A stretch of 32,000 nucleotides of DNA from Nitrosopumilus maritimus SCM1 (lineage in GTDB: Archaea; Thermoproteota; Nitrososphaeria; Nitrososphaerales; Nitrosopumilaceae), in NCBI RefSeq assembly GCF_000018465.1, contig NC_010085.1, forward strand, positions 1,500,001 through 1,532,000. The letters run 5' to 3'. The position numbers and the translations under genes are program-made. Positions within the stretch are counted from its first letter, which is position 1. Every line of letters starts with the position of its first letter. A model generated the notes under the pieces. That model was not told where the DNA came from and did no database searches. It worked only from the letters and a program-made list of their open reading frames with translations. This document shows positions 1 through 32,000 of this stretch, piece after piece.

Positions 1-94
1 TTTTCTCAGAATTGTATTTTGAATAAAGAACATACAATCCAGGAATTATCAAAAGCAAAAATAATGCATAAAGATATTCAAAATGAATTTCCAT
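1..94 (-). CDS. 5' end of a CDS running off the window (N-terminal TM helix; possibly the BatA/vWA-type partner of MoxR-DUF58)
   Basis: The ATG at 94 on the minus strand abuts the DUF58 stop codon (95-97). The translation MEIHFEYLYALFLLLIIPGLYVLYSKYNSEK stays open to the window edge and begins with a hydrophobic helix. Only 31 codons are visible. Confidence 0.35.
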   Translation of the reverse strand, partial: MEIHFEYLYALFLLLIIPGLYVLYSKYNSEK

Positions 95-967
95 CTATTT
101 TCTCCTCCGAGTATGAATATAGCGATTAAATGTAACATCAAAGGGTTCCTCATTTGAAAGATTCAAAAAATCAACTCCCAGTTTTTTCATTTCATATTCA
201 ATTTCTTCTCTAGTCTTCTTAATAAGATTAGAATACTCTTCTTGGAATTTTTTATCAGAAGTGTTTACCAGTATTTGTTCTCCAGATTCTGCATCCTCTA
301 GATATACATGACCAATTTCAGGAATCTCTGTTTCACGAATATCAGAAATATTTACTAAAACAATTTGATGTTTTAATTTTAGATATTGCAATGGCTTTAC
401 GAATGAATCTGACATAAAATCTGAAACAACAAAAACAACACTTCGACGTTTTAGATTTTTTTGTAATTCTGATAATGATCTAAAGATATCTGTTTGTGTA
501 CTTTGAGGAGTGTATTCTAATAATTTTTTTAAAATTTCCATCATGTGTTTTTTGCCTTTTTTTGCAGGAACAAATTTTTCCAATGAATCTGTAAAAAGAC
601 CCAATCCAACTCTGTCATTGTTCTTTAGTGCAGAAAACATCAGAGAAGCTGTTATCTCAAATCCAAGTTCTTTTTTACTCTTTACAAAACCAAAGTCATT
701 ACTTGCAGACATGTCCATTACAACATAGACGTTAAGCTCTTTTTCTTCGACAAACTCTTTTACAAAAAGATCATTGTATCTAGCTGAAACATTCCAATCC
801 ACTCTTCTGGCATCATCACCAGCTGCATACTCTCTAACCTCAGAGAACTCAATTCCTCCACCTCTAAATCTGGACCTGTAGGCACCAGATTCCATGCCTT
901 CGACTAGATTTTTGGTCTTGATATCCAGGTTTTTTACCTGCTTCAAGAGTTCTGTGAGTTCAGTCAT
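95..967 (-). CDS. DUF58 family protein (vWA-like, MoxR-associated)
   Basis: 290 aa. It carries the motif SRFRGGGIEFSEVREYAAGDDARRVDWNVSAR followed by VVMDMSASNDFG (MIDAS-like DxSxS), which is typical of DUF58. It lies 9 nt downstream of the MoxR gene on the same strand. Confidence 0.85.
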   Translation of the reverse strand: MTELTELLKQVKNLDIKTKNLVEGMESGAYRSRFRGGGIEFSEVREYAAGDDARRVDWNVSARYNDLFVKEFVEEKELNVYVVMDMSASNDFGFVKSKKELGFEITASLMFSALKNNDRVGLGLFTDSLEKFVPAKKGKKHMMEILKKLLEYTPQSTQTDIFRSLSELQKNLKRRSVVFVVSDFMSDSFVKPLQYLKLKHQIVLVNISDIRETEIPEIGHVYLEDAESGEQILVNTSDKKFQEEYSNLIKKTREEIEYEMKKLGVDFLNLSNEEPFDVTFNRYIHTRRRK

Positions 968-976
968 GGCCTAAAC

Positions 977-1999
977 CTAAGGCGGATTGATTTTTTCTAA
1001 AACAAAGTCAATTACCTTATCAGAGGTAATTCCGTTTGCTTCTGCCTCAAATGTCAAAATTATTCTATGTCTGAGAACTTCGTGTGCAACAGCTTTGACA
1101 TCTTCTGGAATAATGAAGCCCCTTCCATTAAGCATGGCATTTGCTTTTGCAGTTCTCATTAACCAAATTGATGCTCTAGGAGATGCTCCAAACTCTATCA
1201 TATTTTCTAAATCTAGATCATAGTCTTTTGGAGTTCGTGTTGCATTTACAATATCTGCGATATATTCTGTAACTACTTTATCAGCATAAATTTTTTCATT
1301 GAATTTTTGAATTTCTAAAATTTCTTCAGGACTGATAATTGTATTTACTTTATCTTCTTGTTCAGATGAATTTTTTTCAATAATCTCGAGTTCTTCTTGT
1401 TTTGAAGGATAATCAATTAAAATTTTCAGAGCAAATCTATCAACTTGTGCTTCAGGAAGTTTGTATGTTCCCTCGTTTTCAATTGGGTTTTGTGTTGCAA
1501 GAACTAGGAATGGTTTTTTTAATTCAAATGTGTCTCCGTGTATGCTGACATTTCTTTCTTGCATTGCTTCAAGTAATGCTGATTGGACTTTGGGTGGTGC
1601 ACGATTAATCTCATCAGCAAGCACAAAATTATGAAATATCGGACCCTTTTGTGTTACAAATGATCCTGAGGCATTCTTGTAAATTTTTGTTCCTAAAATA
1701 TCTGCTGGAAGTAAATCGGGTGTAAATTGAATTCTAACATGATCAACATTGAAAATTTGTGCCATTGTCTTTACCATCAATGTCTTTGCTAAACCAGGAA
1801 CACTCTCTAAGAGTACATGGCCATCAGCTATTATTGAAATGAGAATTTTCTGTAAAGCGTCTTGTTGTCCAATCACAACTTTATGAGATTCTTCAAAAAC
1901 TGCATTTAGTTTCTTTGCATACTTTTGAGCTTGCTCACTTAGCTTTTTGATATCTTCATTTGATACCGAATAGTTTACGTGATTCTCTCTCAGTGCCAT
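977..1999 (-). CDS. moxR: MoxR-family AAA+ ATPase
   Basis: 340 aa. It has a Walker A-like VPGLAKT, the Walker B motif FVLADEINRAPPKVQSALLEAMQE, and the sequence VLATQNPIENEGTYKLPEAQVDRF, which is the canonical MoxR/RavA core. Confidence 0.9.
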   Translation of the reverse strand: MALRENHVNYSVSNEDIKKLSEQAQKYAKKLNAVFEESHKVVIGQQDALQKILISIIADGHVLLESVPGLAKTLMVKTMAQIFNVDHVRIQFTPDLLPADILGTKIYKNASGSFVTQKGPIFHNFVLADEINRAPPKVQSALLEAMQERNVSIHGDTFELKKPFLVLATQNPIENEGTYKLPEAQVDRFALKILIDYPSKQEELEIIEKNSSEQEDKVNTIISPEEILEIQKFNEKIYADKVVTEYIADIVNATRTPKDYDLDLENMIEFGASPRASIWLMRTAKANAMLNGRGFIIPEDVKAVAHEVLRHRIILTFEAEANGITSDKVIDFVLEKINPP

Positions 2000-2126
2000 G
2001 TCGTAGAATGCCGTTTTCGGGATAAATATCAGACTGGTTCATTCGAAAGATGTACCAGTATTCATACGCACGGCGTAAACTGACCTTTTGAATTTGCAAT
2101 TCTTATTGTCTAGATTAAAAATTTGA

Positions 2127-3422
2127 TCAAACTACAATAATTTCTCGTTGTACTAGATTCTCAATTATGTTTAAGAATTGTTCATCAGTAATTTTTTCTT
2201 CATACCACCAACCTGCAGGAATTTGTACCCATTGAGGAATCTTCCATTGTGATTCAGAAACTACTTCACGCGTTGGAACAGATAGGATTTGTTTTTCAAA
2301 AAGAAAGTCAATTCCTTCTAAAAATTCTGAATCAGGAATTTGTTGAGTTGCCCACCAGTCAGCATTTTGTTTTACCCAAACAGGAACTGTAGGAAGTTCA
2401 GGAGGTAATCCTTTGTCAAAACCTGAAATCTTCAAAACACCTTGGGATTGAGGCTCAACAGTAAATGCAACATGCCAGAATCCCATATCATCAATGCTTT
2501 GGATAAATTCTATAGGTTCGTCATTTAGTGTGACAGAAAATTTTTCATTTCCAGAAATTGGAGCAAATTCAAAGTTTGCATATGTCTCTAATGGATAACT
2601 ATTGTAACCTCTAATTGTCATTGTTGTTCCAGATTCATCAAATTTTGCAGCTGAATACCATGCACCTGAATCGTATCTGAAATCAAAATCACCACCATTC
2701 TTCTTTGCAGTCACAGGAATTACAGTAGTATCAACTGGTGCAAAGCAACTATAGTAAAAGATATCCTCAGTTACTGAAGGATCAGGATACATTGTAAAGT
2801 CTAGAATTTCTCCAGGTTCAATTTTTTCAATATATTCGATATTTTGAGTAATATCTAGAACTTTTTCATATCCATGAACAACTGCAAAAATTTTTGGAAA
2901 GTGTATTGTTTCATTTCCAGTGTTTTGAATTCTGCCTGATATATGACCATCTTCATGTTTGACTAGTGTCTTATCATAAAGAATTTGGATTGGAACTGGA
3001 TTAGTCATTGTTTGTTCATAAATTAATTCAGGATTAACTAGAACTGGAGTGTTTGATTGTACTTCAGGAAATTTTATCTTAAATGGAATTTCTGTTCCAG
3101 CAGCAAGTGGAACATGCTGAATAGTTTTTGAAATTGTTTCAGAATTTTCAATTACAGAAACGGTAATTGTAGGAATTATTGCAAAATCATTTTCATTTTT
3201 AACATTACCAACTACAGTGTAAATTCCAGTTGAATCAAAATATCCCAAGTACTCATGTAATGGAACATAAACTTCAGCAAAACTCAAACTAGGAGAAAAC
3301 AGAATGATTGAGAAAAATCCTAGTAATAGAAGAATTTGTGGTTGAGAAACTCTAGAAAGAGTTGATGATATCTTCGAATCCAGAAGTTGGTTTTTCAAGT
3401 AGGCTTGGTCTATAGTCTTCAA
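2127..3422 (-). CDS. Secreted protein with duplicated beta-sandwich-like domains and two C-terminal 37-aa WW modules
   Basis: 431 aa. The signal peptide ends ...SPSLSFA|EVY. The two C-terminal modules are VPVWVKQNADWWATQQIPDSEFLEGIDFLFEKQILSV (2277-2387) and IPQWVQIPAGWWYEEKITDEQFLNIIENLVQREIIVV (2130-2240). The tracked start at 3422 is TTG, and a second in-frame TTG lies at 3398. Either start overlaps the upstream wHTH gene by 47-71 nt, so the true start is uncertain. Confidence 0.8.
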   Translation of the reverse strand: MKTIDQAYLKNQLLDSKISSTLSRVSQPQILLLLGFFSIILFSPSLSFAEVYVPLHEYLGYFDSTGIYTVVGNVKNENDFAIIPTITVSVIENSETISKTIQHVPLAAGTEIPFKIKFPEVQSNTPVLVNPELIYEQTMTNPVPIQILYDKTLVKHEDGHISGRIQNTGNETIHFPKIFAVVHGYEKVLDITQNIEYIEKIEPGEILDFTMYPDPSVTEDIFYYSCFAPVDTTVIPVTAKKNGGDFDFRYDSGAWYSAAKFDESGTTMTIRGYNSYPLETYANFEFAPISGNEKFSVTLNDEPIEFIQSIDDMGFWHVAFTVEPQSQGVLKISGFDKGLPPELPTVPVWVKQNADWWATQQIPDSEFLEGIDFLFEKQILSVPTREVVSESQWKIPQWVQIPAGWWYEEKITDEQFLNIIENLVQREIIVV

Positions 3423-3852
3423 CTAGTTTATCTATCAAGTCTCTGACTTTAATATGATATCTTTTTTTGAGTTGAACAACTTTTGTTTCTACTAGTCCAT
3501 CATCAACTAGTTGTGACAAATACAATGACACGGTTGATGGGGATTTGTTTACCTCTTTAACTAGTTGAGGAAATTCTAAACCATCTTCTTTGACTAGTGC
3601 AAGTAACAAATCACGTGGAGTTTGTTTTCTTAATGCTTTGATAACAATTGATTCATCTTCTGTAATTTGTGGAGGATAGAATCTAGCTTGTCTTGGACCA
3701 CGATCAGCTTTGATAACTCCGTTTCTTTCTAATTTATCTAGATAATGACTTAGTACTCCATTTTTTAATCCAGAAGAACGCATGATTTCACGGAATTGGA
3801 TTCCTGGATTTTTTTCTATTATTTCTTGAATTTGTGAATCTCTATCAGTCAT
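3352..3852 (-). CDS. Transcriptional regulator with two winged-helix (ArsR/MarR-like) domains
   Basis: 166 aa. The first wHTH is IQFREIMRSSGLKNGVLSHYLDKLERNGVI. The second is FPQLVKEVNKSPSTVSLYLSQLVDDGLVE. Its start overlaps the stop of the upstream membrane-protein gene by 8 nt. Confidence 0.75.
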   Translation of the reverse strand: MTDRDSQIQEIIEKNPGIQFREIMRSSGLKNGVLSHYLDKLERNGVIKADRGPRQARFYPPQITEDESIVIKALRKQTPRDLLLALVKEDGLEFPQLVKEVNKSPSTVSLYLSQLVDDGLVETKVVQLKKRYHIKVRDLIDKLVEDYRPSLLEKPTSGFEDIINSF

Positions 3853-4237
3853 TTCTAAACACTCCTAACGCTAGCAATCCTAATGTTGCAAAGGTCAATA
3901 AATGTCCTACCTCTGCAAGAGGCATAAATTCTAGATCATAGATGCTTGGCCATGTTGCATCAACTAACAAAACAACTTCAGCTGCAATAAAGTTGGCAAA
4001 TGCTATAGAGCTAAGTAAAAGTCGTTTTGTTCTTAATCGATAGTATGCAAATCCTGCAAGTATTGAGATGAAAACTGCAAGAGTAATTCCTCCAACATGT
4101 AAAAAGATGTGAGCGATATGATGCCCATGTAGTAAATGAGGGATGATTACTGGTAAAGCCAAAATTGCAACAACACCAGTAACTACAAGAGAAAATAGCA
4201 TAGATTTTTTCTCTAGTATCCTTTCAGCTCTAAACAA
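3845..4237 (-). CDS. Small polytopic membrane protein with a His-rich first helix end
   Basis: 130 aa (118 aa from the ATG at 4201) with about 4 predicted TM helices and the motif PHLLHGHHIAHIFLH. The tracked start at 4237 is TTG, and the ATG at 4201 (MLFSLVVTG...) is an equally good start. Confidence 0.6.
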   Translation of the reverse strand: MFRAERILEKKSMLFSLVVTGVVAILALPVIIPHLLHGHHIAHIFLHVGGITLAVFISILAGFAYYRLRTKRLLLSSIAFANFIAAEVVLLVDATWPSIYDLEFMPLAEVGHLLTFATLGLLALGVFRND

Positions 4238-4300
4238 AGTAATGAAATTTGATTAATTTTTCATTTAAAGCAACTGGTTCAATTCTCGAACTAGCATCGA

Positions 4301-5923
4301 TCAGACACGAATGATTCCCTTTTGAATCAAATATTCCAGTCCTTGGACAAATGTCTGATCGTCTATTTGTTTTGCAGCCCACCATGCAGCATTGTTTCTA
4401 ATCCATGATGGAATTTCTTGGGATGAAGAATCTTGTTGTTGTGTTGATGGAATTACAATTATTTTGTTTTTGATGAGATATTCAATTCCTTGAACAAATG
4501 TATTATCATCAATTTGTTCTTCAGACCACCACAATGCATTGTTTCTAATCCAATCAGGAATTGTAATTTCTTTTTGAGATGTAACTCTATCAATTACAAT
4601 TGGAATAGTTGTTCTTGCAAGATCATTATTATCTAAATTATTAAAATTTAGATTAACAATTCCTGTAACATCTTGTGGAATTGTAAACTCTACTACATTA
4701 TGTTCTTCTCTTGAATCAGTACTTGTTCCACTTTGTTGGTAAATGACTTTGTTATTTTGTGTAATAGAGAAATCATAATTTGTTGCTATAGGTTTGTTTT
4801 TCAAGAAAACATCAGTTACATCAAATAATATTTTTGCATCAGAACCAGATTGCAAGTTTTCAGGTTCCCAAGATGCAAAAATTCGAAATTGTCCATTTTC
4901 AGTAACTGAGCTCATATGCGGATAATCTCTATCAGGAGTAATTAGGAAATTCATGCCATTTTCATTTGAGCCATTTTCAAGAACTCGGAGTAATTCTTGT
5001 TGATAAATAATAAAATGCACCACACGACCGTCAGAAAAAAAGTCATCTATTGTAGATATGTCATCAGAGAGTTCTACTCCATTAATGTACATGGTGAATC
5101 CAGATACAAGCAAATCACCATAGGTTTTTGGAATATCTAACTCTTCATGGACAACTGATGTTTGATTGATGTTTGTATGACTCCATTCAAAAGGCATTGA
5201 AAATCTAATCTCTTTTGAATCAGTATCATATTCAAAGTCAGATATTTCATCATAGTAAGTAATTACGTCAATGCTTTGTTCTCCAAAGTTTGGATCAACA
5301 AAATCATGGCTAGAGGTTTGGGCAATAGAAATTCCTGCATTAAACACTAGTGGTTTTTCAAGTGTTTTTGAATATCCATCAGCAGTAAGTATACTGATAT
5401 CAAATTTGTACAGTCCACCCTCACTGAGTTTTGGGCCTTTGACATGAATTAGTCTACTATCTAATCCCAATATGGAACCAAAGAAATTAGCACCAGTTTC
5501 TTCTTCTATTACAATAGAATCAGTTTCTTCTGAAACAAAATTGAATACTAGAAAACCATTATCTGTTTTGAATTCTTGCTCAAAGAGAAATTGGTTTCCT
5601 TTCTCAGATTTTATGTGAAATGTAACATCACGTAGTGTAATTTTTGAATCAAAGTCAATCAGAGAAATAGAGATTTGTTGATCGTCATCTGCTTCAGGAT
5701 CACTTTGTGATGAAGAAACCTCTACAGTTACTTGTTTTCCATCAAGGTTTACAGGAGGAAATGTCTCACTTCCTACACCATGACCAAAGGCACTATCAAA
5801 AGTAAATACAAACAACAATGGCAGTAAAAGTAACAGGAATAGATTTTTCAAATTATGTCCACTTGTTTGGATCTTTTTTACGAATTTCTTTTCCATCAAT
5901 TGTAACAGAGTCTTTTTCTTCAA
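4301..5923 (-). CDS. Secreted multi-domain protein, paralog of 6093-7811, with a predicted N-terminal His after signal cleavage and two C-terminal WW modules
   Basis: 540 aa as tracked, from a TTG start. The signal peptide ends ...FTFDSAFG|HGVGSE. It is collinear with 6093-7811 in sequence (SIAQ..., MPFEW/MPFDW, VVHEE..PKT, VVHF(I/L)I..QEL). The WW modules are at 4451-4561 and 4304-4414. Alternative starts are the ATG at 5896 and the TTG at 5851 (MKNLFLLLLLPLLF...). Confidence 0.85.
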   Translation of the reverse strand: MKKKTLLQLMEKKFVKKIQTSGHNLKNLFLLLLLPLLFVFTFDSAFGHGVGSETFPPVNLDGKQVTVEVSSSQSDPEADDDQQISISLIDFDSKITLRDVTFHIKSEKGNQFLFEQEFKTDNGFLVFNFVSEETDSIVIEEETGANFFGSILGLDSRLIHVKGPKLSEGGLYKFDISILTADGYSKTLEKPLVFNAGISIAQTSSHDFVDPNFGEQSIDVITYYDEISDFEYDTDSKEIRFSMPFEWSHTNINQTSVVHEELDIPKTYGDLLVSGFTMYINGVELSDDISTIDDFFSDGRVVHFIIYQQELLRVLENGSNENGMNFLITPDRDYPHMSSVTENGQFRIFASWEPENLQSGSDAKILFDVTDVFLKNKPIATNYDFSITQNNKVIYQQSGTSTDSREEHNVVEFTIPQDVTGIVNLNFNNLDNNDLARTTIPIVIDRVTSQKEITIPDWIRNNALWWSEEQIDDNTFVQGIEYLIKNKIIVIPSTQQQDSSSQEIPSWIRNNAAWWAAKQIDDQTFVQGLEYLIQKGIIRV

Positions 5924-6059
5924 AGATTGTATGCCATTTACCGTTACTAGGGAAAATTTTGTTCATCTCTTCAACTTTTTTACTGGTTGGAGCTTTATTC
6001 ATCAAAGCTCCCCACCTCATGTTAGGAACTTTTGGCATGATATCATTGATGTCTTTCAT
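5853..6059 (-). CDS. Possible small protein (68 aa), function unknown
   Basis: This ORF is open in an AT-rich genome where random ORFs are short, and it lies between the two large paralogs. Its stop (5853-5855) sits 1 nt before the in-frame TTG at 5851 of the next gene. It has no recognisable motif and overlaps the tracked N-terminus of 4301-5923. Confidence 0.35.
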   Translation of the reverse strand: MKDINDIMPKVPNMRWGALMNKAPTSKKVEEMNKIFPSNGKWHTIFEEKDSVTIDGKEIRKKDPNKWT

Positions 6060-6092
6060 TTTATTATCACTTTACTGAATTTATTTAAAAAC

Positions 6093-7811
6093 TTATGATT
6101 GAACTTTCATGATTCCTTCTTTAATCAAGAATTGAATTCCTTGGATAAAGGCATCATCATCAATTGCGCCTTCTGCCCACCAACCTGCATTGTTTTTAAT
6201 CCATGCTGGAATTTCATTAGAACCTGTACCTTCACCTGCAGAGGTTGGGGGGATTTGCAAAATATTTTCTTTAACTAAATATTGAATTCCCTGAACAAAA
6301 GAACCATCATCTATTTGTCCAGCAGCCCACCATTCTGCATTGTTCTTAATCCATGCAGGAATTGCGGCCGGTGTTTGTTCTTCAGGTGTAGGCACAGTTT
6401 TACCAGTACTAGGACCTAACTCAATTATTCCTGAACCAATTCCTGCATAAGTCTCATCATATGCTAATCCAGTACCTAAGGCTCTAATGTCAATCCTATA
6501 GACTCCTTGTGATGGGACATAGATTTTCTTTATGTCAATTCCTTCAGTGGCCACTATTCCTGGCATTTGTGGATCATCTCCCAAAAAGGTCTCTAGGACT
6601 TCATCGTTTTCGTCAATAAATGATACAACATATCTCATATCTCGAATAAGTTCTCTATTTTCATCAAAGAATGTAATCTCAAATGGAATTTCATCTCCTG
6701 CGCCATAACTTCCATCCCATGAAATGTTAACAGTTGTTGGAACAGGTTCATAGTTTGTAGTGTCTACTAGATAAAATTCAGTTGATTGTTTTTCTATTTC
6801 ATCAAGTGGAACGAGTTTCAAATCCATTTTTGGATTTTCATAGTTTGCTTCACCTAATGTCTCGTTAATTCTTTGTAATTCTTGATTAGTAATTAGAAAG
6901 TGAACAACGTTAGTATCATCATATGAGTATGGATCATTTAGTAATGCTCTTTGATCAACCTCGATACCATTAACATATCCTTTGAATTGTTTACCTTCTG
7001 CATATGGTGCAAATGTTTTTGGGACTCTAACTTCTTCATGAACTACTTGGACCAAATCAACATATTCTGGAGTCCAGTCAAATGGCATATCAAATGAAAT
7101 TGAATTATCTGATTGATCAAAGTTGAAATTATCAACTTGATCATAGTATGTTTTGACAACAACTGGAATGTCTGCATTTGCAGTTTGTATCATAAAGTTT
7201 TGATCTTGTGCAATACTAACAAAAGTATCATAGCTTAACAAATTTGCCAAGATAGATTTTGGACTGGTTGCAGCTTCAATATCAACACGGATTTGATACA
7301 ATCCACCTTCTATGAATATTGGACCCGTAATTTCAGGTCTTGCACACACATCTAAATTCTCATCATTACAATCCGTACCATAAACAAATAGAGCACCAGG
7401 TGCACTGACATGTTCTGAACCATAATAAACAGAACATTGATGTAGATTTTCCTCATTACAATCAGTTTTTGGTGTTATTTTTACATCTAGTCGTCCATCC
7501 AAATCATAAAACAAGTTTCTAGCTAAAAGTTCTCCACTTTGCCAAACTTCTATTCTGTAGGTTACTTTGTCAAGATTGGTATCAGTCACAGTATCAAAGA
7601 AACGAACTTGCATGTTTGCGGTATCAACTTCACCTACTGTAATATCAGATGGAGTTAGTTGTGTGCTAACAGTCACTGCCATATCACCAAAAGAGATAGC
7701 AGGAGCTTGATCTCCACCTAGACCATGTCCAAAGACATCAGGTACTAATGCAGGTATTGTGAAAATTCCAATTATCGTAATGAATAACGCAAATTTGTTA
7801 TGCAATACCAA
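6093..7811 (-). CDS. Secreted multi-domain protein, paralog of 4301-5923, with a predicted N-terminal His and two C-terminal WW modules
   Basis: 572 aa. Only TTG starts are available (7811 or 7805). The signal peptide ends ...ALVPDVFG|HGLGGD. The WW modules are [37 protein letters not shown] (6252-6362) and [39 protein letters not shown] (6096-6212). Confidence 0.85.
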
Positions 7812-7915
7812 AACAATGTTAATTCCATATTTAAAGATGGCATAGTATTCCTATACGTGAGATTTTTTTTAAGAATGATGGTACGATTTTTATTTATCAA
7901 TTTTTGAAGTACGGT

Positions 7916-8743
7916 ATGAAGATTCTGTTTGTATTATTACTTATTCCATTTTTAATGGTTCCAGCATTTGCTGAAACTCAAACATTACCCACAGAAAAGA
8001 ATACTCTTGATGTTAAATTAACATACGATACCATTGAGCCAGGTATTCAAACTAAGATCAACATAGATTTTATTAATCCACAAACTCAAAAAGTTCAAGA
8101 ACACATTGACTATACAGTAGTTGTTTCAAAAGATGGTGAGACTGTATTTGGTCCAATTCCACTTACACATACTTCTCTGGGTTCTGTCAAAATCCCAATA
8201 GAATTTAATCGTGGTGAAGGAGTGTATTCAATGGACTTTGAAGTTGAAGGAATTTTATTCCAACCAATTCCAAGAGAGACTGTATCTTTTGATATTCAAG
8301 TAGGTGAAGCCAATGCACAACCAATTACACCACCTGAAGACAACAATGATGAGAATAATGGAGAAAATGGGGGTTGTCTTATTGCAACAGCAACATTTGG
8401 TTCAGAACTTGCACCACAAGTACAACAACTTAGGGAACTTAGAGACAACACAGTTCTCAAAACAAATTCAGGAATTACATTTATGACAACTTTTAATCAA
8501 TTCTATTATTCGTTCTCACCAGTTATTGCAGACTTTGAAAGAGAGCAACCATTATTCAAAGAAGTTATGAAAGTAACACTCACTCCAATGTTATCATCAT
8601 TATCATTGCTTAATCATGCAGATATTGATTCAGAACAAGAGATGTTAGGTTATGGCATATCCATAGTACTGCTAAATCTTGGAATGTATGTTGGAATTCC
8701 TATATTTGGAATTCTAAAGTTGTACCAATTTAGAAAAAACTAG
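7916..8743 (+). CDS. Secreted beta-sandwich protein with a CFI-box-type C-terminal domain (GC(L/F)IATA(T/A)(F/Y)GS...LRxxRD)
   Basis: The tracked ORF starts at the TTG at 7904, but the ATG at 7916 gives MKILFVLLLIPFLMVPAFA|ETQ. An Asn/Glu/Asp/Gly-rich acidic linker is followed by GGCLIATATFGSELAPQVQQLRELRDNTVL... (Cys codon at 8375-8377) and a hydrophobic tail. This matches the motif I recall for CFI-box-CTERM proteins. Confidence 0.8.
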   Translation: MKILFVLLLIPFLMVPAFAETQTLPTEKNTLDVKLTYDTIEPGIQTKINIDFINPQTQKVQEHIDYTVVVSKDGETVFGPIPLTHTSLGSVKIPIEFNRGEGVYSMDFEVEGILFQPIPRETVSFDIQVGEANAQPITPPEDNNDENNGENGGCLIATATFGSELAPQVQQLRELRDNTVLKTNSGITFMTTFNQFYYSFSPVIADFEREQPLFKEVMKVTLTPMLSSLSLLNHADIDSEQEMLGYGISIVLLNLGMYVGIPIFGILKLYQFRKN

Positions 8744-8802
8744 GATTCACTTATTGGAAATTCTAGTGAGGTTTTTATGTATCCAACAAAGTAAACTGTT
8801 TA

Positions 8803-9615
8803 ATGAAGACTATAGCAATTTGCTCTCTCTTCGTACTATTTGCAATGGTAGCTGGATTAGTTGCAACAACGCCAGCAGCATTTGCAAACCATCCAGAAGT
8901 CACAATCGTACCAGCATCAGGTTCTGGTGCACCAGGTTGTGAAGAAACAGCAGATGGATGTTACATTCCAAGTACTGCAACAGTTGATGTTGGAGGTGTT
9001 GTAATCATGTCAAATACTGACACTGCAGCACACACATACACTTCAGGAACTCCAGATGATGGACCAGACGGTATCTTTGATACTAGTTTGTTAATGGCCG
9101 GAAGTTCATTTGAATGGAGTCCAACTGAAGAAGGTGAATATCCTTACTTCTGTATGGTACATCCTTGGATGCAAGGTACGATTATAGCTGCAGCAGCAGG
9201 AGCTGACGATCATGGTGACGATGGCGGTGAATTAATGGTTTCAATTGCAGATTCACAAGTATTGGGTGGAACACAAATTGAACTTACATTCAGCGAATTA
9301 CACGTCAACTATGACATTACTGCAACACAAGGTGGCGAAGTAGTCCTACAAGAAACTAATCAACACGCAATGGAGTCTACAGCAACGCATCAAATTGATG
9401 CACTAGGTGCTGATGACAATCCAATTGATGTAGAAATTGTTTCTCTAGGAATTGGAGCACCAGGTGCTGAAGCAGATTGGACTGGACCAACAGGTGTAGT
9501 TGCAACTGCTAAAGTTGTTCCAGAATTTGGTACAATCGTAATGATGGTACTAACTGTTGCAATCATAAGCATTGTAGCAGTAACTGCAAAATCTAGAGTT
9601 ATTCCAAGATTTTAG
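8803..9615 (+). CDS. Plastocyanin-like blue copper protein with a PEFG-CTERM sorting signal
   Basis: 270 aa. The signal peptide ends ...TPAAFA|NHPE. The cupredoxin ligand pattern is ...AAHTYTS... and YFCMVHPWMQGTI (C-x2-H-x2-M). The C-terminus VVPEFGTIVMMVLTVAIISIVAVTAKSR (PEFG at 9520-9531) is the thaumarchaeal PEFG-CTERM architecture. Confidence 0.9.
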   Translation: MKTIAICSLFVLFAMVAGLVATTPAAFANHPEVTIVPASGSGAPGCEETADGCYIPSTATVDVGGVVIMSNTDTAAHTYTSGTPDDGPDGIFDTSLLMAGSSFEWSPTEEGEYPYFCMVHPWMQGTIIAAAAGADDHGDDGGELMVSIADSQVLGGTQIELTFSELHVNYDITATQGGEVVLQETNQHAMESTATHQIDALGADDNPIDVEIVSLGIGAPGAEADWTGPTGVVATAKVVPEFGTIVMMVLTVAIISIVAVTAKSRVIPRF

Positions 9616-9628
9616 GAATACTCTTTTT

Positions 9629-10258
9629 CTATTTTCTTTTTACTAAAGCAATTATCGCTAAGATTATAGCTGCTCCAGCAATCGATAATCCAAATATTGC
9701 AAAGTCATATGCTGCACCGCCATCGGATGTTACTTCGGTTTCTCCAGACTTTAGTTTAGAAACATCTTGTTGTAATGATGAGATTGCATTCTTTAGAGCA
9801 GCAACATCAGCAGTACCTTCACTACTTGTTGGTGGAAAATCTAAGACTGCAGTTGATTCTACATCTTCAATTGGGATTTTAATATCAACTGGAACACCAC
9901 GTATTTCTCCTTTCAGTTCTATCATGTATGTTCCAGTTTTAGTAGGGATGACTGGCGAGAAATAATAACCAGGTCTAGGATCAGAATTTACTTCAATTTT
10001 CTTTGCTGCACCACCAAACATAGTAGTTACATCAACATCTTTGAAAGCGCTTGTAACTCCTGTAAAGGTACCTTCTTTTTCTCCACGCTCAATAATTTTT
10101 AGCATGAATTCATTTCTAATTCCTACAACTGGAGGTTCAACTCCCCAACCTGCTTCAATTTCGTATTGTTCGACATTAACAGTAGTATGAGCAAATGAAG
10201 GAGCTATCATCCCAATAGAGAACAACAAACCAATAATACCAAAAATTATGATTTTCAT
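9629..10258 (-). CDS. Membrane-anchored extracytoplasmic beta-sandwich protein with a predicted N-terminal His (YcnI/CopC-like by architecture only)
   Basis: The tracked ORF extends to 10321, but the ATG at 10258 gives MKIIIFGIIGLLFSIGMIAPSFA|HTTVNVEQYEIEAGWG. It has a C-terminal TM anchor, FAIFGLSIAGAAIILAIIALVKRK. It is divergent from the CopC-CopD gene. Confidence 0.7.
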   Translation of the reverse strand: MKIIIFGIIGLLFSIGMIAPSFAHTTVNVEQYEIEAGWGVEPPVVGIRNEFMLKIIERGEKEGTFTGVTSAFKDVDVTTMFGGAAKKIEVNSDPRPGYYFSPVIPTKTGTYMIELKGEIRGVPVDIKIPIEDVESTAVLDFPPTSSEGTADVAALKNAISSLQQDVSKLKSGETEVTSDGGAAYDFAIFGLSIAGAAIILAIIALVKRK

Positions 10259-10360
10259 TGCTATCATTTTATAATTACAGGTTATTATCTTTACGTGAAT
10301 TGGTACAAAGATCGAATTCATGAAAACTGTTTAAATTATGAATGATTAATTGAAGAATGA

Positions 10361-13144
10361 ATGCAAAAGTTTCTGATTGTTTTATTGATGATGTCGTTTA
10401 TTTCAATTCCATTAGCATCAGCTCATCCTTTTACTGAGGAAACTATTCCAAGTTTAACATCTAGTGCTCCAGCTGGAACAACAGAAGTTATCGTATATTT
10501 TTCAGAACCAATTGATATTAACTTTAGTGAACTCAGAGTATTTGATACAAATGGAAATCAAATAGACAACAAAGATACGGCTTACTATGAAGGAGAATTA
10601 TCTCTGATCATTACAACATCACCATTGGAAGATGGAGTTTATACTGTATCAACCAAAGTTCTCTCCAAAGTAGATGGACATCTTGTTCCAGATGCATTCT
10701 TGTTTGCAGTTGGTGATGTTGTAATTGATCCCTCATTACTTGATGTAGAACGACCATCTGAAATCATATTTTTACCCGAAGCTGGTGCTAGATTCCCAGG
10801 ACTGATTGGTCAAACAATTGTCTTAGGTGCAGTAATTGCATCACTCATAATTTGGGGAACACAGAATAAACAACTAATCAGAGAAGAATTAGATAAGATT
10901 GGAAACTTCCATCAGGGAAAGTTTATGTCAATTACAGGAATTGGGCTTGTTTTAATTTTCATTTCTAATATTTTGATGATTGCAGTTCAGAGTATAAGAC
11001 TTGGGGTTTCTCCGCTTGATGCAATTCAAACGGATTTTGGAATAACATGGATATTGAGAATGAGCATTACAATAATTATACTAGGTATTTGGTTTAGACT
11101 TGATAGAAGCAAGTCACTATCAAAAAAGAATCAAATTCTATTGTTGGGAGCAATGCTTGCATTAATTTCAACTTCAAGTTTGATTGGTCACGGTGCAGCT
11201 AGTGAAAACATACCAGCATTAATACTTGATTACATTCACAATTTAGTTTCAGGAGTTTGGATAGGCGGAATTATTTACTTCGTATTTATTTTACTTCCAA
11301 CATTCTCTCAACTAAAAGAGACACAACGAGAAAAGATGAGTCTGTTAATGATTCCTCGATTCTCAATTACATTTATCATTGCTGTAGGAGTGATCATAAT
11401 CACAGGTCCAACATTGATGTGGTTTCTAGAAAGTGATATTAGATTAATTACAGAATCGATTTATGGTCAATTAATTATTCTAAAGATTTCAATTGCAGCA
11501 GTAATAATTGCATTTGGGGGATTTTTTCAATTCAAATTACAAAAGAAGGCAGAAAAGAATCTGGAATCAGGAAAAATTTCTGTTCATAAAAAATTAAAAA
11601 AATCGCTCAAAGTTGACGTAGTACTAGGAATAGTACTTCTAGGAGTTGTTGCATTAATTACAAATGCAACACTACCAGCAGGAGAAATCCAAAAAATTGA
11701 TGCACAAGAGATAATTTACGGATTTGAAACTCTGGAATTTACTGAAAATGCAAAATTTGACATTGACATTTCGCCATTTTCAAGTGGCTCAAACACAATT
11801 CTAGTTAAAGTTAGTGACTTTGAGGGAAATCCACTCTACGATTCAAATCAGCTTAAAGTCAAGGTATCAAACCCATCAAAGAATATCTCACCAATAGAAG
11901 TACCAATGGAGATAATCAAACAGGATAAAAATAGACCAATAGAATTCAAAGGTGAAATGACATTTGGGTTTTCAGGAGAATGGTTAATGGAAGTTGAGGC
12001 ACAAAGAACTGAAAATGCAAATGAATCAAAGCTTTTGAATTTACTAGTAAAACCAAGACTGACTGACATTCAGACACAAGTTATCGAATACGAACTCCCA
12101 AAAGATTCAAAACCACTTTTCCCATTGTATGATGGACGAGATACACTTTGGGTAAGTGATGCATCAGCTCCACGTTTGTGGGAATTTTCACTTGAAACTC
12201 AAGAGTTTACATCATATTCATTTGATGGATTGACTACAACATTTCTAACACAAGACAAAGACGGTAAAATTTGGTTTACAGATACTCCCAGAAATCAAAT
12301 TGGATTCATAGACCCTCAAACAAAAGAGATTATAACAAAAACAATTCCAAAACTTGATCCTGTTATTTCAGACAATACTCCACTTTTCATAAAAGCAGAC
12401 TTTGATGGAAATATTTGGATTACAATTGTTAACAAAGACAGAATTGTAAAATATATACCAGAAAATGATGAGTTTGAAGAGATTGTTCTTCCAGGAAAAG
12501 AGAACTTGCCATTTGCATTAGATATTGATGTAGATGGAAAGATGTGGTATACAACAACTGGTGCAGGAAATATTGGATATATTGATCCTAAAGACAATCA
12601 AATTACTCAATTTTCAAATGATCCACCATTACAAGGACCTGAGGCTTTGCTCTTTGATGAAGATGGAAACATCTGGATTGCAGAGCATACAGGCTTGGCA
12701 ATTACCAAGTTTAACCCAGTTTTAGAGACATTTGAGAGAATTACCGTGCCTAATGATGAAGCATTACCGTTTGGTATGACATTTGATAGATATGGAAATG
12801 TTTGGTTTGCTCAACATACAATAGATAGTATTGGAGCATATGATCCGGATAACAATAATTTGATTGAAGTACCAGTTCCTTCAGAAACATCCTTTGTACA
12901 ATTCATGACATCAGATGGAGACAGTAATGTTTGGTTTGTTGAACAACAAACAAGTAAGATTGGTACAATAAAGATGACAGAAATTCCAGTTACTGCATCA
13001 CAAATTCAATCATCAGGAGAATTTGAATTAAAATACACAGAACTTGCATCGCCACTAATTGCATTAGGAATTATTGCAACATCTTTGTTTTATGTGAAGA
13101 GTATTCAAGATAAAAGAAGACTAAATGAATTAATTAATTCTTAG
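10361..13144 (+). CDS. CopC-CopD fusion protein extended by a beta-sandwich domain, a Vgb/NHL-like beta-propeller and a C-terminal TM anchor
   Basis: 927 aa. The signal peptide ends PLASA|HPFTEE. The CopC pattern reads (...EVIVYFSEPI...GVYTVSTKVLSKVDGHLVPDAFLFAVG). About 8 TM helices with HGAASEN form a CopD-like region (roughly aa 140-440). A sandwich domain follows at aa 455-560. Repeated propeller blades follow (DGKIWFTDTPRNQIGFIDPQTKEI, GNIWITIVNKDRIVKYIP, GKMWYTTTGAGNIGYIDP, GNIWIAEHTGLAITKFNP, GNVWFAQHTIDSIGAYDP, SNVWFVEQQTSKIGTI). The final TM is LIALGIIATSLFYV. Confidence 0.9.
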   Translation: MQKFLIVLLMMSFISIPLASAHPFTEETIPSLTSSAPAGTTEVIVYFSEPIDINFSELRVFDTNGNQIDNKDTAYYEGELSLIITTSPLEDGVYTVSTKVLSKVDGHLVPDAFLFAVGDVVIDPSLLDVERPSEIIFLPEAGARFPGLIGQTIVLGAVIASLIIWGTQNKQLIREELDKIGNFHQGKFMSITGIGLVLIFISNILMIAVQSIRLGVSPLDAIQTDFGITWILRMSITIIILGIWFRLDRSKSLSKKNQILLLGAMLALISTSSLIGHGAASENIPALILDYIHNLVSGVWIGGIIYFVFILLPTFSQLKETQREKMSLLMIPRFSITFIIAVGVIIITGPTLMWFLESDIRLITESIYGQLIILKISIAAVIIAFGGFFQFKLQKKAEKNLESGKISVHKKLKKSLKVDVVLGIVLLGVVALITNATLPAGEIQKIDAQEIIYGFETLEFTENAKFDIDISPFSSGSNTILVKVSDFEGNPLYDSNQLKVKVSNPSKNISPIEVPMEIIKQDKNRPIEFKGEMTFGFSGEWLMEVEAQRTENANESKLLNLLVKPRLTDIQTQVIEYELPKDSKPLFPLYDGRDTLWVSDASAPRLWEFSLETQEFTSYSFDGLTTTFLTQDKDGKIWFTDTPRNQIGFIDPQTKEIITKTIPKLDPVISDNTPLFIKADFDGNIWITIVNKDRIVKYIPENDEFEEIVLPGKENLPFALDIDVDGKMWYTTTGAGNIGYIDPKDNQITQFSNDPPLQGPEALLFDEDGNIWIAEHTGLAITKFNPVLETFERITVPNDEALPFGMTFDRYGNVWFAQHTIDSIGAYDPDNNNLIEVPVPSETSFVQFMTSDGDSNVWFVEQQTSKIGTIKMTEIPVTASQIQSSGEFELKYTELASPLIALGIIATSLFYVKSIQDKRRLNELINS

Positions 13145-13952
13145 AAAGTAGTCCAACAGATTTTATTCCCATGGTACTAGCTAGTAATCCAATTGAGATC
13201 AAAACAATCGTTCCTGCAGGAGTAATATCAAAGATGTAAGAAACTAAAATTCCTGTAACAACTGAGAAAATTGAAAAACTCATAGAAATAATTGCAGTTT
13301 GTTTGAAACCCTTACCATACATTATTGCGGATACATTAGGAATTACAAATAGGGCAGAAATTAATAAAACACCAACAAGTTGAATTGAAGTAACAACAGT
13401 AATTCCTGCCATAAACACTATAAGGTAATTTATTTTTTCTACAGGAATTCCGCTAACTTTAGCTTGTTCTTCATTAAATGTAGAATAAAGAATCTGACGA
13501 TACAACACCAATAGCACAATTAGAATTGCACCAGTAAGAGCAAGTATCAAAACTGTGTCATCAACACTGACAAGTAGAATACTACCAAAGAGAAAACTAA
13601 AGATATCAATTGTAAATCCCCCGGATAATCCAATAACTACGAGCCCAACTGCTATACCTGAGGACAAAAGTACTGCTATTGATGCATCACCTGATATGTT
13701 GAATCGGTCTTTGATTCTTGTAATGATTAATGCACTGACAATTGATACGCCATATGCTGTCCATAATGGATAGACTCCTGCCAAAAGACCTAATGCAATT
13801 CCACCAAAAGATGAATGTGCTATTGCATCACCAAATAGAGAATAACGTCTAAGAACTAAGAACAATCCTACAACCGAACAAAGAATTGCAATAGCAATTC
13901 CAGAAATTAATGCTCTATGCATAAAACTATAGGTTAGAATTTCAAAAGACAT
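13134..13952 (-). CDS. Metal ABC transporter permease (ABC-3 / ZnuB-TroD family)
   Basis: 272 aa, polytopic. The N-terminus FMHRALISGIAIAILCSVVGLFLVLRRYSLFGDAIAHSSFGG is typical of the ABC-3 family. It is the last gene of a three-gene operon. Confidence 0.9.
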   Translation of the reverse strand: MSFEILTYSFMHRALISGIAIAILCSVVGLFLVLRRYSLFGDAIAHSSFGGIALGLLAGVYPLWTAYGVSIVSALIITRIKDRFNISGDASIAVLLSSGIAVGLVVIGLSGGFTIDIFSFLFGSILLVSVDDTVLILALTGAILIVLLVLYRQILYSTFNEEQAKVSGIPVEKINYLIVFMAGITVVTSIQLVGVLLISALFVIPNVSAIMYGKGFKQTAIISMSFSIFSVVTGILVSYIFDITPAGTIVLISIGLLASTMGIKSVGLLSKN

Positions 13953-13954
13953 GA

Positions 13955-14677
13955 TTAATGATGATGCATATGCTCCTGCATAGATGCTTCAGAATACTGT
14001 TTGACAAGCTCATCATCAGAGAAGAATTTTTCAGATTCTCCATGGAAGAATAACGTTCTGTTAAGACAAGCAACATGATTAGCTAGTTGGTTTACTGCAT
14101 CCAAATCATGAGAAGACCAAATGATTGTAATTTTTTGTTTAGAGTTTAGTTCACGTAAGATACTGTAGAATAATTCTATACTTTGCTGATCAATTCCTGT
14201 AATCGGTTCATCTAAAATCAAAAGTTTTGGATTATTTACCAAAGCTTTTGCAATAAAGACTCGTTGTAGTTGTCCTCCTGATAATTCTCCTATTCTTCTA
14301 TTTCGGAGTTCATGTATCCACAATTGTTGCAAAATTTCATTAATTTTATTTTCATCAGATTCATTTCTCAGTCCCATCCTAACAACATCAGTAACAGTTG
14401 CCGGAAAATTTTTTTCAAAAATTGGTTTTTGGGGAACATATCCAATTTCTTTAAGATAATTTTTTGAAATTCTGATATCCTTATCAAAAAATTTGATTTC
14501 ACCTTTGTACTTTGTATTGAGACCAAGCATGCAATCAAAAAGAGTGGATTTTCCAGCGCCATTTGGGCCAATTATGCCTAGAAAATTACCTTGATTAACC
14601 ACAAAACTGACATCATCAAGAGCTTTTACGTCAGGATATTGAACTGAAAGGTTACTTATTTCAACTGCTTTCAACAC
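13955..14677 (-). CDS. Metal ABC transporter ATP-binding protein (ZnuC/TroB-like)
   Basis: 240 aa. It has Walker A GPNGAGKST, signature LSGGQLQR, Walker B LLILDEP, and a His-rich tail MQEHMHHH. Confidence 0.9.
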   Translation of the reverse strand: MLKAVEISNLSVQYPDVKALDDVSFVVNQGNFLGIIGPNGAGKSTLFDCMLGLNTKYKGEIKFFDKDIRISKNYLKEIGYVPQKPIFEKNFPATVTDVVRMGLRNESDENKINEILQQLWIHELRNRRIGELSGGQLQRVFIAKALVNNPKLLILDEPITGIDQQSIELFYSILRELNSKQKITIIWSSHDLDAVNQLANHVACLNRTLFFHGESEKFFSDDELVKQYSEASMQEHMHHH

Positions 14678-15591
14678 AAGGCCTCCTGTAGATTCTCAAG
14701 ATTTTGTTTCATTTTAGAAATGTATGTCCCTTCAGATGCAATTTCTAATGGAGAGAGGACCAAAACTTGTCCACCAATTTCATGTGCAATGGTTTCAGAA
14801 GTTCTAGTGTCAACTGTTTCTTCACTAAAAATTATTTTAATATTATGTTCTTTAGCTGTTGAAATTACATTTTCTAATGTTTTTGCAGTTGCTTCTCCGT
14901 GTGGATCAGTTGAAGATAGAATTGTATGTTGATGTAAATCATATTCATCTGCAAAATATGAAAAAGCATCATGAAATGCAATAAAATCGGAATTACAATT
15001 AGACAAATCATTTCTAATTTGTAAATCCAATAAAGTTAGTTCTTGAATGTAAGATTCTGCATTAGATTGATAATATTGTTGATTTTCTGGATCATGTTTT
15101 GAAAATTCATCAGCAATATTTTGAACTTGGATTTTTGCAAAAACTGGATTTAACCAAATATGAGGATCTCCTGTTTCACGATTAGGTTCATCCATATGTT
15201 CATCTTCTTCATATTCTTTTACTAAAATTCCATTACTTGTGTCAACAATATTTCCTTGATAGTTATTCTCATCAAGTTTATCTACCCAGTCTTCAAAACC
15301 AATTCCATTAATAATTATCATATCAGATATTTGCATTTTTTGAACATCTTTGATTGTTGGTTCCCAATCATGAGGTTCAACTCCAACTGGAACAAGCAAT
15401 ATTGCATCAACTTTGTCTTGTCCTATATTTTGTACAAATTCATGTAACGGATCAAATGATGAAATTACTTGTAATTTTGACTTTTCAGAATATATTGAAT
15501 CTGTATTTGGACTTATTCCATAAACTGCAAAGGAACTTAATGGAATTACTACTGCAATTGCAATTATCGCAAGTTTGGTTTGTGTATTCAT
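14671..15591 (-). CDS. Metal ABC transporter substrate-binding protein (TroA/ZnuA cluster A-I)
   Basis: 306 aa with a signal/anchor helix. It carries HDWEP, an acidic/His loop EEDEHMDEPNRETGDPHIWLNP, and FHDAFSYF, which are hallmarks of the ZnuA/TroA family. It overlaps the ATPase gene by 7 nt. Confidence 0.9.
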   Translation of the reverse strand: MNTQTKLAIIAIAVVIPLSSFAVYGISPNTDSIYSEKSKLQVISSFDPLHEFVQNIGQDKVDAILLVPVGVEPHDWEPTIKDVQKMQISDMIIINGIGFEDWVDKLDENNYQGNIVDTSNGILVKEYEEDEHMDEPNRETGDPHIWLNPVFAKIQVQNIADEFSKHDPENQQYYQSNAESYIQELTLLDLQIRNDLSNCNSDFIAFHDAFSYFADEYDLHQHTILSSTDPHGEATAKTLENVISTAKEHNIKIIFSEETVDTRTSETIAHEIGGQVLVLSPLEIASEGTYISKMKQNLENLQEALC

Positions 15592-15632
15592 GAAGCAATT
15601 AATCGAAATTTTATTAATAAATCTATAAAATC

Positions 15633-15678
15633 TTAATAATATTAATTACTAAACTTATAAGATAATTAATAATATTAA
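15633..15678. promoter_or_regulatory. Two exact copies of TTAATAATATTAA in the divergent promoter between the ABC operon and the nikR-like gene
   Basis: Exact 13-mers lie at 15633-15645 and 15666-15678, 33 bp centre to centre, each containing the palindrome TAATATTA. One copy lies just upstream of the likely TATA of the ABC operon. The other lies between the likely TATA and the ATG of the nikR-like gene. The very AT-rich background weakens the significance. Confidence 0.3.
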
Positions 15679-15682
15679 ACAT

Positions 15683-16066
15683 ATGCCAATAGTCTCAATC
15701 TCACTAAATGATGAGATCCTATCTGAATTAGACAAACTCCAATCAAGTATGGGATTTACAGGTAGATCAGAGGCGATCAGAGCAGGAATTAGAGCATTTG
15801 TTTCAGAAGAAAAACAAAAGGCAGATTTGTCGGGCAACATTCATGCAATTCTTTTGGTAGTACACAATGATGAGTTTGATCATGTTGTTTCTGGAATAAC
15901 TCACAACTTTGAAGATTTGATCACGACACATCTTCACAGCAAAATTGACAAGGAAAAATGCATGGAGCTTTTTGTAATTGATGGAGATGCAGAGAAAGTT
16001 TCGACCATGACAAAAGATTTTCAAATAAACAAGAATATGGATACAGTGAAGTTAGTAGCTCTTTGA
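15683..16066 (+). CDS. nikR: NikR-family ribbon-helix-helix metalloregulator
   Basis: 127 aa. The N-terminal RHH is VSISLNDEILSELDKLQSSMGFTGRSEAIRAGIRAFV. The C-terminal ACT-like domain has spaced His/Cys residues (HAILLVVHNDEFDHV...HLHSKIDKEKC). The gene is divergent from a metal ABC importer. Confidence 0.8.
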   Translation: MPIVSISLNDEILSELDKLQSSMGFTGRSEAIRAGIRAFVSEEKQKADLSGNIHAILLVVHNDEFDHVVSGITHNFEDLITTHLHSKIDKEKCMELFVIDGDAEKVSTMTKDFQINKNMDTVKLVAL

Positions 16067-16197
16067 AAAATAATCCAAATGCTGAAAATTTTCAAGAAGA
16101 ATTATGTTTTATTATTGTACTAACAATTGCTTGTAAATTTTCACAATAGTAGAGTTTTAAGTGAACAATACCAAAAATACTTTCAGGCCATAGTAGA

Positions 16198-16479
16198 TTG
16201 AAACATATCATATTGCTAGGAATTCTAGCCGTATCAATAGTTATTGGATTTTTTAGTATTCAGTATATTATGGATTCAGATTTTGATATGATGAAAATGT
16301 TTTGTGAGAAACATGATGATCAAATGTATGAATTAGCAGAAAAAATGAGAGATGTTAGATTATTACAAAAAGAACCAAATCTAGGAAGCGATGAATATGA
16401 TAGGTTAGAACAAGAATTTCAAAAATTTACTGATCAAGCATTAGAGAGAAAAAAATGGTATGTTGAAAATTGTGTATAA
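16198..16479 (+). CDS. Hypothetical membrane-anchored helical protein
   Basis: 93 aa from a TTG start, with one N-terminal TM helix and then a charged helical region with two Cys. I did not recognise a family. Confidence 0.45.
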   Translation: MKHIILLGILAVSIVIGFFSIQYIMDSDFDMMKMFCEKHDDQMYELAEKMRDVRLLQKEPNLGSDEYDRLEQEFQKFTDQALERKKWYVENCV

Positions 16480-16564
16480 TTTCTATAGACTAGAGTAATT
16501 TTTGAAGATATTAGGTTGGGTCATACACAGTTTTACCAAATATTTGGCATTGTATAAAATGGAG

Positions 16565-16792
16565 TTAATGTCTAGATACATTTTTTCGTGTGTGAAATGA
16601 TTTTCGATATTTGCTTGTTCTAGGAGTCACACGTAAGACACAACTACAGCAAGGACATCTCACATCAAGGCAAATCATAAAAACATCACATACTGGACAT
16701 CGTTTTTGATTGTTTTCATATTTGATGGTTTGGCCCTTGATTTTTATTTTGAGTCTTTCACACTTACCTTTACACAAATTCATTGTAAACAT
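16565..16792 (-). CDS. Small basic Cys-rich zinc-ribbon protein (copy 1)
   Basis: 75 aa with CKGKC...CPVC...CPCCSC and then the basic tail LRVTPRTSKYRK. It is clearly homologous to 28638-28874. It is divergent from a DsbA-like gene. Confidence 0.65.
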   Translation of the reverse strand: MFTMNLCKGKCERLKIKIKGQTIKYENNQKRCPVCDVFMICLDVRCPCCSCVLRVTPRTSKYRKSFHTRKNVSRH

Positions 16793-16879
16793 CCATTATT
16801 TTTAATATCAATCAAACTTTGATTTGCAAAGTATACCAAATAAATATACAAATTAAAATAAATTTGTTAGTGAAAACTT

Positions 16880-17671
16880 TTGGAAAGTAAAGAGAATGTA
16901 AATAAGATAATTGTAAAAAAATCAACTTTTACGAGTTTGGTGGTTGTACTAGTAATAACAATTGCAATTTCTGCTTTCTTTGCAGGCAATTATGTTTCAA
17001 ACATGAATTCTGATAAAGTTACACAATCAGATCTTAATAATGCATTTGCAAAACTAGAAGAAAAAATTGGAACCAGTACTCAACCATCTATTCAACCAAA
17101 TACACAACCGATCAAAGTCTCAATAGATGATGATCCTATGAAAGGAGACCCAAATGCTCCAATTACCATCATAGAATTTTCGGATTATGAATGTCCATTT
17201 TGTGGAAAATTTTACACAGATACACTTCCTTTAATTGAAGAAAATTACATCAACACAGGAAAAGTAAATTTTGTTTACAGAGATTTTCCAATTCAAAGTA
17301 TACATCCTAATGCTGTCCATACAGCAATGGCTGCAGAATGTGCAGATGACCAAGAAATGTTTTGGCCATATCATGATATGATTTTTGAGAATAAAAGTAC
17401 GTGGGAAAAACAAAGAGGTCAAAGTCTAGTAAGTGAGTTGGTACAATATGCAGATGTTCTTGGATTAGATACTGAAGAATTTACCACATGTCTAGAATCA
17501 AACAAACATCTTGATGAAGTAAGAAATGATCTACAAGATGGACAAAGTTATGGAATTAGTGGCACCCCTGGATTTTTTATTGGAAATGATAATTCAGGAT
17601 ACATCAAAGTTTCAGGAGCAAAACCATATCAAACTTTTGCAGAAATTCTAGAAGGGATGCTAAGACGATGA
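16880..17671 (+). CDS. Membrane-anchored DsbA/BdbD-like thiol:disulfide oxidoreductase (copy 1)
   Basis: 263 aa. TTG is the only start upstream of the TM anchor. The thioredoxin-fold motif is ITIIEFSDYECPFCGKFY, followed by GISGTPGFFIG (cis-Pro loop). Confidence 0.85.
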   Translation: MESKENVNKIIVKKSTFTSLVVVLVITIAISAFFAGNYVSNMNSDKVTQSDLNNAFAKLEEKIGTSTQPSIQPNTQPIKVSIDDDPMKGDPNAPITIIEFSDYECPFCGKFYTDTLPLIEENYINTGKVNFVYRDFPIQSIHPNAVHTAMAAECADDQEMFWPYHDMIFENKSTWEKQRGQSLVSELVQYADVLGLDTEEFTTCLESNKHLDEVRNDLQDGQSYGISGTPGFFIGNDNSGYIKVSGAKPYQTFAEILEGMLRR

Positions 17672-17699
17672 TTGTGTAATTAAATGTCACATACAGGTG

Positions 17700-18122
17700 T
17701 TATTTGACGACCAGTACTGGAACTTTGCATTTGTGCATAACAGAATTTGAAACACTTCCAAGAAATGCCTCTTTGGCATTACCTATGCCTCTTGCACCAA
17801 TTACTACCATGTCAAAGTTGCCTTTCTTTGCAGCATTTACAATTTGTGTAGCAGTGTTGCCACCACCAGTGGCATACTTGAATTTTGCACCAGCACGCTC
17901 ACACTTTTGCATTGCAGGACCAATTGCTTTTACAGCTTTGTCTTGTGCTTTATCTCTCATTGCTTTGGTGTATTTTATTCCAGCAGTAACAGGCAAGTGG
18001 AATACATAATACCCAGTTATTTCAGCACCACTTTCGTTTGCAATTGTTATTGCTTTATCTAATCCTCTCATAGAGTTTGCAGAACCATCTAGAGGGACTA
18101 GAATTTTTTGAAATTTGCCCAT
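17700..18122 (-). CDS. Universal stress protein (UspA family)
   Basis: The ATG at 18122 gives MGKFQKILVPLDGSANS..., with MVVIGARGIGNAKEAFLGSVSNSVMHKCKVPVLVVK at the C-terminus, the canonical Usp ATP-binding motif. The 37 extra codons in the tracked ORF (to 18233) look non-coding. Confidence 0.85.
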   Translation of the reverse strand: MGKFQKILVPLDGSANSMRGLDKAITIANESGAEITGYYVFHLPVTAGIKYTKAMRDKAQDKAVKAIGPAMQKCERAGAKFKYATGGGNTATQIVNAAKKGNFDMVVIGARGIGNAKEAFLGSVSNSVMHKCKVPVLVVK

Positions 18123-18431
18123 GTAAGAATCAGATTTTACTTGTATAAAGAATTTTTGTTTAGACAAGATCTGCAAAACTGTTTTTTCTTTGAACAAGTC
18201 TATTTTTCTATAGTTATAACATAGACTCTTCATGGATTGTTCAAAGTCTGCATGAATTGTTGATTATTCATGGTCAATCATCAAGGATGCTCAACATGAT
18301 CTAAAAAAATCAAAATCCCTGTAACGTGATTTAGATAAGATATTTTGAAAAAAATTTTTGGCTAACAACAAATACCTGTATTTCAAATGTAAGACACCAT
18401 TCTTTAATATGCAATATGTGGAGGAAGCATA

Positions 18432-19400
18432 ATGAGGAAAAAACGCTCATCAAAAAATAAAAAATTTGTATTAATTGTAATTCCCATAATCATAGTTGGA
18501 ATTCTTCTAGCTCTGCCTATACAAAATAACCAGAATTCCCCAACCTCAAAACTTCAGGGTCCATGGAATGACATTCATGGTGTTGGAATGTTTCTTTCTG
18601 GCAATGATGATACCCTTTACCTTGCTACTCATCAGGGATTGTTTGAGAAAAAGGATTCAGGGTGGCAGCATGTTGGTAATGACAATGCAGATTTGATGGG
18701 ATTTTCTATGAATCACGACACGGAGAAAATGTATTCTAGTGGACATCCAAAAACAGGAGGGAATTTAGGATTTAGAATGAGTGACGATAAAGGAAATTCA
18801 TGGACAACTATTTCCAAAGTAAAAAATACCCCAGTTGATTTTCATGCAATGACTGCAAGCCAAGCACAAAATGGTTTGATTTATGGCTCTCCGGGAGGGG
18901 GAAGTGAACTCTTTGTAACATCAGATGACGGAACATCTTGGAATTCCCTTGATATTCCAAATAAAATAATCTCACTTGCAGCAGACCCATTAGATCCTAA
19001 TCGCGTATATGCAGGAACAATGTCCGGACTGTATGTCAGTAACAATCAGGGAAAACAATGGACTGCAGTTGATTCAGACATTGAGAAAGGAGTGATTACA
19101 GGAATAGGATTTTCATCGGATGGCAAAACCATGTATGTATTTTCCACATTAGATGGAAATGGAATGATTGTAAAATCAATTGACGGGGGGAAAACAATGG
19201 TTAAGACACAAAGCCAAATTGCTGATGCCAAGGGTGTTTGGAATTTTGCCCCGGGTCGTGATGGGGAAATTTATGCAATAGCAGCACAACAAGTAGCAAG
19301 CGGATTGGCAATGAGTGTTTACAAAACAGATGATGGCGGGGCTACGTGGGTTTTAGAGGGCACAAATAATTCAGAACTAGCACTGACTGACGAATCTTAA
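18432..19400 (+). CDS. Exported BNR/Asp-box beta-propeller protein (glycosylhydrolase-like, non-catalytic type)
   Basis: 322 aa with an N-terminal anchor and Asp-box repeats SDDKGNSWT, TSDDGTSWN, SNNQGKQWT, SIDGGKTM and KTDDGGATW. The block IHGVGM...LYLATHQGLF...YSSGHP...VDFHAM resembles the F510_1955-like family as I recall it. A GGAGG lies 7 nt upstream of the ATG. Confidence 0.8.
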   Translation: MRKKRSSKNKKFVLIVIPIIIVGILLALPIQNNQNSPTSKLQGPWNDIHGVGMFLSGNDDTLYLATHQGLFEKKDSGWQHVGNDNADLMGFSMNHDTEKMYSSGHPKTGGNLGFRMSDDKGNSWTTISKVKNTPVDFHAMTASQAQNGLIYGSPGGGSELFVTSDDGTSWNSLDIPNKIISLAADPLDPNRVYAGTMSGLYVSNNQGKQWTAVDSDIEKGVITGIGFSSDGKTMYVFSTLDGNGMIVKSIDGGKTMVKTQSQIADAKGVWNFAPGRDGEIYAIAAQQVASGLAMSVYKTDDGGATWVLEGTNNSELALTDES

Positions 19401-19439
19401 AAAATATACATGTGTGCAGACTTGCAAGTATGATTTAAT

Positions 19440-19841
19440 CTATAATTGGAAGGTGCTTCCGTATACCTGTCTAAATGTACGGGGTTTTGCATCACAAAAC
19501 ACATCATCACAACAAAACTTTGTTGAAAATTTTGCCATTTCTTCTAAAATTGGCTGTAATGCTTTTCCTTTCTTGGTAAGAGTATATTCTATTCTAACAG
19601 GAGTTTCGTTGTAGATATTTTTTTCAATCAGACCAGTTTTTTCCATCTCCTTGAGTCTTGTGGATAAAGTATTTGGGTTAATTCCTTCAATAGAATCTAA
19701 AAATTCATTGAAATGATGTTGGTTCAAGATTATCATATTGCGTAATATGTGAAGAGTAAATTTCTTACCAATAATCTGAAAAGTGTTGTCGATAGGACAG
19801 CATTTGCATCCGTCTACGAGAAAATCAATCATTTGTGGCAA
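19440..19841 (-). CDS. HxlR-family winged-helix regulator with extra N- and C-terminal Cys clusters
   Basis: 133 aa (TTG at 19841 or ATG at 19832). The HxlR core is CPIDNTFQIIGKKFTLHILRNM...NTLSTRLKEMEKTGLIEKNIYNETPVRIEYTLTKKG. Additional Cys residues are CKCC at the N-terminus and FCCDDVFC in a C-terminal extension. Confidence 0.85.
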   Translation of the reverse strand: MPQMIDFLVDGCKCCPIDNTFQIIGKKFTLHILRNMIILNQHHFNEFLDSIEGINPNTLSTRLKEMEKTGLIEKNIYNETPVRIEYTLTKKGKALQPILEEMAKFSTKFCCDDVFCDAKPRTFRQVYGSTFQL

Positions 19842-19937
19842 CTTAACAAAACTTCACCTACTACTGATCACTTCACGTTCTAATTTATTAACTTAACTTT
19901 CTATACTAACTATTAGAAAATGAGTGGAGGTGATTAT

Positions 19938-20036
19938 ATGACTGACAAATGTGTATGTGACTGTAATTGTGATTGTGTTGATCACAATAACGGTGTATGC
20001 GATAAGGAGTGTAGTTGTAACTGTGGTTGCAACTAG
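19938..20036 (+). CDS. Cys-rich 32-aa peptide, metallothionein-like (not in the ORF track)
   Basis: My own translation is MTDKCVCDCNCDCVDHNNGVCDKECSCNCGCN followed by stop, with 10 Cys in 32 residues arranged as CxCxCxCxC and CxCxCxC. GGAGGTGAT (19926-19934) is a 9-nt match to the anti-SD and lies 7 nt (GGAGG core) before the ATG. It sits in a 96-bp divergent intergenic region shared with the HxlR-like gene. Confidence 0.55.
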   Translation: MTDKCVCDCNCDCVDHNNGVCDKECSCNCGCN

Positions 20037-20143
20037 CCACAATTTTTTAATTATTTTTTATAATACATATGAAACATGATAAAACATACAGATAAGATTA
20101 CAAAAATAAAATCAATTTAATGATATTCTATCAAATCATTATA

Positions 20144-21322
20144 TCAAACCAAGATACTAGTCATATACATTATCAACATACCTAAAGCAAATCCTGAGGC
20201 AACTGCAGCACTAGATAAATTACGATCACCTTCAGTTCTAATCCATTTCAAAATGGTAATAATTACTTGAAATATGGCGCCAGCCCCTATTGAGAGAAAT
20301 ATTACTGATGAGAATGGAGAGTAAACAAAGCCTCCTACCCATGCTCCAAAGATTGCAGGTGCTCCTGCAATCATTCCCATAGCTGTAAGTTTCCAAATTA
20401 CTGTTTTTTCTCTGGACATTGGAGATGCAATTGCAATTCCTTCAGTGGTGTTATGAAGTGCAAATCCCACTATCAAAAATGTACTAAAGGCAATAGAGCC
20501 CAAGCCTACTGCGGCACCTATTGCCAACCCTTCGCCAAAGTTGTGCAATCCAATTCCTATTGCAATCATTAATGCAATAGCTACCGGTTTTGTAATTCTA
20601 GAGGAATCTGATATTTTTATTAATTTTTCACCAGCATAGTACAAACCAAGAAATGAGAGTACTGAAGTTGTGGCAACAAGTAATACTCCATTGAAACTAG
20701 ATGCAAGATTTTCATCAGAGACTTCTATTGCTTCTTCAATAGAATCAATCCCTAAAAATAACAACAGTCCTGCAGTTAATGCCAAAAAGAAATGGTATTT
20801 TGACTTTTTAATTTTTTTAATAAAAGGCAACCACAAAAGTCCAATCATTACGGGAATTATTCCAACATAAGTTCCAATTATTGCAAAAAATACTGCAAGA
20901 TCTAAAGTTGGTTGCAATGCAGGAGCAGCAGCAGCAATCTCTTTTTCAAACCTAGTTCCATCGTCTACTGTGATTCCGATAATGTATGGTTCTGCATCAT
21001 TCCATTCAAATGGAATTCTTACAAGTGCCGTTTCATATCTCTCTAGAAATCTATCAGGCTCTACTGCAGCAGGATGAATTCTGTCGTTAACATCCGCCAT
21101 AACTACTTCAACTGGAATAGGGCCAGTATTCCTTACGGTTGCATGTATTTCTGATTCTAGGAAATCAACTTTTTCAATAGTTACTTCAGGTAACGGGATA
21201 CCCAAATCAAGTAAATCCGAGCCTGGTCCAAAGATGTATGCCACCATCAAAACAATAAATGCAAATGGGATTATTCCACTAGCAATAACTTTGGCCTGGG
21301 ATCTTTTCTCATCAAGTTCCAT
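20144..21322 (-). CDS. ZIP-family divalent metal permease with an N-terminal extracytoplasmic domain
   Basis: 392 aa. The ZIP signature helices are GIGLHNFGEGLAIGAAVG and GFALHNTTEGIAIASP. One N-terminal TM helix is followed by a soluble domain of about 110 aa. Its start overlaps the MCO gene end by 11 nt. Confidence 0.9.
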   Translation of the reverse strand: MELDEKRSQAKVIASGIIPFAFIVLMVAYIFGPGSDLLDLGIPLPEVTIEKVDFLESEIHATVRNTGPIPVEVVMADVNDRIHPAAVEPDRFLERYETALVRIPFEWNDAEPYIIGITVDDGTRFEKEIAAAAPALQPTLDLAVFFAIIGTYVGIIPVMIGLLWLPFIKKIKKSKYHFFLALTAGLLLFLGIDSIEEAIEVSDENLASSFNGVLLVATTSVLSFLGLYYAGEKLIKISDSSRITKPVAIALMIAIGIGLHNFGEGLAIGAAVGLGSIAFSTFLIVGFALHNTTEGIAIASPMSREKTVIWKLTAMGMIAGAPAIFGAWVGGFVYSPFSSVIFLSIGAGAIFQVIITILKWIRTEGDRNLSSAAVASGFALGMLIMYMTSILV

Positions 21323-22373
21323 AGTCTACTTCCTCTGTATTTTTTTGTTCATCATCTTTTACAAGGAAAACTCCAACCCAGCCTTTCTCTGAAAACTCTA
21401 CTTTATGAGCATGAAATAGATATTTTCCTGGATACTGGTACTTGAATTCCATTATACCTCTTTCTGTTTGAGACAATGTAATCATGTCTGTAAATTCAGA
21501 TGGGACAATATCTGTTCCTGTTGGATAGTATTGGTATAGATTTCCATGCAAATGTAAATTGTTAATTGGATCAAACTCTACCATATTGACAACATAAACT
21601 CGAATCAGTTCATCTTTTTTAATTTGAATTGGATGATGTTGGTAGTAAAACGGAATAGAATTTGCAGCATAGAAATTATTTTCAGTATCAAAGTCAGTAT
21701 CAAATCCATTTAGAACCATTACCATTTCATCAGCTGGTGGACGTCCTTCTTTGGGATCTACGATAAAGACACCGTACAATCCATGCGCAATGTGTTCCTC
21801 TAAAGGCATGACATGGCAGTGATATGGATGAACGCCAACAGGGCCTGCCTCAAATTCATAAGTGAATTGGCCGCCGTTTGCACCTACAATTTCAAAGACT
21901 CCATCCATTTCTGCTGGATGCTCTCCATGAAAATGCATGGTATGTGGTTTGTCACCATTGTTGATGAAATTAATTCTTAATAGATCCCCTTCTGTTGCTC
22001 TTATTGTTGGACCGGGAACTGTTCCATTAAAAGTCCAAACATTGTAAAATACACCTGGAGAAATTTCTTGAACTCTGTCATCATCGGCAATTATTGTAAA
22101 CTCTCTTACTGTCTGACCATTTTCTAATTGTGAAACACGACCATAGTTGAATTCTCTGAGATATTTTTCAGGATCAAACTCCACTTCTGATACCTGATAA
22201 ACAGGATCCAGAACCTCACCACTTGTTTTTACAACACTTCCTGTATGGGTAACAAATGCTTTCTCCTCTTTCTGGGCATCAATTCCTTCAGGAAATACAA
22301 GAAAAACTGATGATATGGCAACTACTGCAACAATAAAGACCAACATTAGTCCTGAACGGGATCTCATTACCAT
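21312..22373 (-). CDS. Two-domain multicopper oxidase
   Basis: 353 aa with a signal/anchor helix. The copper motifs are HTMHFHG, HPYHCHVMPLEEHIAHGLYG (HCH plus T1 ligands, with axial Leu), NLHLHG and LFHAH. Confidence 0.9.
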   Translation of the reverse strand: MVMRSRSGLMLVFIVAVVAISSVFLVFPEGIDAQKEEKAFVTHTGSVVKTSGEVLDPVYQVSEVEFDPEKYLREFNYGRVSQLENGQTVREFTIIADDDRVQEISPGVFYNVWTFNGTVPGPTIRATEGDLLRINFINNGDKPHTMHFHGEHPAEMDGVFEIVGANGGQFTYEFEAGPVGVHPYHCHVMPLEEHIAHGLYGVFIVDPKEGRPPADEMVMVLNGFDTDFDTENNFYAANSIPFYYQHHPIQIKKDELIRVYVVNMVEFDPINNLHLHGNLYQYYPTGTDIVPSEFTDMITLSQTERGIMEFKYQYPGKYLFHAHKVEFSEKGWVGVFLVKDDEQKNTEEVDYGT

Positions 22374-22399
22374 TAATTATTTGACTCAAATGAATAATA

Positions 22400-22456
22400 T
22401 AAAGTTAGCCTAGGCTAAATTTGTTAGTCTAGTGCAACTTTGTTAGTACGGTGCAA
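22400..22456 (-). promoter_or_regulatory. Three tandem 19-bp units directly upstream of and overlapping the TATA box of the MCO-ZIP operon; the promoter-proximal unit is palindromic and iron-box-like
   Basis: On the gene strand the units read TTGCACCGTACTAACAAAG (22438-22456), TTGCACTAGACTAACAAAT (22419-22437) and TTAGCCTAGGCTAACTTTA (22400-22418). The 14-bp perfect palindrome TTAGCCTAGGCTAA is at 22405-22418. A TATA-like TTTATATTA follows at about 22394-22402, roughly 25 nt before the ATG at 22373. Confidence 0.5.
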
Positions 22457-22482
22457 ATTCAAAATCAAGGCAAGTATTGTGA

Positions 22483-22974
22483 CTAAAAATTTGCTTTGTT
22501 AAATGAAAGCAGTAAATTTGGATTTGATTTTAGAAAAGTGGTAAATTTTCTTAGCTGTTTCATAGTTTTTGGGTTCATGTGATGCTCAATTCCTTCCACA
22601 TCTTTGTTTGCTATGGAACTGTCAACGCCAATAATTTCAAAAAAATCTAGTAGATCACTATGTTTTTGCCTAATATCGTTTGCAATATTCATTCCTTTAG
22701 AAGTTAGTTTCAGTCCCTGATATTTTGTATATTCTAAATAACCATCAGCATCTAGGCGACGTAGCATTTTAGTTACACTTGGAGGTCGGACATTCATGTA
22801 ATTTGAGATATCTGTGGGTGAAGCATATCCTTTTAGTTCTACTAGTTCAGAAATTACCTCAAGATAATCCTCCATGGTAGTTGTAAATGTATTTTTTTTA
22901 CCATGAGCCTTTTTTATGGATTCTAATCTTTTTTCTTTTTTATCAGATATCTTGATATTTGATTTGCTTACCAT
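22483..22974 (-). CDS. DtxR/MntR-family metal-dependent transcriptional repressor
   Basis: 163 aa. It reads MEDYLEVISEL...ASPTDISNYMNVRPPSVTKMLRRLDADGYLEY...LTSKGMNIANDIRQKHSDLLDFF...VEGIEHHM, which is the wHTH plus dimerisation/metal domain of DtxR/MntR. It lacks the SH3-like third domain. Confidence 0.85.
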   Translation of the reverse strand: MVSKSNIKISDKKEKRLESIKKAHGKKNTFTTTMEDYLEVISELVELKGYASPTDISNYMNVRPPSVTKMLRRLDADGYLEYTKYQGLKLTSKGMNIANDIRQKHSDLLDFFEIIGVDSSIANKDVEGIEHHMNPKTMKQLRKFTTFLKSNPNLLLSFNKANF

Positions 22975-23134
22975 TATTGACTCCCGTGTCAGTTATGGAT
23001 TTTTTGTATATCAAGTTTTAATGTTTTTAATGATTTGCAAGTTTCTAAAAATATCCTCTGTATTTCATATGGATTCGAAATATCTTTTTTGAGATTTAAA
23101 AAGTATCCTATAAACACAGTAAAGTTTCTACTGT

Positions 23135-23647
23135 CTAACTTATGGTAACTAATCCTACTCTCCATGGATGAAATGAGCAATAGTAGTTGAAAACTCCTTT
23201 CTCCTCGAACGTAAATTCGAATCTATCTCCTGTATTTAGTGGTGGACTGTTAAACAATTGAATGACTTTTCCTCCCTCATCGATACTTTGTATGTTGTGT
23301 GGTACTGAATCATCATTTACCCATGTGACTGTAGTTCCTACTGAAATTTCCAGATTCAATGGAGAGTAAAATCCGGCGCCAGTTACATCAAAGTTTCCAT
23401 TTGGAATAACAACTTGCGCATTAACTACTTGTGGAACTGGCTCCATCACCGTATCTATTACAATTACTTCATTTTCAATCAAGAATTTTATCATGTTGAG
23501 AAATTCACTTTCTGAGACAATTCCTTCACCGTACCATAATGCTGTATTTTTTACCCACTCTGGAACTGATTCAGCAAATGCAGACACACCGCCAATAGAA
23601 AGAACAATAGGGATTAGTGCAAGAATCAGATAATTCATCACATACAA
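23135..23647 (-). CDS. Secreted cupredoxin with an N-terminal WW module and a non-canonical axial position
   Basis: 170 aa. The signal peptide ends ...GGVSAFA|ES. The WW module VPEWVKNTALWYGEGIVSESEFLNMIKFLIENEVIVI is at 23456-23566. The cupredoxin part reads VGTTVTWVNDDSVPHNIQS...YYCSFHPWRVGLVTIS, with Arg where the paralog at 8803 has the axial Met. Confidence 0.85.
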   Translation of the reverse strand: MYVMNYLILALIPIVLSIGGVSAFAESVPEWVKNTALWYGEGIVSESEFLNMIKFLIENEVIVIDTVMEPVPQVVNAQVVIPNGNFDVTGAGFYSPLNLEISVGTTVTWVNDDSVPHNIQSIDEGGKVIQLFNSPPLNTGDRFEFTFEEKGVFNYYCSFHPWRVGLVTIS

Positions 23648-23753
23648 TTTACATTAGAGATATTTAACTTTCAATTTTTTTACAAATTAATTCTTTTTCA
23701 AAAAATTCTAGATGTAAAATCAGTCTTTAATGCTAATTTGTTTTATTGTTGTA

Positions 23754-24788
23754 CTAGTTTTTAGAGACATTTGTAAATAACGAGAATTTAGACTTTGTAA
23801 ACAATATTGTCAAACCAATGGAAAGTGTAAAAACCAATACAACAAAGAATCCAAATTCTGGAATTACTGTGTTATGATATTTTTCAACTATTGGACTATA
23901 ACTAGCACCTGGTGCAATTCCACCTCCAATCAAATAGATATTTCCGTCAACAGTAACTGCATCTAATCCATGTCTTGGAATTGGCATTGGTTGTTGTTCA
24001 AACCATCCTTTCTCTGGTATATATGCCTCATTTTCGCCAAAGGTGTTAGTATATCCCTCACCACCAAAAACAAATATTGCTTCGTTCATGGCAGATGCTG
24101 CTAACCCACTTCTTGCAGTAGGAATAGGTTCAAGAGATTCCCAAGAGTCAGCTGTAAAATCATACACTTCTGTTGCATCAACATTGAGTTGTCCAGATCT
24201 TCCTCCAATCACATACATTTGACTATCTAAAACTGCAGATGCAAGATGTTCTCTAGGAGTTGGTAAGTCAGATTTTTTCTCCCAAGAGTCAGTTACTGGA
24301 TCATAAACTTCGTTTTCAAAACGAGTTTCTGTATTAAATCCTCCAACCGCATATAATTTTCCGTCAAGAAATTCTGCAGTTAATGCCCCTCTAGCTGTAG
24401 GCATGTTTGTGCCCTTTGACCACACATCAGCATCTATATCGTAAATTAATAATTCATCAGATGGAATCCATTTATCATAATATCCTCCAACTACATACAA
24501 TTTTCCTTCATAAATTGACGCACCAGAATGATGTAACATACTTGGCATAGAAGTACTAATGCTCCAAACATCTTCGTTAGTGTCATAAACAAACACAGAA
24601 TTTTCAGCAAGTTCTTTGTTGTTCAGGCCCCCAATCACATAGATTTTATCCTCATATGCAATTGCTTTTGATTCTGATCTTGGTTCAGGTAGATTAGATA
24701 GTCGTTCCCAACCTTCTAAAGGTTCTTCAGCAAAAATATTTGGAGTTGTAAAAGACAAAAGAATTAAAAAAAATATTGCTATTTTCAT
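23754..24788 (-). CDS. Secreted Kelch-repeat beta-propeller protein with PEFG-CTERM
   Basis: 344 aa with about six Kelch blades (IYVIGG, LYVVGGY, LYAVGGF, MYVIGGR, IFVFGGE, IYLIGGG, each followed by a W). The C-terminus is NTVIPEFGFFVVLVFTLSIGLTILFTKSK. Confidence 0.85.
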   Translation of the reverse strand: MKIAIFFLILLSFTTPNIFAEEPLEGWERLSNLPEPRSESKAIAYEDKIYVIGGLNNKELAENSVFVYDTNEDVWSISTSMPSMLHHSGASIYEGKLYVVGGYYDKWIPSDELLIYDIDADVWSKGTNMPTARGALTAEFLDGKLYAVGGFNTETRFENEVYDPVTDSWEKKSDLPTPREHLASAVLDSQMYVIGGRSGQLNVDATEVYDFTADSWESLEPIPTARSGLAASAMNEAIFVFGGEGYTNTFGENEAYIPEKGWFEQQPMPIPRHGLDAVTVDGNIYLIGGGIAPGASYSPIVEKYHNTVIPEFGFFVVLVFTLSIGLTILFTKSKFSLFTNVSKN

Positions 24789-25129
24789 CTAAGATTTTTT
24801 AGATTTGATTTAATTAAAGAATTTCTTTTTAATAAAAAATTTAACGTTATATATTACAAAACCCAGTTTTTAATAAATTGAAATTGCAAAACAATTCAAA
24901 AATTTCAATAATTGGAATTATTGCTGGAATTATTTTGTATTTTATTCTAGTCAATAGACCTTAATTTACTATAATGTACAAATCAGATTAAAATTTGGGA
25001 AATATCTGTGGGTATTTTTCAAGTATCATATGAATCATAAAAAGAGAAACTTTTCAATTGTAAAATCAAATGGCATTGATCACACAAACTGTTTTTGGAA
25101 ATAATAAAAAGAAAAGAGATGTTAAATGA

Positions 25130-26542
25130 TCAAGAAGTCAGGATCTCTGCTACTACAGGAATTACTTCCCATAATGCGACATAATCGCCACTTTCTTGCA
25201 TTTCAGAAGCTACTTCATCAGTGTATAAACCATGAATGTTGATTGCTGGGTGAGCAATGCTTTGTTCTCCCATTGGTGGGACAGCATCACTTGGATTACC
25301 CAAAGCATATGCATAAGATGCTACTGGTGCTGGGATAACTCCTTTCTCAACTAGAACTGGGTTCAAGCCGAATGGGTCACCTGCTACAAAGACTGAAGCT
25401 GCGCCAGTGTAAATTGCTGCATAGTCATGATTTACTGCTGCATATACACCTGGTTCATCAAATACCAAATCAATGATTGCTCCTTGAGAACCTCCAATAT
25501 TCCATGTTTCGGTTCCTGCGGATTGTACTCTGTTACCTTGGACAACTCTATCCAATATTTCTCCTACAATGTGGAAGAAGACTGGTTCGTTACCATTGTT
25601 TTGTACAAAGAGTCTTACGTGTTGATCATTTTCAACAAATAAGAGTTGTGATTGGTATTGCTTGTTTTCAAGTCCATTCCATGGTTGTGCAACAAAGATG
25701 TTCTTGTTTACATCGCCTTTGACGAGTAAGTTATGAGCCATGTTTGGTACATAACCAAATTGCATTCCGTTAACAACTGTTGCAGTGTTATGATGTTGGA
25801 ACATTGCTCCTGCATCATAGTTGCCTTCAGGTGTAAGGTACAATTGATTGTATTGGAGTTGGAACTCTAATGCATCTGCATCATAGAATTTTCTGTCAAG
25901 TTCACCACTACCGCTAGTCTTCTCAACCATTAATTTCTTGTAACCATTTGCAGGATCAACGATTGCAATTCCGTACATGCCGGAAAGGACGTGTTGGTCC
26001 ATACCAATTAGTTTAACACCAGAACAATGGTATTTGAAAGTACCAGCTACTTCTGCGATGTAACAATACTGTGCTGTTTCGCCAGGATTGACAGACTCAA
26101 ATGCTGCTGCAGAAATTTGTGATGCGTGCATGTCGTTACCGTGTCCAGTAACTTCATCATCTGGAATTGTTAGTGTCATTTTGACTACATCACCTTGTGT
26201 GACTCTTAATGTTGGTCCTGGGACTTGTTGATTAAAAGTCATGGCGTTGTAAGTCTTACCACCCATAATTGGTAGCTCAACACTTTCACCAGTCAAGTTA
26301 AACTCAACGACATTACGTCCAGAGTTTTCTAGAACACCACAGTCAGTTTCTGCAAATGCTTGAGGCATTACAAGCTGTAAACCTCCCATTTGATGGATTT
26401 GTTCAAGCACATCGACATCCATACTTTGCATGTCAAGTGATTGTCCAGCAATCTGGGTTTGTGTGTATGTACTTCCGAATAGAGTTGCACCAATAACAGC
26501 TACTGCTGCAATTGTAAATAGTGCATTTATTCTTCTATTCAT
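25130..26542 (-). CDS. nirK: NirK-like copper-containing nitrite reductase / multicopper oxidase
   Basis: 470 aa. HGNDMH matches the NirK H-x3(D)-x-H T1/T2 motif, including the catalytic Asp position. YHCSGVKLIGMDQHVLSGMYG matches H-C...H-x4-M. The N-terminus MNRRINALF resembles a twin-arginine signal. Confidence 0.75.
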   Translation of the reverse strand: MNRRINALFTIAAVAVIGATLFGSTYTQTQIAGQSLDMQSMDVDVLEQIHQMGGLQLVMPQAFAETDCGVLENSGRNVVEFNLTGESVELPIMGGKTYNAMTFNQQVPGPTLRVTQGDVVKMTLTIPDDEVTGHGNDMHASQISAAAFESVNPGETAQYCYIAEVAGTFKYHCSGVKLIGMDQHVLSGMYGIAIVDPANGYKKLMVEKTSGSGELDRKFYDADALEFQLQYNQLYLTPEGNYDAGAMFQHHNTATVVNGMQFGYVPNMAHNLLVKGDVNKNIFVAQPWNGLENKQYQSQLLFVENDQHVRLFVQNNGNEPVFFHIVGEILDRVVQGNRVQSAGTETWNIGGSQGAIIDLVFDEPGVYAAVNHDYAAIYTGAASVFVAGDPFGLNPVLVEKGVIPAPVASYAYALGNPSDAVPPMGEQSIAHPAINIHGLYTDEVASEMQESGDYVALWEVIPVVAEILTS

Positions 26543-26744
26543 TAAGCACCGTGACTGCGAATCCTATATAATAATTCCCCTTGCCTAGAGTGCATTTTCA
26601 CCACATTTTTAAAAATAAAACCAGATTTTTTTCATTGATCGTTTATAGGACTTGTATAAAATAGAAGTTTTTTGCAGATATTAAAAAAACTTGATTTATG
26701 ATCTGAGTGTAGAATTTACATAAATTTCTAAGAAGATGTTTAGA

Positions 26745-27380
26745 CTATGAAATAGGCTTTTCATCTTTTTCTAAGATGTTGTTTCTAGTCCCAAGCCAAT
26801 CAGGCCATCCGGCCCATCCTTTGTTTTTGTATGTTCTATTGGGAGTTGTAGGTATATCTGCAGGTAGCTGAAATGTTTTGTAATATTGCACCCATTGAAG
26901 ATAATTACAAAGTTTTAATTTTCTTGCAAACATTCTAGCTTGATTAAATGGTCTGAATTTTTTGTTTTGTGGAGCTACGGTATAAGTCCCAAGCCAATCC
27001 CCAAACCCTTTCCACTCTTTTGTATAATACTGTCGTGGAACAGATGGGATGTCCTGAGGTTTTTTGTTTGATTTACAAAATTCTAACCAGTCATAATAAG
27101 TTCTTAAATTAAGTGAATGTGCAAATTTTCTCGCATCCTTAAATGATCTAAATTTTTTGTTTTGTGGAGCTACGGTATAAGTCCCAAGCCAATCCCCTAA
27201 CCCCTTCCACTTTTTTGCATAATGTTTTCGTGGAACAGATGGGATGTCCTGAGGTTTTTTGTTTGATTTACAAAACAAAATCCATTCACGTTCATTTTTT
27301 AATTTTAAACTGTGTACATAATCTCGTGCATTCTTAAAAGATTTGAATTTCATATTTTTTCTAATTGTCACATTTATCAC
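26745..27380 (-). CDS. Basic protein made of three ~65-aa repeats (F.(S/P)F..AR.F...L.L....W..(F/Y)(C/Y)K....P.DIP..P...Y...W.G..DWLGT), integrase-repeat-like
   Basis: 211 aa with repeats at aa 12-76, 77-141 and 142-198. The first two are about 75 percent identical and share long identical DNA runs. The start overlaps the stop of the upstream membrane-protein gene (ATGA, 27377-27380). Confidence 0.75.
   Translation of the reverse strand: MINVTIRKNMKFKSFKNARDYVHSLKLKNEREWILFCKSNKKPQDIPSVPRKHYAKKWKGLGDWLGTYTVAPQNKKFRSFKDARKFAHSLNLRTYYDWLEFCKSNKKPQDIPSVPRQYYTKEWKGFGDWLGTYTVAPQNKKFRPFNQARMFARKLKLCNYLQWVQYYKTFQLPADIPTTPNRTYKNKGWAGWPDWLGTRNNILEKDEKPIS
26787..27347. repeat. Intragenic tandem repeat, period 195 bp, about 2.9 units
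   Basis: Identical 47-nt runs lie at 26956-27002 / 27151-27197 and at 27034-27080 / 27229-27275, offset exactly 195 bp (65 codons). The third unit is degenerate. Confidence 0.9.
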
Positions 27381-28417
27381 AACATAATTTGCTTTATCTT
27401 ATTTTCCAAGTACAATACATAGAGTATTACGCCTATTAGAGATATTTCTAAAGACTTTGCAACAATTCCAGATATTTCTATATGTTCAGGGTGATTCTCA
27501 GGAGATAGTGGAGGAGTAAAATTTACAGCATAAATGTACAACCCTAACAAAACAAGAGACCCTAATAATCCAAAAAGATAGACAGTCGTATTTCTTCTAC
27601 GTAAAATACACGTATTTTTTTGCATACCTGTGGAGTCAGTTAGCAGTACAGATAATAACAATACCCCAAAACCAATTTGAGATATTGCAGCTAACAGCAA
27701 GAACATTCCATATTCGATACGGAGTGGGACATGATCAACGTAAACTGACAAATGGATTACTCCTCCAGAAAGAGCTAAAAACATCATAATGTATCGAAGT
27801 GTTTCATATCTTCCTAGCTTTCGTTTTGAAGTTTTATTTTTGTAATTATTTAGCAATGCATATCCAAAAACACCAAAAGGCAATATCACGACAATAACCA
27901 TCAACGAATTCCAAATGGTATTCCAATTCTCTGAAACTGAGACATTGAATAAAACTCTGGTACAATCGCAATTAAATGAACTGGAAGGTATTTGTCTGGG
28001 AGGCATCACATGTTCTTTGGTATTATTTTTTTCAGAAATGCTAAGTACAATTTGATAAGTTCCTTTGTCTTCAAAAACATAAGGGATTTCAAAATCGCCA
28101 ATAGCGCGTTTAGTCCAAGGTTCATAAAACAACCTTTTTTCCATATTTGTACTGTAGATTTCCAACATGGTTTCTAGTTCATACAAATCATTGCCATGTT
28201 CATCTTGAATGCTAAAAATTATTTTAGAATTTTCTCCAGGAGTTGGATTTCGAGGTTCAAATCCAATATAGGAATAATATTTTCCCTCCATTACGCCTCC
28301 TGAGCTGCTTTGTTCCAAATGAGCATATGAATTTGAAGAAGAAAATAGATACAGAAATGTCAATACAAAAAAAATAACAACTATTGAAGATTGTTTTTTA
28401 AGAGAAAATTTGTACAT
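27377..28417 (-). CDS. Membrane protein: exported beta-sandwich domain with a predicted N-terminal His plus a 5-TM C-terminal domain
   Basis: 346 aa. The signal peptide ends ...SSSNSYA|HLEQSS. The sandwich-like segment is FEPRNPTPGENSKIIFSIQDEHGNDL...GTYQIVLSI. Five hydrophobic helices follow, with GGVIHLSVYVDHV in the second. Confidence 0.75.
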   Translation of the reverse strand: MYKFSLKKQSSIVVIFFVLTFLYLFSSSNSYAHLEQSSSGGVMEGKYYSYIGFEPRNPTPGENSKIIFSIQDEHGNDLYELETMLEIYSTNMEKRLFYEPWTKRAIGDFEIPYVFEDKGTYQIVLSISEKNNTKEHVMPPRQIPSSSFNCDCTRVLFNVSVSENWNTIWNSLMVIVVILPFGVFGYALLNNYKNKTSKRKLGRYETLRYIMMFLALSGGVIHLSVYVDHVPLRIEYGMFLLLAAISQIGFGVLLLSVLLTDSTGMQKNTCILRRRNTTVYLFGLLGSLVLLGLYIYAVNFTPPLSPENHPEHIEISGIVAKSLEISLIGVILYVLYLENKIKQIML

Positions 28418-28637
28418 TACAACAGTTTAGATATGTTTTAGAAAAATACTTTTTCAATAACAGTCAAAACAATATCCTTGACCATTTTCAAATAACCATC
28501 ATTAATTCAAACCAAAAAATCTTCATCTCAAATGATTTAAGAATAAAAAAACATGTGCAATAATAGATATAATTGATGTTTTACGGTTGCACTAGTTTAA
28601 AATAAAATTTTGTACAACAAATCCTGTCACCAATATT

Positions 28638-28874
28638 TTAGATATATCGAATATTTTTTGCGATCTTGTATTGTTCCCTGTACTTTGTTGTACGTGGCTT
28701 CACTCTTAGTCTATGACCGCAGCAAGGACACCTAATTCCATCCCATTTCATAAATATATCACAAATGAAACACCTCTTTTGTCCTGAAAGATACCTACGG
28801 GAATTTTTTGGTTTTTTTGCTTTGTAATCTATACAAATATTCTTACAGACCATAATCAAAAAAATATTACTCAC
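28638..28874 (-). CDS. Small basic Cys-rich zinc-ribbon protein (copy 2)
   Basis: 78 aa (or from the internal MVCKN...). The pattern is CKNIC...CFIC...CPCCGH and then LRVKPRTTKYRE. It is a paralog of 16565-16792 and is likewise divergent from a DsbA-like gene. Confidence 0.65.
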   Translation of the reverse strand: MSNIFLIMVCKNICIDYKAKKPKNSRRYLSGQKRCFICDIFMKWDGIRCPCCGHRLRVKPRTTKYREQYKIAKNIRYI

Positions 28875-29001
28875 TTATTCAATCTTGTTTTTTCTAGTAC
28901 TCCACTAAAATGATTTTTATGTAATTTTATGATTGTACTATAATTCTTTTAATTTATTATCATACAAACAAAATTGATTATTAAAAAAGTGAAAAATTAG
29001 A

Positions 29002-29724
29002 ATGGATATAATAGATATTGTAAAAAATAACAAAACTACTCTTATTGCTAGTATTGTTCTTGTGATTGCTATTGCACTGTATTTTACAGAAATTCAAGCA
29101 AAAAATAATTCAGATTTGGGAGAAACTAACAGTTTAGATGCAAAAATATTGCCCGAAACAGAAATTTCAAAAGATGATGACCCACTATTGGGAAATCCCG
29201 ATGCTCCAATATCCATAATTGAATTTTCAGACTATCAGTGTCCTTTTTGTGCTAGATTTTACACTCAAACGTTACCTACCTTAGAATCAGAGTATATTGA
29301 AAAAGGCAAAGTCAATTTTATCTACCGTGACTTTCCAATACAAAATCATCCAAATGCAAGGCCTGCAGCCTTGGCATCAGAATGTGCCGATGAGCAAGAA
29401 CAATTTTGGGAGTATCATGATATTTTATTTAAGAAGCAAGATATGTGGAAAAGATTAGATCTTGATACAGTAACTTCTACATTCAAAGAGTATGCAGAGG
29501 AATTGAATTTGAATCAAGAAATGTTTGATTCTTGTCTTGATTCAGAAAAATATTCAGATGAAGTGGATTCAGATTTTGCAGATGGACGTAGTTATAAAAT
29601 TTCAGGCACACCAACATTTTTTATTGGAAATGAGGAGACAGGGTATTCTTCAGTTTTTGGTGCAAAATCATTTTATGAATTTCAAGAAATAATAGAAGAA
29701 AAATTAGATAAATTGGAAAAATAG
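29002..29724 (+). CDS. Membrane-anchored DsbA/BdbD-like thiol:disulfide oxidoreductase (copy 2)
   Basis: 240 aa with ISIIEFSDYQCPFCARFY and KISGTPTFFIG. By eye it is roughly half identical to copy 1 across the thioredoxin domain. Confidence 0.85.
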   Translation: MDIIDIVKNNKTTLIASIVLVIAIALYFTEIQAKNNSDLGETNSLDAKILPETEISKDDDPLLGNPDAPISIIEFSDYQCPFCARFYTQTLPTLESEYIEKGKVNFIYRDFPIQNHPNARPAALASECADEQEQFWEYHDILFKKQDMWKRLDLDTVTSTFKEYAEELNLNQEMFDSCLDSEKYSDEVDSDFADGRSYKISGTPTFFIGNEETGYSSVFGAKSFYEFQEIIEEKLDKLEK

Positions 29725-29731
29725 TATTAAA

Positions 29732-29953
29732 TTGATTGAAGAGAAAATTGCAAATGATGAAAGTAGATTAGATAATGCTGAAAAACAATTAAAATTCCAT
29801 ATAGATAAAAAATCAAAATTAATCAAACAACTAAAGGATACAAATGAATACAAACTACGAATAAAATTAAAAGAAAAAATCAATGAACAAAAAACTATGA
29901 TAGAAATTTGGATTAATGATATTAATTCAATAAAATCACGAGTAAAAAAATAA
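29732..29953 (+). CDS. Possible small Lys-rich coiled-coil protein
   Basis: 73 aa from a TTG start, 8 nt after the DsbA stop. The composition is low-complexity K/E/I-rich, and I recognised no motif. Confidence 0.3.
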   Translation: MIEEKIANDESRLDNAEKQLKFHIDKKSKLIKQLKDTNEYKLRIKLKEKINEQKTMIEIWINDINSIKSRVKK

Positions 29954-30044
29954 GGTCAATTTCAATAATTTTCATAAAAAATATCTACTAGTACAATGAT
30001 AAAACATTCTTACCAATTATAACCATAAGATGGTGTTGTAAACT

Positions 30045-31619
30045 GTGAATAAATCAAAATATCTAATCATTATTGCCAGTACAATAGTGCTAGCAGCAGT
30101 CGGATTATACGCCTATGATGAATTAATAGAAGACAAGGAATCCAAAATACAAGAGACTCGATCAGAAATAACAATACAAACAGAACCTGAATCAATTGAG
30201 ATTGTAGAGCTTACAGGAACACCACTGGATAACTATTCTCCTGAAGAACGAGATCAGCATTGTGGTAAATCAGATTTTAAATCAACTCGATATATTGAAG
30301 AGTTTGAGATCCCTACACCTTGTACTCAACCTCTTTCAATAATTACAGACTCTGAAGATAATGTATGGTTTGTTCAATCAAATACCGGAAATGTGGCAAT
30401 GTTTGATCCAATAACAAAAGAATTTGTAGAATACCAAAATGATCAATGGAATTTGAAAACGGCATCAATGATGTGGGGAATAACAATAACTGAAGATAAT
30501 GAGATATGGTTTACAGATGAAACAAATGATTACATTTGGAGGTTTTCAATTGATGACAAGACATATTCAAAAATAGACTTTCCTAGTGAAATAGAAAACG
30601 CTTTTCCACAAAAATTAGAATATCATAATGGATATTTCCTGATAAATGATTTTACAGGAAATCGAATTGTAATTTTAAATCATGAAAATTTGGATAATGG
30701 AGAAACAGAGTATGCAGTAATTGCAACACCCTCAGGATTCTTTACTAGTCAGACATCCGTTGATGACGATGAAAACATTTGGTTTGTGATCTGGAAATAC
30801 CAAAAAGAAGCAATTTTGATTAAAACAAATTTTGAAACACGCGAAACTGAAAATTTCATTCTTCCATCTAGCATTAGTGCACCAAATGGAGTTTCAGTTG
30901 GGCCTGCAGGAAATGTGTGGATTGCAGATACTGCAAGTAGTTCATTTTACAGATTCAGCCCAAATGATAACAAAGTAATTGAATTTGTTACATCTGATGC
31001 ACCAATATGGACATTTGGAAATTCGTCAGGATTGATTAAAACACCAATTACTAGACCGTATTGGAATTCATTTGATTCAAATGGAAACATGTGGTTTAAC
31101 CAACAAACAGCAAATAGATTAGCGGTGTTTGACCCTGTTTCAGAGTCATTATTAGAGTACGATATTCCGTCTAAAAATCCGGGATGGGCAGATTGTGGAG
31201 AACTGGTAGACTGTGGGACAGCACAAAGTTTTGATTTTACAGTTCAAAACGGGCAGGTTTGGTTTACAGAATGGGTTGAAAACAATATCGGGGTTTTAGA
31301 TACCTCAGTAGACATTCCTGTAACATTAGATGTAGAACAAAATGAGATTGAGATTAAACAGGGTGAGCAGAAGAAAATCTTTCTTACAATAAAGCCACAA
31401 GAAAAACAAAAAGTGGAATTATTTTTATCTACATCTACCAATTCGGAATTGATTGGAACAGAAACAAATACAGAACCCATATCAATTTCAGAACAAAGTC
31501 AAATTCCAGTCACAATACTTGTTGATGAAAATGCACATCAAGGAGATTATAAAATTCTATTAAGTGCACATCTTTTAGATGTAGTTGTATCAGAATATGT
31601 TACAGTCAAAGTAATTTAG
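30045..31619 (+). CDS. Secreted/anchored Vgb/NHL-like beta-propeller protein with a C-terminal beta-sandwich domain
   Basis: 524 aa from a GTG start (no ATG is available) with an N-terminal anchor. The blades are DNVWFVQSNTGNVAMFDP, EIWFTDETNDYIWRFS, NIWFVIW, NVWIADTASSSFYRFSP, NMWFNQQTANRLAVFDP and QVWFTEWVENNIGVLD. These have the same blade signature as the propeller in 10361-13144. Confidence 0.85.
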   Translation: MNKSKYLIIIASTIVLAAVGLYAYDELIEDKESKIQETRSEITIQTEPESIEIVELTGTPLDNYSPEERDQHCGKSDFKSTRYIEEFEIPTPCTQPLSIITDSEDNVWFVQSNTGNVAMFDPITKEFVEYQNDQWNLKTASMMWGITITEDNEIWFTDETNDYIWRFSIDDKTYSKIDFPSEIENAFPQKLEYHNGYFLINDFTGNRIVILNHENLDNGETEYAVIATPSGFFTSQTSVDDDENIWFVIWKYQKEAILIKTNFETRETENFILPSSISAPNGVSVGPAGNVWIADTASSSFYRFSPNDNKVIEFVTSDAPIWTFGNSSGLIKTPITRPYWNSFDSNGNMWFNQQTANRLAVFDPVSESLLEYDIPSKNPGWADCGELVDCGTAQSFDFTVQNGQVWFTEWVENNIGVLDTSVDIPVTLDVEQNEIEIKQGEQKKIFLTIKPQEKQKVELFLSTSTNSELIGTETNTEPISISEQSQIPVTILVDENAHQGDYKILLSAHLLDVVVSEYVTVKVI

Positions 31620-31737
31620 AGTTACAAATTTTGAACACAGGATATTGAGAGTAGTGTCAACACAAAAGTAGATTCCGAATAAATAAAATTTTTATTTAGA
31701 TTATAGCAAATTAGGTATGAGAATGATCTAACTAAAA

Positions 31738-32000
31738 ATGGAAAAACAAAAAATAATTGGTATTATTTCAATTGTAGTAATAGTTGTAGTGATTGGCTAT
31801 TCTTTGTTAAATGTATATGCATTAGAACAATTAGAATTTAGTGGAGTAGATAATATTTTTAGATTTTTTGAAATGAGTACAGTAAATGGAAAAATAAATA
31901 TCTGCAATAATACTTTTCTTCCAGCAAATTTTAATCAATTTAACATTTTGATATATTTCGAAAGGGAGTTATTAGGAACTTTTACAGTAGATTCTACCAA
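31738..32000 (+). CDS. 5' part of a CDS running off the window (N-terminal TM anchor; LEA_2/NDR1-like flavour)
   Basis: The ATG at 31738 opens MEKQKIIGIISIVVIVVVIGYSLLNVYALEQLEFSGVDNIF...GKINICNNTFLPANFNQFNILIYFERELLGTFTVDST, which stays open to the window edge. The gene is truncated, so the call is tentative. Confidence 0.4.
   Translation, partial: MEKQKIIGIISIVVIVVVIGYSLLNVYALEQLEFSGVDNIFRFFEMSTVNGKINICNNTFLPANFNQFNILIYFERELLGTFTVDST

What the first reader, a model, noticed from the sequence alone, without database searches (positions are those of the whole stretch)
2130..6362. A 37-aa 'IPxW(I/V)(K/R)NNAxWW...F.xGI(Q/E)(Y/F)L(I/V)..xI(I/L)' module occurs 7 times at the termini of four secreted proteins
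The seven copies are at 2277-2387, 2130-2240, 4451-4561, 4304-4414, 6252-6362, 6096-6212 and, outside this span, 23456-23566. In three proteins it forms a C-terminal tandem pair separated by a Ser/Thr/Gln/Gly/Glu-rich linker of 12-13 aa, and the second copy ends the protein. In the fourth protein, a cupredoxin, a single copy sits right after the signal peptide. The passenger domains are unrelated (cupredoxin, duplicated sandwich protein, the large paralogs), so this is a portable module and not simply shared ancestry of whole proteins. I do not recognise it as a named family. The pattern (aromatic-x-A ... GIxxLxxxGII) is only loosely reminiscent of SLH-type wall-binding motifs. A terminal, tandem, linker-separated module on exported proteins suggests an anchoring or docking function. 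It could attach to the S-layer, the pseudo-periplasm or a partner protein, as an alternative to the PEFG-CTERM and TM anchors used by neighbouring genes.
Basis: seen in the sequence. Interest (0 to 1): 0.75.

Follow-up and report, generated by a model that had tools for sequence, protein, structure and literature searches.

The report
Terminal docking module of Nitrosopumilus exoproteins
A 37-residue, tryptophan-rich helical-hairpin module sits, usually as a tandem pair, at the very end of exported proteins of Nitrosopumilus-type ammonia-oxidising archaea; it matches no described domain family or solved structure, and it most likely holds otherwise anchor-less enzymes and copper proteins at the cell envelope, though its binding partner is unknown.

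Summary
Seven copies of a 37-aa module lie at the stated coordinates in four minus-strand genes of Nitrosopumilus maritimus SCM1: Nmar_1644, 1647 and 1648 (C-terminal pairs) and the plastocyanin Nmar_1665 (one copy after the signal peptide). Leave-one-protein-out profiles recover each left-out copy at E 1e-10 to 1e-18, and nothing else in the window scores. No Pfam, NCBIfam, PDB-sequence or Foldseek match exists. SLH and dockerin were tested and rejected. The module occurs in 5,736 protein clusters, and every identifiable one is from Nitrosopumilaceae. It sits on exported proteins that have no other anchor and carry very diverse passengers. Position is terminal: 112 of 148 are C-terminal and 30 follow the signal peptide. 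In 208 pairs the linker is 12-13 aa in 194. AlphaFold models the pair confidently as two helical hairpins (pLDDT 89, pTM 0.77), while a lone copy is modelled poorly. The best reading is a position-independent, non-covalent envelope-docking domain, analogous to but unrelated to SLH or dockerin. The ligand is unknown and the function is inferred, not shown. The database names ('peptidase') appear to have been propagated through the module. This is a new domain family within a known functional class.

The parts
6093..7811 (-). Nmar_1648 (ABX13544.1), 572 aa: signal peptide, large passenger whose mature N-terminus begins with His, and a C-terminal module pair
   Evidence: exact match to ABX13544.1 / A9A1M9
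6252..6362 (-). Module copy 1 of Nmar_1648 ([37 protein letters not shown])
   Evidence: helices 5-15 and 21-33 in the AF2 model
6213..6251 (-). 13-aa linker [13 protein letters not shown] between the two copies
   Evidence: linker length is 12-13 aa in 194 of 208 pairs
6102..6212 (-). Module copy 2 of Nmar_1648; two residues (QS, 6096-6101) follow before the stop
   Evidence: helices 55-65 and 71-83 in the AF2 model
4301..5896 (-). Nmar_1647 (ABX13543.1), 531 aa from the annotated ATG at 5896: distant paralog of Nmar_1648 with a C-terminal module pair
4451..4561 (-). Module copy 1 of Nmar_1647
4415..4450 (-). 12-aa linker PSTQQQDSSSQE
4304..4414 (-). Module copy 2 of Nmar_1647; it ends the protein
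2127..3287 (-). Nmar_1644 (ABX13540.1), 386 aa from the annotated start at 3287 (longer ORF variants start at 3398 or 3422): unrelated passenger plus a divergent C-terminal module pair
2277..2387 (-). Module copy 1 of Nmar_1644
   Evidence: E 9.5e-15 when left out
2241..2276 (-). 12-aa linker PTREVVSESQWK
2130..2240 (-). Module copy 2 of Nmar_1644 (most divergent; NN replaced by IP); it ends the protein
   Evidence: E 2.1e-10 when left out
23135..23638 (-). Nmar_1665 (ABX13561.1), 167 aa: signal peptide, single module, variable 16-aa tether, plastocyanin-type cupredoxin
23573..23638 (-). Predicted signal peptide of Nmar_1665 (MNYLILALIPIVLSIGGVSAFA)
   Evidence: read from the sequence; hydropathy heuristic
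23456..23566 (-). Single module of Nmar_1665 (variant VPEWVKNTALWYGEG...)
   Evidence: E 2.3e-11 when left out; as conserved among orthologs as the cupredoxin

Best explanation
The module is a lineage-specific, extracytoplasmic docking domain. One module is a helix-loop-helix hairpin of about 37 aa: a Trp-rich helix 1 (PxWIKNNAxWW), a loop (xxGxIDD) and helix 2 (xxFVxGIxYLIKxGII). Two hairpins joined by a length-constrained 12-13-aa Ser/Thr/Glu/Pro/Gly/Gln linker pack into one small four-helix unit. Placed at either end of an exported protein on a flexible tether, this unit binds non-covalently to a common component of the Nitrosopumilaceae cell envelope. Candidate components are the inner face or unresolved C-terminal domain of the S-layer protein, a SlaB-like stalk, a surface glycan or the membrane surface. 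Binding would retain otherwise soluble enzymes, adhesin-like proteins and copper proteins in the pseudo-periplasm or on the surface, as a third route beside TM helices and PEFG-CTERM.

What is shown: the anatomy, the distribution, the exported context, the absence of other anchors, and the confident pair model.
What is inferred: that the unit binds something, and what that ligand is.
For: 1. Location. The modules sit on proteins with N-terminal signal peptides, and only 2 of 148 representative proteins have any TM-like segment beyond residue 45. One of those is inside a module and the other is a late signal peptide. None of the 30 proteins with N-terminal modules has a C-terminal TM helix.
2. 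Mutual exclusivity. Within this window, exported proteins carry a C-terminal TM helix, a PEFG-CTERM or an N-terminal membrane helix (one, the ZnuA-like solute-binding protein at 14671-15591, shows only a signal peptide). The four module proteins have none of these.
3. Interchangeable with other anchors on one passenger type. Cupredoxins occur with PEFG-CTERM (8803-9615), with an N-terminal single module (Nmar_1665), with a C-terminal pair (P0144, P0192) or with modules at both ends (P0156). S8 peptidases carry the module in 2 of 108 representatives, whereas most thaumarchaeal S8 peptidases are reported as membrane-anchored (PMC6790972).
4. Position-independent but terminal. 112 of 148 are C-terminal, 30 follow the signal peptide and 6 are internal. 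Copy number ranges from 1 to about 7. This is the pattern of wall-binding repeats such as LysM or SLH.
5. Passenger repertoire. It is typical of surface-displayed proteins: pentapeptide repeats, polysaccharide deacetylase, GDSL lipase, peptidases M10/M66/S8/C11/M12, Ig-like domains, GH57, amine oxidase, cupredoxin and beta-propellers.
6. Strong purifying selection across unrelated passengers. P2, W4, A9, W11, W12 and F22 are invariant and N7, N8, I17, D19 and G25 exceed 94% in 208 pairs. In Nmar_1665 orthologs the module is as conserved as the cupredoxin (0.82 versus 0.83 pairwise identity), while the signal peptide (0.45) and tether (0.34) drift. A shared binding partner would explain this.
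7. The pair is the folding unit. The linker is 12-13 aa in 194 of 208 pairs despite its low-complexity composition. The AF2 pair model has pLDDT 89 and pTM 0.77.
Against: - No binding partner is identified and no experiment or multimer prediction was possible.
- The module pairs are acidic (net charge -4 to -8), and so, reportedly, is the S-layer. Simple electrostatic docking to it is therefore unlikely.
- Genes consisting only of signal peptide plus pair, with no passenger, are real and syntenically conserved (P0051). A pure anchor-for-cargo model does not explain them.
- A single copy is modelled poorly (pLDDT below 50 to 70), so single-copy proteins may work differently.
- The statistics come from the 148-208 best-scoring proteins of 5,736 and are biased towards canonical copies.
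- The S-layer pores are small, so soluble pseudo-periplasmic proteins might be retained without any anchor.
Confidence: 0.5

Rival explanations
1. The module is a protein-protein assembly module. Hairpins pair with hairpins of other module proteins in trans, forming four-helix bundles in the way the PKA RII dimerisation/docking domain does. This would build multi-protein complexes or a matrix in the pseudo-periplasm rather than binding an envelope component.
For: - The tandem pair is modelled confidently as two packed hairpins, whereas the lone hairpin of Nmar_1665 is modelled poorly (helix 1 pLDDT below 50). That is consistent with a need for a partner hairpin.
- Odd copy numbers and multi-copy proteins made almost only of modules exist (P0122, P0126, P0124).
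- Stand-alone pairs exist and could act as caps or cross-linkers.
Against: - In 129 of 148 top proteins the hairpins come as an intramolecular pair with a fixed linker, so their pairing surfaces would already be satisfied.
- The Nmar_1665 alignment was shallow (55 close orthologs), so the low pLDDT is weak evidence.
- This reading does not explain why the proteins lack any other anchor.
Confidence: 0.2
2. The module is a binding or stabilising domain for a soluble or diffusible ligand (a glycan, divalent cations, organic matter), or a general folding or solubility aid for exported proteins, with no role in localisation.
For: - By helical periodicity, conserved polar and aromatic residues fall on the outer face of helix 2 (Q24, Q27, Y/F28, K31), alongside N7 of helix 1 and D18-D19 of the loop.
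- Passenger-less secreted pairs exist.
- The composition is acidic.
Against: - No conserved His, Cys or Met is available for metal binding, and there is no EF-hand or dockerin-type calcium loop.
- The strictly terminal position on flexible tethers and the absence of any other anchor are not predicted by a ligand-binding accessory domain. Such domains are usually found at variable positions next to catalytic domains.
Confidence: 0.12
3. The module is a sorting, secretion or processing signal recognised by a dedicated machinery, like PEFG-CTERM with archaeosortase or the T9SS C-terminal domain, and is removed or modified after export.
For: - 180 of 208 pairs end within 0-3 residues of the C-terminus.
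- The distribution is lineage-restricted.
Against: - The same module is found directly after the signal peptide in 30 of 148 proteins, internally in 6, and in 1 to about 7 copies.
- It has no TM segment or basic tail.
- It folds as a confident globular unit.
- C-terminal sorting signals are position-dependent and single-copy.
Confidence: 0.05
4. The database names are right: the module is part of, or related to, a (Zn-)peptidase.
For: - UniProt and NCBI name Nmar_1644 and Nmar_1648 'Peptidase' and Nmar_1647 'Secreted periplasmic Zn-dependent protease'.
- 29 of 123 pair sequences give weak hits to PF13485 Peptidase_MA_2, with best E 4.7e-4 and 16-18 bits.
Against: - These hits are far below the gathering score of 32.4 bits.
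- No peptidase family matches any of the four window proteins.
- Fragments of 84-126 aa that consist only of the module pair also carry the name 'peptidase', so the name travels with the module.
- Nmar_1647 and Nmar_1648 have no HExxH. Nmar_1644 has a lone HEDGH string in its passenger.
Confidence: 0.02

Closest known systems
SLH (S-layer homology) domain, PF00395; for example B. anthracis Sap, PDB 3PYW
   Same: - Both are short helical modules in tandem at the N- or C-terminus of exported proteins with diverse passengers.
- The copies pack into one pseudo-symmetric unit that docks the protein non-covalently to the envelope.
- They share a helix ending in '[IL]xxLxxxG[IV][IV]' ([15 protein letters not shown] versus IDSINYLVEKGAVKG).
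   Different: - There is no detectable homology. hhalign probability is 2.1% over 18 columns, Pfam SLH hits 3 of 123 at E >= 0.072, and Foldseek does not retrieve SLH structures.
- The module is 37 aa rather than about 55, comes in pairs rather than triplets, and has no TRAE motif.
- The host is an archaeon without peptidoglycan or pyruvylated secondary cell-wall polymer.
Type I dockerin, PF00404; for example C. thermocellum Xyn10B dockerin, PDB 1OHZ_B
   Same: It is a small duplicated helical segment at the terminus of many unrelated secreted enzymes. It is highly conserved within a lineage because every copy must fit one partner, and it mediates non-covalent docking.
   Different: - No sequence or profile similarity was found (hhalign probability 0.05%; no Pfam hit).
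- There is no DxNxDG calcium-binding loop.
- No cohesin-like partner is known.
- Copy number varies from 1 to 7.
PKA RII-alpha type dimerisation/docking (D/D) domain (comparison from my own knowledge, not tested here)
   Same: Two helix-turn-helix hairpins of about 40 aa form a four-helix bundle, and that bundle is the docking surface. Here the two hairpins are usually on one chain.
   Different: That domain is cytoplasmic and eukaryotic and forms intermolecular dimers. No sequence relation was seen, and Foldseek against the PDB gave nothing with E < 1.
PEFG-CTERM / archaeosortase-type sorting signals of Thaumarchaeota (TIGR04296)
   Same: It occurs in the same organisms, on the same kinds of exported proteins (including cupredoxins in this window), at the terminus, and is plausibly an alternative way of keeping proteins at the cell.
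   Different: PEFG-CTERM is a motif plus TM helix plus basic tail, strictly C-terminal and single-copy, and presumably processed. The module has no TM segment, folds as a soluble unit, and also occurs N-terminally and in arrays.

Membership tests
SLH domain (PF00395) | Sequence match to the family model at or above its curated threshold | tested here: not met
   No hit for the four window proteins at E <= 1. 3 of 123 pair sequences hit at best E 0.072. hhalign against verified Sap SLH gives probability 2.1% over 18 columns.
SLH domain (PF00395) | Unit of about 55 aa, typically three tandem copies forming a pseudo-trimer, with a conserved TRAE motif | tested here: not met
   The unit is 37 aa. 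129 of 148 proteins have two copies. The consensus has no TRAE. The AF2 model shows two hairpins.
SLH domain (PF00395) | Binds pyruvylated secondary cell-wall polymer on peptidoglycan | not testable with these tools
   By established knowledge Nitrosopumilus has no peptidoglycan.
Type I dockerin (PF00404) | Match to the family model; duplicated 22-residue segment with a DxNxDGxxxxxD calcium loop followed by a helix | tested here: not met
   It is not among the Pfam hits of 123 pairs even at E <= 10. hhalign against verified 1OHZ_B gives probability 0.05%. The consensus loop is xxGxIDD, with no calcium-loop pattern.
Type I dockerin (PF00404) | Cognate cohesin partner encoded in the same organisms | not tested
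   No partner search was possible. The literature search for Thaumarchaeota plus dockerin plus cohesin found nothing relevant.
PEFG-CTERM / archaeosortase sorting signal | C-terminal tripartite signal: short motif, TM helix, basic tail; strictly C-terminal | tested here: not met
   No TM-like segment lies in or after the modules. The module also occurs N-terminally (30 of 148) and in arrays.
Zn-peptidase / Peptidase_MA_2 (PF13485), the name given by UniProt and NCBI | Catalytic-domain match above threshold and an HExxH zinc site | tested here: not met
   There are no peptidase hits for Nmar_1644, 1647 or 1648. PF13485 hits reach only 16-18 bits against a cut-off of 32.4, and they fall on the module itself. 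Nmar_1647 and Nmar_1648 have no HExxH. Module-only fragments are also named 'peptidase'.
Any curated family or solved fold | Significant match in Pfam-A 2025, NCBIfam 20.0, PDB sequences, or the PDB and BFVD structure libraries | tested here: not met

The most novel reading that the evidence does not exclude
The hairpin is a lineage-specific pairing code. Tandem pairs are self-satisfied docking units for an envelope receptor, while single or odd hairpins complete their bundle in trans with other module proteins. One example is the plastocyanin Nmar_1665, reported as the only plastocyanin up-regulated during archaeal O2 production. Under this reading the module would organise a cohesin-less, cellulosome-like layer of enzymes and electron carriers beneath the S-layer of the ocean's most abundant archaea, using a fold with no solved relative.
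Probability: 0.15. Interest if true: 0.85.

Novelty: new variant of a known kind. Interest (0 to 1): 0.62.

Why it matters
Nitrosopumilaceae are among the most abundant microbes in the ocean, and their ammonia-oxidation chemistry takes place outside the membrane, under the S-layer. How soluble components are kept there is not known.

This module marks thousands of exported protein clusters (5,736 at 50% identity), yet curated databases ignore it and it drags a false 'peptidase' name across unrelated proteins. Recognising it has four consequences:
- It would correct a systematic mis-annotation.
- It would change localisation predictions. For example, exported thaumarchaeal proteases 'without membrane anchor' have been read as freely secreted (PMC6790972).
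- It would define an AOA surface and pseudo-periplasmic proteome by a single profile.
- It would give a handle (pull-downs, fusions, cryo-ET labelling) for finding what the S-layer or membrane presents on its inner side.

It also bears on where the O2-production-associated plastocyanin Nmar_1665 sits in the cell.

Tried and rejected
- **Curated family libraries.** Pfam and NCBIfam scans of the four proteins, and of 123 pair sequences at E <= 10, gave only recurrent sub-threshold hits. These were Peptidase_MA_2, DUF6259, A9CJY8-like_N and assorted winged-helix families that match helix 2 plus 'GII'. I rejected them as family membership.
- **PDB sequence searches.** Profiles of the single module and of the pair gave only spurious hits (E 2.5 and 0.2).
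- **SLH and dockerin homology.** I tested both by hhalign against PDB-verified sequences and rejected both.
- **EF-hand or calcium loop.** I considered this from the 'GxIDDxxF' stretch. I rejected it because positions 1, 3 and 5 of such a loop would be Ala/Trp/Ala and position 12 is not conserved.
- **Solenoid (TPR/Sel1-like) repeat.** I rejected this because the inter-module linkers are low-complexity and the usual copy number is two.
- **Viral carriage.** If viruses carried the module it would suggest receptor binding, but no relative was found in IMG/VR.
- **Occurrence outside Thaumarchaeota.** The one 'Phycisphaerales' locus (L052) is syntenic with window 7.1-9.1 kb, so it is a mis-binned thaumarchaeal contig.
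- **Literature.** Searches for the motif strings, PEFG-CTERM, Nmar locus tags, S-layer anchoring and dockerin/cohesin in Thaumarchaeota found no description of the module.
- **Recent duplication or gene conversion.** I rejected this as the source of the similarity because of the synonymous divergence between copies.

Full report
**Observation**

The window is from Nitrosopumilus maritimus SCM1. The ORF at 6093-7811 is an exact match to ABX13544.1 (Nmar_1648). With their annotated starts, the other three host genes match as follows:
- 4304-5896 matches ABX13543.1.
- 2130-3287 matches ABX13540.1.
- 23138-23638 matches ABX13561.1.

By accession offset from Nmar_1648 I assign these to Nmar_1647, Nmar_1644 and Nmar_1665. 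That numbering is an inference. It is supported by the description of Nmar_1665 as a plastocyanin in the literature.

A profile of the seven finds only those seven in the six-frame translation. Because that is circular, I built four leave-one-protein-out profiles. The left-out copies score E 1e-17 to 1e-18 (Nmar_1648, Nmar_1647), 9.5e-15 and 2.1e-10 (Nmar_1644) and 2.3e-11 (Nmar_1665). The next best six-frame hit has E > 2.9.

The linkers are 13, 12 and 12 aa. The second copy ends the protein, or lies two residues before the stop in Nmar_1648. In Nmar_1665 the single copy begins two residues after the predicted cleavage site and precedes a PF00127 cupredoxin. At the DNA level the copies are 50-74% identical, and 38% of the codons that encode the same amino acid differ synonymously. 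The copies are therefore old and conserved at the protein level.

**Portability**

Nmar_1647 and Nmar_1648 are distant paralogs. Their passengers share 28% identity over 309 aa, but their module pairs share 53%. Nmar_1644 shares only the modules with them.

An exhaustive profile search of 1.84 billion cluster representatives found 5,736 proteins at E <= 1e-3 and 3,518 at E <= 1e-10. I examined the 148 best:
- In 112 the modules are at the extreme C-terminus, and 104 of these have exactly one pair.
- In 30 they directly follow the signal peptide.
- In 6 they are internal, including two giant proteins of 4,046 and 4,762 aa.
- Copy number runs from 2 to about 7.

The Nmar_1665 family adds a stable single-copy architecture, conserved in at least 120 clusters across Nitrosopumilus species.

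The passengers of 108 of these proteins hit 57 different Pfam families. They include pentapeptide repeats, polysaccharide deacetylase, GDSL lipase, peptidases M10/M66/S8/C11, Ig-like domains, GH57, amine oxidase, cupredoxin, NHL propellers, DM13 and Hcp. The giants add reprolysin-like and laminin-G domains.

**Taxonomic range**

At least 569 stretches in GTDB species-representative genomes encode the module. The 80 best are Nitrosopumilus, Nitrosarchaeum, Nitrosomarinus, Nitrosomaritimum or unclassified Nitrosopumilaceae/Thaumarchaeota. The single exception is labelled Phycisphaerales, but it is syntenic with this window and is therefore mis-binned. No relative was found in viral contigs. I could not test Nitrososphaerales or deeper lineages.

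**Anatomy of the module**

I analysed 208 clean pairs, all taken from the best-scoring proteins and therefore biased towards canonical copies:
- P2, W4, A9, W11, W12 and F22 are invariant.
- N7, N8, I17, D19 and G25 exceed 94%.
- The linker is 12-13 aa in 194 of 208 pairs although its composition is low-complexity (S 23%, T 15%, E 14%, P 12%, G 9%, Q 8%).
- 180 of 208 pairs end within 0-3 residues of the stop.
- The two copies within one protein are slightly more alike (72%) than same-position copies of different proteins (67-68%) or cross-position copies (64.5%).

AlphaFold2 with a 123-sequence alignment models the Nmar_1648 pair at mean pLDDT 89 and pTM 0.77, with helices at 5-15, 21-33, 55-65 and 71-83. 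That is two helix-loop-helix hairpins. For 91 residues with a 20-residue coil, a pTM that high implies a fixed mutual arrangement. Together with the constrained linker, this makes the pair the likely folding unit. I had no access to the coordinates, so the four-helix packing is inferred.

By helical periodicity, W4, I5, N8, A9, W11 and W12 of helix 1, and F22, V23, I26, L29 and I30 of helix 2, form the buried faces. N7, Q24, Q27, Y/F28 and K31 are conserved on the outside and are candidate contact residues. This too is inference.

More degenerate variants that keep only '...W..G.I.D.EF......L...GII' occur in multi-copy proteins. The pairs are acidic, with net charge -4 to -8.

**A lone copy behaves differently**

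For full-length Nmar_1665, using 55 close orthologs, AlphaFold gives the cupredoxin a pLDDT of about 80. The module scores below 50 in helix 1 and 64-70 in helix 2, and pTM is 0.50. The alignment is shallow, so this is weak evidence. It does fit a hairpin that needs a partner.

Among those orthologs the module is as conserved as the cupredoxin (mean pairwise identity 0.82 versus 0.83). The signal peptide (0.45) and the 16-aa tether (0.34) are not.

**Cellular context**

A crude hydropathy test found an N-terminal signal-like segment in 82 of 148 proteins. Many of the rest are N-terminally truncated metagenomic ORFs. Only 2 of 148 have a TM-like segment beyond residue 45: one lies inside a module and the other is a late signal peptide. 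None of the proteins with N-terminal modules has a C-terminal TM helix.

In this window, nearly every other exported protein has one of these anchors:
- a C-terminal TM helix (7904-8743, 9629-10321)
- a PEFG-CTERM (8803-9615, 23754-24788)
- an N-terminal membrane helix

The one exception is the ZnuA-like solute-binding protein (14671-15591), which shows only a signal peptide. The four module proteins have none of these anchors. Cupredoxins occur with PEFG-CTERM, with an N-terminal module, with a C-terminal pair, or with modules at both ends.

**Comparison with known families**

No Pfam-A or NCBIfam model matches the module. Across 123 pair sequences only sub-threshold hits recur, the most frequent being A9CJY8-like_N (30), Peptidase_MA_2 (29, best E 4.7e-4, 16-18 bits against a cut-off of 32.4) and DUF6259 (24). 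SLH appears 3 times at E >= 0.072.

PDB sequence searches and Foldseek against the PDB (best E 3.2, TM <= 0.36) and BFVD found nothing.

I verified recalled SLH (Sap, 3PYW) and dockerin (1OHZ_B) sequences against the PDB and compared them with the pair profile. SLH gave probability 2.1%, with one 18-column match of helix 2 ('[15 protein letters not shown]' against 'IDSINYLVEKGAVKG'). Dockerin gave 0.05%. The module is therefore not a member of either family, although it may work like them.

Literature searches found no description of it.

**Database names**

UniProt calls Nmar_1644 and Nmar_1648 'Peptidase' and Nmar_1647 'Secreted periplasmic Zn-dependent protease'. NCBI also uses 'peptidase' for 84-126-aa fragments that contain nothing but the module pair.

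No peptidase domain is detectable in these three proteins. Nmar_1647 and Nmar_1648 have no HExxH. The name seems to have spread through the shared module, perhaps helped by the weak PF13485 similarity. Genuine peptidase passengers (M10, M66, S8, C11, M12) do exist among module proteins and may have seeded it. This last point is inference.

**Interpretation**

The best-supported reading (about 0.5) is a position-independent, non-covalent docking unit that keeps otherwise soluble exported proteins at the Nitrosopumilaceae envelope. Functionally it would be analogous to SLH, LysM or dockerin modules, but it is a new family with no solved relative. The supporting observations are:
- the exported context
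- the lack of any other anchor
- terminal placement on variable tethers
- variable copy number
- a passenger repertoire typical of surface proteins
- very strong conservation across unrelated passengers

The ligand is unknown. The published S-layer study notes an unresolved tenth Ig-like domain of NmSLP and a low-abundance SlaB homologue as possible anchoring elements (PMC11153153). Both are candidates. The PDB sequence search suggests that the S-layer protein chain does not itself carry the module. That is a weak inference.

The main rival (about 0.2) is hairpin-hairpin assembly between proteins. It is favoured by the poor single-copy model, by proteins made only of multiple modules, and by the stand-alone signal-peptide-plus-pair gene P0051. 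That gene is complete and syntenically conserved on contigs of 24-102 kb.

A sorting-signal role is unlikely, because the module also occurs N-terminally and in arrays. A peptidase role is not supported.

**Verdict**

The docking interpretation is plausible and consistent with the evidence but unproven. The module is a new, abundant, lineage-specific domain family within a known functional class.

Noticed in passing
window 6093-7811 and 4301-5896 (minus strand), N-termini: After the predicted signal-peptide cleavage, both large paralogs begin with His (…FG|HGLGG and …FG|HGVGS). Related module proteins do the same (P0188, P0205). In the same copper island, 9629-10321 (…FA|HTTV, C-terminal TM helix, no Pfam hit) and the CopC-CopD fusion 10361-13144 (…SA|HPF) also start with His. 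This suggests N-terminal-His copper sites. Pfam gives the paralogs no family.
   Followed up: partly
window 23135-23638 (minus strand), cupredoxin domain: The Nmar_1665 cupredoxin and all 54 aligned orthologs have the ligand stretch Y-C-S/T-F-H-P-W-R-V-G with no Met after the second His. It may therefore lack the usual axial Met ligand. A preprint reports Nmar_1665 as the only plastocyanin up-regulated during O2 production.
   Followed up: partly
database names of Nmar_1644, 1647 and 1648 and of module-only fragments (P0004, P0020, P0072, P0095, P0105): The names 'Peptidase' and 'Secreted periplasmic Zn-dependent protease' are attached to proteins, and to 84-126-aa fragments, that have no detectable peptidase domain. 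This is probably annotation transfer through the shared module.
   Followed up: yes
L081 4001-4342 (P0051); also P0164: These are complete genes encoding only a signal peptide plus one module pair, with no passenger. They are conserved with the same upstream neighbours on contigs of 24-102 kb.
   Followed up: partly
L052 (contig JAJDDC010000010.1, labelled Phycisphaerales MAG): The contig is syntenic with window 7.1-9.1 kb (orthologs of Nmar_1648, 1649 and 1650) and has 38% GC. It is a thaumarchaeal contig mis-binned into a bacterial MAG.
   Followed up: yes
window 8803-9615 (+) and 23754-24788 (-): A cupredoxin and a Kelch-repeat propeller both end in PEFG plus a TM helix plus a basic tail (PEFG-CTERM). 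The same passenger class (cupredoxin) therefore uses different terminal devices within 15 kb.
   Followed up: partly
window 7904-8743 (+): This exported protein has no Pfam hit. It carries an Asp/Asn/Glu-rich spacer followed by 'GGCLIATATFGSELAPQVQQLRELRD' and a C-terminal TM helix. I did not identify the conserved-looking Cys-containing motif.
   Followed up: no
window 10361-13144 (+) and 30045-31619 (+): The first is a CopC-CopD fusion extended by a C-terminal beta-propeller of the Vgb-lyase/SGL type plus a final TM helix. A second membrane-anchored propeller of the same type lies at 30045-31619.
   Followed up: partly
window 26745-27380 (-): A 211-aa protein made of three roughly 60-aa repeats (…FRSFKDARKFAHSLNL…WLEFCKSNKKPQDIPSVP…WKGFGDWLGT) matches Pfam INT_rpt, the integrase repeat unit (E 3e-10). 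It sits oddly in a metal-homeostasis region.
   Followed up: partly
P0121 (4,046 aa) and P0123 (4,762 aa): These giant proteins have two or three internal module pairs spaced about 500 aa apart, next to reprolysin-like, glucodextranase-B or laminin-G domains. They could be real polyproteins with a pair ending each unit, or they could be assembly or gene-call fusions.
   Followed up: no

Follow-up and report, generated by a model that had tools for sequence, protein, structure and literature searches.

The window analysed here is a stretch of 32,000 nucleotides of the Nitrosopumilus maritimus SCM1 genome, in which a metal-handling region of approximately 30 kb (2127-31619) corresponds to Nmar_1644-1667 and beyond. 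Pfam and NCBIfam matches bore out the gene list of the initial annotation, i.e. CopC-CopD, ZnuABC, ZIP, a two-domain MCO, NirK, two cupredoxins, two DsbA proteins, regulators of the NikR, DtxR, HxlR and wHTH types, and Kelch, BNR and propeller proteins (Table 1). The predicted MT-like ORF was also found; no homologue of it was detected in any relative locus compared or elsewhere in the genome.

Table 1. Genes and sequence elements of the region (window positions; TM, transmembrane).
Feature	Position	Strand	Description (basis)
Nmar_1644	from 2127	-	exported Trp-module protein, 431 aa
Nmar_1645	3352-3852	-	double wHTH regulator (Pfam)
Nmar_1646	3845-4237	-	His-rich 4-TM protein (TM prediction)
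Promoter element	4273-4290		conserved, 4TM-wHTH operon
Nmar_1647	4301-5923	-	exported, 540 aa, Trp-rich C-terminal module; His-first (predicted cleavage)
Nmar_1648	6093-7811	-	exported, 572 aa, Trp-rich C-terminal module; His-first (predicted cleavage)
Nmar_1649	start 7904	+	CFI-box-CTERM exported protein, 279 aa
Nmar_1650	8803-9615	+	amicyanin-like cupredoxin with PEFG-CTERM, 270 aa
Nmar_1651 (P230)	9629-10267 (9629-10321 as His-first protein)	-	membrane-tethered beta-sandwich, invariant mature N-terminal His (alignments A1, A2); His-first (predicted cleavage)
Copper-limitation-like element	10299-10316	-	TTCGATCTTTGTACCAAT
Nmar_1652	10361-13144	+	CopC-CopD fusion, Vgb_lyase/SGL-type beta-propeller, terminal TM helix, 927 aa (Pfam)
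ZnuB, ZnuC, ZnuA	13134-15591	-	Nmar_1653-1655 by position; ABC-3, ABC_tran, ZnuA (Pfam)
NikR-type regulator	15683-16066	+	RHH and NikR_C (Pfam; alignment); divergent from Znu genes
Variable segment	16100-32000	mixed	small exported protein, two Zn-ribbon/DsbA pairs, Usp and the features below
DsbA/Thioredoxin_4	16880-17671		CPFC
BNR protein	18432-19400		(Pfam/NCBIfam)
HxlR regulator	19440-19841		(Pfam/NCBIfam)
MT-like ORF	19938-20036		10 Cys in 32 aa
ZIP Nmar_1662	20144-21322	-	Pfam 19 bits (below cut-off), ZupT E 2.5e-9, 7 predicted TM helices
MCO1 Nmar_1663	21312-22373	-	Cu-oxidase_3, Cu-oxidase_2; three HxH and HCH motifs
DtxR-type operator	22386-22456	-	three tandem 19-bp units ending in palindrome TTAGCCTAGGCTAA (22405-22418)
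DtxR-family regulator Nmar_1664	22483-22974	-	both DtxR domains (Pfam)
Cupredoxin Nmar_1665	23135-23647	-	plastocyanin type (Pfam); second copy
Kelch propeller	23754-24788	-	signal peptide, C-terminal TM helix (Pfam); second copy
NirK Nmar_1667	25130-26542	-	NirK-like, TIGR02376 E 4e-37; extra copy
INT_rpt protein	26745-27380	-	with NirK/M346 group
M346	27377-28417	-	His-first (predicted cleavage) Ig-like domain, 5 TM helices; rare accessory gene
Second Zn-ribbon/DsbA pair, 73-aa protein, propeller	28638-31619		(Pfam, paralogy)
DsbA/Thioredoxin_4	29002-29724		CPFC
NHL/Vgb-type propeller	30045-31619		anchored, 524 aa

As had been proposed, over half of the genes have exported or membrane-bound products: of the 31 genes crudely called in the span, 23 fall into this class, vs 29% genome-wide. 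Sliding windows of 31 genes contained on average 9.0 such genes (sd 3.9, whole genome), and a count of 23 was reached by two regions only, the span itself and 1.029-1.057 Mb. Copper families (PF00127, PF07732 and CopCD) were represented by about 25 genes genome-wide, five of them inside the span; the richest 29.5-kb window held six (P = 0.002, uniform null). When the null was confined to 0.70-1.55 Mb, where most copper-family genes map, the probability of five or more in one window was 0.11. Family evidence was obtained for five of the at least eight copper signatures claimed previously, whereas the four His-first proteins were so classed solely from predicted signal-peptide cleavage before His. 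The mature N-terminal His was invariant in the alignments of Nmar_1651 (A2) and M346 (A3).

The left part of the region (4301-13144, more loosely 2127-16066) showed the same gene order throughout 80 species of the genus, and also in 16-18 of the 20 other genera compared; order and orientation were conserved at the family level. Full-length CopCD homologues were present in 115 of 121 family genomes and 24 of 25 genera. The divergently oriented Nmar_1651 adjoined CopCD in all 77 species loci, in 18/20 genera and in three other families. Genes neighbouring this pair were syntenic in 39-60 of 51-66 loci (80 species), with values of 39/51 for Nmar_1647, 48/54 for Nmar_1648 (16-18/20 genera for both), 54/58 for Nmar_1649 (16/20 genera) and 60/66 for Nmar_1650 (17/20 genera). 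Both cassette flanks were variable among relatives. Nmar_1644-1646 were located here in 23-25 of 50 loci from the genus and in 3/20 other genera, always beside CopCD, and accompany the cassette as a semi-conserved accessory. The recurrently linked His-rich 4TM and double-wHTH proteins are likely to be its sensor and regulator.

The top PDB sequence match of Nmar_1652 was the CopC domain of Bacillus subtilis YcnJ, whose N-terminal His and D-G-H motif are kept in the archaeal protein, a putative YcnJ-like Cu(II) importer. The AF2 model of Nmar_1651 was of low confidence (pLDDT 61.5), and its best fold matches, CrdA and FetP/P19, were weak. Nmar_1647 and Nmar_1648, with a predicted mature N-terminus HG(V/L)G, belong to an uncharacterised family without match in Pfam, NCBIfam or PDB sequences; FGHG after the signal peptide is common to five paralogues of this family in the genome. 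NCBIfam entries NF041770 and TIGR04296 were matched across 7904-9615 (Nmar_1649/Nmar_1650). The Pfam cupredoxin score of Nmar_1650 was weak, and the protein has a C-x-x-H-x-x-M ligand site. Transcript levels within the conserved block ranged from 3 to 4265 TPM, with 18-33 TPM for Nmar_1647, 222-384 for Nmar_1648 and 3661-4265 (rank 26) for Nmar_1650, a blue-copper electron carrier with very high expression.

In the alignment of the corresponding regions of 80 species, the divergent intergenic region between Nmar_1651 and CopCD (10268-10360) was nearly invariant. The element on its minus strand, TTCGATCTTTGTACCAAT, agrees in 16 of 18 positions with the motif TTCSGSMTTTGWACYANT published for copper limitation in N. 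viennensis. This copper-limitation-like element marks the CopCD partner gene and the 4TM-wHTH operon, and the cassette may have its own promoter element. The Znu genes and the NikR-type gene were also found at the cassette in many congeners (ZnuB/ZnuC in 70-72 of 72-73 species loci, ZnuA in 45/64, NikR in 55/59), and the module was found there in 9/20 other genera. It is a frequent insert downstream of CopCD. The nearest relatives of ZnuA were the zinc-type binding proteins YcdH, AdcA and ZnuA, and zinc is most likely the metal imported by ZnuABC.

From 16100 onwards the window comprises the left 16 kb of a segment of approximately 26.5 kb (genome positions 1,516,100 to ~1,542,600) that extends to an Orc1/Cdc6 gene. 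None of the sampled relatives had the segment at this site; in about 40 of 51 informative loci, NikR (or ZnuA) was immediately followed by the orthologue of the 1,543,991 gene. Genes from 16198 onwards adjoined the cassette in almost none of the 80 species loci. Genes across 16198-19841 were beside the cassette in none of 50-57 informative loci per gene, except for Usp in one locus, and comparison of cassette neighbourhoods in 20 other genera detected none of ZIP, MCO1, DtxR, NirK, Kelch, BNR, HxlR, M346 and propeller. MCO1, NirK and CopCD were hundreds of kb apart in every complete congener checked. The segment contained no integrase, tRNA or flanking repeats and showed no GC deviation (0.330 vs 0.342 genome-wide), which counts against the reading favoured below. 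Families of the right half recurred beside CopCD in a few other lineages, as ZIP-MCO1-DtxR-Usp (L044, where the ZIP-MCO1-DtxR module directly adjoins the CopCD-Znu-NikR block), M346 plus propeller (L073), M346 (G030) or propeller (G038), so that the two halves may be functionally linked.

Within this segment, ZIP and MCO1 form a unit whose adjacency was kept in 10 of 10 relatives, including two other families; MCO1 was expressed at 4-6 TPM. A second ZIP-MCO1-DtxR copy, with Nmar_1132 as its DtxR-type regulator, lies at 1,033,565-1,036,431 (83, 79 and 80% identity, respectively). The tandem operator is located just upstream of the MCO1-ZIP TATA box. The genome has exactly two copies of its palindrome TTAGCCTAGGCTAA, one ahead of either MCO1 gene, and the palindrome was conserved before MCO1 in 11 relatives. 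The next-best hits of a PWM scan were a tandem pair at 288,859 and 288,878, before the gene for a Tro-like ABC binding protein, so that in the genome scan the DtxR-type box was restricted to the two MCO1-ZIP operons and this importer. MCO1-ZIP would be repressed via this putative operator, and the box, judging from precedent in the DtxR family, suggests control by iron, manganese or zinc rather than copper. Regulators of this family are not known as copper sensors.

Several other genes of the segment are additional copies. Nmar_1665, which a proteome study reported to be increased while O2 was produced, is 79% identical to a copy at 1,195,212, the Kelch protein 63% identical to one at 1,036,866, and Nmar_1667 91% identical to the NirK at 1,154,583, the copy with positional orthologues in six relatives; DsbA has 11 paralogues across the genome. 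A single genome among 120 of the family contained M346. Its invariant residues are H33, CxC, H222 and H229 (alignment A3), and its AF2 model (pLDDT 79.9) gave generic fold matches with CrdA and PmoD in the top five. Besides the occurrences near CopCD, propeller homologues adjoined NirK in G008 and Kelch in G090.

The initial annotation had interpreted all ~30 kb as one coordinated system of copper acquisition, buffering, insertion and redox management for ammonia oxidation; on this view the four regulators would integrate its control. The clustering of exported proteins and copper families is statistically real, the second region at 1.03-1.057 Mb combines the same families, some right-half families adjoin CopCD elsewhere, and CopCD and MCO1-ZIP are regarded as copper-acquisition genes in the literature. 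However, hardly any relative had the right half linked to the cassette, and the anchor genes MCO1, NirK and CopCD were scattered, a synteny result that partly refutes this proposal and, for the right half, is what the initial annotation had itself named as refuting. Operators and motifs were module-specific with none common to both halves, ZnuA is of the zinc type, the DtxR family speaks against copper sensing, and expression was uneven, as were published responses of N. maritimus to copper limitation (CopC/D down, the two MCO1 genes 'conflicting'). Given the synteny split and the modular regulation, the coordinated-copper reading is only partly supported: a conserved unit around CopCD stands, and a single 30-kb system is very unlikely. 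For the right half, it could conversely be argued that clustering has no functional meaning, as copper and exported genes are abundant in ammonia-oxidising archaea and flexible regions gather surface-protein genes. The spread of copper-family genes and DsbA paralogues over the genome, the confined null and the variable cassette flanks agree with this. Yet cassette order and orientation were conserved at the family level, the genome-wide clustering was significant and the same rare families were repeatedly captured near CopCD, which makes mere accumulation quite improbable.

Alternatively, the right half could have arisen within SCM1, by segmental duplication of the 1.03-1.057 Mb island and subsequent divergence, rather than from another lineage. 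ZIP, MCO1 and DtxR are collinear in both islands with Kelch nearby, both contain paralogues of DsbA and of the Zn-ribbon protein, the palindromes of the two operators do not differ, and the two NirK copies are closely related. In the MCO1 tree, however, the copies were separated: the window copy branched with G016, outside a 97/98-supported clade containing the other SCM1 copy, which paired with L044 (support 100/99). Moreover, G064 possesses a similar accessory NirK-INT_rpt-cupredoxin-propeller region, with a second NirK adjoining INT_rpt, an indication of interspecies exchange. The ZIP tree did not resolve the relationships of the copies, and a purely internal duplication appears unlikely. 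Published work has proposed MCO1-ZIP-DtxR as a device for copper acquisition, with Cu(I) oxidation by MCO1 and Cu(II) import by ZIP, which is somewhat doubtful although conceivable; the right half would then be copper-related even without synteny. MCO1 and the adjacent permease were mildly induced in copper-limited N. viennensis, an MCO1 was reported as the sole MCO induced in copper-limited N. maritimus, and in L044 the module is placed directly beside the CopCD block. The induction in N. maritimus conflicts with the iron, manganese or zinc reading unless the chelator depleted other metals too. Against a copper device stand the conserved DtxR-type operator, which a Tro-like Mn/Fe/Zn ABC importer has as well, the adjacent regulator with both DtxR domains and the conflicting responses of the two MCO1 genes. 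Furthermore, Nmar_1662, which the literature names as a ZIP, was listed in a further paper as a generalist divalent-cation transporter and considered for iron.

We consider it reasonably probable that the region consists of modules independent of one another and does not form a single copper system. Each module carries its own regulator, and regulation looks modular, the regulators apparently pairing with separate modules and with metals other than copper. Nmar_1647/1648, 1649, 1650, 1651 and 1652, with a flanking HG-family gene, would constitute an ancient cell-surface cassette, and copper handling at the surface is a plausible role of the left part around CopCD. There, Cu(II) may be captured on the N-terminal-His CopC domain of Nmar_1652 and then passed through CopD, with the His-first Nmar_1651 and the HG-family proteins as probable surface metal-binding helpers. 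In SCM1, the site downstream of CopCD/Znu would have received the flexible segment, apparently built of additional copies of redox and metal modules of the envelope (ZIP-MCO1-DtxR-Kelch, NirK, plastocyanin, Zn-ribbon/DsbA) and of rare accessory genes.

The gene families that the initial annotation had listed for this stretch were essentially all recovered in Pfam and NCBIfam scans; no tRNA gene was found in the window. The SCM1 genome is a single contig of 1,645,259 bp, for which a crude gene call gave 1964 genes, 29% of them with a signal-like N-terminus or a transmembrane (TM) segment. In the span described as a copper island such genes form the majority (23 of 31), as had been claimed. Sliding windows of 31 genes contained on average 9.0 exported or membrane genes (standard deviation 3.9), and a score of 23 was attained by only two genome regions, the present one (approximately 1.489 to 1.537 Mb) and another at 1.029-1.057 Mb. 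Genes for cupredoxins, multicopper oxidases (MCO) or NirK and CopCD number about 25 genome-wide; the span contains five of them, and the best 29.5-kb window six. A uniform null gave P = 0.002 for the clustering in the best window; for at least five copper genes per window, P was 0.11 with a null confined to 0.70-1.55 Mb, where nearly all such genes reside. The clustering observation is confirmed. The MT-like ORF does encode 10 Cys in 32 amino acids, but no homologue was found in the genome or in approximately 150 fetched loci. Both DsbA-like proteins matched Thioredoxin_4 (107 and 126 bits), contain CPFC and have a predicted N-terminal anchor. Besides the other copy of ZIP-MCO1-DtxR-Kelch, the second exported-rich region (SCM1 genome 1,029,000-1,057,000) harbors Zn-ribbon genes, four DsbA paralogues, a further MCO, a fusion of cupredoxin and CFI-box, and a ZnuA paralogue (48%). 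Together, the two exported-rich regions account for six of the eleven DsbA paralogues.

Synteny across relatives, the check suggested in the initial annotation, was kept in the left cassette but not in the right half. When all window proteins were searched by tblastn against 40 kb around CopCD, the genes at 4301-13144 were found in all ten complete congeners, and those at 16198-31619 in none of them. One linked island is contradicted by the positions of MCO1, NirK and CopCD, which are hundreds of kb apart in every complete congener (40 relatives examined), being located at 0.31, 1.14 and 1.45 Mb in genome G009 and at 0.59, 1.66 and 2.06 Mb in G016. Gene order was further recorded in 80 species-level Nitrosopumilus loci, recovered with the CopCD partner protein Nmar_1651, and in one representative each of 20 other genera of the family. 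In the latter, ZIP, MCO1, DtxR, NirK, Kelch, BNR, HxlR, M346 (a membrane protein with a predicted N-terminal His) and the 524-aa propeller protein were found near CopCD in none of the 20. The adjacency of partner and CopCD also occurs in three genomes of other families, and full-length CopC-CopD-propeller proteins are encoded in 115 of 121 family genomes.

Features of the region, their conservation and transcript levels. Positions are window coordinates unless marked g (SCM1 genome). Nitrosopumilus counts are genes at the expected position per informative loci; other genera are counted out of 20 for occurrence near CopCD. TPM values are from the biofilm-versus-planktonic data set (Dataset S4 of PMC12448741), in its part covering Nmar_1642-1654.
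Feature	Position	Nitrosopumilus loci	Other genera	TPM	Remark
Nmar_1642-1654	95-14677				locus tags in papers match genes
MoxR-DUF58-linked envelope block	95-1999; g 1,490,971-1,501,999				left of cassette
Motif site before 4TM-wHTH operon	4273-4290				
4TM, wHTH and 431-aa proteins		23-25/50			
540-aa HG-family protein (Nmar_1647)		39/51			
NMAR_RS08805, 55-codon ORF	5931-6098			13-36	plus strand
572-aa HG-family protein (Nmar_1648)		48/54	16/20	222-384	572-type in other genera
CFI-box protein (Nmar_1649)		54/58	16/20		
Cupredoxin (Nmar_1650)		60/66	17/20	3661-4265	rank 26
Partner (Nmar_1651), adjacency to CopCD		77/77	18/20	about 175	divergent and adjoining in other genera
CopC-CopD-propeller (Nmar_1652)	10361-13144			25-42	
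HG-family gene on far side of CopCD			18/20		
ZnuB		72/73		7-15	
ZnuC		70/72		3-6	
ZnuA		45/64			
NikR		55/59			
Znu-NikR			9/20		
Six genes right of NikR		0/57, 0/56, 0/55, 1/54, 0/50, 0/50			
MT-like ORF	19938-20036				
ZIP (Nmar_1662)					tag and name ZIP from PMC6776035
MCO1 (Nmar_1663)	21312-22373				tag from papers
Plastocyanin (Nmar_1665)	23135-23647				tag from paper
NirK (Nmar_1667)					tag from PMC7490402
INT_rpt-M346 region	26745-28417				genes overlap at 27377-27380
Variable segment	g 1,516,100 to ~1,542,600				past window: HtrA-like protease, triple-wHTH protein, second 4TM protein, second HG-family protein, PsbP-like protein, cupredoxin, Zn-ribbon protein, EamA and YnfA transporters
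Orc1/Cdc6-type gene	g 1,542,607-1,543,926 (L153:10907-12226)				minus strand; right border of segment
Other ZIP-MCO1-DtxR-Kelch copy	g 1,033,565-1,037,891				
Nmar_1651 paralogue	g 1,617,135-1,617,791				
Tandem boxes before Tro-like importer	g 288,859-288,891				

The MoxR-DUF58-linked block is also variable: several relatives (e.g., loci L051 and L053) lack it, and others have it. The 55-codon ORF, situated between the two HG-family genes and annotated as a gene in RefSeq, is kept in relatives at 62-83% identity.

In about 40 of 51 informative loci, including those of the closest relatives, NikR (or an extra ZnuA) is directly followed by the orthologue of genome positions 1,543,991-1,545,379 and its neighbors. 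SCM1 therefore carries approximately 26.5 kb which the others lack at this site; like a genomic island, the segment is absent from the same place in close relatives. At its right border, 10.6 kb past the window end, lies the Orc1/Cdc6-type gene (Cdc6_lid, AAA and Cdc6_C domains), whose orthologue in locus L047 has NikR/ZnuA on one side and the next conserved gene on the other. A search for marks of mobility revealed no integrase, tRNA or flanking direct repeats in the segment, and its GC content is 0.330 versus 0.342 genome-wide; the only candidates for such marks are an INT_rpt-domain protein and the Orc1/Cdc6 gene at the border. With flexible islands of marine microbes and with cop/pco islands the segment shares its restriction to a strain or species, a fixed site between conserved genes, and an envelope- and metal-related cargo. 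Unlike both, it lacks integrase, tRNA, repeats and GC shift, and unlike cop/pco islands it contains no efflux genes such as CopA/CusCBA and carries paralogues of resident genes instead of resistance determinants. This cargo consists of second copies. Compared with the genes at 1,033,565-1,037,891, identity is 83% for ZIP, 79% for MCO1, 80% for DtxR and 63% for Kelch; NirK is 91% identical to the gene at 1,154,583, plastocyanin 79% to that at 1,195,212 and Usp 76% to that at 1,615,312. Paralogues of DsbA and of the Zn-ribbon genes cluster in the other island (1.029-1.057 Mb).

Related cargo is found at this site in a few lineages. Locus L044 has NikR-Usp-ZIP-MCO1-DtxR and L073 has NikR-M346-propeller, while in G030 and G038 M346 or the propeller gene lies within 3-5 kb of CopCD. 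M346 was found in one of 120 family genomes. In G064 the neighbors of a second NirK are an INT_rpt gene, a cupredoxin operon and genes for wHTH, 4TM and propeller proteins, which indicates that similar accessory regions exist elsewhere. When the right half was used as a DNA query, three candidates per genome were scored, which yields individual cases, not counts. In L044 (NZ_OZ253550.1, 500-4600), which is complete, the sole ZIP-MCO1-DtxR module seen directly adjoins the CopCD cassette and NikR-Usp, and the MCO1 of this module belongs to the lineage of the other SCM1 copy (91%).

Within the region, it is the conserved CopCD cassette that merits further study. Nmar_1652 exceeds the Pfam cut-offs for CopC (39.7 versus 23.3 bits) and CopD (55.1 versus 32.1 bits). 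The Cu(II) site of CopC is retained, with ASA|HPF at the predicted signal peptide cleavage site and VDGHLV aligning with the DGH of YcnJ CopC; the YcnJ CopC domain is also the closest solved structure, with His1 and D-G-H kept. In the ycnKJI operon of Bacillus subtilis, YcnJ is a CopC-CopD copper importer, YcnI its partner and YcnK the regulator. The archaeal cassette has in common with ycnKJI (i) a CopC-CopD fusion with a Cu(II)-type CopC starting with His; (ii) an adjoining gene for a membrane-tethered beta-sandwich protein whose first mature residue is His; and (iii) a dedicated regulator nearby. It differs from ycnKJI by a beta-propeller and a terminal TM helix added to CopCD, by the additional cupredoxin, CFI-box and HG-family proteins, and by a candidate regulator that is a 4TM plus double-wHTH pair and not YcnK. 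The N-terminal His of predicted mature Nmar_1651 is invariant. Assignment of this protein to YcnI/DUF1775 was rejected: it had no Pfam or NCBIfam match and no PDB sequence match, YcnI was outside the top 50 fold matches, and likeness is confined to layout (signal peptide, His1, sandwich domain, C-terminal TM helix). The Nmar_1651 model, an Ig-like sandwich of low confidence (pLDDT 61.5), had its best matches in CrdA and FetP/P19, copper proteins of the periplasm; because filamin domains follow closely, this match is taken as a lead. PDB sequence matches were also sought for an HG-family protein and M346, and none was found.

The 93-bp divergent promoter from which Nmar_1651 and CopCD are read hardly varies among the 80 species and contains TTCGATCTTTGTACCAAT, which matches at 16 of 18 positions the motif TTCSGSMTTTGWACYANT found in Nitrososphaera viennensis upstream of genes induced by copper limitation, including copC/D. 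From this motif, the regulation was argued to be conserved in terrestrial ammonia-oxidizing archaea (AOA; PMC7785015). An equally good match (16/18) precedes the 4TM-wHTH operon by 45 bp. With at most two mismatches, only ten such sites exist in the SCM1 genome, and three of them are these two and one upstream of the Nmar_1651 paralogue. The latter (28% identity) has the same TTTGTACCAAT core 64-67 bp upstream, and the 76%-identical Usp paralogue is approximately 1.4 kb away. All 28 4TM orthologues examined, including those of three other genera, are preceded by TTCGAnnnnTGAACCAGT 3-4 bp upstream of TTTAAAT; 14 of these elements fit the published motif with up to three mismatches, compared with about 1% of random 130-bp windows in the same loci. 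In a strict motif-plus-TATA search for a wider regulon, the 4TM promoter was the sole match. The 4TM-wHTH pair is also located directly downstream of CopCD in two genera and adjoins the partner gene in another family. We infer that it pairs with the CopCD cassette, TTCGATCTTTGTACCAAT and TTCGAGAATTGAACCAGT being candidate targets of Nmar_1645. The likeness to the N. viennensis CopC/D cluster, in a comparison covering CopCD and the promoter motif, extends to a CopC/D fusion among exported proteins without assigned function; copper limitation induces 15 of the 25 genes of that cluster (Reyes et al. 2020, PMC7785015). In N. maritimus, unlike N. viennensis, CopC/D is reported as down-regulated under copper limitation and a lone CopD as up-regulated, according to papers that summarize Qin et al. 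2018.

Control by copper was likewise considered for MCO1-ZIP. The MCO1 and ZIP permease pair of AOA (Kerou et al. 2016, as cited in Reyes et al. 2020, PMC7785015) and that of the window have adjoining, translationally overlapping ZIP and two-domain MCO genes in common, and the pairing was seen in 10 of 10 relatives examined, including two other families. MCO1 matches Cu-oxidase_3 (83 bits) and Cu-oxidase_2 (81 bits) and contains HFH147, HCH185, HLH274 and HAH321. ZIP has seven predicted TM helices and scores 19.1 bits with PF02535 (cut-off 35.1) and E = 2.5e-9 with the ZupT model, below the cut-off of that model. Unlike the pair elsewhere, SCM1 has two copies, that in the window being of a divergent lineage: in the MCO1 tree the other SCM1 copy groups with L044 (100/99) inside a clade supported at 97/98, and the window copy falls outside this clade, near G016, which argues against recent internal duplication. 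The ZIP tree gave no resolution of the copy relationships. In the sources summarizing Qin et al. 2018, the responses of the two MCO1 genes to copper limitation are called 'conflicting', and one paper describes an MCO1 as the only MCO induced under this condition in N. maritimus.

The adjacent regulator Nmar_1664 exceeds the DtxR-family cut-offs in both its DNA-binding (77.2 bits) and its metal-binding/dimerization domain (47.1 bits). The palindrome TTAGCCTAGGCTAA, a candidate target of Nmar_1664 and Nmar_1132, has exactly two copies in the genome, one for each MCO1 gene; they lie 36-39 bp ahead of the MCO1 start and immediately precede the TATA box. Tandem boxes of related sequence, spaced by 19 bp, precede MCO1 in 11 of 11 relatives examined, one from another family, and several have them although the DtxR gene is not adjoining. 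With a weight matrix built from the MCO1 box sites and scanned over SCM1, the next-best matches were the tandem boxes TTAGATTGGGCTAA and TTAGCTTAGGTTAA, 19 bp apart at 288,859 and 288,878; in an architecture as before MCO1 in relatives, they lie ahead of the gene for the binding protein of a Tro-like ABC importer, listed as Nmar_0328-0331 in PMC6776035. In the literature searched, no description was found of a DtxR-type operator common to MCO1-ZIP and the Tro-like importer. No further box scored before other window promoters in the matrix scan, nor was any other palindrome common to several window promoters or modules found. DtxR, IdeR, MntR and TroR respond to Fe, Mn or Zn. Given this precedent, MCO1-ZIP is most likely under control of one of these metals, and DtxR probably pairs with MCO1-ZIP and also with Tro; the very low transcript levels in replete medium (2-6 TPM) fit repression. 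Regulons of this family (e.g., troABCD-troR) share with the SCM1 arrangement both DtxR domains, AT-rich palindromic operators overlapping the promoter, and targets including a cluster A-I type ABC metal importer; SCM1 differs in having a multicopper oxidase-ZIP operon among the targets and, as operators, palindromes of 14 bp arranged in tandem units of 19 bp.

The ZnuABC operon encodes a binding protein, an ABC-3 permease and an ATPase (265, 211 and 119 bits in Pfam; cluster A-I type), and the closest solved relatives of ZnuA are the zinc binders YcdH, AdcA and ZnuA. The NikR-type protein, which probably pairs with Znu, exceeds the cut-offs for RHH (24.0 bits) and NikR_C (45.4 bits). The square-planar Ni site of E. 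coli NikR consists of H76', H87, H89 and C95. A full site of this type was rejected for the archaeal protein, in which the equivalents of H76, H87 and C95 are kept and H89 is replaced by Lys; in the alignment an extra His is found two residues upstream of the H89 position. The HxlR-type regulator was assigned to no module.

The window NirK reached 128 bits with TIGR02376 (equivalog cut-off 296), with HC...H...M present and two extra residues. The single NirK of six relatives resides in a locus collinear with SCM1 1.148-1.162 Mb, and the window NirK is therefore an extra copy. It is located 202 bp downstream of the INT_rpt gene on the same strand, an adjacency that recurs in G064. The start of this gene, encoding a Trp-rich protein without signal peptide, overlaps the M346 stop. 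In M346 the His that follows the signal peptide (His33) is invariant, as are two His on a single TM helix, and a C-x-C motif is present; its confident model (pLDDT 79.9) consists of an Ig-like domain and five TM helices, with generic fold matches and CrdA and PmoD among the top five. The plastocyanin-type Nmar_1665 terminates in C-S-F-H-P-W-R, with Arg where amicyanin-type sites and Nmar_1650 (C-M-V-H-P-W-M) have Met, which suggests an unusual type-1 copper site.

Taken together, the interpretation in the initial annotation is partly supported. As to one coordinated copper system, a conserved CopCD cassette stands, but the remainder is a variable segment, at this site in SCM1 only, whose envelope metal and redox modules are redundant and separately controlled. 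The four regulator types are present, but their pairings appear modular and no palindrome is common to the modules. A broader, tentative reading, which we consider rather improbable as a whole, would combine an AOA-wide copper-sensing circuit with an insertion hot-spot downstream of CopCD. In the circuit, the His-rich 4TM protein and the double-wHTH regulator would act on TTCGN4TTGWACCART just upstream of the TATA box in the CopCD-partner promoter and in the regulator's own promoter, and this element would equal that marking copper-limitation genes in the soil organism N. viennensis. The hot-spot would repeatedly capture accessory envelope metal and NO modules, such as Znu-NikR, ZIP-MCO1-DtxR, and M346 with the propeller.

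Ammonia-oxidizing archaea drive much of marine nitrification. The question at stake is how they acquire copper and how it is inserted into ammonia monooxygenase and the numerous blue-copper proteins that they possess. The 30-kb "island" is narrowed here to a family-wide six-gene cassette in which three to four uncharacterized surface proteins are the best candidates for the copper pathway. In addition, a candidate regulator and a cis-element amenable to in vitro tests were obtained, and MCO1-ZIP, widely assumed to serve copper uptake, was placed under a DtxR-type operator common to an importer of the Mn/Fe/Zn type. The model strain SCM1 is atypical in having extra NirK, MCO1-ZIP and plastocyanin copies in a segment found at this site in SCM1 only, which matters for generalizing its expression data to other strains. 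If the hot-spot existed, species would tune their metal handling by exchanging modules beside a fixed core.

Follow-up and report, generated by a model that had tools for sequence, protein, structure and literature searches.

Predicted N-terminal histidines in exported proteins of a conserved Nitrosopumilus neighbourhood: a candidate extracytoplasmic metal-capture set

Introduction

Several exported proteins encoded within 24 kb of the genome of Nitrosopumilus maritimus, a marine ammonia-oxidising archaeon, appear to begin, once mature, with a histidine. The first-pass annotation of the stretch of DNA analysed here (32,000 nucleotides, hereafter the window) counted five such proteins in one island and read them as possible histidine-brace copper sites. 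This raises the question of whether the locus encodes a set of proteins with a common metal-binding principle, and which metal they would bind. With moderate confidence, we propose that this conserved neighbourhood encodes an extracytoplasmic metal-capture set—likeliest for Cu(II)—which chelates via N-terminal histidines generated by signal peptidase.

Results

Predicted N-termini

The ORF listing contains all five genes where the first-pass annotation had placed them (cleavage sites are marked by a slash):

4301..5923, (-) strand: P1, exported, ORF of 540 aa; site SAFG/HGVG, predicted mature start His48 (HGVGSETFPP), codon 5780-5782
6093..7811, (-) strand: P2, P1 paralog, 572 aa; site DVFG/HGLG, predicted mature start His29 (HGLGGDQAP), codon 7725-7727
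9629..10258, (-) strand: P3, 209 aa, divergent from the CopC-CopD gene (P4); site PSFA/HTTV, His24, codon 10187-10189
10361..13144, (+) strand: P4, 927-aa fusion protein with signal peptide; CopC-domain site LASA/HPFT, His22, codon 10424-10426
27377..28417, (-) strand: P5, 346-aa membrane protein with signal peptide; site NSYA/HLEQ, His33, codon 28319-28321

All five N-terminal segments are hydrophobic, with a Kyte-Doolittle maximum of 2.8-3.3 over 10 residues, and in each case the next feature is a small-x-small site that places His at +1, encoded by CAT in 5/5 ORFs. The claim of five exported proteins of this kind is hence confirmed at the level of genes, signal-peptide-like N-termini and rule-based sites; the actual cleavage positions we infer from the simple (-3,-1) rule applied to all five ORFs. 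For P1 and P2, the same rule also allows Gly-rich alternatives 2 and 4 residues downstream (FGHG/V, HGVG/S).

Histidine at +1 is no general local style, as had been argued earlier from exported proteins starting with Glu or Asn. Among the roughly 10-12 proteins with cleavable-looking signal peptides in the window, +1 is Glu in 2127-3422, 7904-8743, 23135-23647 and 23754-24788, Asn in 8803-9615 and Gln in 21312-22373. His makes up 1.8% of the residues of the window's proteins. Since P1 and P2 are paralogous, the cases count as four rather than five, and four in about 10 exported families correspond to a binomial p of ~3e-5 at a background of 0.02 and ~1e-3 at 0.05. Sequence comparison detects no relationship among these four families. 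The window's signal peptides have a common F/Y-A/G ending (SFA/E, AFA/E, AFA/N, SFA/H).

P4 is a CopC-CopD fusion

P4 has the following domain layout:

aa 22-117 (DNA 10424-10711): CopC domain with His22, Asp105 and His107
about aa 150-433: CopD membrane domain
aa 465-545: weak YtkA-like domain
about aa 600-873: Vgb-lyase-type beta-propeller, with a hydrophobic segment at the C-terminus

Pfam recognizes CopC (39.7 bits, cutoff 23.3), CopD (55.1 bits, cutoff 32.1) and Vgb_lyase (161.8 bits), with YtkA at E=0.033; NCBIfam matches to CopD and CopC both lie under the equivalog cutoffs. The CopC domain bears a DGH motif and zero Met, and its +1 His, within A/HP[FY]TE, is kept in 77/78 orthologs. 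Judged by its sequence, it is a genuine CopC domain with a complete set of predicted Cu(II) brace ligands, so that the earlier assignment of one of the five proteins to CopC stands.

The wider claim of histidine-brace sites holds in part. Among the five proteins, only the CopC domain of P4 has the full two-His ligand set, whereas no second conserved His occurs in P3 or in the extracellular part of P5. A strict histidine brace needs this second His; hence, P3 and P5 could form at most a brace with a single histidine, of the kind seen in YcnI or Ang-1.

P3 and a conserved promoter motif

P3 starts with a signal peptide; His24 then opens the first β-strand of a β-sandwich of ~110 aa, which a helical linker connects to a membrane anchor at the C-terminus. 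The +1 His is found in 81/81 orthologs, and His24, Gly37, Trp38 and Glu41 are invariant in these sequences (64-96% identity), among which there is no second conserved His. In 77/80 loci, the CopCD gene lies next to P3 in divergent orientation. The AF2 model, of low confidence (mean pLDDT 57.6), shows strands at 22-133 and helices at 149-170 and 182-208; its best fold matches—the CopC-family protein CrdA (9ll2/9ll4, E ~1e-3) and FetP—are both weak. P3 has no DUF1775 match, and YcnI structures are absent among the best 50 fold matches of this low-confidence model.

The divergent intergenic region between P3 and CopCD bears a motif with a second copy in the window:

10299..10316, (-) strand: TTCGATCTTTGTACCAAT, promoter-region motif, 41-58 nt 5' of the P3 start codon
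4273..4290, (-) strand: TTCGAGAATTGAACCAGT, just 3' of the P1 stop codon and 36-53 nt upstream of the gene at 3845-4237, which encodes a His-rich membrane protein of 130 aa

At 2 positions, TTCGATCTTTGTACCAAT differs from TTCSGSMTTTGWACYANT, which Reyes et al. found upstream of genes induced by copper limitation in Nitrososphaera viennensis (PMC7785015). At up to 2 mismatches, the window contains 2 matches versus 0.18 expected, a number reached in 0/100 shuffles. The P3-upstream motif is matched at the same position in 18/44 full-length related loci, the place equivalent to TTCGAGAATTGAACCAGT in 5 related loci; the His-rich protein downstream of the latter includes LLHGHHIAHIFLH. Unlike N. viennensis, N. 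maritimus down-regulates copC/D under copper limitation (Reyes et al., PMC7785015), which complicates a simple copper-uptake reading.

P5 combines an Ig-like domain with a membrane domain

In P5, His33 lies on a flexible Gly/Ser-rich N-terminal segment, followed by an Ig-like β-sandwich (aa 40-161) that ends in an invariant C150-x-C152, and by five predicted transmembrane helices (aa 165-345), the second of which carries an invariant His222-x6-His229. The gene call of the source genome is shorter, with 304 aa from Met43 and without signal peptide; since the homologs of 340-390 aa all keep signal peptide and His, the real gene is the longer one.

The family comprises 96 proteins, whose named members are almost all Thaumarchaeota—from Nitrosopumilus to Nitrosocosmicus/Nitrososphaeraceae. 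Among 38 aligned members (29-82% identity), His33 is present in 38/38, along with the invariant D72, D77, E86, Y88, W101, D108, C150, C152, R154, H222, H229, Y236 and Q247, and there is no second conserved extracellular His. The AF2 model has a mean pLDDT of 77 (84-91 in the sandwich), with residues 27-36 including His33 below 50. Foldseek returns generic Ig-like folds alone—among them CrdA, PmoD and FetP—and these matches are weak. Pfam YtkA and FixH match weakly in 6/38 and 2/38 members, no HupE_UreJ_2 match occurs in the 38 members searched, and CopD does not match the membrane domain. Distant homologs lie near genes for multicopper oxidase, plastocyanin, AmoC or a CDF transporter.

P1 and P2 belong to a large family

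P1 and P2 share 28-33% identity. P1 contains a ~280-aa core common with P2, a variable middle part and two C-terminal repeats of ~35 aa (IPxWIxNNAxWW...); its translation most likely starts at Met10 (5896), since orthologs measure ~531 aa. The family is large, its named members are all Thaumarchaeota, and many paralogs occur per genome, with three per locus in many genomes.

The +1 His is found in orthologs of ~65 genomes, and related genomes show [FY]G/HG[VIL]GSETFPP in P1 orthologs. Conservation of the +1 His among orthologs, which had been named as a check that could refute the earlier reading, is thus observed for P3, CopC, P5 and P1/P2 alike. The wider P1/P2 family is less uniform: among 126 N-terminally complete 50%-identity clusters, +1 is H in 96 and Q/E/N in 5, but D in 25 (~20%)—Asp also being a metal ligand. 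In three Nitrosarchaeum loci, the place of P2 in the gene order is taken by a divergent paralog with G/DG[LF]T.ENLPP, i.e., Asp at +1. Besides +1 H/D, the family conserves D90, D225, H259, E261, N281, D294 and H303.

Sequence searches found no relatives of P1/P2 in Pfam, NCBIfam or the PDB. Orthologs are labelled "peptidase" or "secreted periplasmic Zn-dependent protease" in NCBI/UniRef; no model supports the former name, which appears to be inherited annotation, and the sequences show neither HExxH nor a comparable signature.

Neighbourhood and metal context

The term island, as used in the first-pass annotation, is apt in the sense of a conserved syntenic neighbourhood but not of inserted foreign DNA: the GC content stays uniform (0.28-0.38), and other Nitrosopumilus and Nitrosarchaeum genomes show the same order of genes. 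Besides CopD, the window encodes multicopper oxidases and plastocyanin-type proteins, two of each. P1, P2 and P3 have CopC-CopD and a plastocyanin-type cupredoxin as their nearest neighbours, and P5 adjoins a multicopper-oxidase-like gene. Other metal genes are present as well: those of a ZnuABC-type transporter (13134-15591), a ZIP permease and two regulators, one NikR-like (15683-16066) and one DtxR-like (22483-22974).

Discussion

Proposed metal capture

In the proposed set, the free amino group and the imidazole of the N-terminal His would serve as chelator in all of P1-P5. P4 would act as a YcnJ-type CopC-CopD protein, with a Cu(II) brace formed by the His22 amine and imidazole, His107 and Asp105, and its CopC domain would hand copper to the CopD membrane domain. 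P3 may stand to P4 as YcnI does to YcnJ, as an accessory Cu(II) binder anchored in the membrane: its mono-His site would comprise His24 with the nearby invariant Trp38 and Glu35/Glu41, and copper might be exchanged with the CopC domain. P5 could be a self-contained "capture domain plus permease", in which His33 on its flexible segment captures the metal and passes it via the invariant membrane-proximal CxC to the outward-facing His222/His229 of a novel five-helix membrane domain. P1 and P2 are probably surface-retained, with a metal site from the N-terminal His (Asp in a sub-branch), His259, Glu261, His303 and several Asp; this site might store, deliver or catalyse. Metal binding, the direction of transport and the single relay steps we infer from these arrangements. 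The four non-CopC proteins, in three uncharacterised families, resemble new types of metal-capture protein, with copper as the probable metal.

Alternative readings

The first-pass annotation spoke of a set of copper proteins. The copper-rich neighbourhood and the copper-limitation-type motif upstream of P3 are in line with this, but the assignment of copper draws on such context, and zinc, nickel, manganese or iron is a possible metal as well because the ZnuABC, NikR-like, DtxR-like and ZIP genes share the window. That the N-terminal-His proteins bind metal but mainly not copper—P1/P2, P3 and/or P5 serving the capture or sensing of Ni, Zn, Mn or Fe—is in our view unlikely. A CDF cation-efflux gene beside one distant P5 homolog would agree with it, as would the His-to-Asp switch in the P1/P2 sub-branch, which would fit a shift to a harder metal ion. 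N-terminal-His proteins in the literature also include nickel binders: a nickel-preferring family (DUF4198) has been published, and Ang-1 binds Ni at 220 nM (PMC12537917). By the Irving-Williams order, however, an amino-terminal His chelate prefers Cu(II) unless its geometry is facial (PMC12537917), and both the copper genes closest to P1/P2, P3 and P5 and the match of the P3-upstream motif to the copper-limitation motif speak for copper.

For P1/P2, the N-terminal residue could instead belong to a secreted enzyme—a metallohydrolase or oxidoreductase—as part of its catalytic or structural site, and not serve metal trafficking, which we hold to be decidedly improbable. The proteins are large and multi-domain (540-570 aa), with many paralogs per genome, and H259-x-E261...D294...H303 together with the Asp set resembles an enzyme metal site more than a chaperone site. 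The protease-type public names point the same way, but "peptidase" appears inherited, and neither a database match nor an HExxH-like signature places P1/P2 in a peptidase family.

It is very unlikely that the +1 His has no metal role—being conserved for processing, folding, packing or in uncleaved anchors, and clustered through shared signal-peptide ancestry, as the P1/P2 paralogy, the common signal-peptide ending and the low-confidence model region around P5 His33 might suggest—since signal peptides of the same style elsewhere in the window precede Glu, Asn or Gln, shared ancestry fails to explain His in four families without detectable sequence relationship, His33 is invariant down to 29% identity amid varying neighbours and P1/P2 largely keep His/Asp, which suggests that a ligand-type side chain is being selected for, and CopC represents the N-terminal-His principle at work in the same locus.

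Comparison with known systems

The metal-capture reading can be set beside several known systems. A kinship of the four non-CopC proteins to CopC, YcnI, PmoB/AmoB or LPMOs, which the first-pass annotation had cited as examples of N-terminal-His copper sites, is not borne out by any detectable sequence match, and the fold matches of the P3 and P5 models are weak generic Ig-like sandwiches and CrdA only. P4 resembles class C0-1 CopC (PF04234) fused to CopD, with a predicted N-terminal His, Asp-x-His and no Met-rich Cu(I) site; that CopC/D fusions are conserved among ammonia-oxidising archaea is already on record (PMC7785015). In Bacillus subtilis, YcnJ is a CopC-CopD-YtkA protein, and YcnI, encoded by the adjacent gene, binds Cu(II) with an N-terminal His, is anchored at its C-terminus and exchanges Cu(II) with YcnJ (PMC12362106). 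P4 follows YcnJ with CopC, CopD and then a weak YtkA-like domain, but has an extra propeller of ~270 aa and one more hydrophobic segment at the C-terminus.

P3 shares with YcnI (DUF1775, PF07987) the signal peptide, the His that opens strand 1, a small β-sandwich, the C-terminal anchor, the adjoining CopC-CopD gene, and an invariant Trp and acidic residues near the N-terminus in sequence. Unlike YcnI, it has no DUF1775 sequence match, is divergent from P4 instead of lying in the same operon, and finds its best, weak fold match in the barrel of CrdA, a CopC-family protein (PMC9182242).

For P5, the closest parallel is given by the bacterial anglerases Ang-1 (PDB 9GCE) and Ang-2, which are fused to HupE/UreJ-2 permeases, bind Cu at ~60-70 nM and have a 100% conserved His1 (Franco Cairo et al. 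2025, PMC12537917); they were searched for by the same principle as in the first-pass annotation, a signal peptide followed by His. P5 likewise combines a signal peptide, an invariant His1, an Ig-like β-sandwich and a polytopic membrane domain that contains conserved His, and its His-x6-His in TM2 parallels the modelled His194/His201/His229 site of the Ang-2 membrane domain (PMC12537917). It differs in its five predicted helices, the missing HupE_UreJ_2 match and the added invariant CxC; 9GCE is absent from its best 50 fold matches, and its sandwich has weak YtkA/FixH matches.

P1 and P2 have no sequence similarity to LPMOs or PmoB, and neither LPMO nor PmoB structures occur among the fold matches of the P3 and P5 models. 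Nevertheless, P1 and P2 share with LPMOs and the CuB-type braces of PmoB/AmoB a predicted N-terminal His from signal-peptide cleavage, and they keep two further conserved His, which can be likened to the LPMO/PmoB braces. Mature PmoB starts with His-Gly (HGEKS...), as P1 and P2 are predicted to do.

An N-terminal histidine in five exported proteins

The first-pass annotation had noted that five exported proteins of this neighborhood are predicted to mature with histidine as residue 1, and the sequences bear this prediction out. P1 to P5 each carry an N-terminal hydrophobic segment followed by a site in line with the (−3,−1) rule; His stands at +1, the first residue after the predicted signal-peptidase cut, and all five +1 codons are CAT. 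The genes lie in an AT-rich window (GC 0.28–0.38) that is free of a compositional break, in the following order:

MoxR/DUF58-type pair
2127–3422, exported 431-aa protein
ArsR-like regulator
3845–4237 (−), 130-aa His-rich membrane protein
4301–5923 (−), P1, exported protein with His48 at +1
6093–7811 (−), P2, paralog of P1 with His29 at +1
CFI-box-CTERM protein
8803–9615 (+), PEFG-CTERM plastocyanin-type protein
9629–10258 (−), P3, anchored exported protein with His24 at +1
10361–13144 (+), P4, CopC–CopD fusion with His22 at +1
ZnuB/C/A-like genes
NikR-like gene
DsbA-like genes
ZIP permease
two-domain multicopper oxidase
DtxR-like regulator
23135–23647, second plastocyanin-type protein
Kelch protein
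second multicopper-oxidase-like protein
26745–27380 (−), integrase-repeat protein
27377–28417 (−), P5, sandwich protein with membrane helices and His33 at +1
second DsbA-like gene
30045–31619 (+), Vgb-lyase-type propeller

Other local exported proteins were said to start otherwise, and this agrees with our count: the remaining cleavable-looking signal peptides of the window are followed by Glu (four), Asn (one), or Gln (one), and several further proteins have N-termini resembling uncleaved anchors. The PEFG-CTERM plastocyanin-type protein has a predicted mature start of Asn-His (AAFA↓NHPEV, with ↓ marking the cut), which places its His at +2 and not at +1. Histidine makes up 1.8% of the residues in the window's proteins. 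Since P1 and P2 are paralogs, they are counted once, leaving four independent cases among ~10 exported families (p ~3e-5, or ~1e-3 if the chance of His at +1 is set to 5%). On a local level, P1 and P2 also offer alternative Gly-rich cleavage sites two or four residues downstream, and P1 probably starts at Met10, because its orthologs are ~531 aa long.

Conservation of the +1 His among orthologs, on which the annotation had staked its proposal, was assessed in 80 related loci taken from further genomes of Nitrosopumilus and Nitrosarchaeum and in wider homolog sets; the close relatives are all Nitrosopumilus. The His is kept in all P3 orthologs of 64–96% identity (SFA↓HTTV), in 77 of the 78 CopC–CopD orthologs (A↓HP[FY]TE), and in all 38 P5 homologs, which are 29–82% identical and reach Nitrosocosmicus and Nitrososphaeraceae. 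The His+1 observation is real, nonrandom, and conserved. An N-terminal His generated by signal peptidase is an established bidentate chelator in CopC, YcnI, LPMOs, and PmoB. That the proteins described here capture metal in this way is a prediction toward which we lean slightly, with copper as the most likely candidate metal.

The CopC–CopD fusion

One of the five had been singled out as a clear CopC, rightly so: PF04234 matches P4 over aa 22–117 and its full profile (1–92) with 39.7 bits (cutoff 23.3), CopD scores 55.1 bits in Pfam, above its cutoff, and NCBIfam copper_CopC reaches E = 3.6e-9, under the equivalog cutoff. The predicted Cu(II) ligand set consists of His22, which follows the predicted cut LASA↓, and Asp105-Gly-His107. 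As aa 22–120 contain no Met, the Met-rich Cu(I) site is absent. By its ligand pattern, the domain is of the single-Cu(II)-site C0-1 class, which also comprises Methylosinus CopC and B. subtilis YcnJ (PMC12362106, PMC7785015), and CopC/D fusions in ammonia-oxidizing archaea are already known (PMC7785015). The second His of the classical brace, of the LPMO, PmoB CuB, and CopC type, which would complete the T-shaped N3 site, is present as His107. The histidine brace that the annotation considered possible for all five proteins is demonstrated by motif for CopC only (His22, Asp105, His107); P3 and the extracellular part of P5 have no second conserved His.

Behind CopD, P4 continues with a weak YtkA-like segment and a Vgb-lyase-type propeller. 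Such Vgb-lyase/SGL-type β-propellers recur alongside these genes: within P4 (12150–12980) fused to CopC–CopD, as a separate exported protein near P5 (30045–31619, +), and next to the P5 homolog in Nitrosocosmicus (L081, 5631–7418).

P3, an anchored sandwich protein beside CopC–CopD

The CopC–CopD gene is adjacent and divergent to P3 in 77 of 80 related genomes. Among P3 orthologs, His24, Gly37, Trp38, and Glu41 are invariant and Glu35 occurs in at least 90% of sequences, and a second conserved His was not found in these orthologs. A homolog search returned 2638 matches, the best 120 of which are all at least 79% identical, and a genome scan found relatives down to 59% identity in Nitrosopumilus and Nitrosarchaeum; the conservation hence applies to Nitrosopumilaceae.

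The AF2 model, computed from a shallow alignment, has a mean pLDDT of 57.6, with parts of the sandwich at 70–85. It displays a sandwich (strands 22–133) with His24 within the first strand (22–29), then a helical linker, and at the end a transmembrane helix (182–208). From the strand register of this low-confidence model, a predicted β1–β2 hairpin would bring Gly37-Trp38 beside His24. The best Foldseek match is weak—H. pylori CrdA at E ~1e-3, TM ~0.5, and 18–20% identity—and is followed within the top 50 PDB matches by FetP, FtrA, and generic Ig-like domains. CrdA itself is a CopC/PcoC-family barrel (PMC9182242). YcnI structures are absent from these 50 matches, a result whose weight is limited by the low confidence of the model. 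Membership of P3 in DUF1775 was rejected, as Pfam scans gave no match for P3 (E ≤ 0.1) or for 16 family members (E ≤ 10), and a functional analogy alone was retained.

Promoter motif

Reyes et al. described the motif TTCSGSMTTTGWACYANT 35–70 nt upstream of genes induced by copper limitation around the copC/D cluster of N. viennensis (PMC7785015). The window holds two matches:

10299–10316 (−), match with two mismatches, 41–58 nt upstream of P3
4273–4290 (−), match with two mismatches, 36–53 nt upstream of the gene for the 130-aa His-rich membrane protein beside P1

For this N. viennensis motif, the two observed matches compare with 0.18 expected (0 of 100 shuffles). Of 44 full-length related loci, 18 have the match upstream of P3 in the same position; these make up half of all matches in 1.3 Mb, and the conserved form of the element is TTC-N5-TTTGTACCAAT. 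In sequence, the match thus ties P3 and CopC–CopD to the same kind of putative promoter element. The response of N. maritimus to copper limitation differs from that of N. viennensis (PMC7785015).

The gene for the 130-aa protein (3845–4237, −) follows P1 directly and has the second copy of the motif ahead of it. The first hydrophobic segments of this protein contain a His cluster, LLHGHHIAHIFLH, and it matches no Pfam family.

P5, a sandwich fused to membrane helices

The source genome calls P5 as a 304-aa protein from Met43 and thereby omits the signal peptide and His33. Comparison with homologs, in which the long form is conserved, shows that the 346-aa form is the correct one. The search for homologs gave 96 matches in total. 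The surroundings of the invariant His33 vary from HLEQSSSGG in marine forms to HFxHLxHYN in soil forms. Further invariant positions are an acidic/aromatic set in the sandwich (D72, D77, E86, Y88, W101, D108), C150-x-C152 just ahead of the last strand, and His222-x6-His229 in TM2; among the 38 homologs, no other His is invariant in the extracellular domain.

The AF2 model (mean pLDDT 77) shows an Ig-like sandwich at aa 40–161 (pLDDT 84–91) and five transmembrane helices at aa 165–345, with His33 on a low-confidence Gly/Ser-rich lead-in. The positive-inside rule puts the loops that follow TM1 and TM3 on the cytoplasmic side, so that His229, Tyr236, and the conserved PPLSPxNxPE loop would point outward and face the side of the sandwich. 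Foldseek retrieves generic Ig-like domains alone (E ~1e-3), among them those of the copper proteins CrdA, PmoD, and FetP. Ang-1 (PDB 9GCE) is not among the top 50 fold matches, and no PDB sequence matches at E ≤ 10. For a few members of the family, YtkA or FixH matches appear below threshold. At the sequence level, a CopD-like membrane domain was rejected (hhalign against the CopD region, 4% probability), as was a HupE/UreJ-2-like one, with PF13795 matching zero of 38 family members at E ≤ 1.

The gene context of distant P5 homologs is metal related: a Vgb-lyase-type propeller, AmoC, and plastocyanin in Nitrosocosmicus, and a CDF transporter, a multicopper oxidase, and a histidine kinase in another soil lineage. 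In the window, P5 is followed by a 211-aa protein (26745–27380, −) of three integrase-repeat units (Pfam INT_rpt) without a signal peptide. The start of its gene and the P5 stop codon overlap by 4 nt, suggesting cotranscription of both genes. In Nitrosocosmicus, the ORF that follows the P5 homolog lacks an INT_rpt match.

The P1/P2 family

In related loci, P1 orthologs keep [FY]G↓HG[VIL]GSETFPP and P2 orthologs F[GA]↓HGLGGDQA. Many or most related genomes encode a third paralog of ~460 aa (SSVYG↓HG[FL]GIDTISS) beyond the CopC–CopD and Znu genes, at about 2.8–4.2 kb of the loci (e.g., L001, 2773–4152); at the corresponding place, the window lacks it and carries a DsbA-like gene instead. A homolog search with the P1/P2 profile gave 1127 matches. 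When the full library was searched with a profile of the P1/P2 core, 462 clusters (50% identity) were obtained, of which 137 reach E ≤ 1e-30. The +1 residue was tallied in the best 150 of the 462 clusters, of which 126 include the N-terminus: 96 have His, 25 have Asp, and 5 have Gln, Glu, or Asn, always directly after a signal-peptide-like segment within [AG]↓[HD]G.[GT].E..PP. The +1 position of the wider family hence alternates between two metal-ligand residues. The Asp form—about 20% of family clusters—is exemplified by a divergent Nitrosarchaeum paralog of 31–34% identity in the P2 position (L075, 13269–14813; L076, 13388–15067; L080, 13468–15162), with a predicted mature start of G↓DG[LF]T.ENLPP.

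Across 66 diverse members (P1 numbering), conservation comprises the +1 His/Asp, Gly+2, D90, G123, GGLY (169–172), S199, YYD (223–225), MPFxW (243–247), His259, Glu261, Asn281, Asp293/294, and His303. His259, His303, and the carboxylates could join His1 in one site, making a multi-His metal site in P1/P2 possible. The public name "peptidase" for P1 orthologs was rejected, as no Pfam or NCBIfam model supports it. Named members are all Thaumarchaeota (Nitrosopumilus, Cenarchaeum, Nitrosotenuis) and most clusters are unlabelled; among the named members, none is non-archaeal, and a taxonomic limit to Thaumarchaeota is probable.

A repeat of ~35 aa, IPxW[IV]KNNAxWWxxxxIxDxxFxxGIxYLIxxxII, recurs in exported proteins of the window: in two copies at the C-terminus of P1 (4301–4600), P2 (6093–6390), and the 431-aa exported protein (2127–3422), and in a single copy at the N-terminus of the mature plastocyanin-type protein (23135–23647). 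It matches nothing in Pfam and might serve for retention at the surface or in the S-layer; the C-terminal copies probably hold P1/P2 at the cell surface.

Relations among the families and possible roles

A common ancestry of the P1/P2, P3, P5, and CopC N-terminal domains was rejected, with profile–profile probabilities of at most 6%. Pfam and NCBIfam gave no family match for P1/P2, P3, or P5, and PDB sequence searches with the three family profiles returned nothing meaningful. In the literature, we found no link of ammonia-oxidizing archaea to histidine-brace or N-terminal-His proteins other than AMO, and no paper under the guessed locus tags Nmar_1646–1669. The CopC part is already known, and what appears new here is the set of the three families.

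The energy metabolism of ammonia-oxidizing archaea depends largely on copper proteins, and copper is often limiting for them; to our knowledge, no dedicated high-affinity copper-uptake route has been established for them. Extracytoplasmic copper acquisition and distribution in these archaea are poorly understood, and CopC/D, ZIP permeases, and multicopper oxidases alone are discussed (PMC7785015, PMC9723733). Taken together, the three families allow for a far-reaching reading that we regard as quite improbable: ammonia-oxidizing archaea would have several N-terminal-His copper systems that are specific to their lineage and share no sequence relationship with those of bacteria. The P5 family would then be a new five-helix copper permease that comes with a "fishing" domain of its own and a CxC relay, and P3 a YcnI-like partner of CopC–CopD that evolved on a different scaffold. 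P1/P2, with its 462 clusters, would constitute a large surface family with a His1/His259/His303 copper center. Beyond metal trafficking, this center might even have a catalytic role in periplasmic steps of ammonia oxidation by archaea.

If the three families bind copper via the N-terminal His, they provide concrete and abundant candidates for an archaeal copper pathway. This would extend the N-terminal-His "capture" class of YcnI and anglerases to archaea and to unrelated scaffolds, and the genes would become markers of copper stress in marine metagenomes. Should the families turn out to bind nothing, they caution against taking a +1 His as a metal site.

Comparison with known systems

The reasoning from an N-terminal His to a metal site is about the same as that of "signal strapping", a discovery method from 2025 that yielded DUF4198 (Ni), DUF6702, and the anglerases (PMC12537917). 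B. subtilis YcnI is C-terminally anchored, binds through a mono-histidine brace of the N-terminal His, a carboxylate, and a conserved Trp, and is encoded beside YcnJ (CopC–CopD–YtkA), with which it exchanges Cu(II) (PMC12362106). P3 resembles it in its signal peptide and N-terminal His, its extracellular β-sandwich, its C-terminal transmembrane anchor, and its position next to a CopD-domain gene, from which it is divergently oriented; it differs from YcnI by matching neither the DUF1775 model nor, among the top 50 fold matches of its low-confidence model, a YcnI structure.

For P5, the closest published analogs are the anglerases, in which the signal peptide is followed by an invariant His1 and an Ig-like sandwich that is fused to a HupE/UreJ-2 permease; their mono-His brace binds copper with a Kd of ~60–70 nM, and a His194/His201/His229 site was modelled in the membrane domain (PMC12537917). 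P5 shares the invariant His after the signal peptide and the Ig-like sandwich, but has five predicted helices versus eight in the Ang-2 model (PMC12537917). A mono-His metal site is plausible for both P3 and P5, and the most fitting description of the two is that of archaeal variants, built on unrelated scaffolds, of the ideas behind YcnI and the anglerases.

Follow-up and report, generated by a model that had tools for sequence, protein, structure and literature searches.

The window analysed here is a stretch of 32,000 nucleotides of Nitrosopumilus maritimus SCM1, and it carries at 10361-13144 on the forward strand a single ATG-to-stop open reading frame encoding a protein of 927 amino acids. 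From the N- to the C-terminus, the protein comprises a signal peptide, a CopC domain, an eight-helix CopD membrane domain, a YtkA-like β-sandwich, a seven-bladed propeller of the Vgb fold and a ninth transmembrane helix, downstream of which a short basic cytoplasmic tail extends to the stop codon at 13144. The preliminary description of this DNA had proposed such a chain of CopC, CopD, sandwich, propeller and transmembrane helix, and it is found by the open reading frame, the Pfam matches, the hydropathy profile and an AlphaFold2 model; the limits then given for the sandwich (about residues 456-560) and the propeller (about residues 576-880) were right to within about 10 residues. The possibility of two genes or a frameshift was ruled out, full-length matches being present in about 250 genomes with no internal stop.

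A hydropathy scan reveals the signal peptide, eight transmembrane helices within residues 147-438 and a ninth at residues 894-915. The charges obey the positive-inside rule and assign CopC and residues 439-893 to the extracellular side and the KRR tail to the cytoplasm, in agreement with the earlier view that the propeller is extracellular and pinned by the final helix, which can be aligned across all three clades. The AlphaFold2 model has a pTM of 0.50 and does not fix the relative placement of the domains; the propeller is modelled with a pLDDT of about 90. Conservation was assessed among 30 distant representatives (pairwise identity below 50%), and a second alignment covered 50 homologues from three clades. 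The entire protein contains eight His and no Cys, and the six His that face outward are all invariant among the 30 representatives.

Table 1. Features of the CopC-CopD-propeller gene and its divergent neighbour (positions within the window)
Feature	Position	Strand	Basis
Divergent partner gene, 209 aa (from second in-frame Met cluster)	9629..10258	-	Linkage, conserved residues, fold
18-nt conserved element between two divergent core promoters	10299..10316	-	16/18 match to Nitrososphaera viennensis motif
Signal peptide, aa 1-21	10361..10423	+	Hydropathy; predicted cleavage after ASA
CopC domain, aa 22-120	10424..10720	+	Pfam CopC
CopD membrane domain, aa 140-440	10778..11680	+	Pfam CopD, NCBIfam CopD, helices
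YtkA-like β-sandwich, aa 462-565	11744..12055	+	Weak Pfam YtkA; AlphaFold2 strands
Vgb-fold β-propeller, aa 570-875	12068..12985	+	Pfam Vgb_lyase, PDB 2z2n, Foldseek
Signature Glu775-His776	12683-12688	+	Blades 5-7, conservation
Signature His819	12815-12817	+	Blades 5-7, conservation
Signature Gln847	12899-12901	+	Blades 5-7, conservation
Ninth transmembrane helix, aa 892-915	13034..13105	+	Hydropathy, charge, AlphaFold2 helix 892-926

The CopC domain is recognised by Pfam (PF04234, residues 22-117, 39.7 bits against a cut-off of 23.3) and weakly matches the CopC structure of YcnJ (9c14) in a PDB profile search; the NCBIfam CopC equivalog cut-off is not reached (37 against 95 bits). The predicted cleavage leaves His22 as the mature N-terminus. 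Ala21-His22 shows no variation among the 50 aligned homologues, and the ligand residues His22, Asp105 and His107 are retained in all 30 representatives. No Met occurs in the domain, which, with its N-terminal His, its D-x-H motif and no Met-rich Cu(I) site, appears to be of the Cu(II)-only type (C0-1 subclass). For CopD, Pfam PF05425 covers residues 331-432 (55.1 bits, cut-off 32.1) and the NCBIfam alignment spans residues 152-433, while both hydropathy and the AlphaFold2 model give eight transmembrane helices. His277, Asp290 and His293, invariant in all 30 representatives, are located where TM4 and TM5 reach the outer membrane face. The score for the NCBIfam equivalog NF033808 (87.8 bits) lies below its cut-off of 195 bits, and the protein is a relative, rather than an equivalog, of the Pseudomonas or E. 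coli protein. The YcnJ-like CopC-CopD fusion recognised in the preliminary description is upheld.

The sandwich follows the last CopD helix on the extracellular side and consists of strands only in the AlphaFold2 model, and both its place and its all-β fold would suit a YtkA domain. Its match to Pfam YtkA (PF13115, residues 465-545) is weak, at 15.2 bits against a cut-off of 25.9, but the homologue P0137 passes this threshold (32.1 against 25.9 bits) and PF13115 is pre-computed for several further homologues. The domain contains no His and no conserved Met, and its invariant residues (Pro472, Gly476, Asn478, Gly539 and Trp541) are structural in appearance. The sandwich had been described as an extra domain; it is indeed present, yet it is probably not an addition relative to YcnJ, because YcnJ itself is composed of CopC, CopD and YtkA (PMC12362106, PMC13344008). 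The supposed extension of some 480 residues beyond a YcnJ-type fusion is likewise reduced to about 360, so that what YcnJ lacks comes down to the propeller and the terminal helix.

The assignment of a Vgb/NHL-like propeller is borne out by Pfam Vgb_lyase (PF24684; E = 2e-47, 161.8 bits against a cut-off of 50), by a profile match to PDB 2z2n (E = 1.5e-25) and by a Foldseek alignment with the same Vgb structure (target TM 0.93, rmsd 1.8 Å, 24% identity). Six or seven blades had been considered; the 28 strands of the AlphaFold2 model form seven, with blade 7 closed by strand 570-578, and six can be discarded. Other Foldseek neighbours of the sandwich and propeller include filamin-NHL, Bacteroides Ig-propeller proteins and the Deinococcus SOD-lactonase. 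Antibiotic resistance should not be read into the database name “virginiamycin B lyase family protein”. As had been anticipated, the label is a misleading transfer, because the catalytic His270 of Vgb aligns with Gln847, which is kept in 29 of the 30 representatives; the title of PDB entry 2z2p, an inactive entry, names the H270A variant. The NCBIfam models for Vgb(A) and Vgb(B) score 84.4 and 75.3 bits, far under their cut-offs of 600, and an active streptogramin lyase is thus ruled out. The residues that we take to be Vgb His228, Glu268 and Glu284, Mg2+ ligands included, are replaced in the propeller by Phe, Phe and Gln.

The propeller holds exactly two His, His776 and His819, each of which is found in all 30 representatives. 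Together with Glu775 and Gln847 they constitute a signature whose conservation is on a par with that of the CopC and CopD copper ligands in the same set (Gln847 in 29 of 30), and which was not found in the generic Vgb-like propellers compared, nor in the organism's own stand-alone paralogue. Sequence identity between Nitrosopumilus and Nitrososphaera amounts to 41% in blades 5-7 and 28% in blades 1-4. A His/Met/Cys cluster on the propeller, raised earlier as a feature to look for, is absent, since the protein lacks Cys and the propeller has just these two His. According to strand positions and the Vgb register, Glu775-His776, His819 and Gln847 would join Phe804 and Asp828 in a family-specific polar pocket, on the same face and blades as those used by Vgb for substrate and Mg2+ binding. 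This pattern of conservation is more suggestive of a defined polar pocket than of an extensive interface with a protein, and the two invariant His may form an additional copper or ligand site.

Such a pocket could in principle be catalytic, whereby the propeller would be an active metal-dependent lyase or lactonase acting on an extracellular organic substrate, for example a copper chelator, and freeing copper for CopC. This we judge to be decidedly unlikely, in view of the substitution of the Vgb catalytic His and of all its presumed Mg2+ ligands; moreover, no candidate substrate is known, and neither the window nor the Bathyarchaeia-labelled loci contain biosynthetic or ligand-related genes nearby. 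The idea draws on the enzymatic nature of the Vgb fold family (PMC8916777), on the position of the conserved polar residues at the place of the Vgb active site and on a His/His/Glu/Gln set whose invariance, in proteins only 25% identical overall, is of a kind typically seen in catalytic residues, as well as on the structural neighbour from Deinococcus, in which a copper sandwich and an active propeller lactonase are naturally fused (PMC12362111).

The uninterrupted full-length architecture occurs in 190 of 191 sampled Nitrosopumilaceae genomes, in most Nitrososphaeraceae and also in Nitrosocaldaceae. A search for linked CopC, CopD and propeller, of the kind suggested in the preliminary description, recovered the combination in these three families and in a soil-archaeal clade labelled Bathyarchaeia, whose CopC-CopD-YtkA-propeller proteins are roughly 25% identical. 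Searches for amoA in five Bathyarchaeia-labelled genomes did not find it, and the neighbours of the gene in this clade code for cupredoxins, CtaG, cytochrome b and a Rieske protein. The presence of the gene beside respiratory-chain and oxidase-assembly genes, in a clade whose five searched genomes yielded no amoA, links the protein to aerobic copper metabolism generally rather than to ammonia oxidation. One Nitrososphaeraceae genus, probably Nitrosocosmicus (PMC12448741), lacks the propeller fusion, so that some ammonia oxidisers manage without this module. A stand-alone copy of the signature propeller was sought in this genus, and the three candidates proved to be generic, about 25% identical and devoid of the signature.

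At 47 of 61 loci, and in all three clades, the divergently oriented partner gene lies next to the gene for the CopCD-propeller protein. Behind its signal peptide, whose cleavage would leave a His at the N-terminus, the partner has an Ig-like sandwich, then a coiled coil and finally a transmembrane anchor at the C-terminus. His24, a GW..EP motif and other residues are invariant, and the best specific matches in a fold search are the copper proteins CrdA and FetP. The searches do not support the partner as a true YcnI (DUF1775): none of 12 members has a Pfam match, and YcnI appears in neither the PDB profile search nor the fold search. A specific coupling of the partner to the propeller was also ruled out, as partner-like genes accompany stand-alone CopC in the fusion-less genus. 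This last observation ties the partner to CopC and not to the propeller, and counts against a further explanation, in which the propeller would passively serve as a spacer or, as the preliminary description had considered, a platform for docking, located in the pseudo-periplasm and receiving apo-cuproproteins, the S-layer or the partner protein, with two His of purely structural importance. The tethering of the propeller at both ends would fit a fixed platform, NHL/Vgb-like propellers often bind protein or RNA (filamin-NHL and the Bacteroides Ig-propeller proteins being structural neighbours), and the YtkA domain of YcnJ works with other proteins in CuA assembly (PMC13344008). Few invariant polar residues amid 25% identity are, however, rare for protein interfaces, and we regard a purely passive propeller as unlikely.

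Between the two divergent core promoters, a conserved 18-nt element resembles the copper-limitation motif of Nitrososphaera viennensis (PMC7785015). As a genome-wide regulon marker the motif was rejected, its 10 matches against 6 for a control pattern being not significant alone. Among similar matches, one is situated inside a gene and another beside glutamine synthetase. A scan for sigma-70 promoters and terminators was uninformative, the host being an archaeon. The copper-protein genes in the window include a cupredoxin and multicopper oxidases, a ZIP transporter is also encoded, and a regulator gene at 3352-3852 specifies an ArsR-like protein with a double winged helix.

Ammonia-oxidising archaea rank with the most abundant microbes of ocean and soil, and they depend largely on copper enzymes for their energy metabolism. 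Their acquisition of copper has been called poorly understood (PMC7785015). Papers label the gene merely “CopC/D”; in the literature searched, the propeller is unmentioned and there is no experiment on the 927-residue protein or any propeller-bearing homologue. In N. viennensis, copper limitation raises the expression of the two CopC/D genes, of an exported protein encoded between these and of an ArsR regulator 4- to 7-fold (PMC7785015), whereas N. maritimus CopC/D is cited in the same paper as down-regulated under copper limitation. The protein has been detected in Nitrosopumilus proteomes, and H2O2 raises its abundance in three Nitrosopumilus strains (PMC6593220). The N. maritimus down-regulation and the rise under H2O2 suit an uptake role less well than do the N. 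viennensis data. Both would be in line with a protein that sequesters or buffers copper at the cell surface and thereby serves copper tolerance or protection from oxidative stress, as would the historical “copper resistance” names in the family and the reported lack of known copper efflux systems in genomes of ammonia-oxidising archaea (PMC9723733). A defensive role in place of acquisition is nevertheless very improbable: the Cu(II)-only CopC type is that of organisms in which CopCD serves uptake (PMC7785015), a link to import has been made for YcnJ and E. coli YebZ (PMC13344008, PMC11923076), and copper limitation strongly induces the orthologous cluster of N. viennensis. In YcnJ, the CopC His and the CopD His are required for growth support under copper starvation, and the YtkA domain aids CuA assembly (PMC13344008, PMC12362106).

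On balance, we lean towards a YcnJ-type copper acquisition and hand-off protein, to which the propeller adds a further binding site; copper transport itself is suggested by homology to YcnJ. Extracellular Cu(II) would be captured at CopC His22/Asp105/His107, probably exchanged with the N-terminal-His sandwich protein from the adjoining gene, and moved to His277/Asp290/His293, where the CopD bundle opens to the outside and from where it would be imported or handed to membrane and extracytoplasmic copper enzymes. The ninth helix would keep the propeller, with no streptogramin lyase role, beside the membrane, and its pocket would hold copper, a copper-carrying ligand or a partner, thereby feeding or unloading the CopC/CopD relay. 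More specifically, His776 and His819 could make up a third extracellular site for copper or a copper-ligand complex, by which archaea would extend the relay in a way not described from bacteria; this proposal is tentative and somewhat doubtful. If it is true, ammonia-oxidising archaea and their aerobic relatives could use the third site to draw copper from organically complexed pools or, alternatively, hand it directly to their many surface copper enzymes. By homology, the CopC-CopD-propeller protein would be the principal membrane protein of the copper-uptake type in ammonia-oxidising archaea, and its near-universal form in these organisms includes a large, strongly conserved extra domain. 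Mutating the two named residues, His776 and His819, would directly probe the role of the propeller in copper handling.

Among known systems, YcnJ of Bacillus subtilis (ycnKJI operon) shares the order of CopC, CopD and a sandwich (YtkA in YcnJ, probably related in the archaeal protein), the outside/membrane/outside topology, the N-terminal His and D-x-H Cu(II) site in CopC, the conserved CopD His, and an adjacent gene whose product is a sandwich protein anchored in the membrane, with His as its first mature residue. The archaeal protein differs by about 360 additional residues, forming the seven-bladed propeller and ninth transmembrane helix, and by a YtkA-like domain that is weakly recognisable and without His; its partner has only the layout in common with YcnI (DUF1775), not sequence or fold, and the locus has the ArsR-like double winged-helix regulator rather than YcnK. 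The E. coli YobA-YebZ-YebY (AZY) and Pseudomonas CopC/CopD systems likewise employ the CopC and CopD families, with proposed copper import, yet as separate proteins with no YtkA domain, propeller or terminal anchor. The Cu/Zn-SOD-lactonase of Deinococcus radiodurans (PDB 9M58/9M59) also combines a copper-binding β-sandwich with a following propeller in one exported chain, but its propeller is six-bladed and of the SGL type, contains a Ca2+ site and is a proven lactonase, and the protein has neither transporter nor transmembrane anchor (PMC12362111). Vgb (PDB 2Z2N / 2Z2P) has the same seven-bladed PF24684 propeller; it is a soluble cytoplasmic enzyme, whereas the archaeal propeller shares its chain with a transporter and is anchored in the membrane.

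The CopCD-propeller protein of N. maritimus is a real single protein and is conserved very widely. Its gene is one uninterrupted ORF on a single contig of 1,645,259 bp, of which the window spans 1,500,001-1,532,000, and its nearest named relatives are proteins of Nitrosopumilus species (80-91% identity). The preliminary description had joined CopC, CopD, a sandwich domain, a propeller and a terminal TM anchor in this one ORF, and the reading frame, the Pfam matches and the hydropathy profile all bear that order out. The hydropathy scan yielded a signal peptide and nine TM helices, eight of them within residues 147-438 and the last at 894-915. Basic residues alternate from loop to loop, thus placing CopC and residues 439-893 outside the cell. 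The latter 455 residues are acidic, with 75 Asp/Glu versus 37 Lys/Arg, and the C-terminal KRR tail is, by predicted topology, inside the cell.

Features of the CopCD-propeller locus and of related elements in the window
Feature	Position	Strand	Remarks
ArsR/HVO_0163-type double winged-helix regulator	3352-3852	-	166 aa
130-aa ORF	3845-4237	-	overlaps the 166-aa regulator
Second motif copy	4273-4290	-	2 mismatches; 36-53 nt upstream of the 130-aa ORF
Partner gene	9629-10258	-	209 aa, divergent; signal peptide, post-cleavage N-terminal His, sandwich, coiled coil, C-terminal anchor
18-nt element TTCGATCTTTGTACCAAT	10299-10316	-	intergenic, flanked by the divergent partner gene and the CopCD gene
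CopCD-propeller gene	10361-13144	+	927 codons
CopC	residues 22-117		Pfam, over cut-off
CopD	residues 331-432		Pfam, over cut-off; NCBIfam CopD model alignment 152-433
YtkA-like stretch	residues 465-545		Pfam, weak
Vgb_lyase (propeller)			Pfam E = 2e-47
Stand-alone Vgb-family propeller paralogue	30045-31619	+	524 aa; Pfam E = 1.3e-22; without His776/His819/Gln847

A search for the CopC+CopD+propeller architecture, as had been proposed, recovered it in three families of ammonia-oxidising archaea and in a distant Bathyarchaeia-labelled clade. In the 301 genomes sampled from the class, full-length matches free of internal stops occur in 190 of 191 from the window's own family, in 9/10 of a second and in 40/43 of a third, which comprises larger soil genomes; together with the single ORF, these matches dispose of the possibility of two genes or a frameshift. 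The families of the sample that are not ammonia oxidisers gave no matches or partial ones only. One Nitrosocaldaceae representative has the architecture, and the same set of domains is present in Nitrososphaera proteins labelled "copper resistance protein CopC". In one soil-family genus, probably Nitrosocosmicus, all CopC genes are separate and the propellers are unrelated; in Nitrosocosmicus, copC and copD have been published as separate genes (PMC12448741). When 1.84 billion cluster representatives were scanned, about 35 full-length clusters emerged, at identities down to 26%, the most distant of which are from soil or peat genomes that carry a Bathyarchaeota or Bathyarchaeia label, with contigs reaching 1.4 Mb; two short bacteria-labelled contigs among the matches are probably mis-binned. 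Archaeal amoA was not found in the five distant Bathyarchaeia-labelled genomes searched, the positive control being the N. maritimus genome (E = 4.9e-115). Neighbours in this clade include an ArsR-like regulator, two cupredoxins, a CtaG-type oxidase assembly factor, cytochrome b and a Rieske protein. In L048, a Bathyarchaeota-labelled MAG of a soil archaeon without amoA, positions 7247-18772 of a 776-kb contig hold the partner, the CopCD-propeller gene and all of these neighbours, as well as an EB_dh-family protein, in an apparent cluster for aerobic respiration and copper. In the literature searched, no paper was found that joins CopC, CopD and a propeller.

The AlphaFold2 model, for which 50 sequences from three clades were aligned, reaches a mean pLDDT of 78 (about 90 in the propeller); its pTM is only 0.50, so that the domain arrangement is unreliable. 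Of the six or seven blades first suggested, the model supports seven, each of four strands, the last strand of blade 7 being contributed by residues 570-578. By Foldseek, the propeller superposes on Vgb (2z2n) with a target TM of 0.93, an rmsd of 1.8 Å and 24% identity, and further neighbours combine an Ig-like domain and a propeller, among them a Deinococcus fusion of Cu/Zn-SOD with a propeller lactonase (PMC12362111).

That the propeller is an enzyme is a less likely alternative; an active lyase of the Vgb type is rejected. PDB entries cover wild-type Vgb and its inactive H270A variant with bound quinupristin; in the HMMER alignment the catalytic His270 corresponds to Gln847, which is Gln in 29/30 representatives. 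His228, Glu268 and Glu284, which we take to be the other Mg2+ and catalytic residues of Vgb, align with Phe804, Phe845 and Gln862. The literature confirms the location of the Vgb site, on blades 6 and 7 (PMC8916777). The NCBIfam models of Vgb have cut-offs of 600 bits and give 84 and 75 bits here, and the label of virginiamycin B lyase is misleading, as had been anticipated.

Conservation was assessed in 30 aligned representatives, each less than 50% identical to the rest. His776 and His819 are kept in all 30, as are the CopC ligands His22, Asp105 and His107 and the CopD residues His277, Asp290 and His293, while Glu775 is present in 26 and replaced by Asp or Gln in the remainder. The whole protein has no Cys and eight His, two of them variable and in cytoplasmic loops; thus, all six outward-facing His are invariant. 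Blades 5-7 are better conserved than blades 1-4. In the model, His776 (blade 5) and His819 (adjacent blade 6) occupy equivalent positions directly after strand B, strand A of blade 6 starts with Pro803-Phe804-Gly805, and in blade 7 the beginning of the corresponding strand carries Gln847. By the usual geometry of propellers, such strand ends surround the central depression of the top face. His776, His819, the Phe804 region and Gln847 would accordingly share that depression, as the Vgb site does. The signature Glu775-His776, His819 and Gln847 is absent from generic Vgb-like propellers and from the 524-aa paralogue, and is found in P0226, a stand-alone membrane-anchored propeller. A second propeller paralogue lies at 1094082-1095005 of genome G000 (541-aa frame). 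Less probably, the propeller is a passive dock; we favour a putative additional site that would bind copper or a copper carrier.

In 47 of 61 loci a homologue of the partner gene adjoins the CopCD-propeller gene; it is divergent among the ammonia oxidisers and runs in the same direction in the distant clade. The partner did not match YcnI, whether by sequence or by fold; among specific fold matches, the copper proteins CrdA and FetP were the best. Weaker relatives pair with stand-alone CopC genes in the genus without the fusion, so that the pairing of His-protein and CopC survives without CopD fusion or propeller. In four genomes of that genus (G102, G141, G153, G177), short N-terminal-His sandwich proteins are divergent beside such CopC genes, sometimes as several pairs in one genome. 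At the 3' end of the CopCD gene, a ZnuB/ZnuC/ZnuA-type ABC importer (13134-16066) is convergent with an 11-nt overlap, followed by a NikR-like regulator; the adjacency of ZnuB and ZnuC is retained in nearly all Nitrosopumilus loci examined.

The 18-nt element matches 16/18 positions of a motif reported upstream of N. viennensis genes induced by copper limitation (PMC7785015). Across 31 Nitrosopumilus loci, conservation of its core, TTTGTACCAAT, is 90% or higher at the same site, and in Nitrososphaera loci the element occurs in opposite orientation; by genome-wide motif counts alone it is not significant. The 166-aa regulator shares 28% identity (E = 6e-16) with the one encoded beside the CopCD-propeller gene in the Bathyarchaeia-labelled clade, and is a candidate to act on the motif. 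In N. viennensis, copper limitation raised the two CopC/D genes, an exported protein encoded between these and a neighbouring ArsR regulator 4- to 7-fold (PMC7785015). A 2.5-Mb genome of that genus holds a propeller-bearing and a propeller-less CopCD gene about 1 kb apart, which fits the induced locus if the genome is the one we infer. Two Nitrososphaera-type genomes (G217:C1:1212166-1217587 and G226:C1:2355353-2360789) have a pair of CopCD genes separated by about 1 kb, of which one includes the propeller (~1000 aa) and the other stops after the YtkA-like domain (~680 aa); such natural pairs could be used to see how the propeller affects function. In N. maritimus, CopC/D was reportedly lowered under copper limitation (PMC7785015), and in Nitrosopumilus strains the protein was detected in proteomes and was more abundant under H2O2 (PMC6593220). 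Homology and context together lend good support to copper acquisition as the frame.

Bacillus YcnJ is a CopC-CopD-YtkA protein with both end domains extracellular (PMC12362106), each of its three domains contributing to copper oxidase function (PMC13344008). The sandwich of the 927-aa protein is under the Pfam YtkA threshold, while a 36%-identical homologue is over it and the domain is pre-computed for several further homologues; the first ~565 residues thus appear to reproduce the YcnJ plan. The sandwich, described earlier as an extra domain, is therefore probably no addition relative to YcnJ. The protein is a probable YcnJ-type copper handler with a non-lyase propeller holding an invariant His pair: the CopC-CopD-YtkA plan is probably common to both, whereas the propeller and the anchor helix are what the N. 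maritimus protein adds.

Follow-up and report, generated by a model that had tools for sequence, protein, structure and literature searches.

The window, by which we mean the whole 32,000-nucleotide (32-kb) stretch of Nitrosopumilus maritimus SCM1 DNA that was analysed, carries on its forward strand a short open reading frame (ORF) at 19938–20036, which begins with an ATG at 19938, ends with a TAG at 20034–20036, and encodes a CxC-rich peptide of 32 residues, MTDKCVCDCNCDCVDHNNGVCDKECSCNCGCN, containing 10 Cys (31%), one His, and no Phe, Trp, or Tyr. The coordinates and the Cys-rich composition given for these 32 codons in a preliminary description of the window were confirmed from the sequence. 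Inspection of the peptide finds neither a signal peptide nor hydrophobic or aromatic residues, and the residues placed between the Cys (Lys, Thr, Asn, Ser, Asp, and Glu) are those seen in metallothioneins. Of the arrangement described earlier for this ORF, two Cys clusters joined by a short linker, one detail applies to SCM1 alone: the linker ‘VDHNNGV’, which contains the sole His, is an insertion specific to SCM1. The layout in relatives is CxCxCxCxCxC, five residues, and CxCxC, with His absent.

A Shine–Dalgarno (SD) sequence, GGAGGTGAT, is located at 19926–19934 on the same strand, 3 nt 5′ of the ATG. It occurs as an exact copy only once in the 32-kb window, and the match to the anti-SD complement extends over 9 nt at the peptide ORF, as compared with at most 5 nt elsewhere among the 31 ORF starts of the window; the ribosome-binding site that had been called conspicuous is indeed a perfect 9-nt SD and the longest match in the window. 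Another in-frame ATG, present in all orthologous loci, lies upstream at 19920–19922 on the forward strand and is a possible alternative start, which would yield MSGGDY followed by the peptide (38 residues in SCM1, 30–38 across orthologues) and which was chosen by the gene callers in two ENA assemblies (32-residue calls, loci L113 and L118). The sequence GGAGGTGA is invariant across the orthologous loci with the sole exception of L034, and its flanking ‘codons’ vary freely. Because synonymous variation is absent from GGA GGT, a role of these letters in the SD appears favoured over a coding role, and the N-terminus of the peptide is ambiguous between the upstream ATG and the SD-led ATG.

The region at 19833–19919 separates the peptide gene from a divergently oriented regulator gene and probably serves as a control region shared by both, with predicted promoter and operator roles. 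It contains two AACTTAAC boxes (19840–19847 and 19890–19897), an A/T-rich TATA-like TTATTAA at 19885–19891, and, at 19903–19913, a stretch that is the palindrome ATAGTTACTAT in most orthologues and ATACTAACTAT in SCM1. Among 12 orthologous loci, the control region has zero indels and a mean pairwise identity of 0.81–0.91, with 28 of 39 columns invariant in the promoter-proximal block, and the genes that paralogous HxlR genes have as partners are preceded by the same promoter architecture. On the 3′ side, two T6 tracts (20043–20059, forward strand) directly follow the stop codon and likely act as an archaeal intrinsic terminator; a T-rich run is located about 10–25 nt from the stop in every orthologue, and the sequence beyond the terminator is otherwise unrelated.

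The regulator gene (19440–19832, reverse strand), presumably locus tag Nmar_1661, encodes a 130-residue, YodB-like winged-helix protein of the HxlR/DUF24 family (Pfam HxlR, PF01638; E = 4.9e-22, 78 bits against a cut-off of 20.8), identical to an annotated N. maritimus regulator. At E ≤ 1, Pfam lists nine families for this protein, none of them ArsR, and in NCBIfam it weakly matches two redox regulators, RrpA and RrpB. Of the solved structures, that of Bacillus subtilis YodB is the nearest (5HS7, E = 5.8e-17), and in the alignment with YodB, C11/12, C107, and C114 of the regulator correspond to Cys6, Cys101, and Cys108, respectively. All 22 regulator orthologues compared have C9 and C107, nearly all have C108, and most, but not all, have C12. 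With an HxlR domain and an N-terminal and C-terminal Cys pair, the protein can be classed by its sequence as a YodB-type regulator. In YodB itself, Cys6 and Cys101 form an intersubunit disulfide or are S-alkylated (PMC8063818), and the characterized HxlR/DUF24 regulators are sensors of electrophiles, oxidants, and aldehydes, not of metals (PMC3351151). Since the SCM1 regulator is of the YodB/HypR/QsrR type, induction by thiol or redox stress is no less likely than induction by Cu.

On the other side of the peptide gene lies a convergent ZIP gene (20144–21322, reverse strand; ABX13558.1/WP_012216044 of N. maritimus SCM1), named Nmar_1662 in PMC6776035, whose stop is 107 nt from that of the peptide ORF. 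The 107-bp gap to the ZIP/multicopper oxidase (MCO) side and the divergence from a Cys-rich regulator were thus both described accurately.

Conservation of the short gene and of its context

The Cys density of the ORF is by itself weak evidence for a gene. In 300 first-order Markov simulations of the window, an ORF of 25–61 residues with at least 10 Cys never appeared (0/300), the maximum being 9 Cys, seen once, with at least 8 Cys in 12 of the 300. However, 25 codons read out of frame within the ZIP gene contain as many as 8 Cys, and the peptide ORF is largely open in its antisense frames as well. What decides the matter is the comparison among loci. Because homology searches with the peptide itself gave no matches, orthologues were reached through its neighbours, by comparing the ZIP protein with genome contigs and the HxlR protein or its alignment with protein and metagenome collections and with the contigs that encode the matches. 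All locus groups recovered in one HxlR clade, bar two, carry an intact CxC-rich ORF of 24–32 codons; it is intact in 17 locus groups, representing 15 distinct peptides, and lies at a fixed distance from the divergent regulator gene in each carrying locus. Nine metagenomic loci have a regulator with 75% identity or more to that of SCM1, and the ORF occurs in all nine at the same regulator offset; it was further found in SCM1, in the AAA799 single cells from a Red Sea brine pool, in a Laguna Lejia MAG, in a Nitrosarchaeum MAG, and in additional assemblies, one of them a TARA ocean sample. The orthologous peptides have 24–28 residues with 8–9 Cys and the consensus MTNECKCTCTCNCSC-xxENx-CDCSCE, and the CxC spacing is conserved at a Cys fraction of 31% in SCM1 and 31–42% in the orthologues.

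In the sense frame of the peptide, pS is 0.69 and pN is 0.20, giving a pN/pS of 0.28, below that of each of the other five frames, for comparison with 0.17 in the regulator gene. Only frame −1 has a comparable value (0.32), and it contains stop codons in three loci; frame −2 is always open, but its pN/pS is 0.66–0.69. At all nine Cys columns TGT and TGC alternate, with Cys in 129 of the 134 cells and another residue in 5. The indels are always in frame, in steps of 3 to 21 nt, the stop position and the terminator are conserved across the 15 distinct versions, and the start codon is kept across loci as ATG, or as TTG or GTG in three of them. In one orthologue, L034, the SD is lost, the start is GTG, and one Cys is replaced by Ser; elsewhere, Cys is lost to Tyr in L032, this Tyr being the only aromatic residue among the orthologues, and to Ser in L036 and in L117/L118. 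Purifying selection thus acts on the Cys residues of the peptide. The conservation of ORF, SD, and HxlR synteny with synonymous-biased substitution, proposed beforehand as a check, was borne out across the orthologous loci, and the short gene claimed to have been overlooked, 19938–20036, is almost certainly, to judge from these sequence comparisons, a true protein-coding gene absent from the genome annotation.

The gene context is far less conserved than the pair itself. An all-against-all comparison of neighbours identifies HxlR as the sole conserved neighbour (12/12 loci), and the divergent regulator/peptide pairing is found in all 17 locus groups. Of 18 loci reached by way of the ZIP protein, only the AAA799 locus has the two-gene module near ZIP/MCO, and Pfam scans of the other contexts of the module revealed EF-G, methyltransferases, ABM, glycosyltransferase, and the like. 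As only the HxlR neighbour is conserved, the ZIP/multicopper oxidase context is limited to SCM1 and its closest relative. A copper island as a general property was rejected, the module contexts outside SCM1 and the AAA799 cells being unrelated; the argument that had been drawn from such an island does not hold, since the linkage to copper genes is not conserved beyond these two, and copper specificity of the peptide is unsupported. The module is patchy within Nitrosopumilaceae, so that it cannot be a copper buffer common to ammonia-oxidizing archaea (AOA), and, being carried by only some members of the family, it represents an accessory trait rather than core AOA copper physiology. Viral contigs scanned for the DNA pattern SD + ATG + CxCxCxC gave 0 matches, and hence no sign of viral carriage.

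In a neighbour-joining tree, the peptide-paired regulators form one clade, and the type of partner tracks the regulator clade. The partners of paralogous regulators include thioredoxin (20 loci), azoreductase-like genes, and other small Cys/His proteins, which suggests a thiol or metal stress theme for the module. Beside sister HxlR regulators in Nitrosopumilaceae and soil AOA (e.g., N. adriaticus), Cys-rich ‘hypothetical proteins’ of 112–117 residues are encoded, whose genes share with the CxC peptide gene the position, promoter, upstream ATG, SD-like motif, and start region. Their N-terminus is Cys-rich (MECxxxxC...CxCPxC, or the SEC-C-like CxCGSxKxYxxCCGC), but, unlike the CxC peptide, they have an additional conserved helical domain (MWHKAAM...) and fewer, differently spaced Cys. 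No Pfam family was found for them, and the AlphaFold model of a related 116-residue protein is of low confidence (pLDDT 59.8).

The features shared by the short and long genes could be taken to mean that the peptide ORF is a degenerating remnant of the 5′ part of the gene for the 112–117-residue Cys-rich protein; otherwise, the locus might be an RNA or DNA element whose frame is a by-product of TGT-rich hexamers, in line with a weak 6-nt periodicity (TGTGAT ×3.7), the open antisense frames, and the degraded appearance of L034. A remnant or non-coding element would hardly retain its stop and terminator in 15 versions, a pN/pS of 0.28, TGT/TGC turnover at every Cys column, and an SD conserved at the nucleotide level; the locus has no match to a known RNA family in Rfam, and the competing antisense frames either have stops in three loci (−1) or a pN/pS of 0.66–0.69 (−2). 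We therefore regard this explanation as highly improbable and as largely refuted already by the comparative data. Even closer to nil is the probability that the ORF is a Cys-codon leader peptide, a translational attenuator through which a downstream gene would respond to Cys-tRNA or to the supply of cysteine. Its dense Cys codons, very short length, and strong SD are reminiscent of the leaders of bacterial amino-acid biosynthesis, yet there is no co-directional downstream gene (the next gene is convergent in SCM1 and variable, often convergent, elsewhere) and T-tracts directly follow the stop, so that a leader peptide is ruled out by the gene order.

Comparison with known metallothioneins and thiol-switch systems

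Family searches place the peptide outside known families. No Pfam family was matched at E ≤ 10 by any of 11 orthologous peptides, and the peptide gave 0 matches in NCBIfam and 0 in a profile search of the PDB at E ≤ 10. A phmmer search against 1.84 billion representatives likewise returned 0 matches, the sensitivity of all these searches being limited by the HMMER composition filters and the 32-residue length; all 11 peptide versions submitted to exact look-up were absent from a collection of 15 billion proteins, and a chimeric 70-residue query gave no candidate with shared 5-mers. CPxCG or CxxC pairs are not contained in the CxC peptides, setting them apart from the archaeal one-domain zinc-finger micro-proteins of the CPxCG type, in which a single Zn site is built from two CPxCG-like knuckles. 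In a 2013 review, metallothioneins were stated to be absent in archaea (PMC3600143), and the searched literature contains no description of an archaeal or AOA metallothionein, both agreeing with the earlier statement that metallothioneins are essentially undescribed in Archaea. The literature searched for Nmar_1661 to Nmar_1663 and for HxlR in Nitrosopumilus likewise has nothing on the peptide gene.

The Cu metallothioneins of the fungi Neurospora crassa and Agaricus bisporus have about 25 residues with 7 Cys, and yeast Cup1 is likewise a copper metallothionein. Set against the fungal sequences, the archaeal peptides are similar in size (24–32 residues), Cys content (about 30–35%), CxC spacing, polar spacers, lack of aromatics, and predicted cytosolic location. 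They differ, however, in having no Pfam or PDB homology, in their Cys register (CxCxCxCxCxC-x5-CxCxC), and in adjoining a putative HxlR-type control instead of being governed by a copper-responsive factor; the kinship with fungal Cu metallothioneins that had been suggested thus found no counterpart in sequence, and neither did a relationship to any other known metallothionein family.

In terms of gene layout, a closer parallel is offered by cyanobacterial smtA/smtB, in which the gene for the metallothionein SmtA and that for its ArsR/SmtB-family repressor diverge from a common control region some 100 bp long; Anabaena NmtA/AzuR is reportedly a comparable metallothionein/regulator pair. As regards the genes alone, the archaeal locus likewise has a putative metallothionein gene and a winged-helix regulator gene diverging from a shared, indel-free control region, but the regulator belongs to HxlR/DUF24, not to ArsR/SmtB, and is not classed with the metal-sensing ArsR proteins. 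SmtA and BmtA, moreover, have about 55 residues, His ligands, and a zinc-finger-like fold, and the archaeal peptide, in contrast, does not match the Pfam model of bacterial metallothioneins. MymT of Mycobacterium tuberculosis is a small Cu(I) metallothionein that annotation had overlooked; its inducers are metals as well as oxidative or nitrosative stress. The archaeal peptide resembles it in being prokaryotic, lineage-restricted, very small, Cys-rich, and overlooked by annotation, but differs in the type of regulator and in the Cys pattern, with no sequence similarity detected between the two. On the regulator side, the module shares with the B. subtilis YodB, HypR, QsrR, and CatR systems (MarR/DUF24, that is, HxlR) the similarity of the regulator, its aligned Cys, and the divergent regulator/target layout; in contrast to those systems, the partner in SCM1 is a Cys-rich mini-peptide and no known YodB-type target, and the host is an archaeon.

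Predicted function of the peptide and its regulator

The features by which metallothioneins are recognized at the sequence level are all found in the peptide: it is genetically encoded and of less than 10 kDa (24–32 residues, or 30–38 from the upstream ATG), its Cys lie in motifs of the CxC/CxxC/CC type at the usual content of about 15–35%, and aromatics are scarce, with no hydrophobic core and no signal peptide, as for a cytosolic protein. The earlier designation as a candidate metallothionein is thus upheld at this level, but not by any match to known metallothionein families. The best reading of these sequence features is that the peptide is a putative metallothionein-like thiolate whose induction upon metal or thiol stress would be controlled by a thiol-switch repressor. 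We consider it somewhat probable that the peptide and the YodB-type HxlR constitute a two-gene stress module, in which the peptide is the predicted cytoplasmic metallothionein-like component.

The following scheme is inferred as regards HxlR repression, the signal that induces the peptide, the binding of metal, and its stoichiometry. In unstressed cells, an HxlR dimer bound to the shared control region of about 100 bp would repress the peptide promoter; candidate binding sites are the two AACTTAAC boxes and the palindrome that lies after the TATA-like element and before the SD. Thiol-reactive stress, whether from oxidants, electrophiles, or a thiophilic metal (Cu(I), Cd(II), or Zn(II), for example), may then modify the regulator Cys (N-terminal C9/C12, and C107), leading to release from the DNA. 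The short mRNA would be translated very efficiently by means of the perfect 9-nt SD, which is rare in N. maritimus, and the 8–10 CxC-spaced Cys of the product are predicted to sequester metal ions in a thiolate cluster, the peptide possibly doubling as a sacrificial thiol sink. The β-domain of mammalian metallothionein, having nine Cys, binds M(II)3 or Cu(I)6, and apo-metallothioneins are disordered.

The last function of the scheme could also be the principal one. In that case the peptide would be a non-metal thiol buffer, a sacrificial nucleophile or redox peptide that is induced, as in YodB-type systems, by an electrophile, oxidant, peroxide, or NO, and that protects cellular thiols through its own alkylation or oxidation, metal binding being incidental. 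The nearest relatives of the regulator, YodB, HypR, and QsrR, are thiol sensors of quinones, diamide, and hypochlorite (PMC8063818, PMC3351151), its weak matches RrpA and RrpB are redox regulators, and its paralogues pair with thioredoxin and azoreductase-like genes, the classical targets of YodB-type regulators. A stoichiometric sacrificial peptide would be costly, however; we know of no precedent for one encoded by a dedicated gene, and a layout of two conserved clusters with strictly CxC-spaced Cys is characteristic of metal-thiolate clusters more than of a simple supply of thiols. We judge this role rather unlikely as the main one, and because metallothioneins scavenge oxidants too, it overlaps with the metallothionein reading. 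A lower probability still is assigned to a regulatory partnership, in which the peptide would be a co-sensor or anti-repressor of HxlR, acting through metal delivery or removal or through mixed disulfides. The strict one-to-one pairing with the regulator, with no other conserved neighbour, the dependence of partner type on regulator clade, and the tiny Cys/His peptides beside several paralogous regulators are all compatible with it, but the extremely strong SD suggests synthesis at a level unusual for a regulatory subunit, and since other paralogues pair with effector enzymes (thioredoxin and azoreductase-like), the divergent partner is more simply taken as a regulated target. Small Cys-rich ORFs overlooked by annotation might also encode the precursor of a ribosomally synthesized, post-translationally modified (RiPP) or secreted peptide; with no leader or signal, the entire peptide being a Cys-rich core, and with no modifying enzyme, protease, or transporter conserved nearby, such a precursor is here exceedingly improbable.

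AOA are strongly dependent on copper enzymes, and free copper, peroxide, and NO are harmful to them. With a culturable model strain (SCM1), an obvious regulator, and a peptide within reach of synthesis, the existence of an inducible archaeal buffer of the metallothionein type becomes open to direct test. The locus is also a clean case of a functional gene so short that it approaches the limit of gene callers, and it would link the HxlR/YodB thiol-switch class to a new kind of target. A broader proposal, which we put forward tentatively and which stops short of being probable, is that these peptides of 24–32 residues constitute the first metallothionein family of Archaea, forming Cu(I)/Zn(II)/Cd(II)-thiolates under a YodB-type switch, within a wider set of divergons in AOA that combine HxlR with a mini metal or redox peptide. 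If this were true, the carrier strains would gain an inducible cytoplasmic buffer for thiophilic metals amid an unusually copper-dependent metabolism, and the other members of the set would be a 28-residue His/Cys knuckle peptide, the SEC-C-like Cys-rich protein, and thioredoxin. The 28-residue His/Cys peptides, partners of paralogous regulators, form a separate family and carry one CxxCG.

A cysteine-rich ORF kept with a divergent HxlR gene

The ORF at 19938-20036 on the forward strand runs from ATG to TAG and encodes MTDKCVCDCNCDCVDHNNGVCDKECSCNCGCN, a peptide of 32 residues with 10 Cys, one His, and no aromatic residues, as in the preliminary description. The strong Shine–Dalgarno (SD) sequence at good spacing noted there is likewise confirmed; GGAGGTGAT (19926-19934, forward strand), lying 3 nt from the ATG, has no second exact copy anywhere in the 32-kb window and is complementary over 9 nt to the 3′ end of archaeal 16S rRNA, as against at most 5 nt before each of the other 30 ORF starts of the window. 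The neighbors are also those claimed. An HxlR-family gene (19440-19832, minus strand) is transcribed divergently from the ORF, the ZIP gene (20144-21322, minus strand) converges on it with a stop 107 nt away, and genes for a multicopper oxidase (MCO) and a DtxR-family regulator lie further on the ZIP side. The ZIP protein is identical to ABX13558.1/WP_012216044 of N. maritimus SCM1, and its gene is named Nmar_1662 in the literature (PMC6776035). Genes for a BNR/sortilin-like protein, Usp, and a DsbA-like protein lie on the opposite side, where a candidate ORF of 75–78 aa with a Cys-rich core, QKRCPVCDVFMICLDVRCPCCSC, is flanked by the DsbA-like gene and a 93-aa ORF (window 16565-16792, minus strand; L019 1923-2150; L036 349-585); it is kept in SCM1, the Red Sea brine-pool single cells AAA799, and one metagenomic locus, with partial overlap with an extended DsbA ORF in AAA799.

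When the window was simulated 300 times with a first-order Markov model, no run gave a short ORF with as many as 10 Cys. Since an out-of-frame stretch inside the ZIP gene holds 8 Cys per 25 codons and the antisense frames of the peptide ORF are mostly open, the Cys composition is unconvincing by itself. Orthologues were sought via the neighboring genes, because the SCM1 peptide is too short for word-indexed search and was not found in the protein collections searched. The ZIP protein query returned 18 Nitrosopumilus loci, only one of which, in the Red Sea single cell SCGC AAA799-D11, contains an HxlR homologue; an ORF for MCEECNCKCTCNCSCCRNGNCECSCE is divergent from it, with GGAGGTGAT, a 3-nt spacing, and the ATG as in SCM1, and the intergenic regions are 78% identical. 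By a second route, HxlR homologues were traced to their encoding contigs, and the HxlR alignment was scanned across metagenome contigs. An intact CxC ORF of 24–28 codons is present at an unchanged offset in all nine metagenomic loci with a regulator at least 75% identical to that of SCM1, and also in two MAGs (one from Laguna Lejia, one of Nitrosarchaeum) and in four more assemblies, among them a TARA sample whose regulator is merely ~71% identical. Altogether, ORF, SD, and HxlR synteny, the conservation of which had been proposed as a check, are kept together across 17 locus groups with 15 distinct peptides (consensus MTNECKCTCTCNCSC-xxENx-CDCSCE). The pairing with the regulator is obligate, the exceptions within the peptide-paired regulator clade being two: a longer Cys-rich partner in locus L040 and a rearranged partner region in L041. 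As had been anticipated, the ORF tends to escape gene calling; nothing is annotated at this position in the NCBI assemblies of AAA799 and of the Lejia and Nitrosarchaeum MAGs, and the protein collection lacks the SCM1 peptide.

Coding signature and expression signals

The peptide frame shows a pS of 0.69 and a pN of 0.20 over 15 sequences, that is, a ratio of 0.28 (the regulator gene of these loci has 0.17), which is the lowest of the six frames; only frame -1 comes close (0.32), and stop codons interrupt it in three loci, including twice in SCM1. Both TGT and TGC are seen in all nine Cys columns, with Cys in 129 of 134 cells, and the length differences among orthologues are in frame without exception. 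The synonymous bias looked for is thus present, with the Cys residues under selection, and the CxC ORF is very probably a real, translated gene. Readings as a leader peptide, RiPP, pseudogene, or non-coding region were rejected on the grounds of gene order, neighborhood, and substitution pattern, and no family in Rfam matched the region.

The expression signals are conserved as well. The 96 nt that separate the two start codons are free of indels and 81–92% identical, and in every locus T-tracts occur within 10–25 nt of the stop codon, with unrelated sequences beyond. Because GGAGGTGA is unvarying in all loci but L034, amid adjacent triplets that are free to vary, its constraint is read as that of an SD rather than of Gly-Gly-Asp codons. 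In L034, the SD is gone (TGAAAATGAT), the start is GTG (start region about 1090-1110), and one Cys is replaced by Ser; this locus may be a decaying copy, or else may be translated from the in-frame ATG that is also conserved 18 nt upstream of the start. The 38-aa product from that ATG, called by two automated ENA annotations, would be an alternative form. TTG starts occur in L036 and L039, the latter with a spacer 1 nt longer.

A two-gene module with a YodB-like regulator

When the flanking ORFs of 12 loci were compared all against all, the regulator was the sole conserved neighbor of the peptide gene. The module is located <3 kb from the MCO/ZIP pair in SCM1 and AAA799, at unlike insertion points and orientations; elsewhere it adjoins EF-G, methyltransferase, ABM, glycosyltransferase, UPF0060, or TetR/lactamase-B genes, or a pyridine-nucleotide disulfide oxidoreductase gene, and in the Lejia MAG the ZIP/MCO locus (L013) and the module (L023) are on separate contigs. 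The argument from a copper island is therefore anecdotal and does not hold; the unit is a two-gene module. In three loci of the Lejia Nitrosopumilus and Nitrosarchaeum MAGs, amoA, the gene for one subunit of ammonia monooxygenase, a copper-dependent enzyme, is ~1.7–2.5 kb from the module (L023, 5957-6396; L112, 4020-4670; L113, 3753-4403), with a 128-aa ORF and a D12-class methyltransferase intervening, a proximity that may be coincidental. Between SCM1 (window 19440-20036) and the AAA799 single cells (L001, 2399-6982), the module is shifted and flipped inside one shared neighborhood: in SCM1 it has ZIP on one side and the BNR-like gene on the other, whereas in AAA799 it lies beyond the DsbA-like and 94-aa genes. 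This suggests that the module is mobile; the Usp gene of this neighborhood is present in SCM1 and absent from AAA799.

The HxlR domain of the regulator is clear; among solved structures, that of Bacillus subtilis YodB is the closest (5HS7, E = 5.8e-17), ahead of HypR/YybR, QsrR, and HxlR. The archaeal C11/C12, C107, and C114 align opposite Cys6, Cys101, and Cys108 of YodB, and C9 and C107 are invariant across 22 orthologues, with C108 nearly so. In YodB, formation of an intersubunit disulfide between Cys6 and Cys101 (diamide) or their S-alkylation (quinones) leads to release from DNA (PMC8063818; family overview, PMC3351151).

We infer repression, inducer, metal binding, and stoichiometry as follows. 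The regulator would repress the peptide promoter via conserved boxes or a palindrome between a TATA-like element and the SD until thiophilic metals, oxidants, or electrophiles modified its cysteines and so lifted the repression; the perfect SD would then allow high translation of a peptide whose 8–10 CxC-spaced thiolates may sequester metal or take up thiol-reactive species. The proposed metallothionein (MT) likeness stands in that the peptide has every sequence-level hallmark of this polyphyletic superfamily; as no entry in Pfam, NCBIfam, or PDB matched, no known MT family fits, and the peptide is not to be placed in a fungal or bacterial one. The architecture resembles that of the cyanobacterial smtA/smtB divergon, whose regulator is of the ArsR/SmtB type, whereas that of the archaeal module is an HxlR protein. 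On balance, the MT-like reading as a whole is slightly favored, while copper is unlikely to be the specific physiological ligand. According to a 2013 review, 'MTs are absent in archaea' (PMC3600143), and in the literature searched neither an archaeal or AOA (ammonia-oxidizing archaea) MT nor the 19938-20036 ORF is described, in agreement with the earlier remark that MTs are essentially undescribed in Archaea. Judged from sequence, the finding would extend MT-like peptides to a further domain of life and to a new type of regulator; it is directly testable in a model organism and bears on an acknowledged gap, within the limits of an accessory distribution and an unsupported copper role.

Paralogous HxlR divergons

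Paralogous regulators in marine and soil AOA have the same divergent promoter architecture with other partners, and the partner type tracks the regulator clade in a neighbor-joining tree. The partners are a thioredoxin (20 loci; L026/L027, L044-L061, L074, L081-L087, L100-L107), an azoreductase-like flavoprotein of flavodoxin fold (L057, L068), a small membrane protein of 65–82 aa (L042, L046, L048), a Cys-rich protein of 112–117 aa (L025, L029-L031, L040, L050, L055, L059, L065, L073, L080, L086, L092, L096, L104, L108, L111), and a His/Cys peptide of 27–31 aa (L063, L069, L071, L075, L077, L079, L083, L088, L089, L091, L094, L095, L097, L099, L102, L109). The theme of the regulator family is thiol, redox, and metal chemistry. 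The shared layout with clade-specific partners points to an expanded family of putative YodB-like thiol-stress divergons in AOA.

The 112–117-aa 'hypothetical' family has no Pfam domain and an AlphaFold model of low confidence; its N-terminus, MECxxxxC...CxCPxC in marine and SEC-C-like CxCGSxKxYxxCCGC in soil forms, is followed by a conserved helical domain (MWHKAAM...). The Cys-rich N-terminal part appears to be the nearest evolutionary relative of the CxC peptide, and the family is probably ancestor or sister of the short gene, with which it has promoter, upstream ATG, an SD-like motif, and the start region in common; it adjoins the sister regulators.

The His/Cys mini-ORFs (for example, MTTQTQHKHQWTVRSNHWQCNTCGKTYG) lie ~105–125 nt upstream of the HxlR gene on the opposite strand, mostly beside regulators of 62–66% identity, and T-tracts follow most of them; their conserved pattern, HxH...HWxCxxCG, is possibly a one-site zinc knuckle, and one version is already in JGI data as an unnamed 28-aa protein. 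In L025 (3689-6399), the pair of HxlR and long Cys-rich protein genes adjoins a ParE toxin gene and a DUF87/AAA_10/TraG-like ATPase gene, which hints that some HxlR divergons are carried on integrated mobile elements; HxlR regulators are listed on proviruses in a review of thaumarchaeal mobile elements (PMC6563490).

Follow-up and report, generated by a model that had tools for sequence, protein, structure and literature searches.

A predicted manganese-responsive MntR operator array on the promoter of the multicopper oxidase–ZIP operon in Nitrosopumilus maritimus and its conservation in the Nitrosopumilaceae

MntR-type regulators bind manganese at a binuclear site through Asp8, Glu11, His77, Glu99, Glu102, and His103, of which Asp8 and Glu99 set MntR apart from DtxR and IdeR (PMC6860424). 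The Bacillus subtilis protein contacts the major groove at base pairs 4–7 and inserts Tyr57 into the minor groove at base pairs 8–9, and cryo-EM showed half-site preferences at position 7, for an A/T pair, and at position 6, where A/T predominates (bioRxiv 10.1101/2024.06.28.601288). At mneP, 18-bp sites are separated by 1 bp—that is, by 19 bp from center to center—and equal site spacing has been stated for the mneS and Escherichia coli mntS operators (bioRxiv 10.1101/2024.06.28.601288). The mneP and mneS arrays hold weak sites only and activate efflux genes, with site 1 overlapping the −35 element, whereas mntH is repressed from a single high-affinity site (bioRxiv 10.1101/2024.06.28.601288). 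The consensus of the enterobacterial MntR box is AACATAGCnnnnGCTATGTT (PMC1698941).

The iron box of DtxR and IdeR, TTAGGTTAGSCTAACCTAA, is bound by proteins of the same superfamily and consists of four CCTAA repeats, with two dimers on opposite faces of a 19-bp element and the symmetry axis on the central base pair; a one-dimer IdeR site, TTAGGNNNNCCTAA, has a 5-4-5 geometry (PMC8464063). In archaea, the DtxR family includes MDR1 of Archaeoglobus fulgidus, which represses an operon for metal transport that is linked to its own gene. MDR1 recognizes the motif GTT-N8,9-AAC, permits the binding of TBP and TFB but blocks the recruitment of RNAP, and is autoregulated within its own operon. Bell et al., writing in 1999, are said to have found multiple adjacent MDR1 operators, and a comparative genomics study by Leyn and Rodionov, in the Journal of Bacteriology in 2015, reportedly assigns palindromic boxes, as well as ZIP, TroA, and NRAMP transporters, to archaeal DtxR-family regulators in predicted MntR/ZntR/FetR regulons.

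An MCO1-type multicopper oxidase and a ZIP permease are conserved across ammonia-oxidizing archaea (AOA), and the pair has been debated as a component of copper uptake or of the nitrogen cycle. Among the roles put forward are the acquisition of copper (PMC7785015) and a non-specific uptake of Fe(II) (PMC9723733). The locus encoding this pair in Nitrosopumilus maritimus lies in the window analyzed here (the whole stretch of 32,000 nucleotides), and its features, including the three repeat units in the frame (register) used by an earlier note on this DNA, are as follows.

20144..21322, minus strand: ZIP, a distant ZIP-family permease of 392 aa with an N-terminal extension of ~140 aa
21312..22373, minus strand: MCO, a two-domain multicopper oxidase of 353 aa (Pfam Cu-oxidase_3 and Cu-oxidase_2), with its ATG at 22373
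22396..22403, minus strand: TATA-like box TTTATATT, assigned by position and conservation, beginning 30 nt before the MCO ATG
22402..22421, minus strand: predicted proximal MntR box (unit 3), AATTTAGCCTAGGCTAACTT, the 14-bp core of which is a perfect palindrome; PWM score 30.4, the highest of the window
22421..22440, minus strand: predicted second MntR box (unit 2), AAGTTGCACTAGACTAACAA; PWM score 16.5; located upstream of the proximal box at a distance of exactly 19 bp
22440..22459, minus strand: third and weakest unit (unit 1), AATTTGCACCGTACTAACAA; PWM score 6.7; 38 bp upstream of the proximal box
22456-22438, minus strand: unit 1 in the earlier frame, TTGCACCGTACTAACAAAG
22437-22419, minus strand: unit 2 in the earlier frame, TTGCACTAGACTAACAAAT
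22418-22400, minus strand: unit 3 in the earlier frame, TTAGCCTAGGCTAACTTTA
22483..22974, minus strand: mntR, encoding an MntR-type DtxR-family member of 163 aa and ending 26–27 nt upstream of the array

The array comprises three 19-bp tandem units on the minus strand (22402-22459), upstream of the MCO open reading frame, and ends in the palindrome TTAGCCTAGGCTAA, which abuts the TATA-like box. Tandem Repeats Finder reported positions 22404-22459 with a period of 19, 2.9 copies, and a score of 61, the top score in the window. The presence of three such units near the TATA box of the MCO-ZIP operon, as described in the earlier note, was thus confirmed by the sequence and by the repeat search, as well as by the conservation described below; a recount also upheld its agreement between units 1 and 2 at 15 of 19 positions and its perfect 14-bp palindrome in unit 3. 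The natural register of the sites, which are 20 nt long, lies 3 nt upstream of that earlier frame. The halves of the proximal box are ATTTAGCCT|AGGCTAACT, and in all three units A occurs at +6/+7 and T at −6/−7, in agreement with both of the half-site preferences from cryo-EM. The 14-bp palindrome alone is not above chance, with three perfect ones found in the window versus 3.5 expected from first-order Markov simulations. Because the palindrome is thus unremarkable in an AT-rich window, the case for the array rests on comparative evidence.

To this end, one genome per species was searched for MCO, yielding 80 Nitrosopumilaceae loci (labelled Nitrosopumilus, Nitrosarchaeum, and Nitrosotenuis). 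Nearly all of these loci contain both MCO and ZIP, and the single locus without a ZIP match ends right after MCO. Alignment of the 80 promoters on the proximal palindrome showed a conserved island of ~47 bp between unconserved flanks, with the consensus AAAgTTAGatTaggCTAAaAAAgTTAGCtTAGGcTAAaTTTaAAt, containing two boxes and the TATA-like element, the latter as TTTATAT or TTTAAATA at a fixed position after the box. The position of the proximal box is kept in essentially all orthologous promoters, and the third unit is present at its position in part of the loci only. A 20-nt matrix was built from the aligned sites of the MCO-ZIP promoters (consensus AAGTTAGCCTAGGCTAACTT). Of 113 related loci, 109 had one or more sites at a score of at least 9 (one site in 29 loci, two in 67, and three in 13), with the spacing between neighbors being exactly 19 bp in 90 of 92 cases. 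In the window itself, the scan gave no further strong site; the sole other score above 8 was 9.9 at 31693-31712, a level reached by chance, with 1.4 hits of this kind expected in each shuffle. Nor was any site scoring at least 14 found elsewhere in ~500 kb of locus flanks, and further regulon members nearby, for which a strong site in the window or in these flanks was sought, were therefore rejected. The earlier note had called for phylogenetic footprinting, and this placed the array upstream of MCO-ZIP throughout the Nitrosopumilaceae sampled. By this comparative evidence, the 19-bp repeats are confirmed as a conserved element.

The gene just upstream of the array, already assigned to the DtxR family in the earlier note and found to end at 22483, encodes a protein composed of Pfam domains PF01325 (Fe_dep_repress, residues 30–88) and PF02742 (Fe_dep_repr_C, residues 91–152). 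Pfam detected no domain after PF02742 in the 163 residues, and the SH3 domain is thus absent; the N-terminal extension of ~30 aa is Lys-rich, with a conserved ERLESIK motif. The best PDB relatives are the MntR proteins of Bacillus halodurans and B. subtilis (E about 1e-28), as compared with E values of 2.5e-5 to 9e-4 for DtxR and IdeR. In an ungapped alignment to 1ON1 and 6KTA, D36, E39, H105, E127, E130, and H131 correspond to D8, E11, H77, E99, E102, and H103, and the six Mn-ligand residues are kept in 120–124 of the 124 homologues examined. The two best NCBIfam matches are MntR equivalogs; the MntR equivalog NF003025 was matched at 136.6 bits, just under its cut-off of 138, and NF008273 at 111.8 bits versus a cut-off of 153, with the DtxR model reaching 19.8 bits only. 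Close orthologues are named MntR by NCBI. Judged by these features, the upstream regulator is best classed as an MntR, of the manganese type, and not an iron sensor of the DtxR/IdeR type, even though in the DtxR family sequence gives no certainty about metal specificity.

The protein thus resembles B. subtilis MntR in its wHTH and dimerization domains, the lack of SH3, all six Mn ligands, and the retention of Tyr22 and Gly59, and Tyr57, the residue of the minor-groove contact, corresponds to Tyr85. It differs in its N-terminal extension and in the replacement of H35, S37, E55, and R58. Two residues by which the B. subtilis protein reads DNA, H35 and S37 of the recognition helix, are replaced by R or S and by P, respectively. 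At the dimer–dimer interface, K20, Y22, D27, and G59 are conserved in the homologues, whereas E55, R58, and V61 are T83, Q86, and K in the window protein, so that both partners of the B. subtilis salt bridge, E55 and R58, have been replaced.

The archaeal consensus AAGTTAGCctagGCTAACTT agrees with the enterobacterial MntR consensus at 12 of the 16 specified positions, with the same 20-bp 8-4-8 palindrome geometry, and differs from it in the half-site, AAGTTAGC here and AACATAGC there, and in having an archaeon as host. Likewise, the operators of B. subtilis are palindromes of 18–20 bp, built from 9-bp inverted repeats, with T/A at positions 6 and 7, arranged in arrays with 19 bp between centers, and at E. 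coli mntS paired sites of equal spacing overlap a promoter, where they are repressing. The B. subtilis arrays differ in being placed on sigma-A promoters rather than on an archaeal BRE/TATA promoter, in not combining a consensus site with weaker sites in one array as occurs here, and in their targets, which are MntH, MntABCD, or MneP instead of MCO-ZIP. As for MDR1, the likeness lies in an archaeal DtxR-family protein with a metal transporter operon linked to its gene, and the motif here is GTT-N10-AAC.

A similarity to the iron box was part of the earlier reading, in which unit 3 was matched to an iron-box consensus, TTAGGTTAGGCTAACCTAA, at 15 of 19 positions. The count is correct, and it is explained by the TTAG/CTAA arms common to both elements; the same number of identities is obtained with the DtxR/IdeR box. 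The reading as an iron-box-like element, however, did not survive, since each unit has two TTAG/CTAA arms with the axis between base pairs and the regulator is of the MntR type. In contrast to the iron box, one palindrome per 19-bp unit is predicted to serve one dimer, and the regulator differs from DtxR and IdeR in its MntR-type ligands and missing SH3 domain. The earlier caveat that the symmetry axis of unit 3 is shifted relative to the iron-box consensus finds its explanation in a box of the 8-4-8 MntR type, with one dimer per unit. The 14-bp core, TTAGC-CTAG-GCTAA, does share its 5-4-5 geometry with the IdeR site for a single dimer.

Association of the box with the regulator was examined in a metagenome search with the regulator, which gave 29 loci, 21 of them with orthologues of at least 70% identity. 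Eighteen of these 21 combine the box with MCO (and with ZIP where the contig reaches), two AOA loci (L100 and L101) combine it with an ABC importer, and the remaining one ends right after mntR. The N. maritimus locus (L081) shows the same mntR-box-MCO-ZIP order, and a position of the box between mntR and MCO-ZIP was counted in 29 loci altogether. In L100 and L101, the same mntR, a distal TTTGC unit, the proximal TTAGCCTAGGCTAA, and TATA are followed by genes for a ZnuA/TroA-type SBP, an ABC ATPase, and ABC-3 permeases, in place of MCO-ZIP; for the L100 SBP, Zn (AztC) and Mn (EfaA, MntC) models gave similar scores, none of which reached the cut-off. Four bacterial loci (L106-L109) encode an mntR homologue with 41–44% identity and carry AAGTTAGTATAGACTAACTT ~80–110 nt upstream of it. 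In L107, the sole one of these with genes inspected, the box separates mntR from a divergently oriented operon for a TroA-type ABC importer. Neither L100 and L101 nor the bacterial loci were used in building the matrix. The core reading of the earlier note, an operator array for the neighboring DtxR/MntR-family regulator on BRE/TATA that predicts metal-dependent repression, is supported: the array is conserved with the regulator in three independent gene contexts. By its sequence, the regulator is of the manganese rather than the iron type.

The same loci bear on the nature of the weaker units. In units 1 and 2, AATTTGC replaces AAGTTAGC as the left half-site: the second box joins a variant left half-site, TTGC, to the canonical right half-site CTAAC, and the third unit repeats the AATTTGC-N-CTAA pattern of the second. 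Nearly every locus in which mntR adjoins the operon keeps the AATTTGC...CTAA form in its distal units, and the form recurs before the ABC transporter of L100 and L101; such conservation across loci implies that the variant has been selected rather than having arisen by decay. Units 1 and 2 are thus, on the pattern of their conservation, an alternative half-site form and not decayed copies.

Adjacency of regulator and operon is a minority arrangement. No mntR occurs within 3 kb in 72 of the first 80 loci, in which the array is intact, and the same is true of 69 of the 102 MCO-ZIP loci typed. A neighbor-joining tree of MCO interleaves the loci with and without an adjacent mntR, showing adjacency to be patchy and not the outcome of one old duplication; an ancient split into two MCO-ZIP paralogues, with and without mntR, was thereby ruled out. 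One chromosome even bears both arrangements (L007 and L034). Most loci without mntR have instead a divergent gene for a ~167-aa protein with hydrophobic N- and C-terminal segments (by eye), which was rejected as an alternative regulator because of these hydrophobic ends and the absence of any Pfam domain. An unlinked type of mntR, with 64% identity, was also encountered (L102), and no box was found near it. On chromosome OZ245040.1 (2,060,248 bp), an MCO-ZIP operon with three boxes and no adjacent mntR (L009) is located at 0.61–0.62 Mb, and the L102-type mntR is found at 1.53 Mb of a 2,060,248-bp chromosome, ~0.9 Mb from that operon; from the equal length and the shared ENA and NCBI source, we infer that the two records represent one chromosome. 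The presence of a box-bearing operon and a distant mntR in one genome suggests that the regulator can act in trans.

Autoregulation through the same box was considered as well and rejected. No site scoring at least 8 was detected upstream of mntR in the window, and none of the AOA mntR genes examined has a box upstream, unlike MDR1 with its autoregulated operon; among the mntR genes examined, a box close to the gene start is confined to the bacterial homologues.

At the promoter, the 3′ end of the proximal box overlaps the first bases of the TATA-like box. Across the loci, it ends 0–2 nt inside the TTTATAT/TTTAAATA element, ~30 nt before the start codon, and an 18-bp proximal site would end at the first T of the conserved TTTATATT/TTTAAATA element, which places the putative BRE position inside the right half-site. 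A strict TATA pattern is rare at the other promoters of the window. MCO, the first gene of the operon, has an N-terminal hydrophobic segment, matches the multicopper oxidase of PDB entry 3GDC (E 2e-104), and is 94% identical to its closest relative in the scan, from Marine Group I thaumarchaeote SCGC AAA799-D11, a Red Sea single-cell genome. The start of ZIP overlaps the MCO stop by 11 nt. The assignment of ZIP to its family comes from distant matches, namely to Pfam Zip (E 8.5e-4) and NCBIfam ZupT (E 2.5e-9), both below cut-off, and to BbZIP 5TSA (E 6e-4, residues 140–384).

Taken together, these data suggest that the array probably represents an MntR operator array that represses, and that its two to three sites are probably operators for the MntR homodimer encoded just upstream. 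In the proposed mechanism, one dimer of Mn(II)-loaded MntR would occupy the perfect palindrome covering the BRE position and the first TATA bases, and further dimers would load cooperatively onto the weaker units 19 bp and 38 bp upstream, at the spacing with which bacterial MntR dimers touch one another. With its groove contacts placed on BRE/TATA, MntR should compete with TFB and TBP, and its occupancy would keep both out—unlike the case of MDR1, for which exclusion occurs at the later step—with the operon being off at sufficient metal and derepressed at scarcity. Repression would be Mn-dependent, with a steep, cooperative response.

An activating role for the same regulator and sites, by which Mn-loaded MntR would recruit TFB/TBP and switch on MCO-ZIP at high Mn for detoxification, for instance through Mn(II) oxidation, is unlikely. 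Some multicopper oxidases do oxidize Mn(II), and multi-site arrays with 19-bp spacing are just what activates mneP and mneS, with site 1 on the −35 element. Those activating arrays, however, are made of weak sites, whereas the proximal site here is a consensus palindrome, as at mntH, and it covers the BRE position and touches TATA, which in archaea normally blocks TFB/TBP. Moreover, ZIP proteins are importers into the cytoplasm, and the same promoter design precedes the TroA/ZnuA-type ABC importer in L100 and L101, a type of importer that is repressed and not induced by metal (PMC6860424). The strongest site on the promoter, the weaker ones upstream at cooperative spacing, and the same design before a canonical importer thus favor Mn-dependent repression. 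That the repeats are bound by another transcription factor or form a structural promoter element, with mntR a mere bystander, is far less credible and can be regarded as very improbable. The many loci with an array but without mntR in the surrounding 3 kb, as well as the boxless AOA mntR genes, would fit such a reading, but the box accompanies mntR into two other gene contexts, one of them bacterial, its geometry and 19-bp spacing are those of characterized MntR sites, and the regulator is encoded elsewhere in at least one genome that lacks mntR beside the operon.

As to the metal sensed, manganese is the likelier candidate, though with less assurance than the repression itself. There is a small chance that the same DtxR-family protein responds to iron, zinc, or another metal, in which case MCO-ZIP might be a ferrous-iron or zinc uptake system with MCO as a Fet3-like ferroxidase. 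Consistent with this are the 15/19 match of unit 3 to the IdeR box, the resemblance of the core TTAGC-N4-GCTAA to the one-dimer IdeR consensus (PMC8464063), the undecided scores of the L100 SBP, and the proposal of ZIP for Fe(II) in N. maritimus, which is without known Fe-specific importers (PMC9723733). On the other hand, the MntR-specific Asp (position 8) and Glu (position 99) are present and conserved, SH3 is absent, and the NCBIfam ranking is headed by MntR equivalogs with the DtxR model far behind. With Mn-dependent repression retained as the preferred reading, an operon that would be off at metal sufficiency and on at scarcity suggests that the MCO-ZIP pair may be a divalent-metal uptake system, most likely for manganese. 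In Nitrososphaera viennensis, copper limitation brings a modest increase of MCO1 and its permease, with a log2 fold change of 0.8–1.3 (PMC7785015), and this increase is not predicted by manganese control. Two motifs associated with copper limitation in N. viennensis, TTCSGSMTTTGWACYANT and RATTTAAABATAGATTTAAATAATAAS, were compared as well and are unrelated in sequence to the MntR box.

Every component of this system has known counterparts: MntR proteins, MntR boxes, cooperative lattices of 19 bp, and, in MDR1, an archaeal repressor of the DtxR family. What appears to be new is the target, the AOA-specific MCO1-type oxidase and ZIP permease, together with the conservation of the array across the family and the fact that a bacterial-type lattice would here sit on a BRE/TATA promoter. 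No paper linking MntR or DtxR to Nitrosopumilus, Thaumarchaeota, or AOA was found, and the 2015 study of Leyn and Rodionov may overlap; searches with Nmar locus tags and with the PDB codes of the closest MCO structures gave nothing relevant. A more speculative extension, put forward tentatively, is that marine AOA could acquire their manganese mainly through MCO-ZIP, which would make up essentially the entire MntR regulon, with the oxidase being the obligatory extracellular partner of the ZIP importer and the 19-bp lattice being ancient and unchanged on sigma-70 and TBP/TFB promoters. To our knowledge, an oxidase as obligatory partner of a ZIP importer has no characterized precedent.

For the organism, the conserved predicted MntR array, together with the way in which MCO-ZIP and a TroA-type ABC importer can replace each other downstream of one promoter design, leads to the expectation that the operon would be derepressed at Mn starvation in N. 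maritimus, a prediction that would put the MCO-ZIP genes in trace-metal homeostasis. The locus is also predicted to be a clean natural case in which a cooperative lattice of a bacterial type of metalloregulator acts on an archaeal basal promoter, and as such it may be useful for mechanistic study of archaeal repression.

Directly upstream of mntR, the gene for the DtxR/MntR-family regulator, the window contains a run of genes for copper proteins (23135-26542, reverse strand), which includes the following:

23135-23647, reverse strand, plastocyanin-like cupredoxin
23754-24788, reverse strand, Kelch-repeat protein with hydrophobic segments at both ends
25130-26542, reverse strand, second multicopper oxidase (470 aa)

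The N. maritimus locus L081 resembles this region in part: a multicopper oxidase, here larger (527 aa), is encoded a few kb upstream of mntR and the MCO-ZIP pair, and the intervening genes have other Pfam matches or none.

In L081 and in L082, both N. maritimus-type loci, the position just upstream of mntR is occupied by a gene for a small His-rich membrane protein of 73 aa (MLKSLIIPTFLFLLVFAIGMVSMVEAHPHATPELMNSHSHNMDDENFQEEFFLHDFEHV...), an equivalent of which is absent from the window:

L081, 5681-5902, 73-aa His-rich membrane protein
L082, 822-1043, 73-aa His-rich membrane protein
Window, 22989-23180, 63-aa ORF, unrelated to the His-rich protein
Window, 23021-23054, imperfect palindrome ATATTTTTAGAAACTTGCAAATCATTAAAAACAT (read on the gene strand), in the mntR upstream region

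The 63-aa ORF is probably not a gene, and the palindrome is not conserved in the mntR upstream regions of other loci.

Beyond the ZIP permease gene, which ends at 20144, a short ORF lies between that end and an HxlR-type gene:

19440-19841, reverse strand, HxlR-type gene
19920-20036, forward strand, 38-aa ORF, MSGGDYMTDKCVCDCNCDCVDHNNGVCDKECSCNCGCN

With 11 Cys residues, the predicted 38-aa product looks like a metallothionein, and short tandem repeats in this stretch (19956-19977 and 20010-20034) are its Cys codons. Because tblastn across the related loci, including the closest relative, L001, detected no counterpart, this ORF may be lineage-specific or spurious.

In loci without an adjacent mntR there is a conserved gene, oriented divergently, whose product is about 167 aa long, as in these examples:

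L034, 2353-2856
L017, 2357-2857
L026, 2348-2851

This protein has no Pfam domain, and its N- and C-terminal segments are hydrophobic. In most MCO-ZIP loci, this gene shares its intergenic region with the array of predicted MntR boxes, and a conserved TTTAGTTTAAACCTAATTTTT element adjoins it.

In the bacterial locus L107, a separate mntR lies beside a transporter-sensor fusion:

L107, 296-1708, reverse strand, ABC-3 permease with a DtxR-family metal-binding/dimerisation domain (PF02742) fused at its C-terminus

The MntR proteins of ammonia-oxidizing archaea, including the 22483-22974 product (residues 1-30), carry a Lys-rich N-terminal extension with the conserved motif (E)RLESIK(K/A)A, whereas bacterial MntR lacks this extension, which could provide the archaeal proteins with an additional DNA or protein contact.
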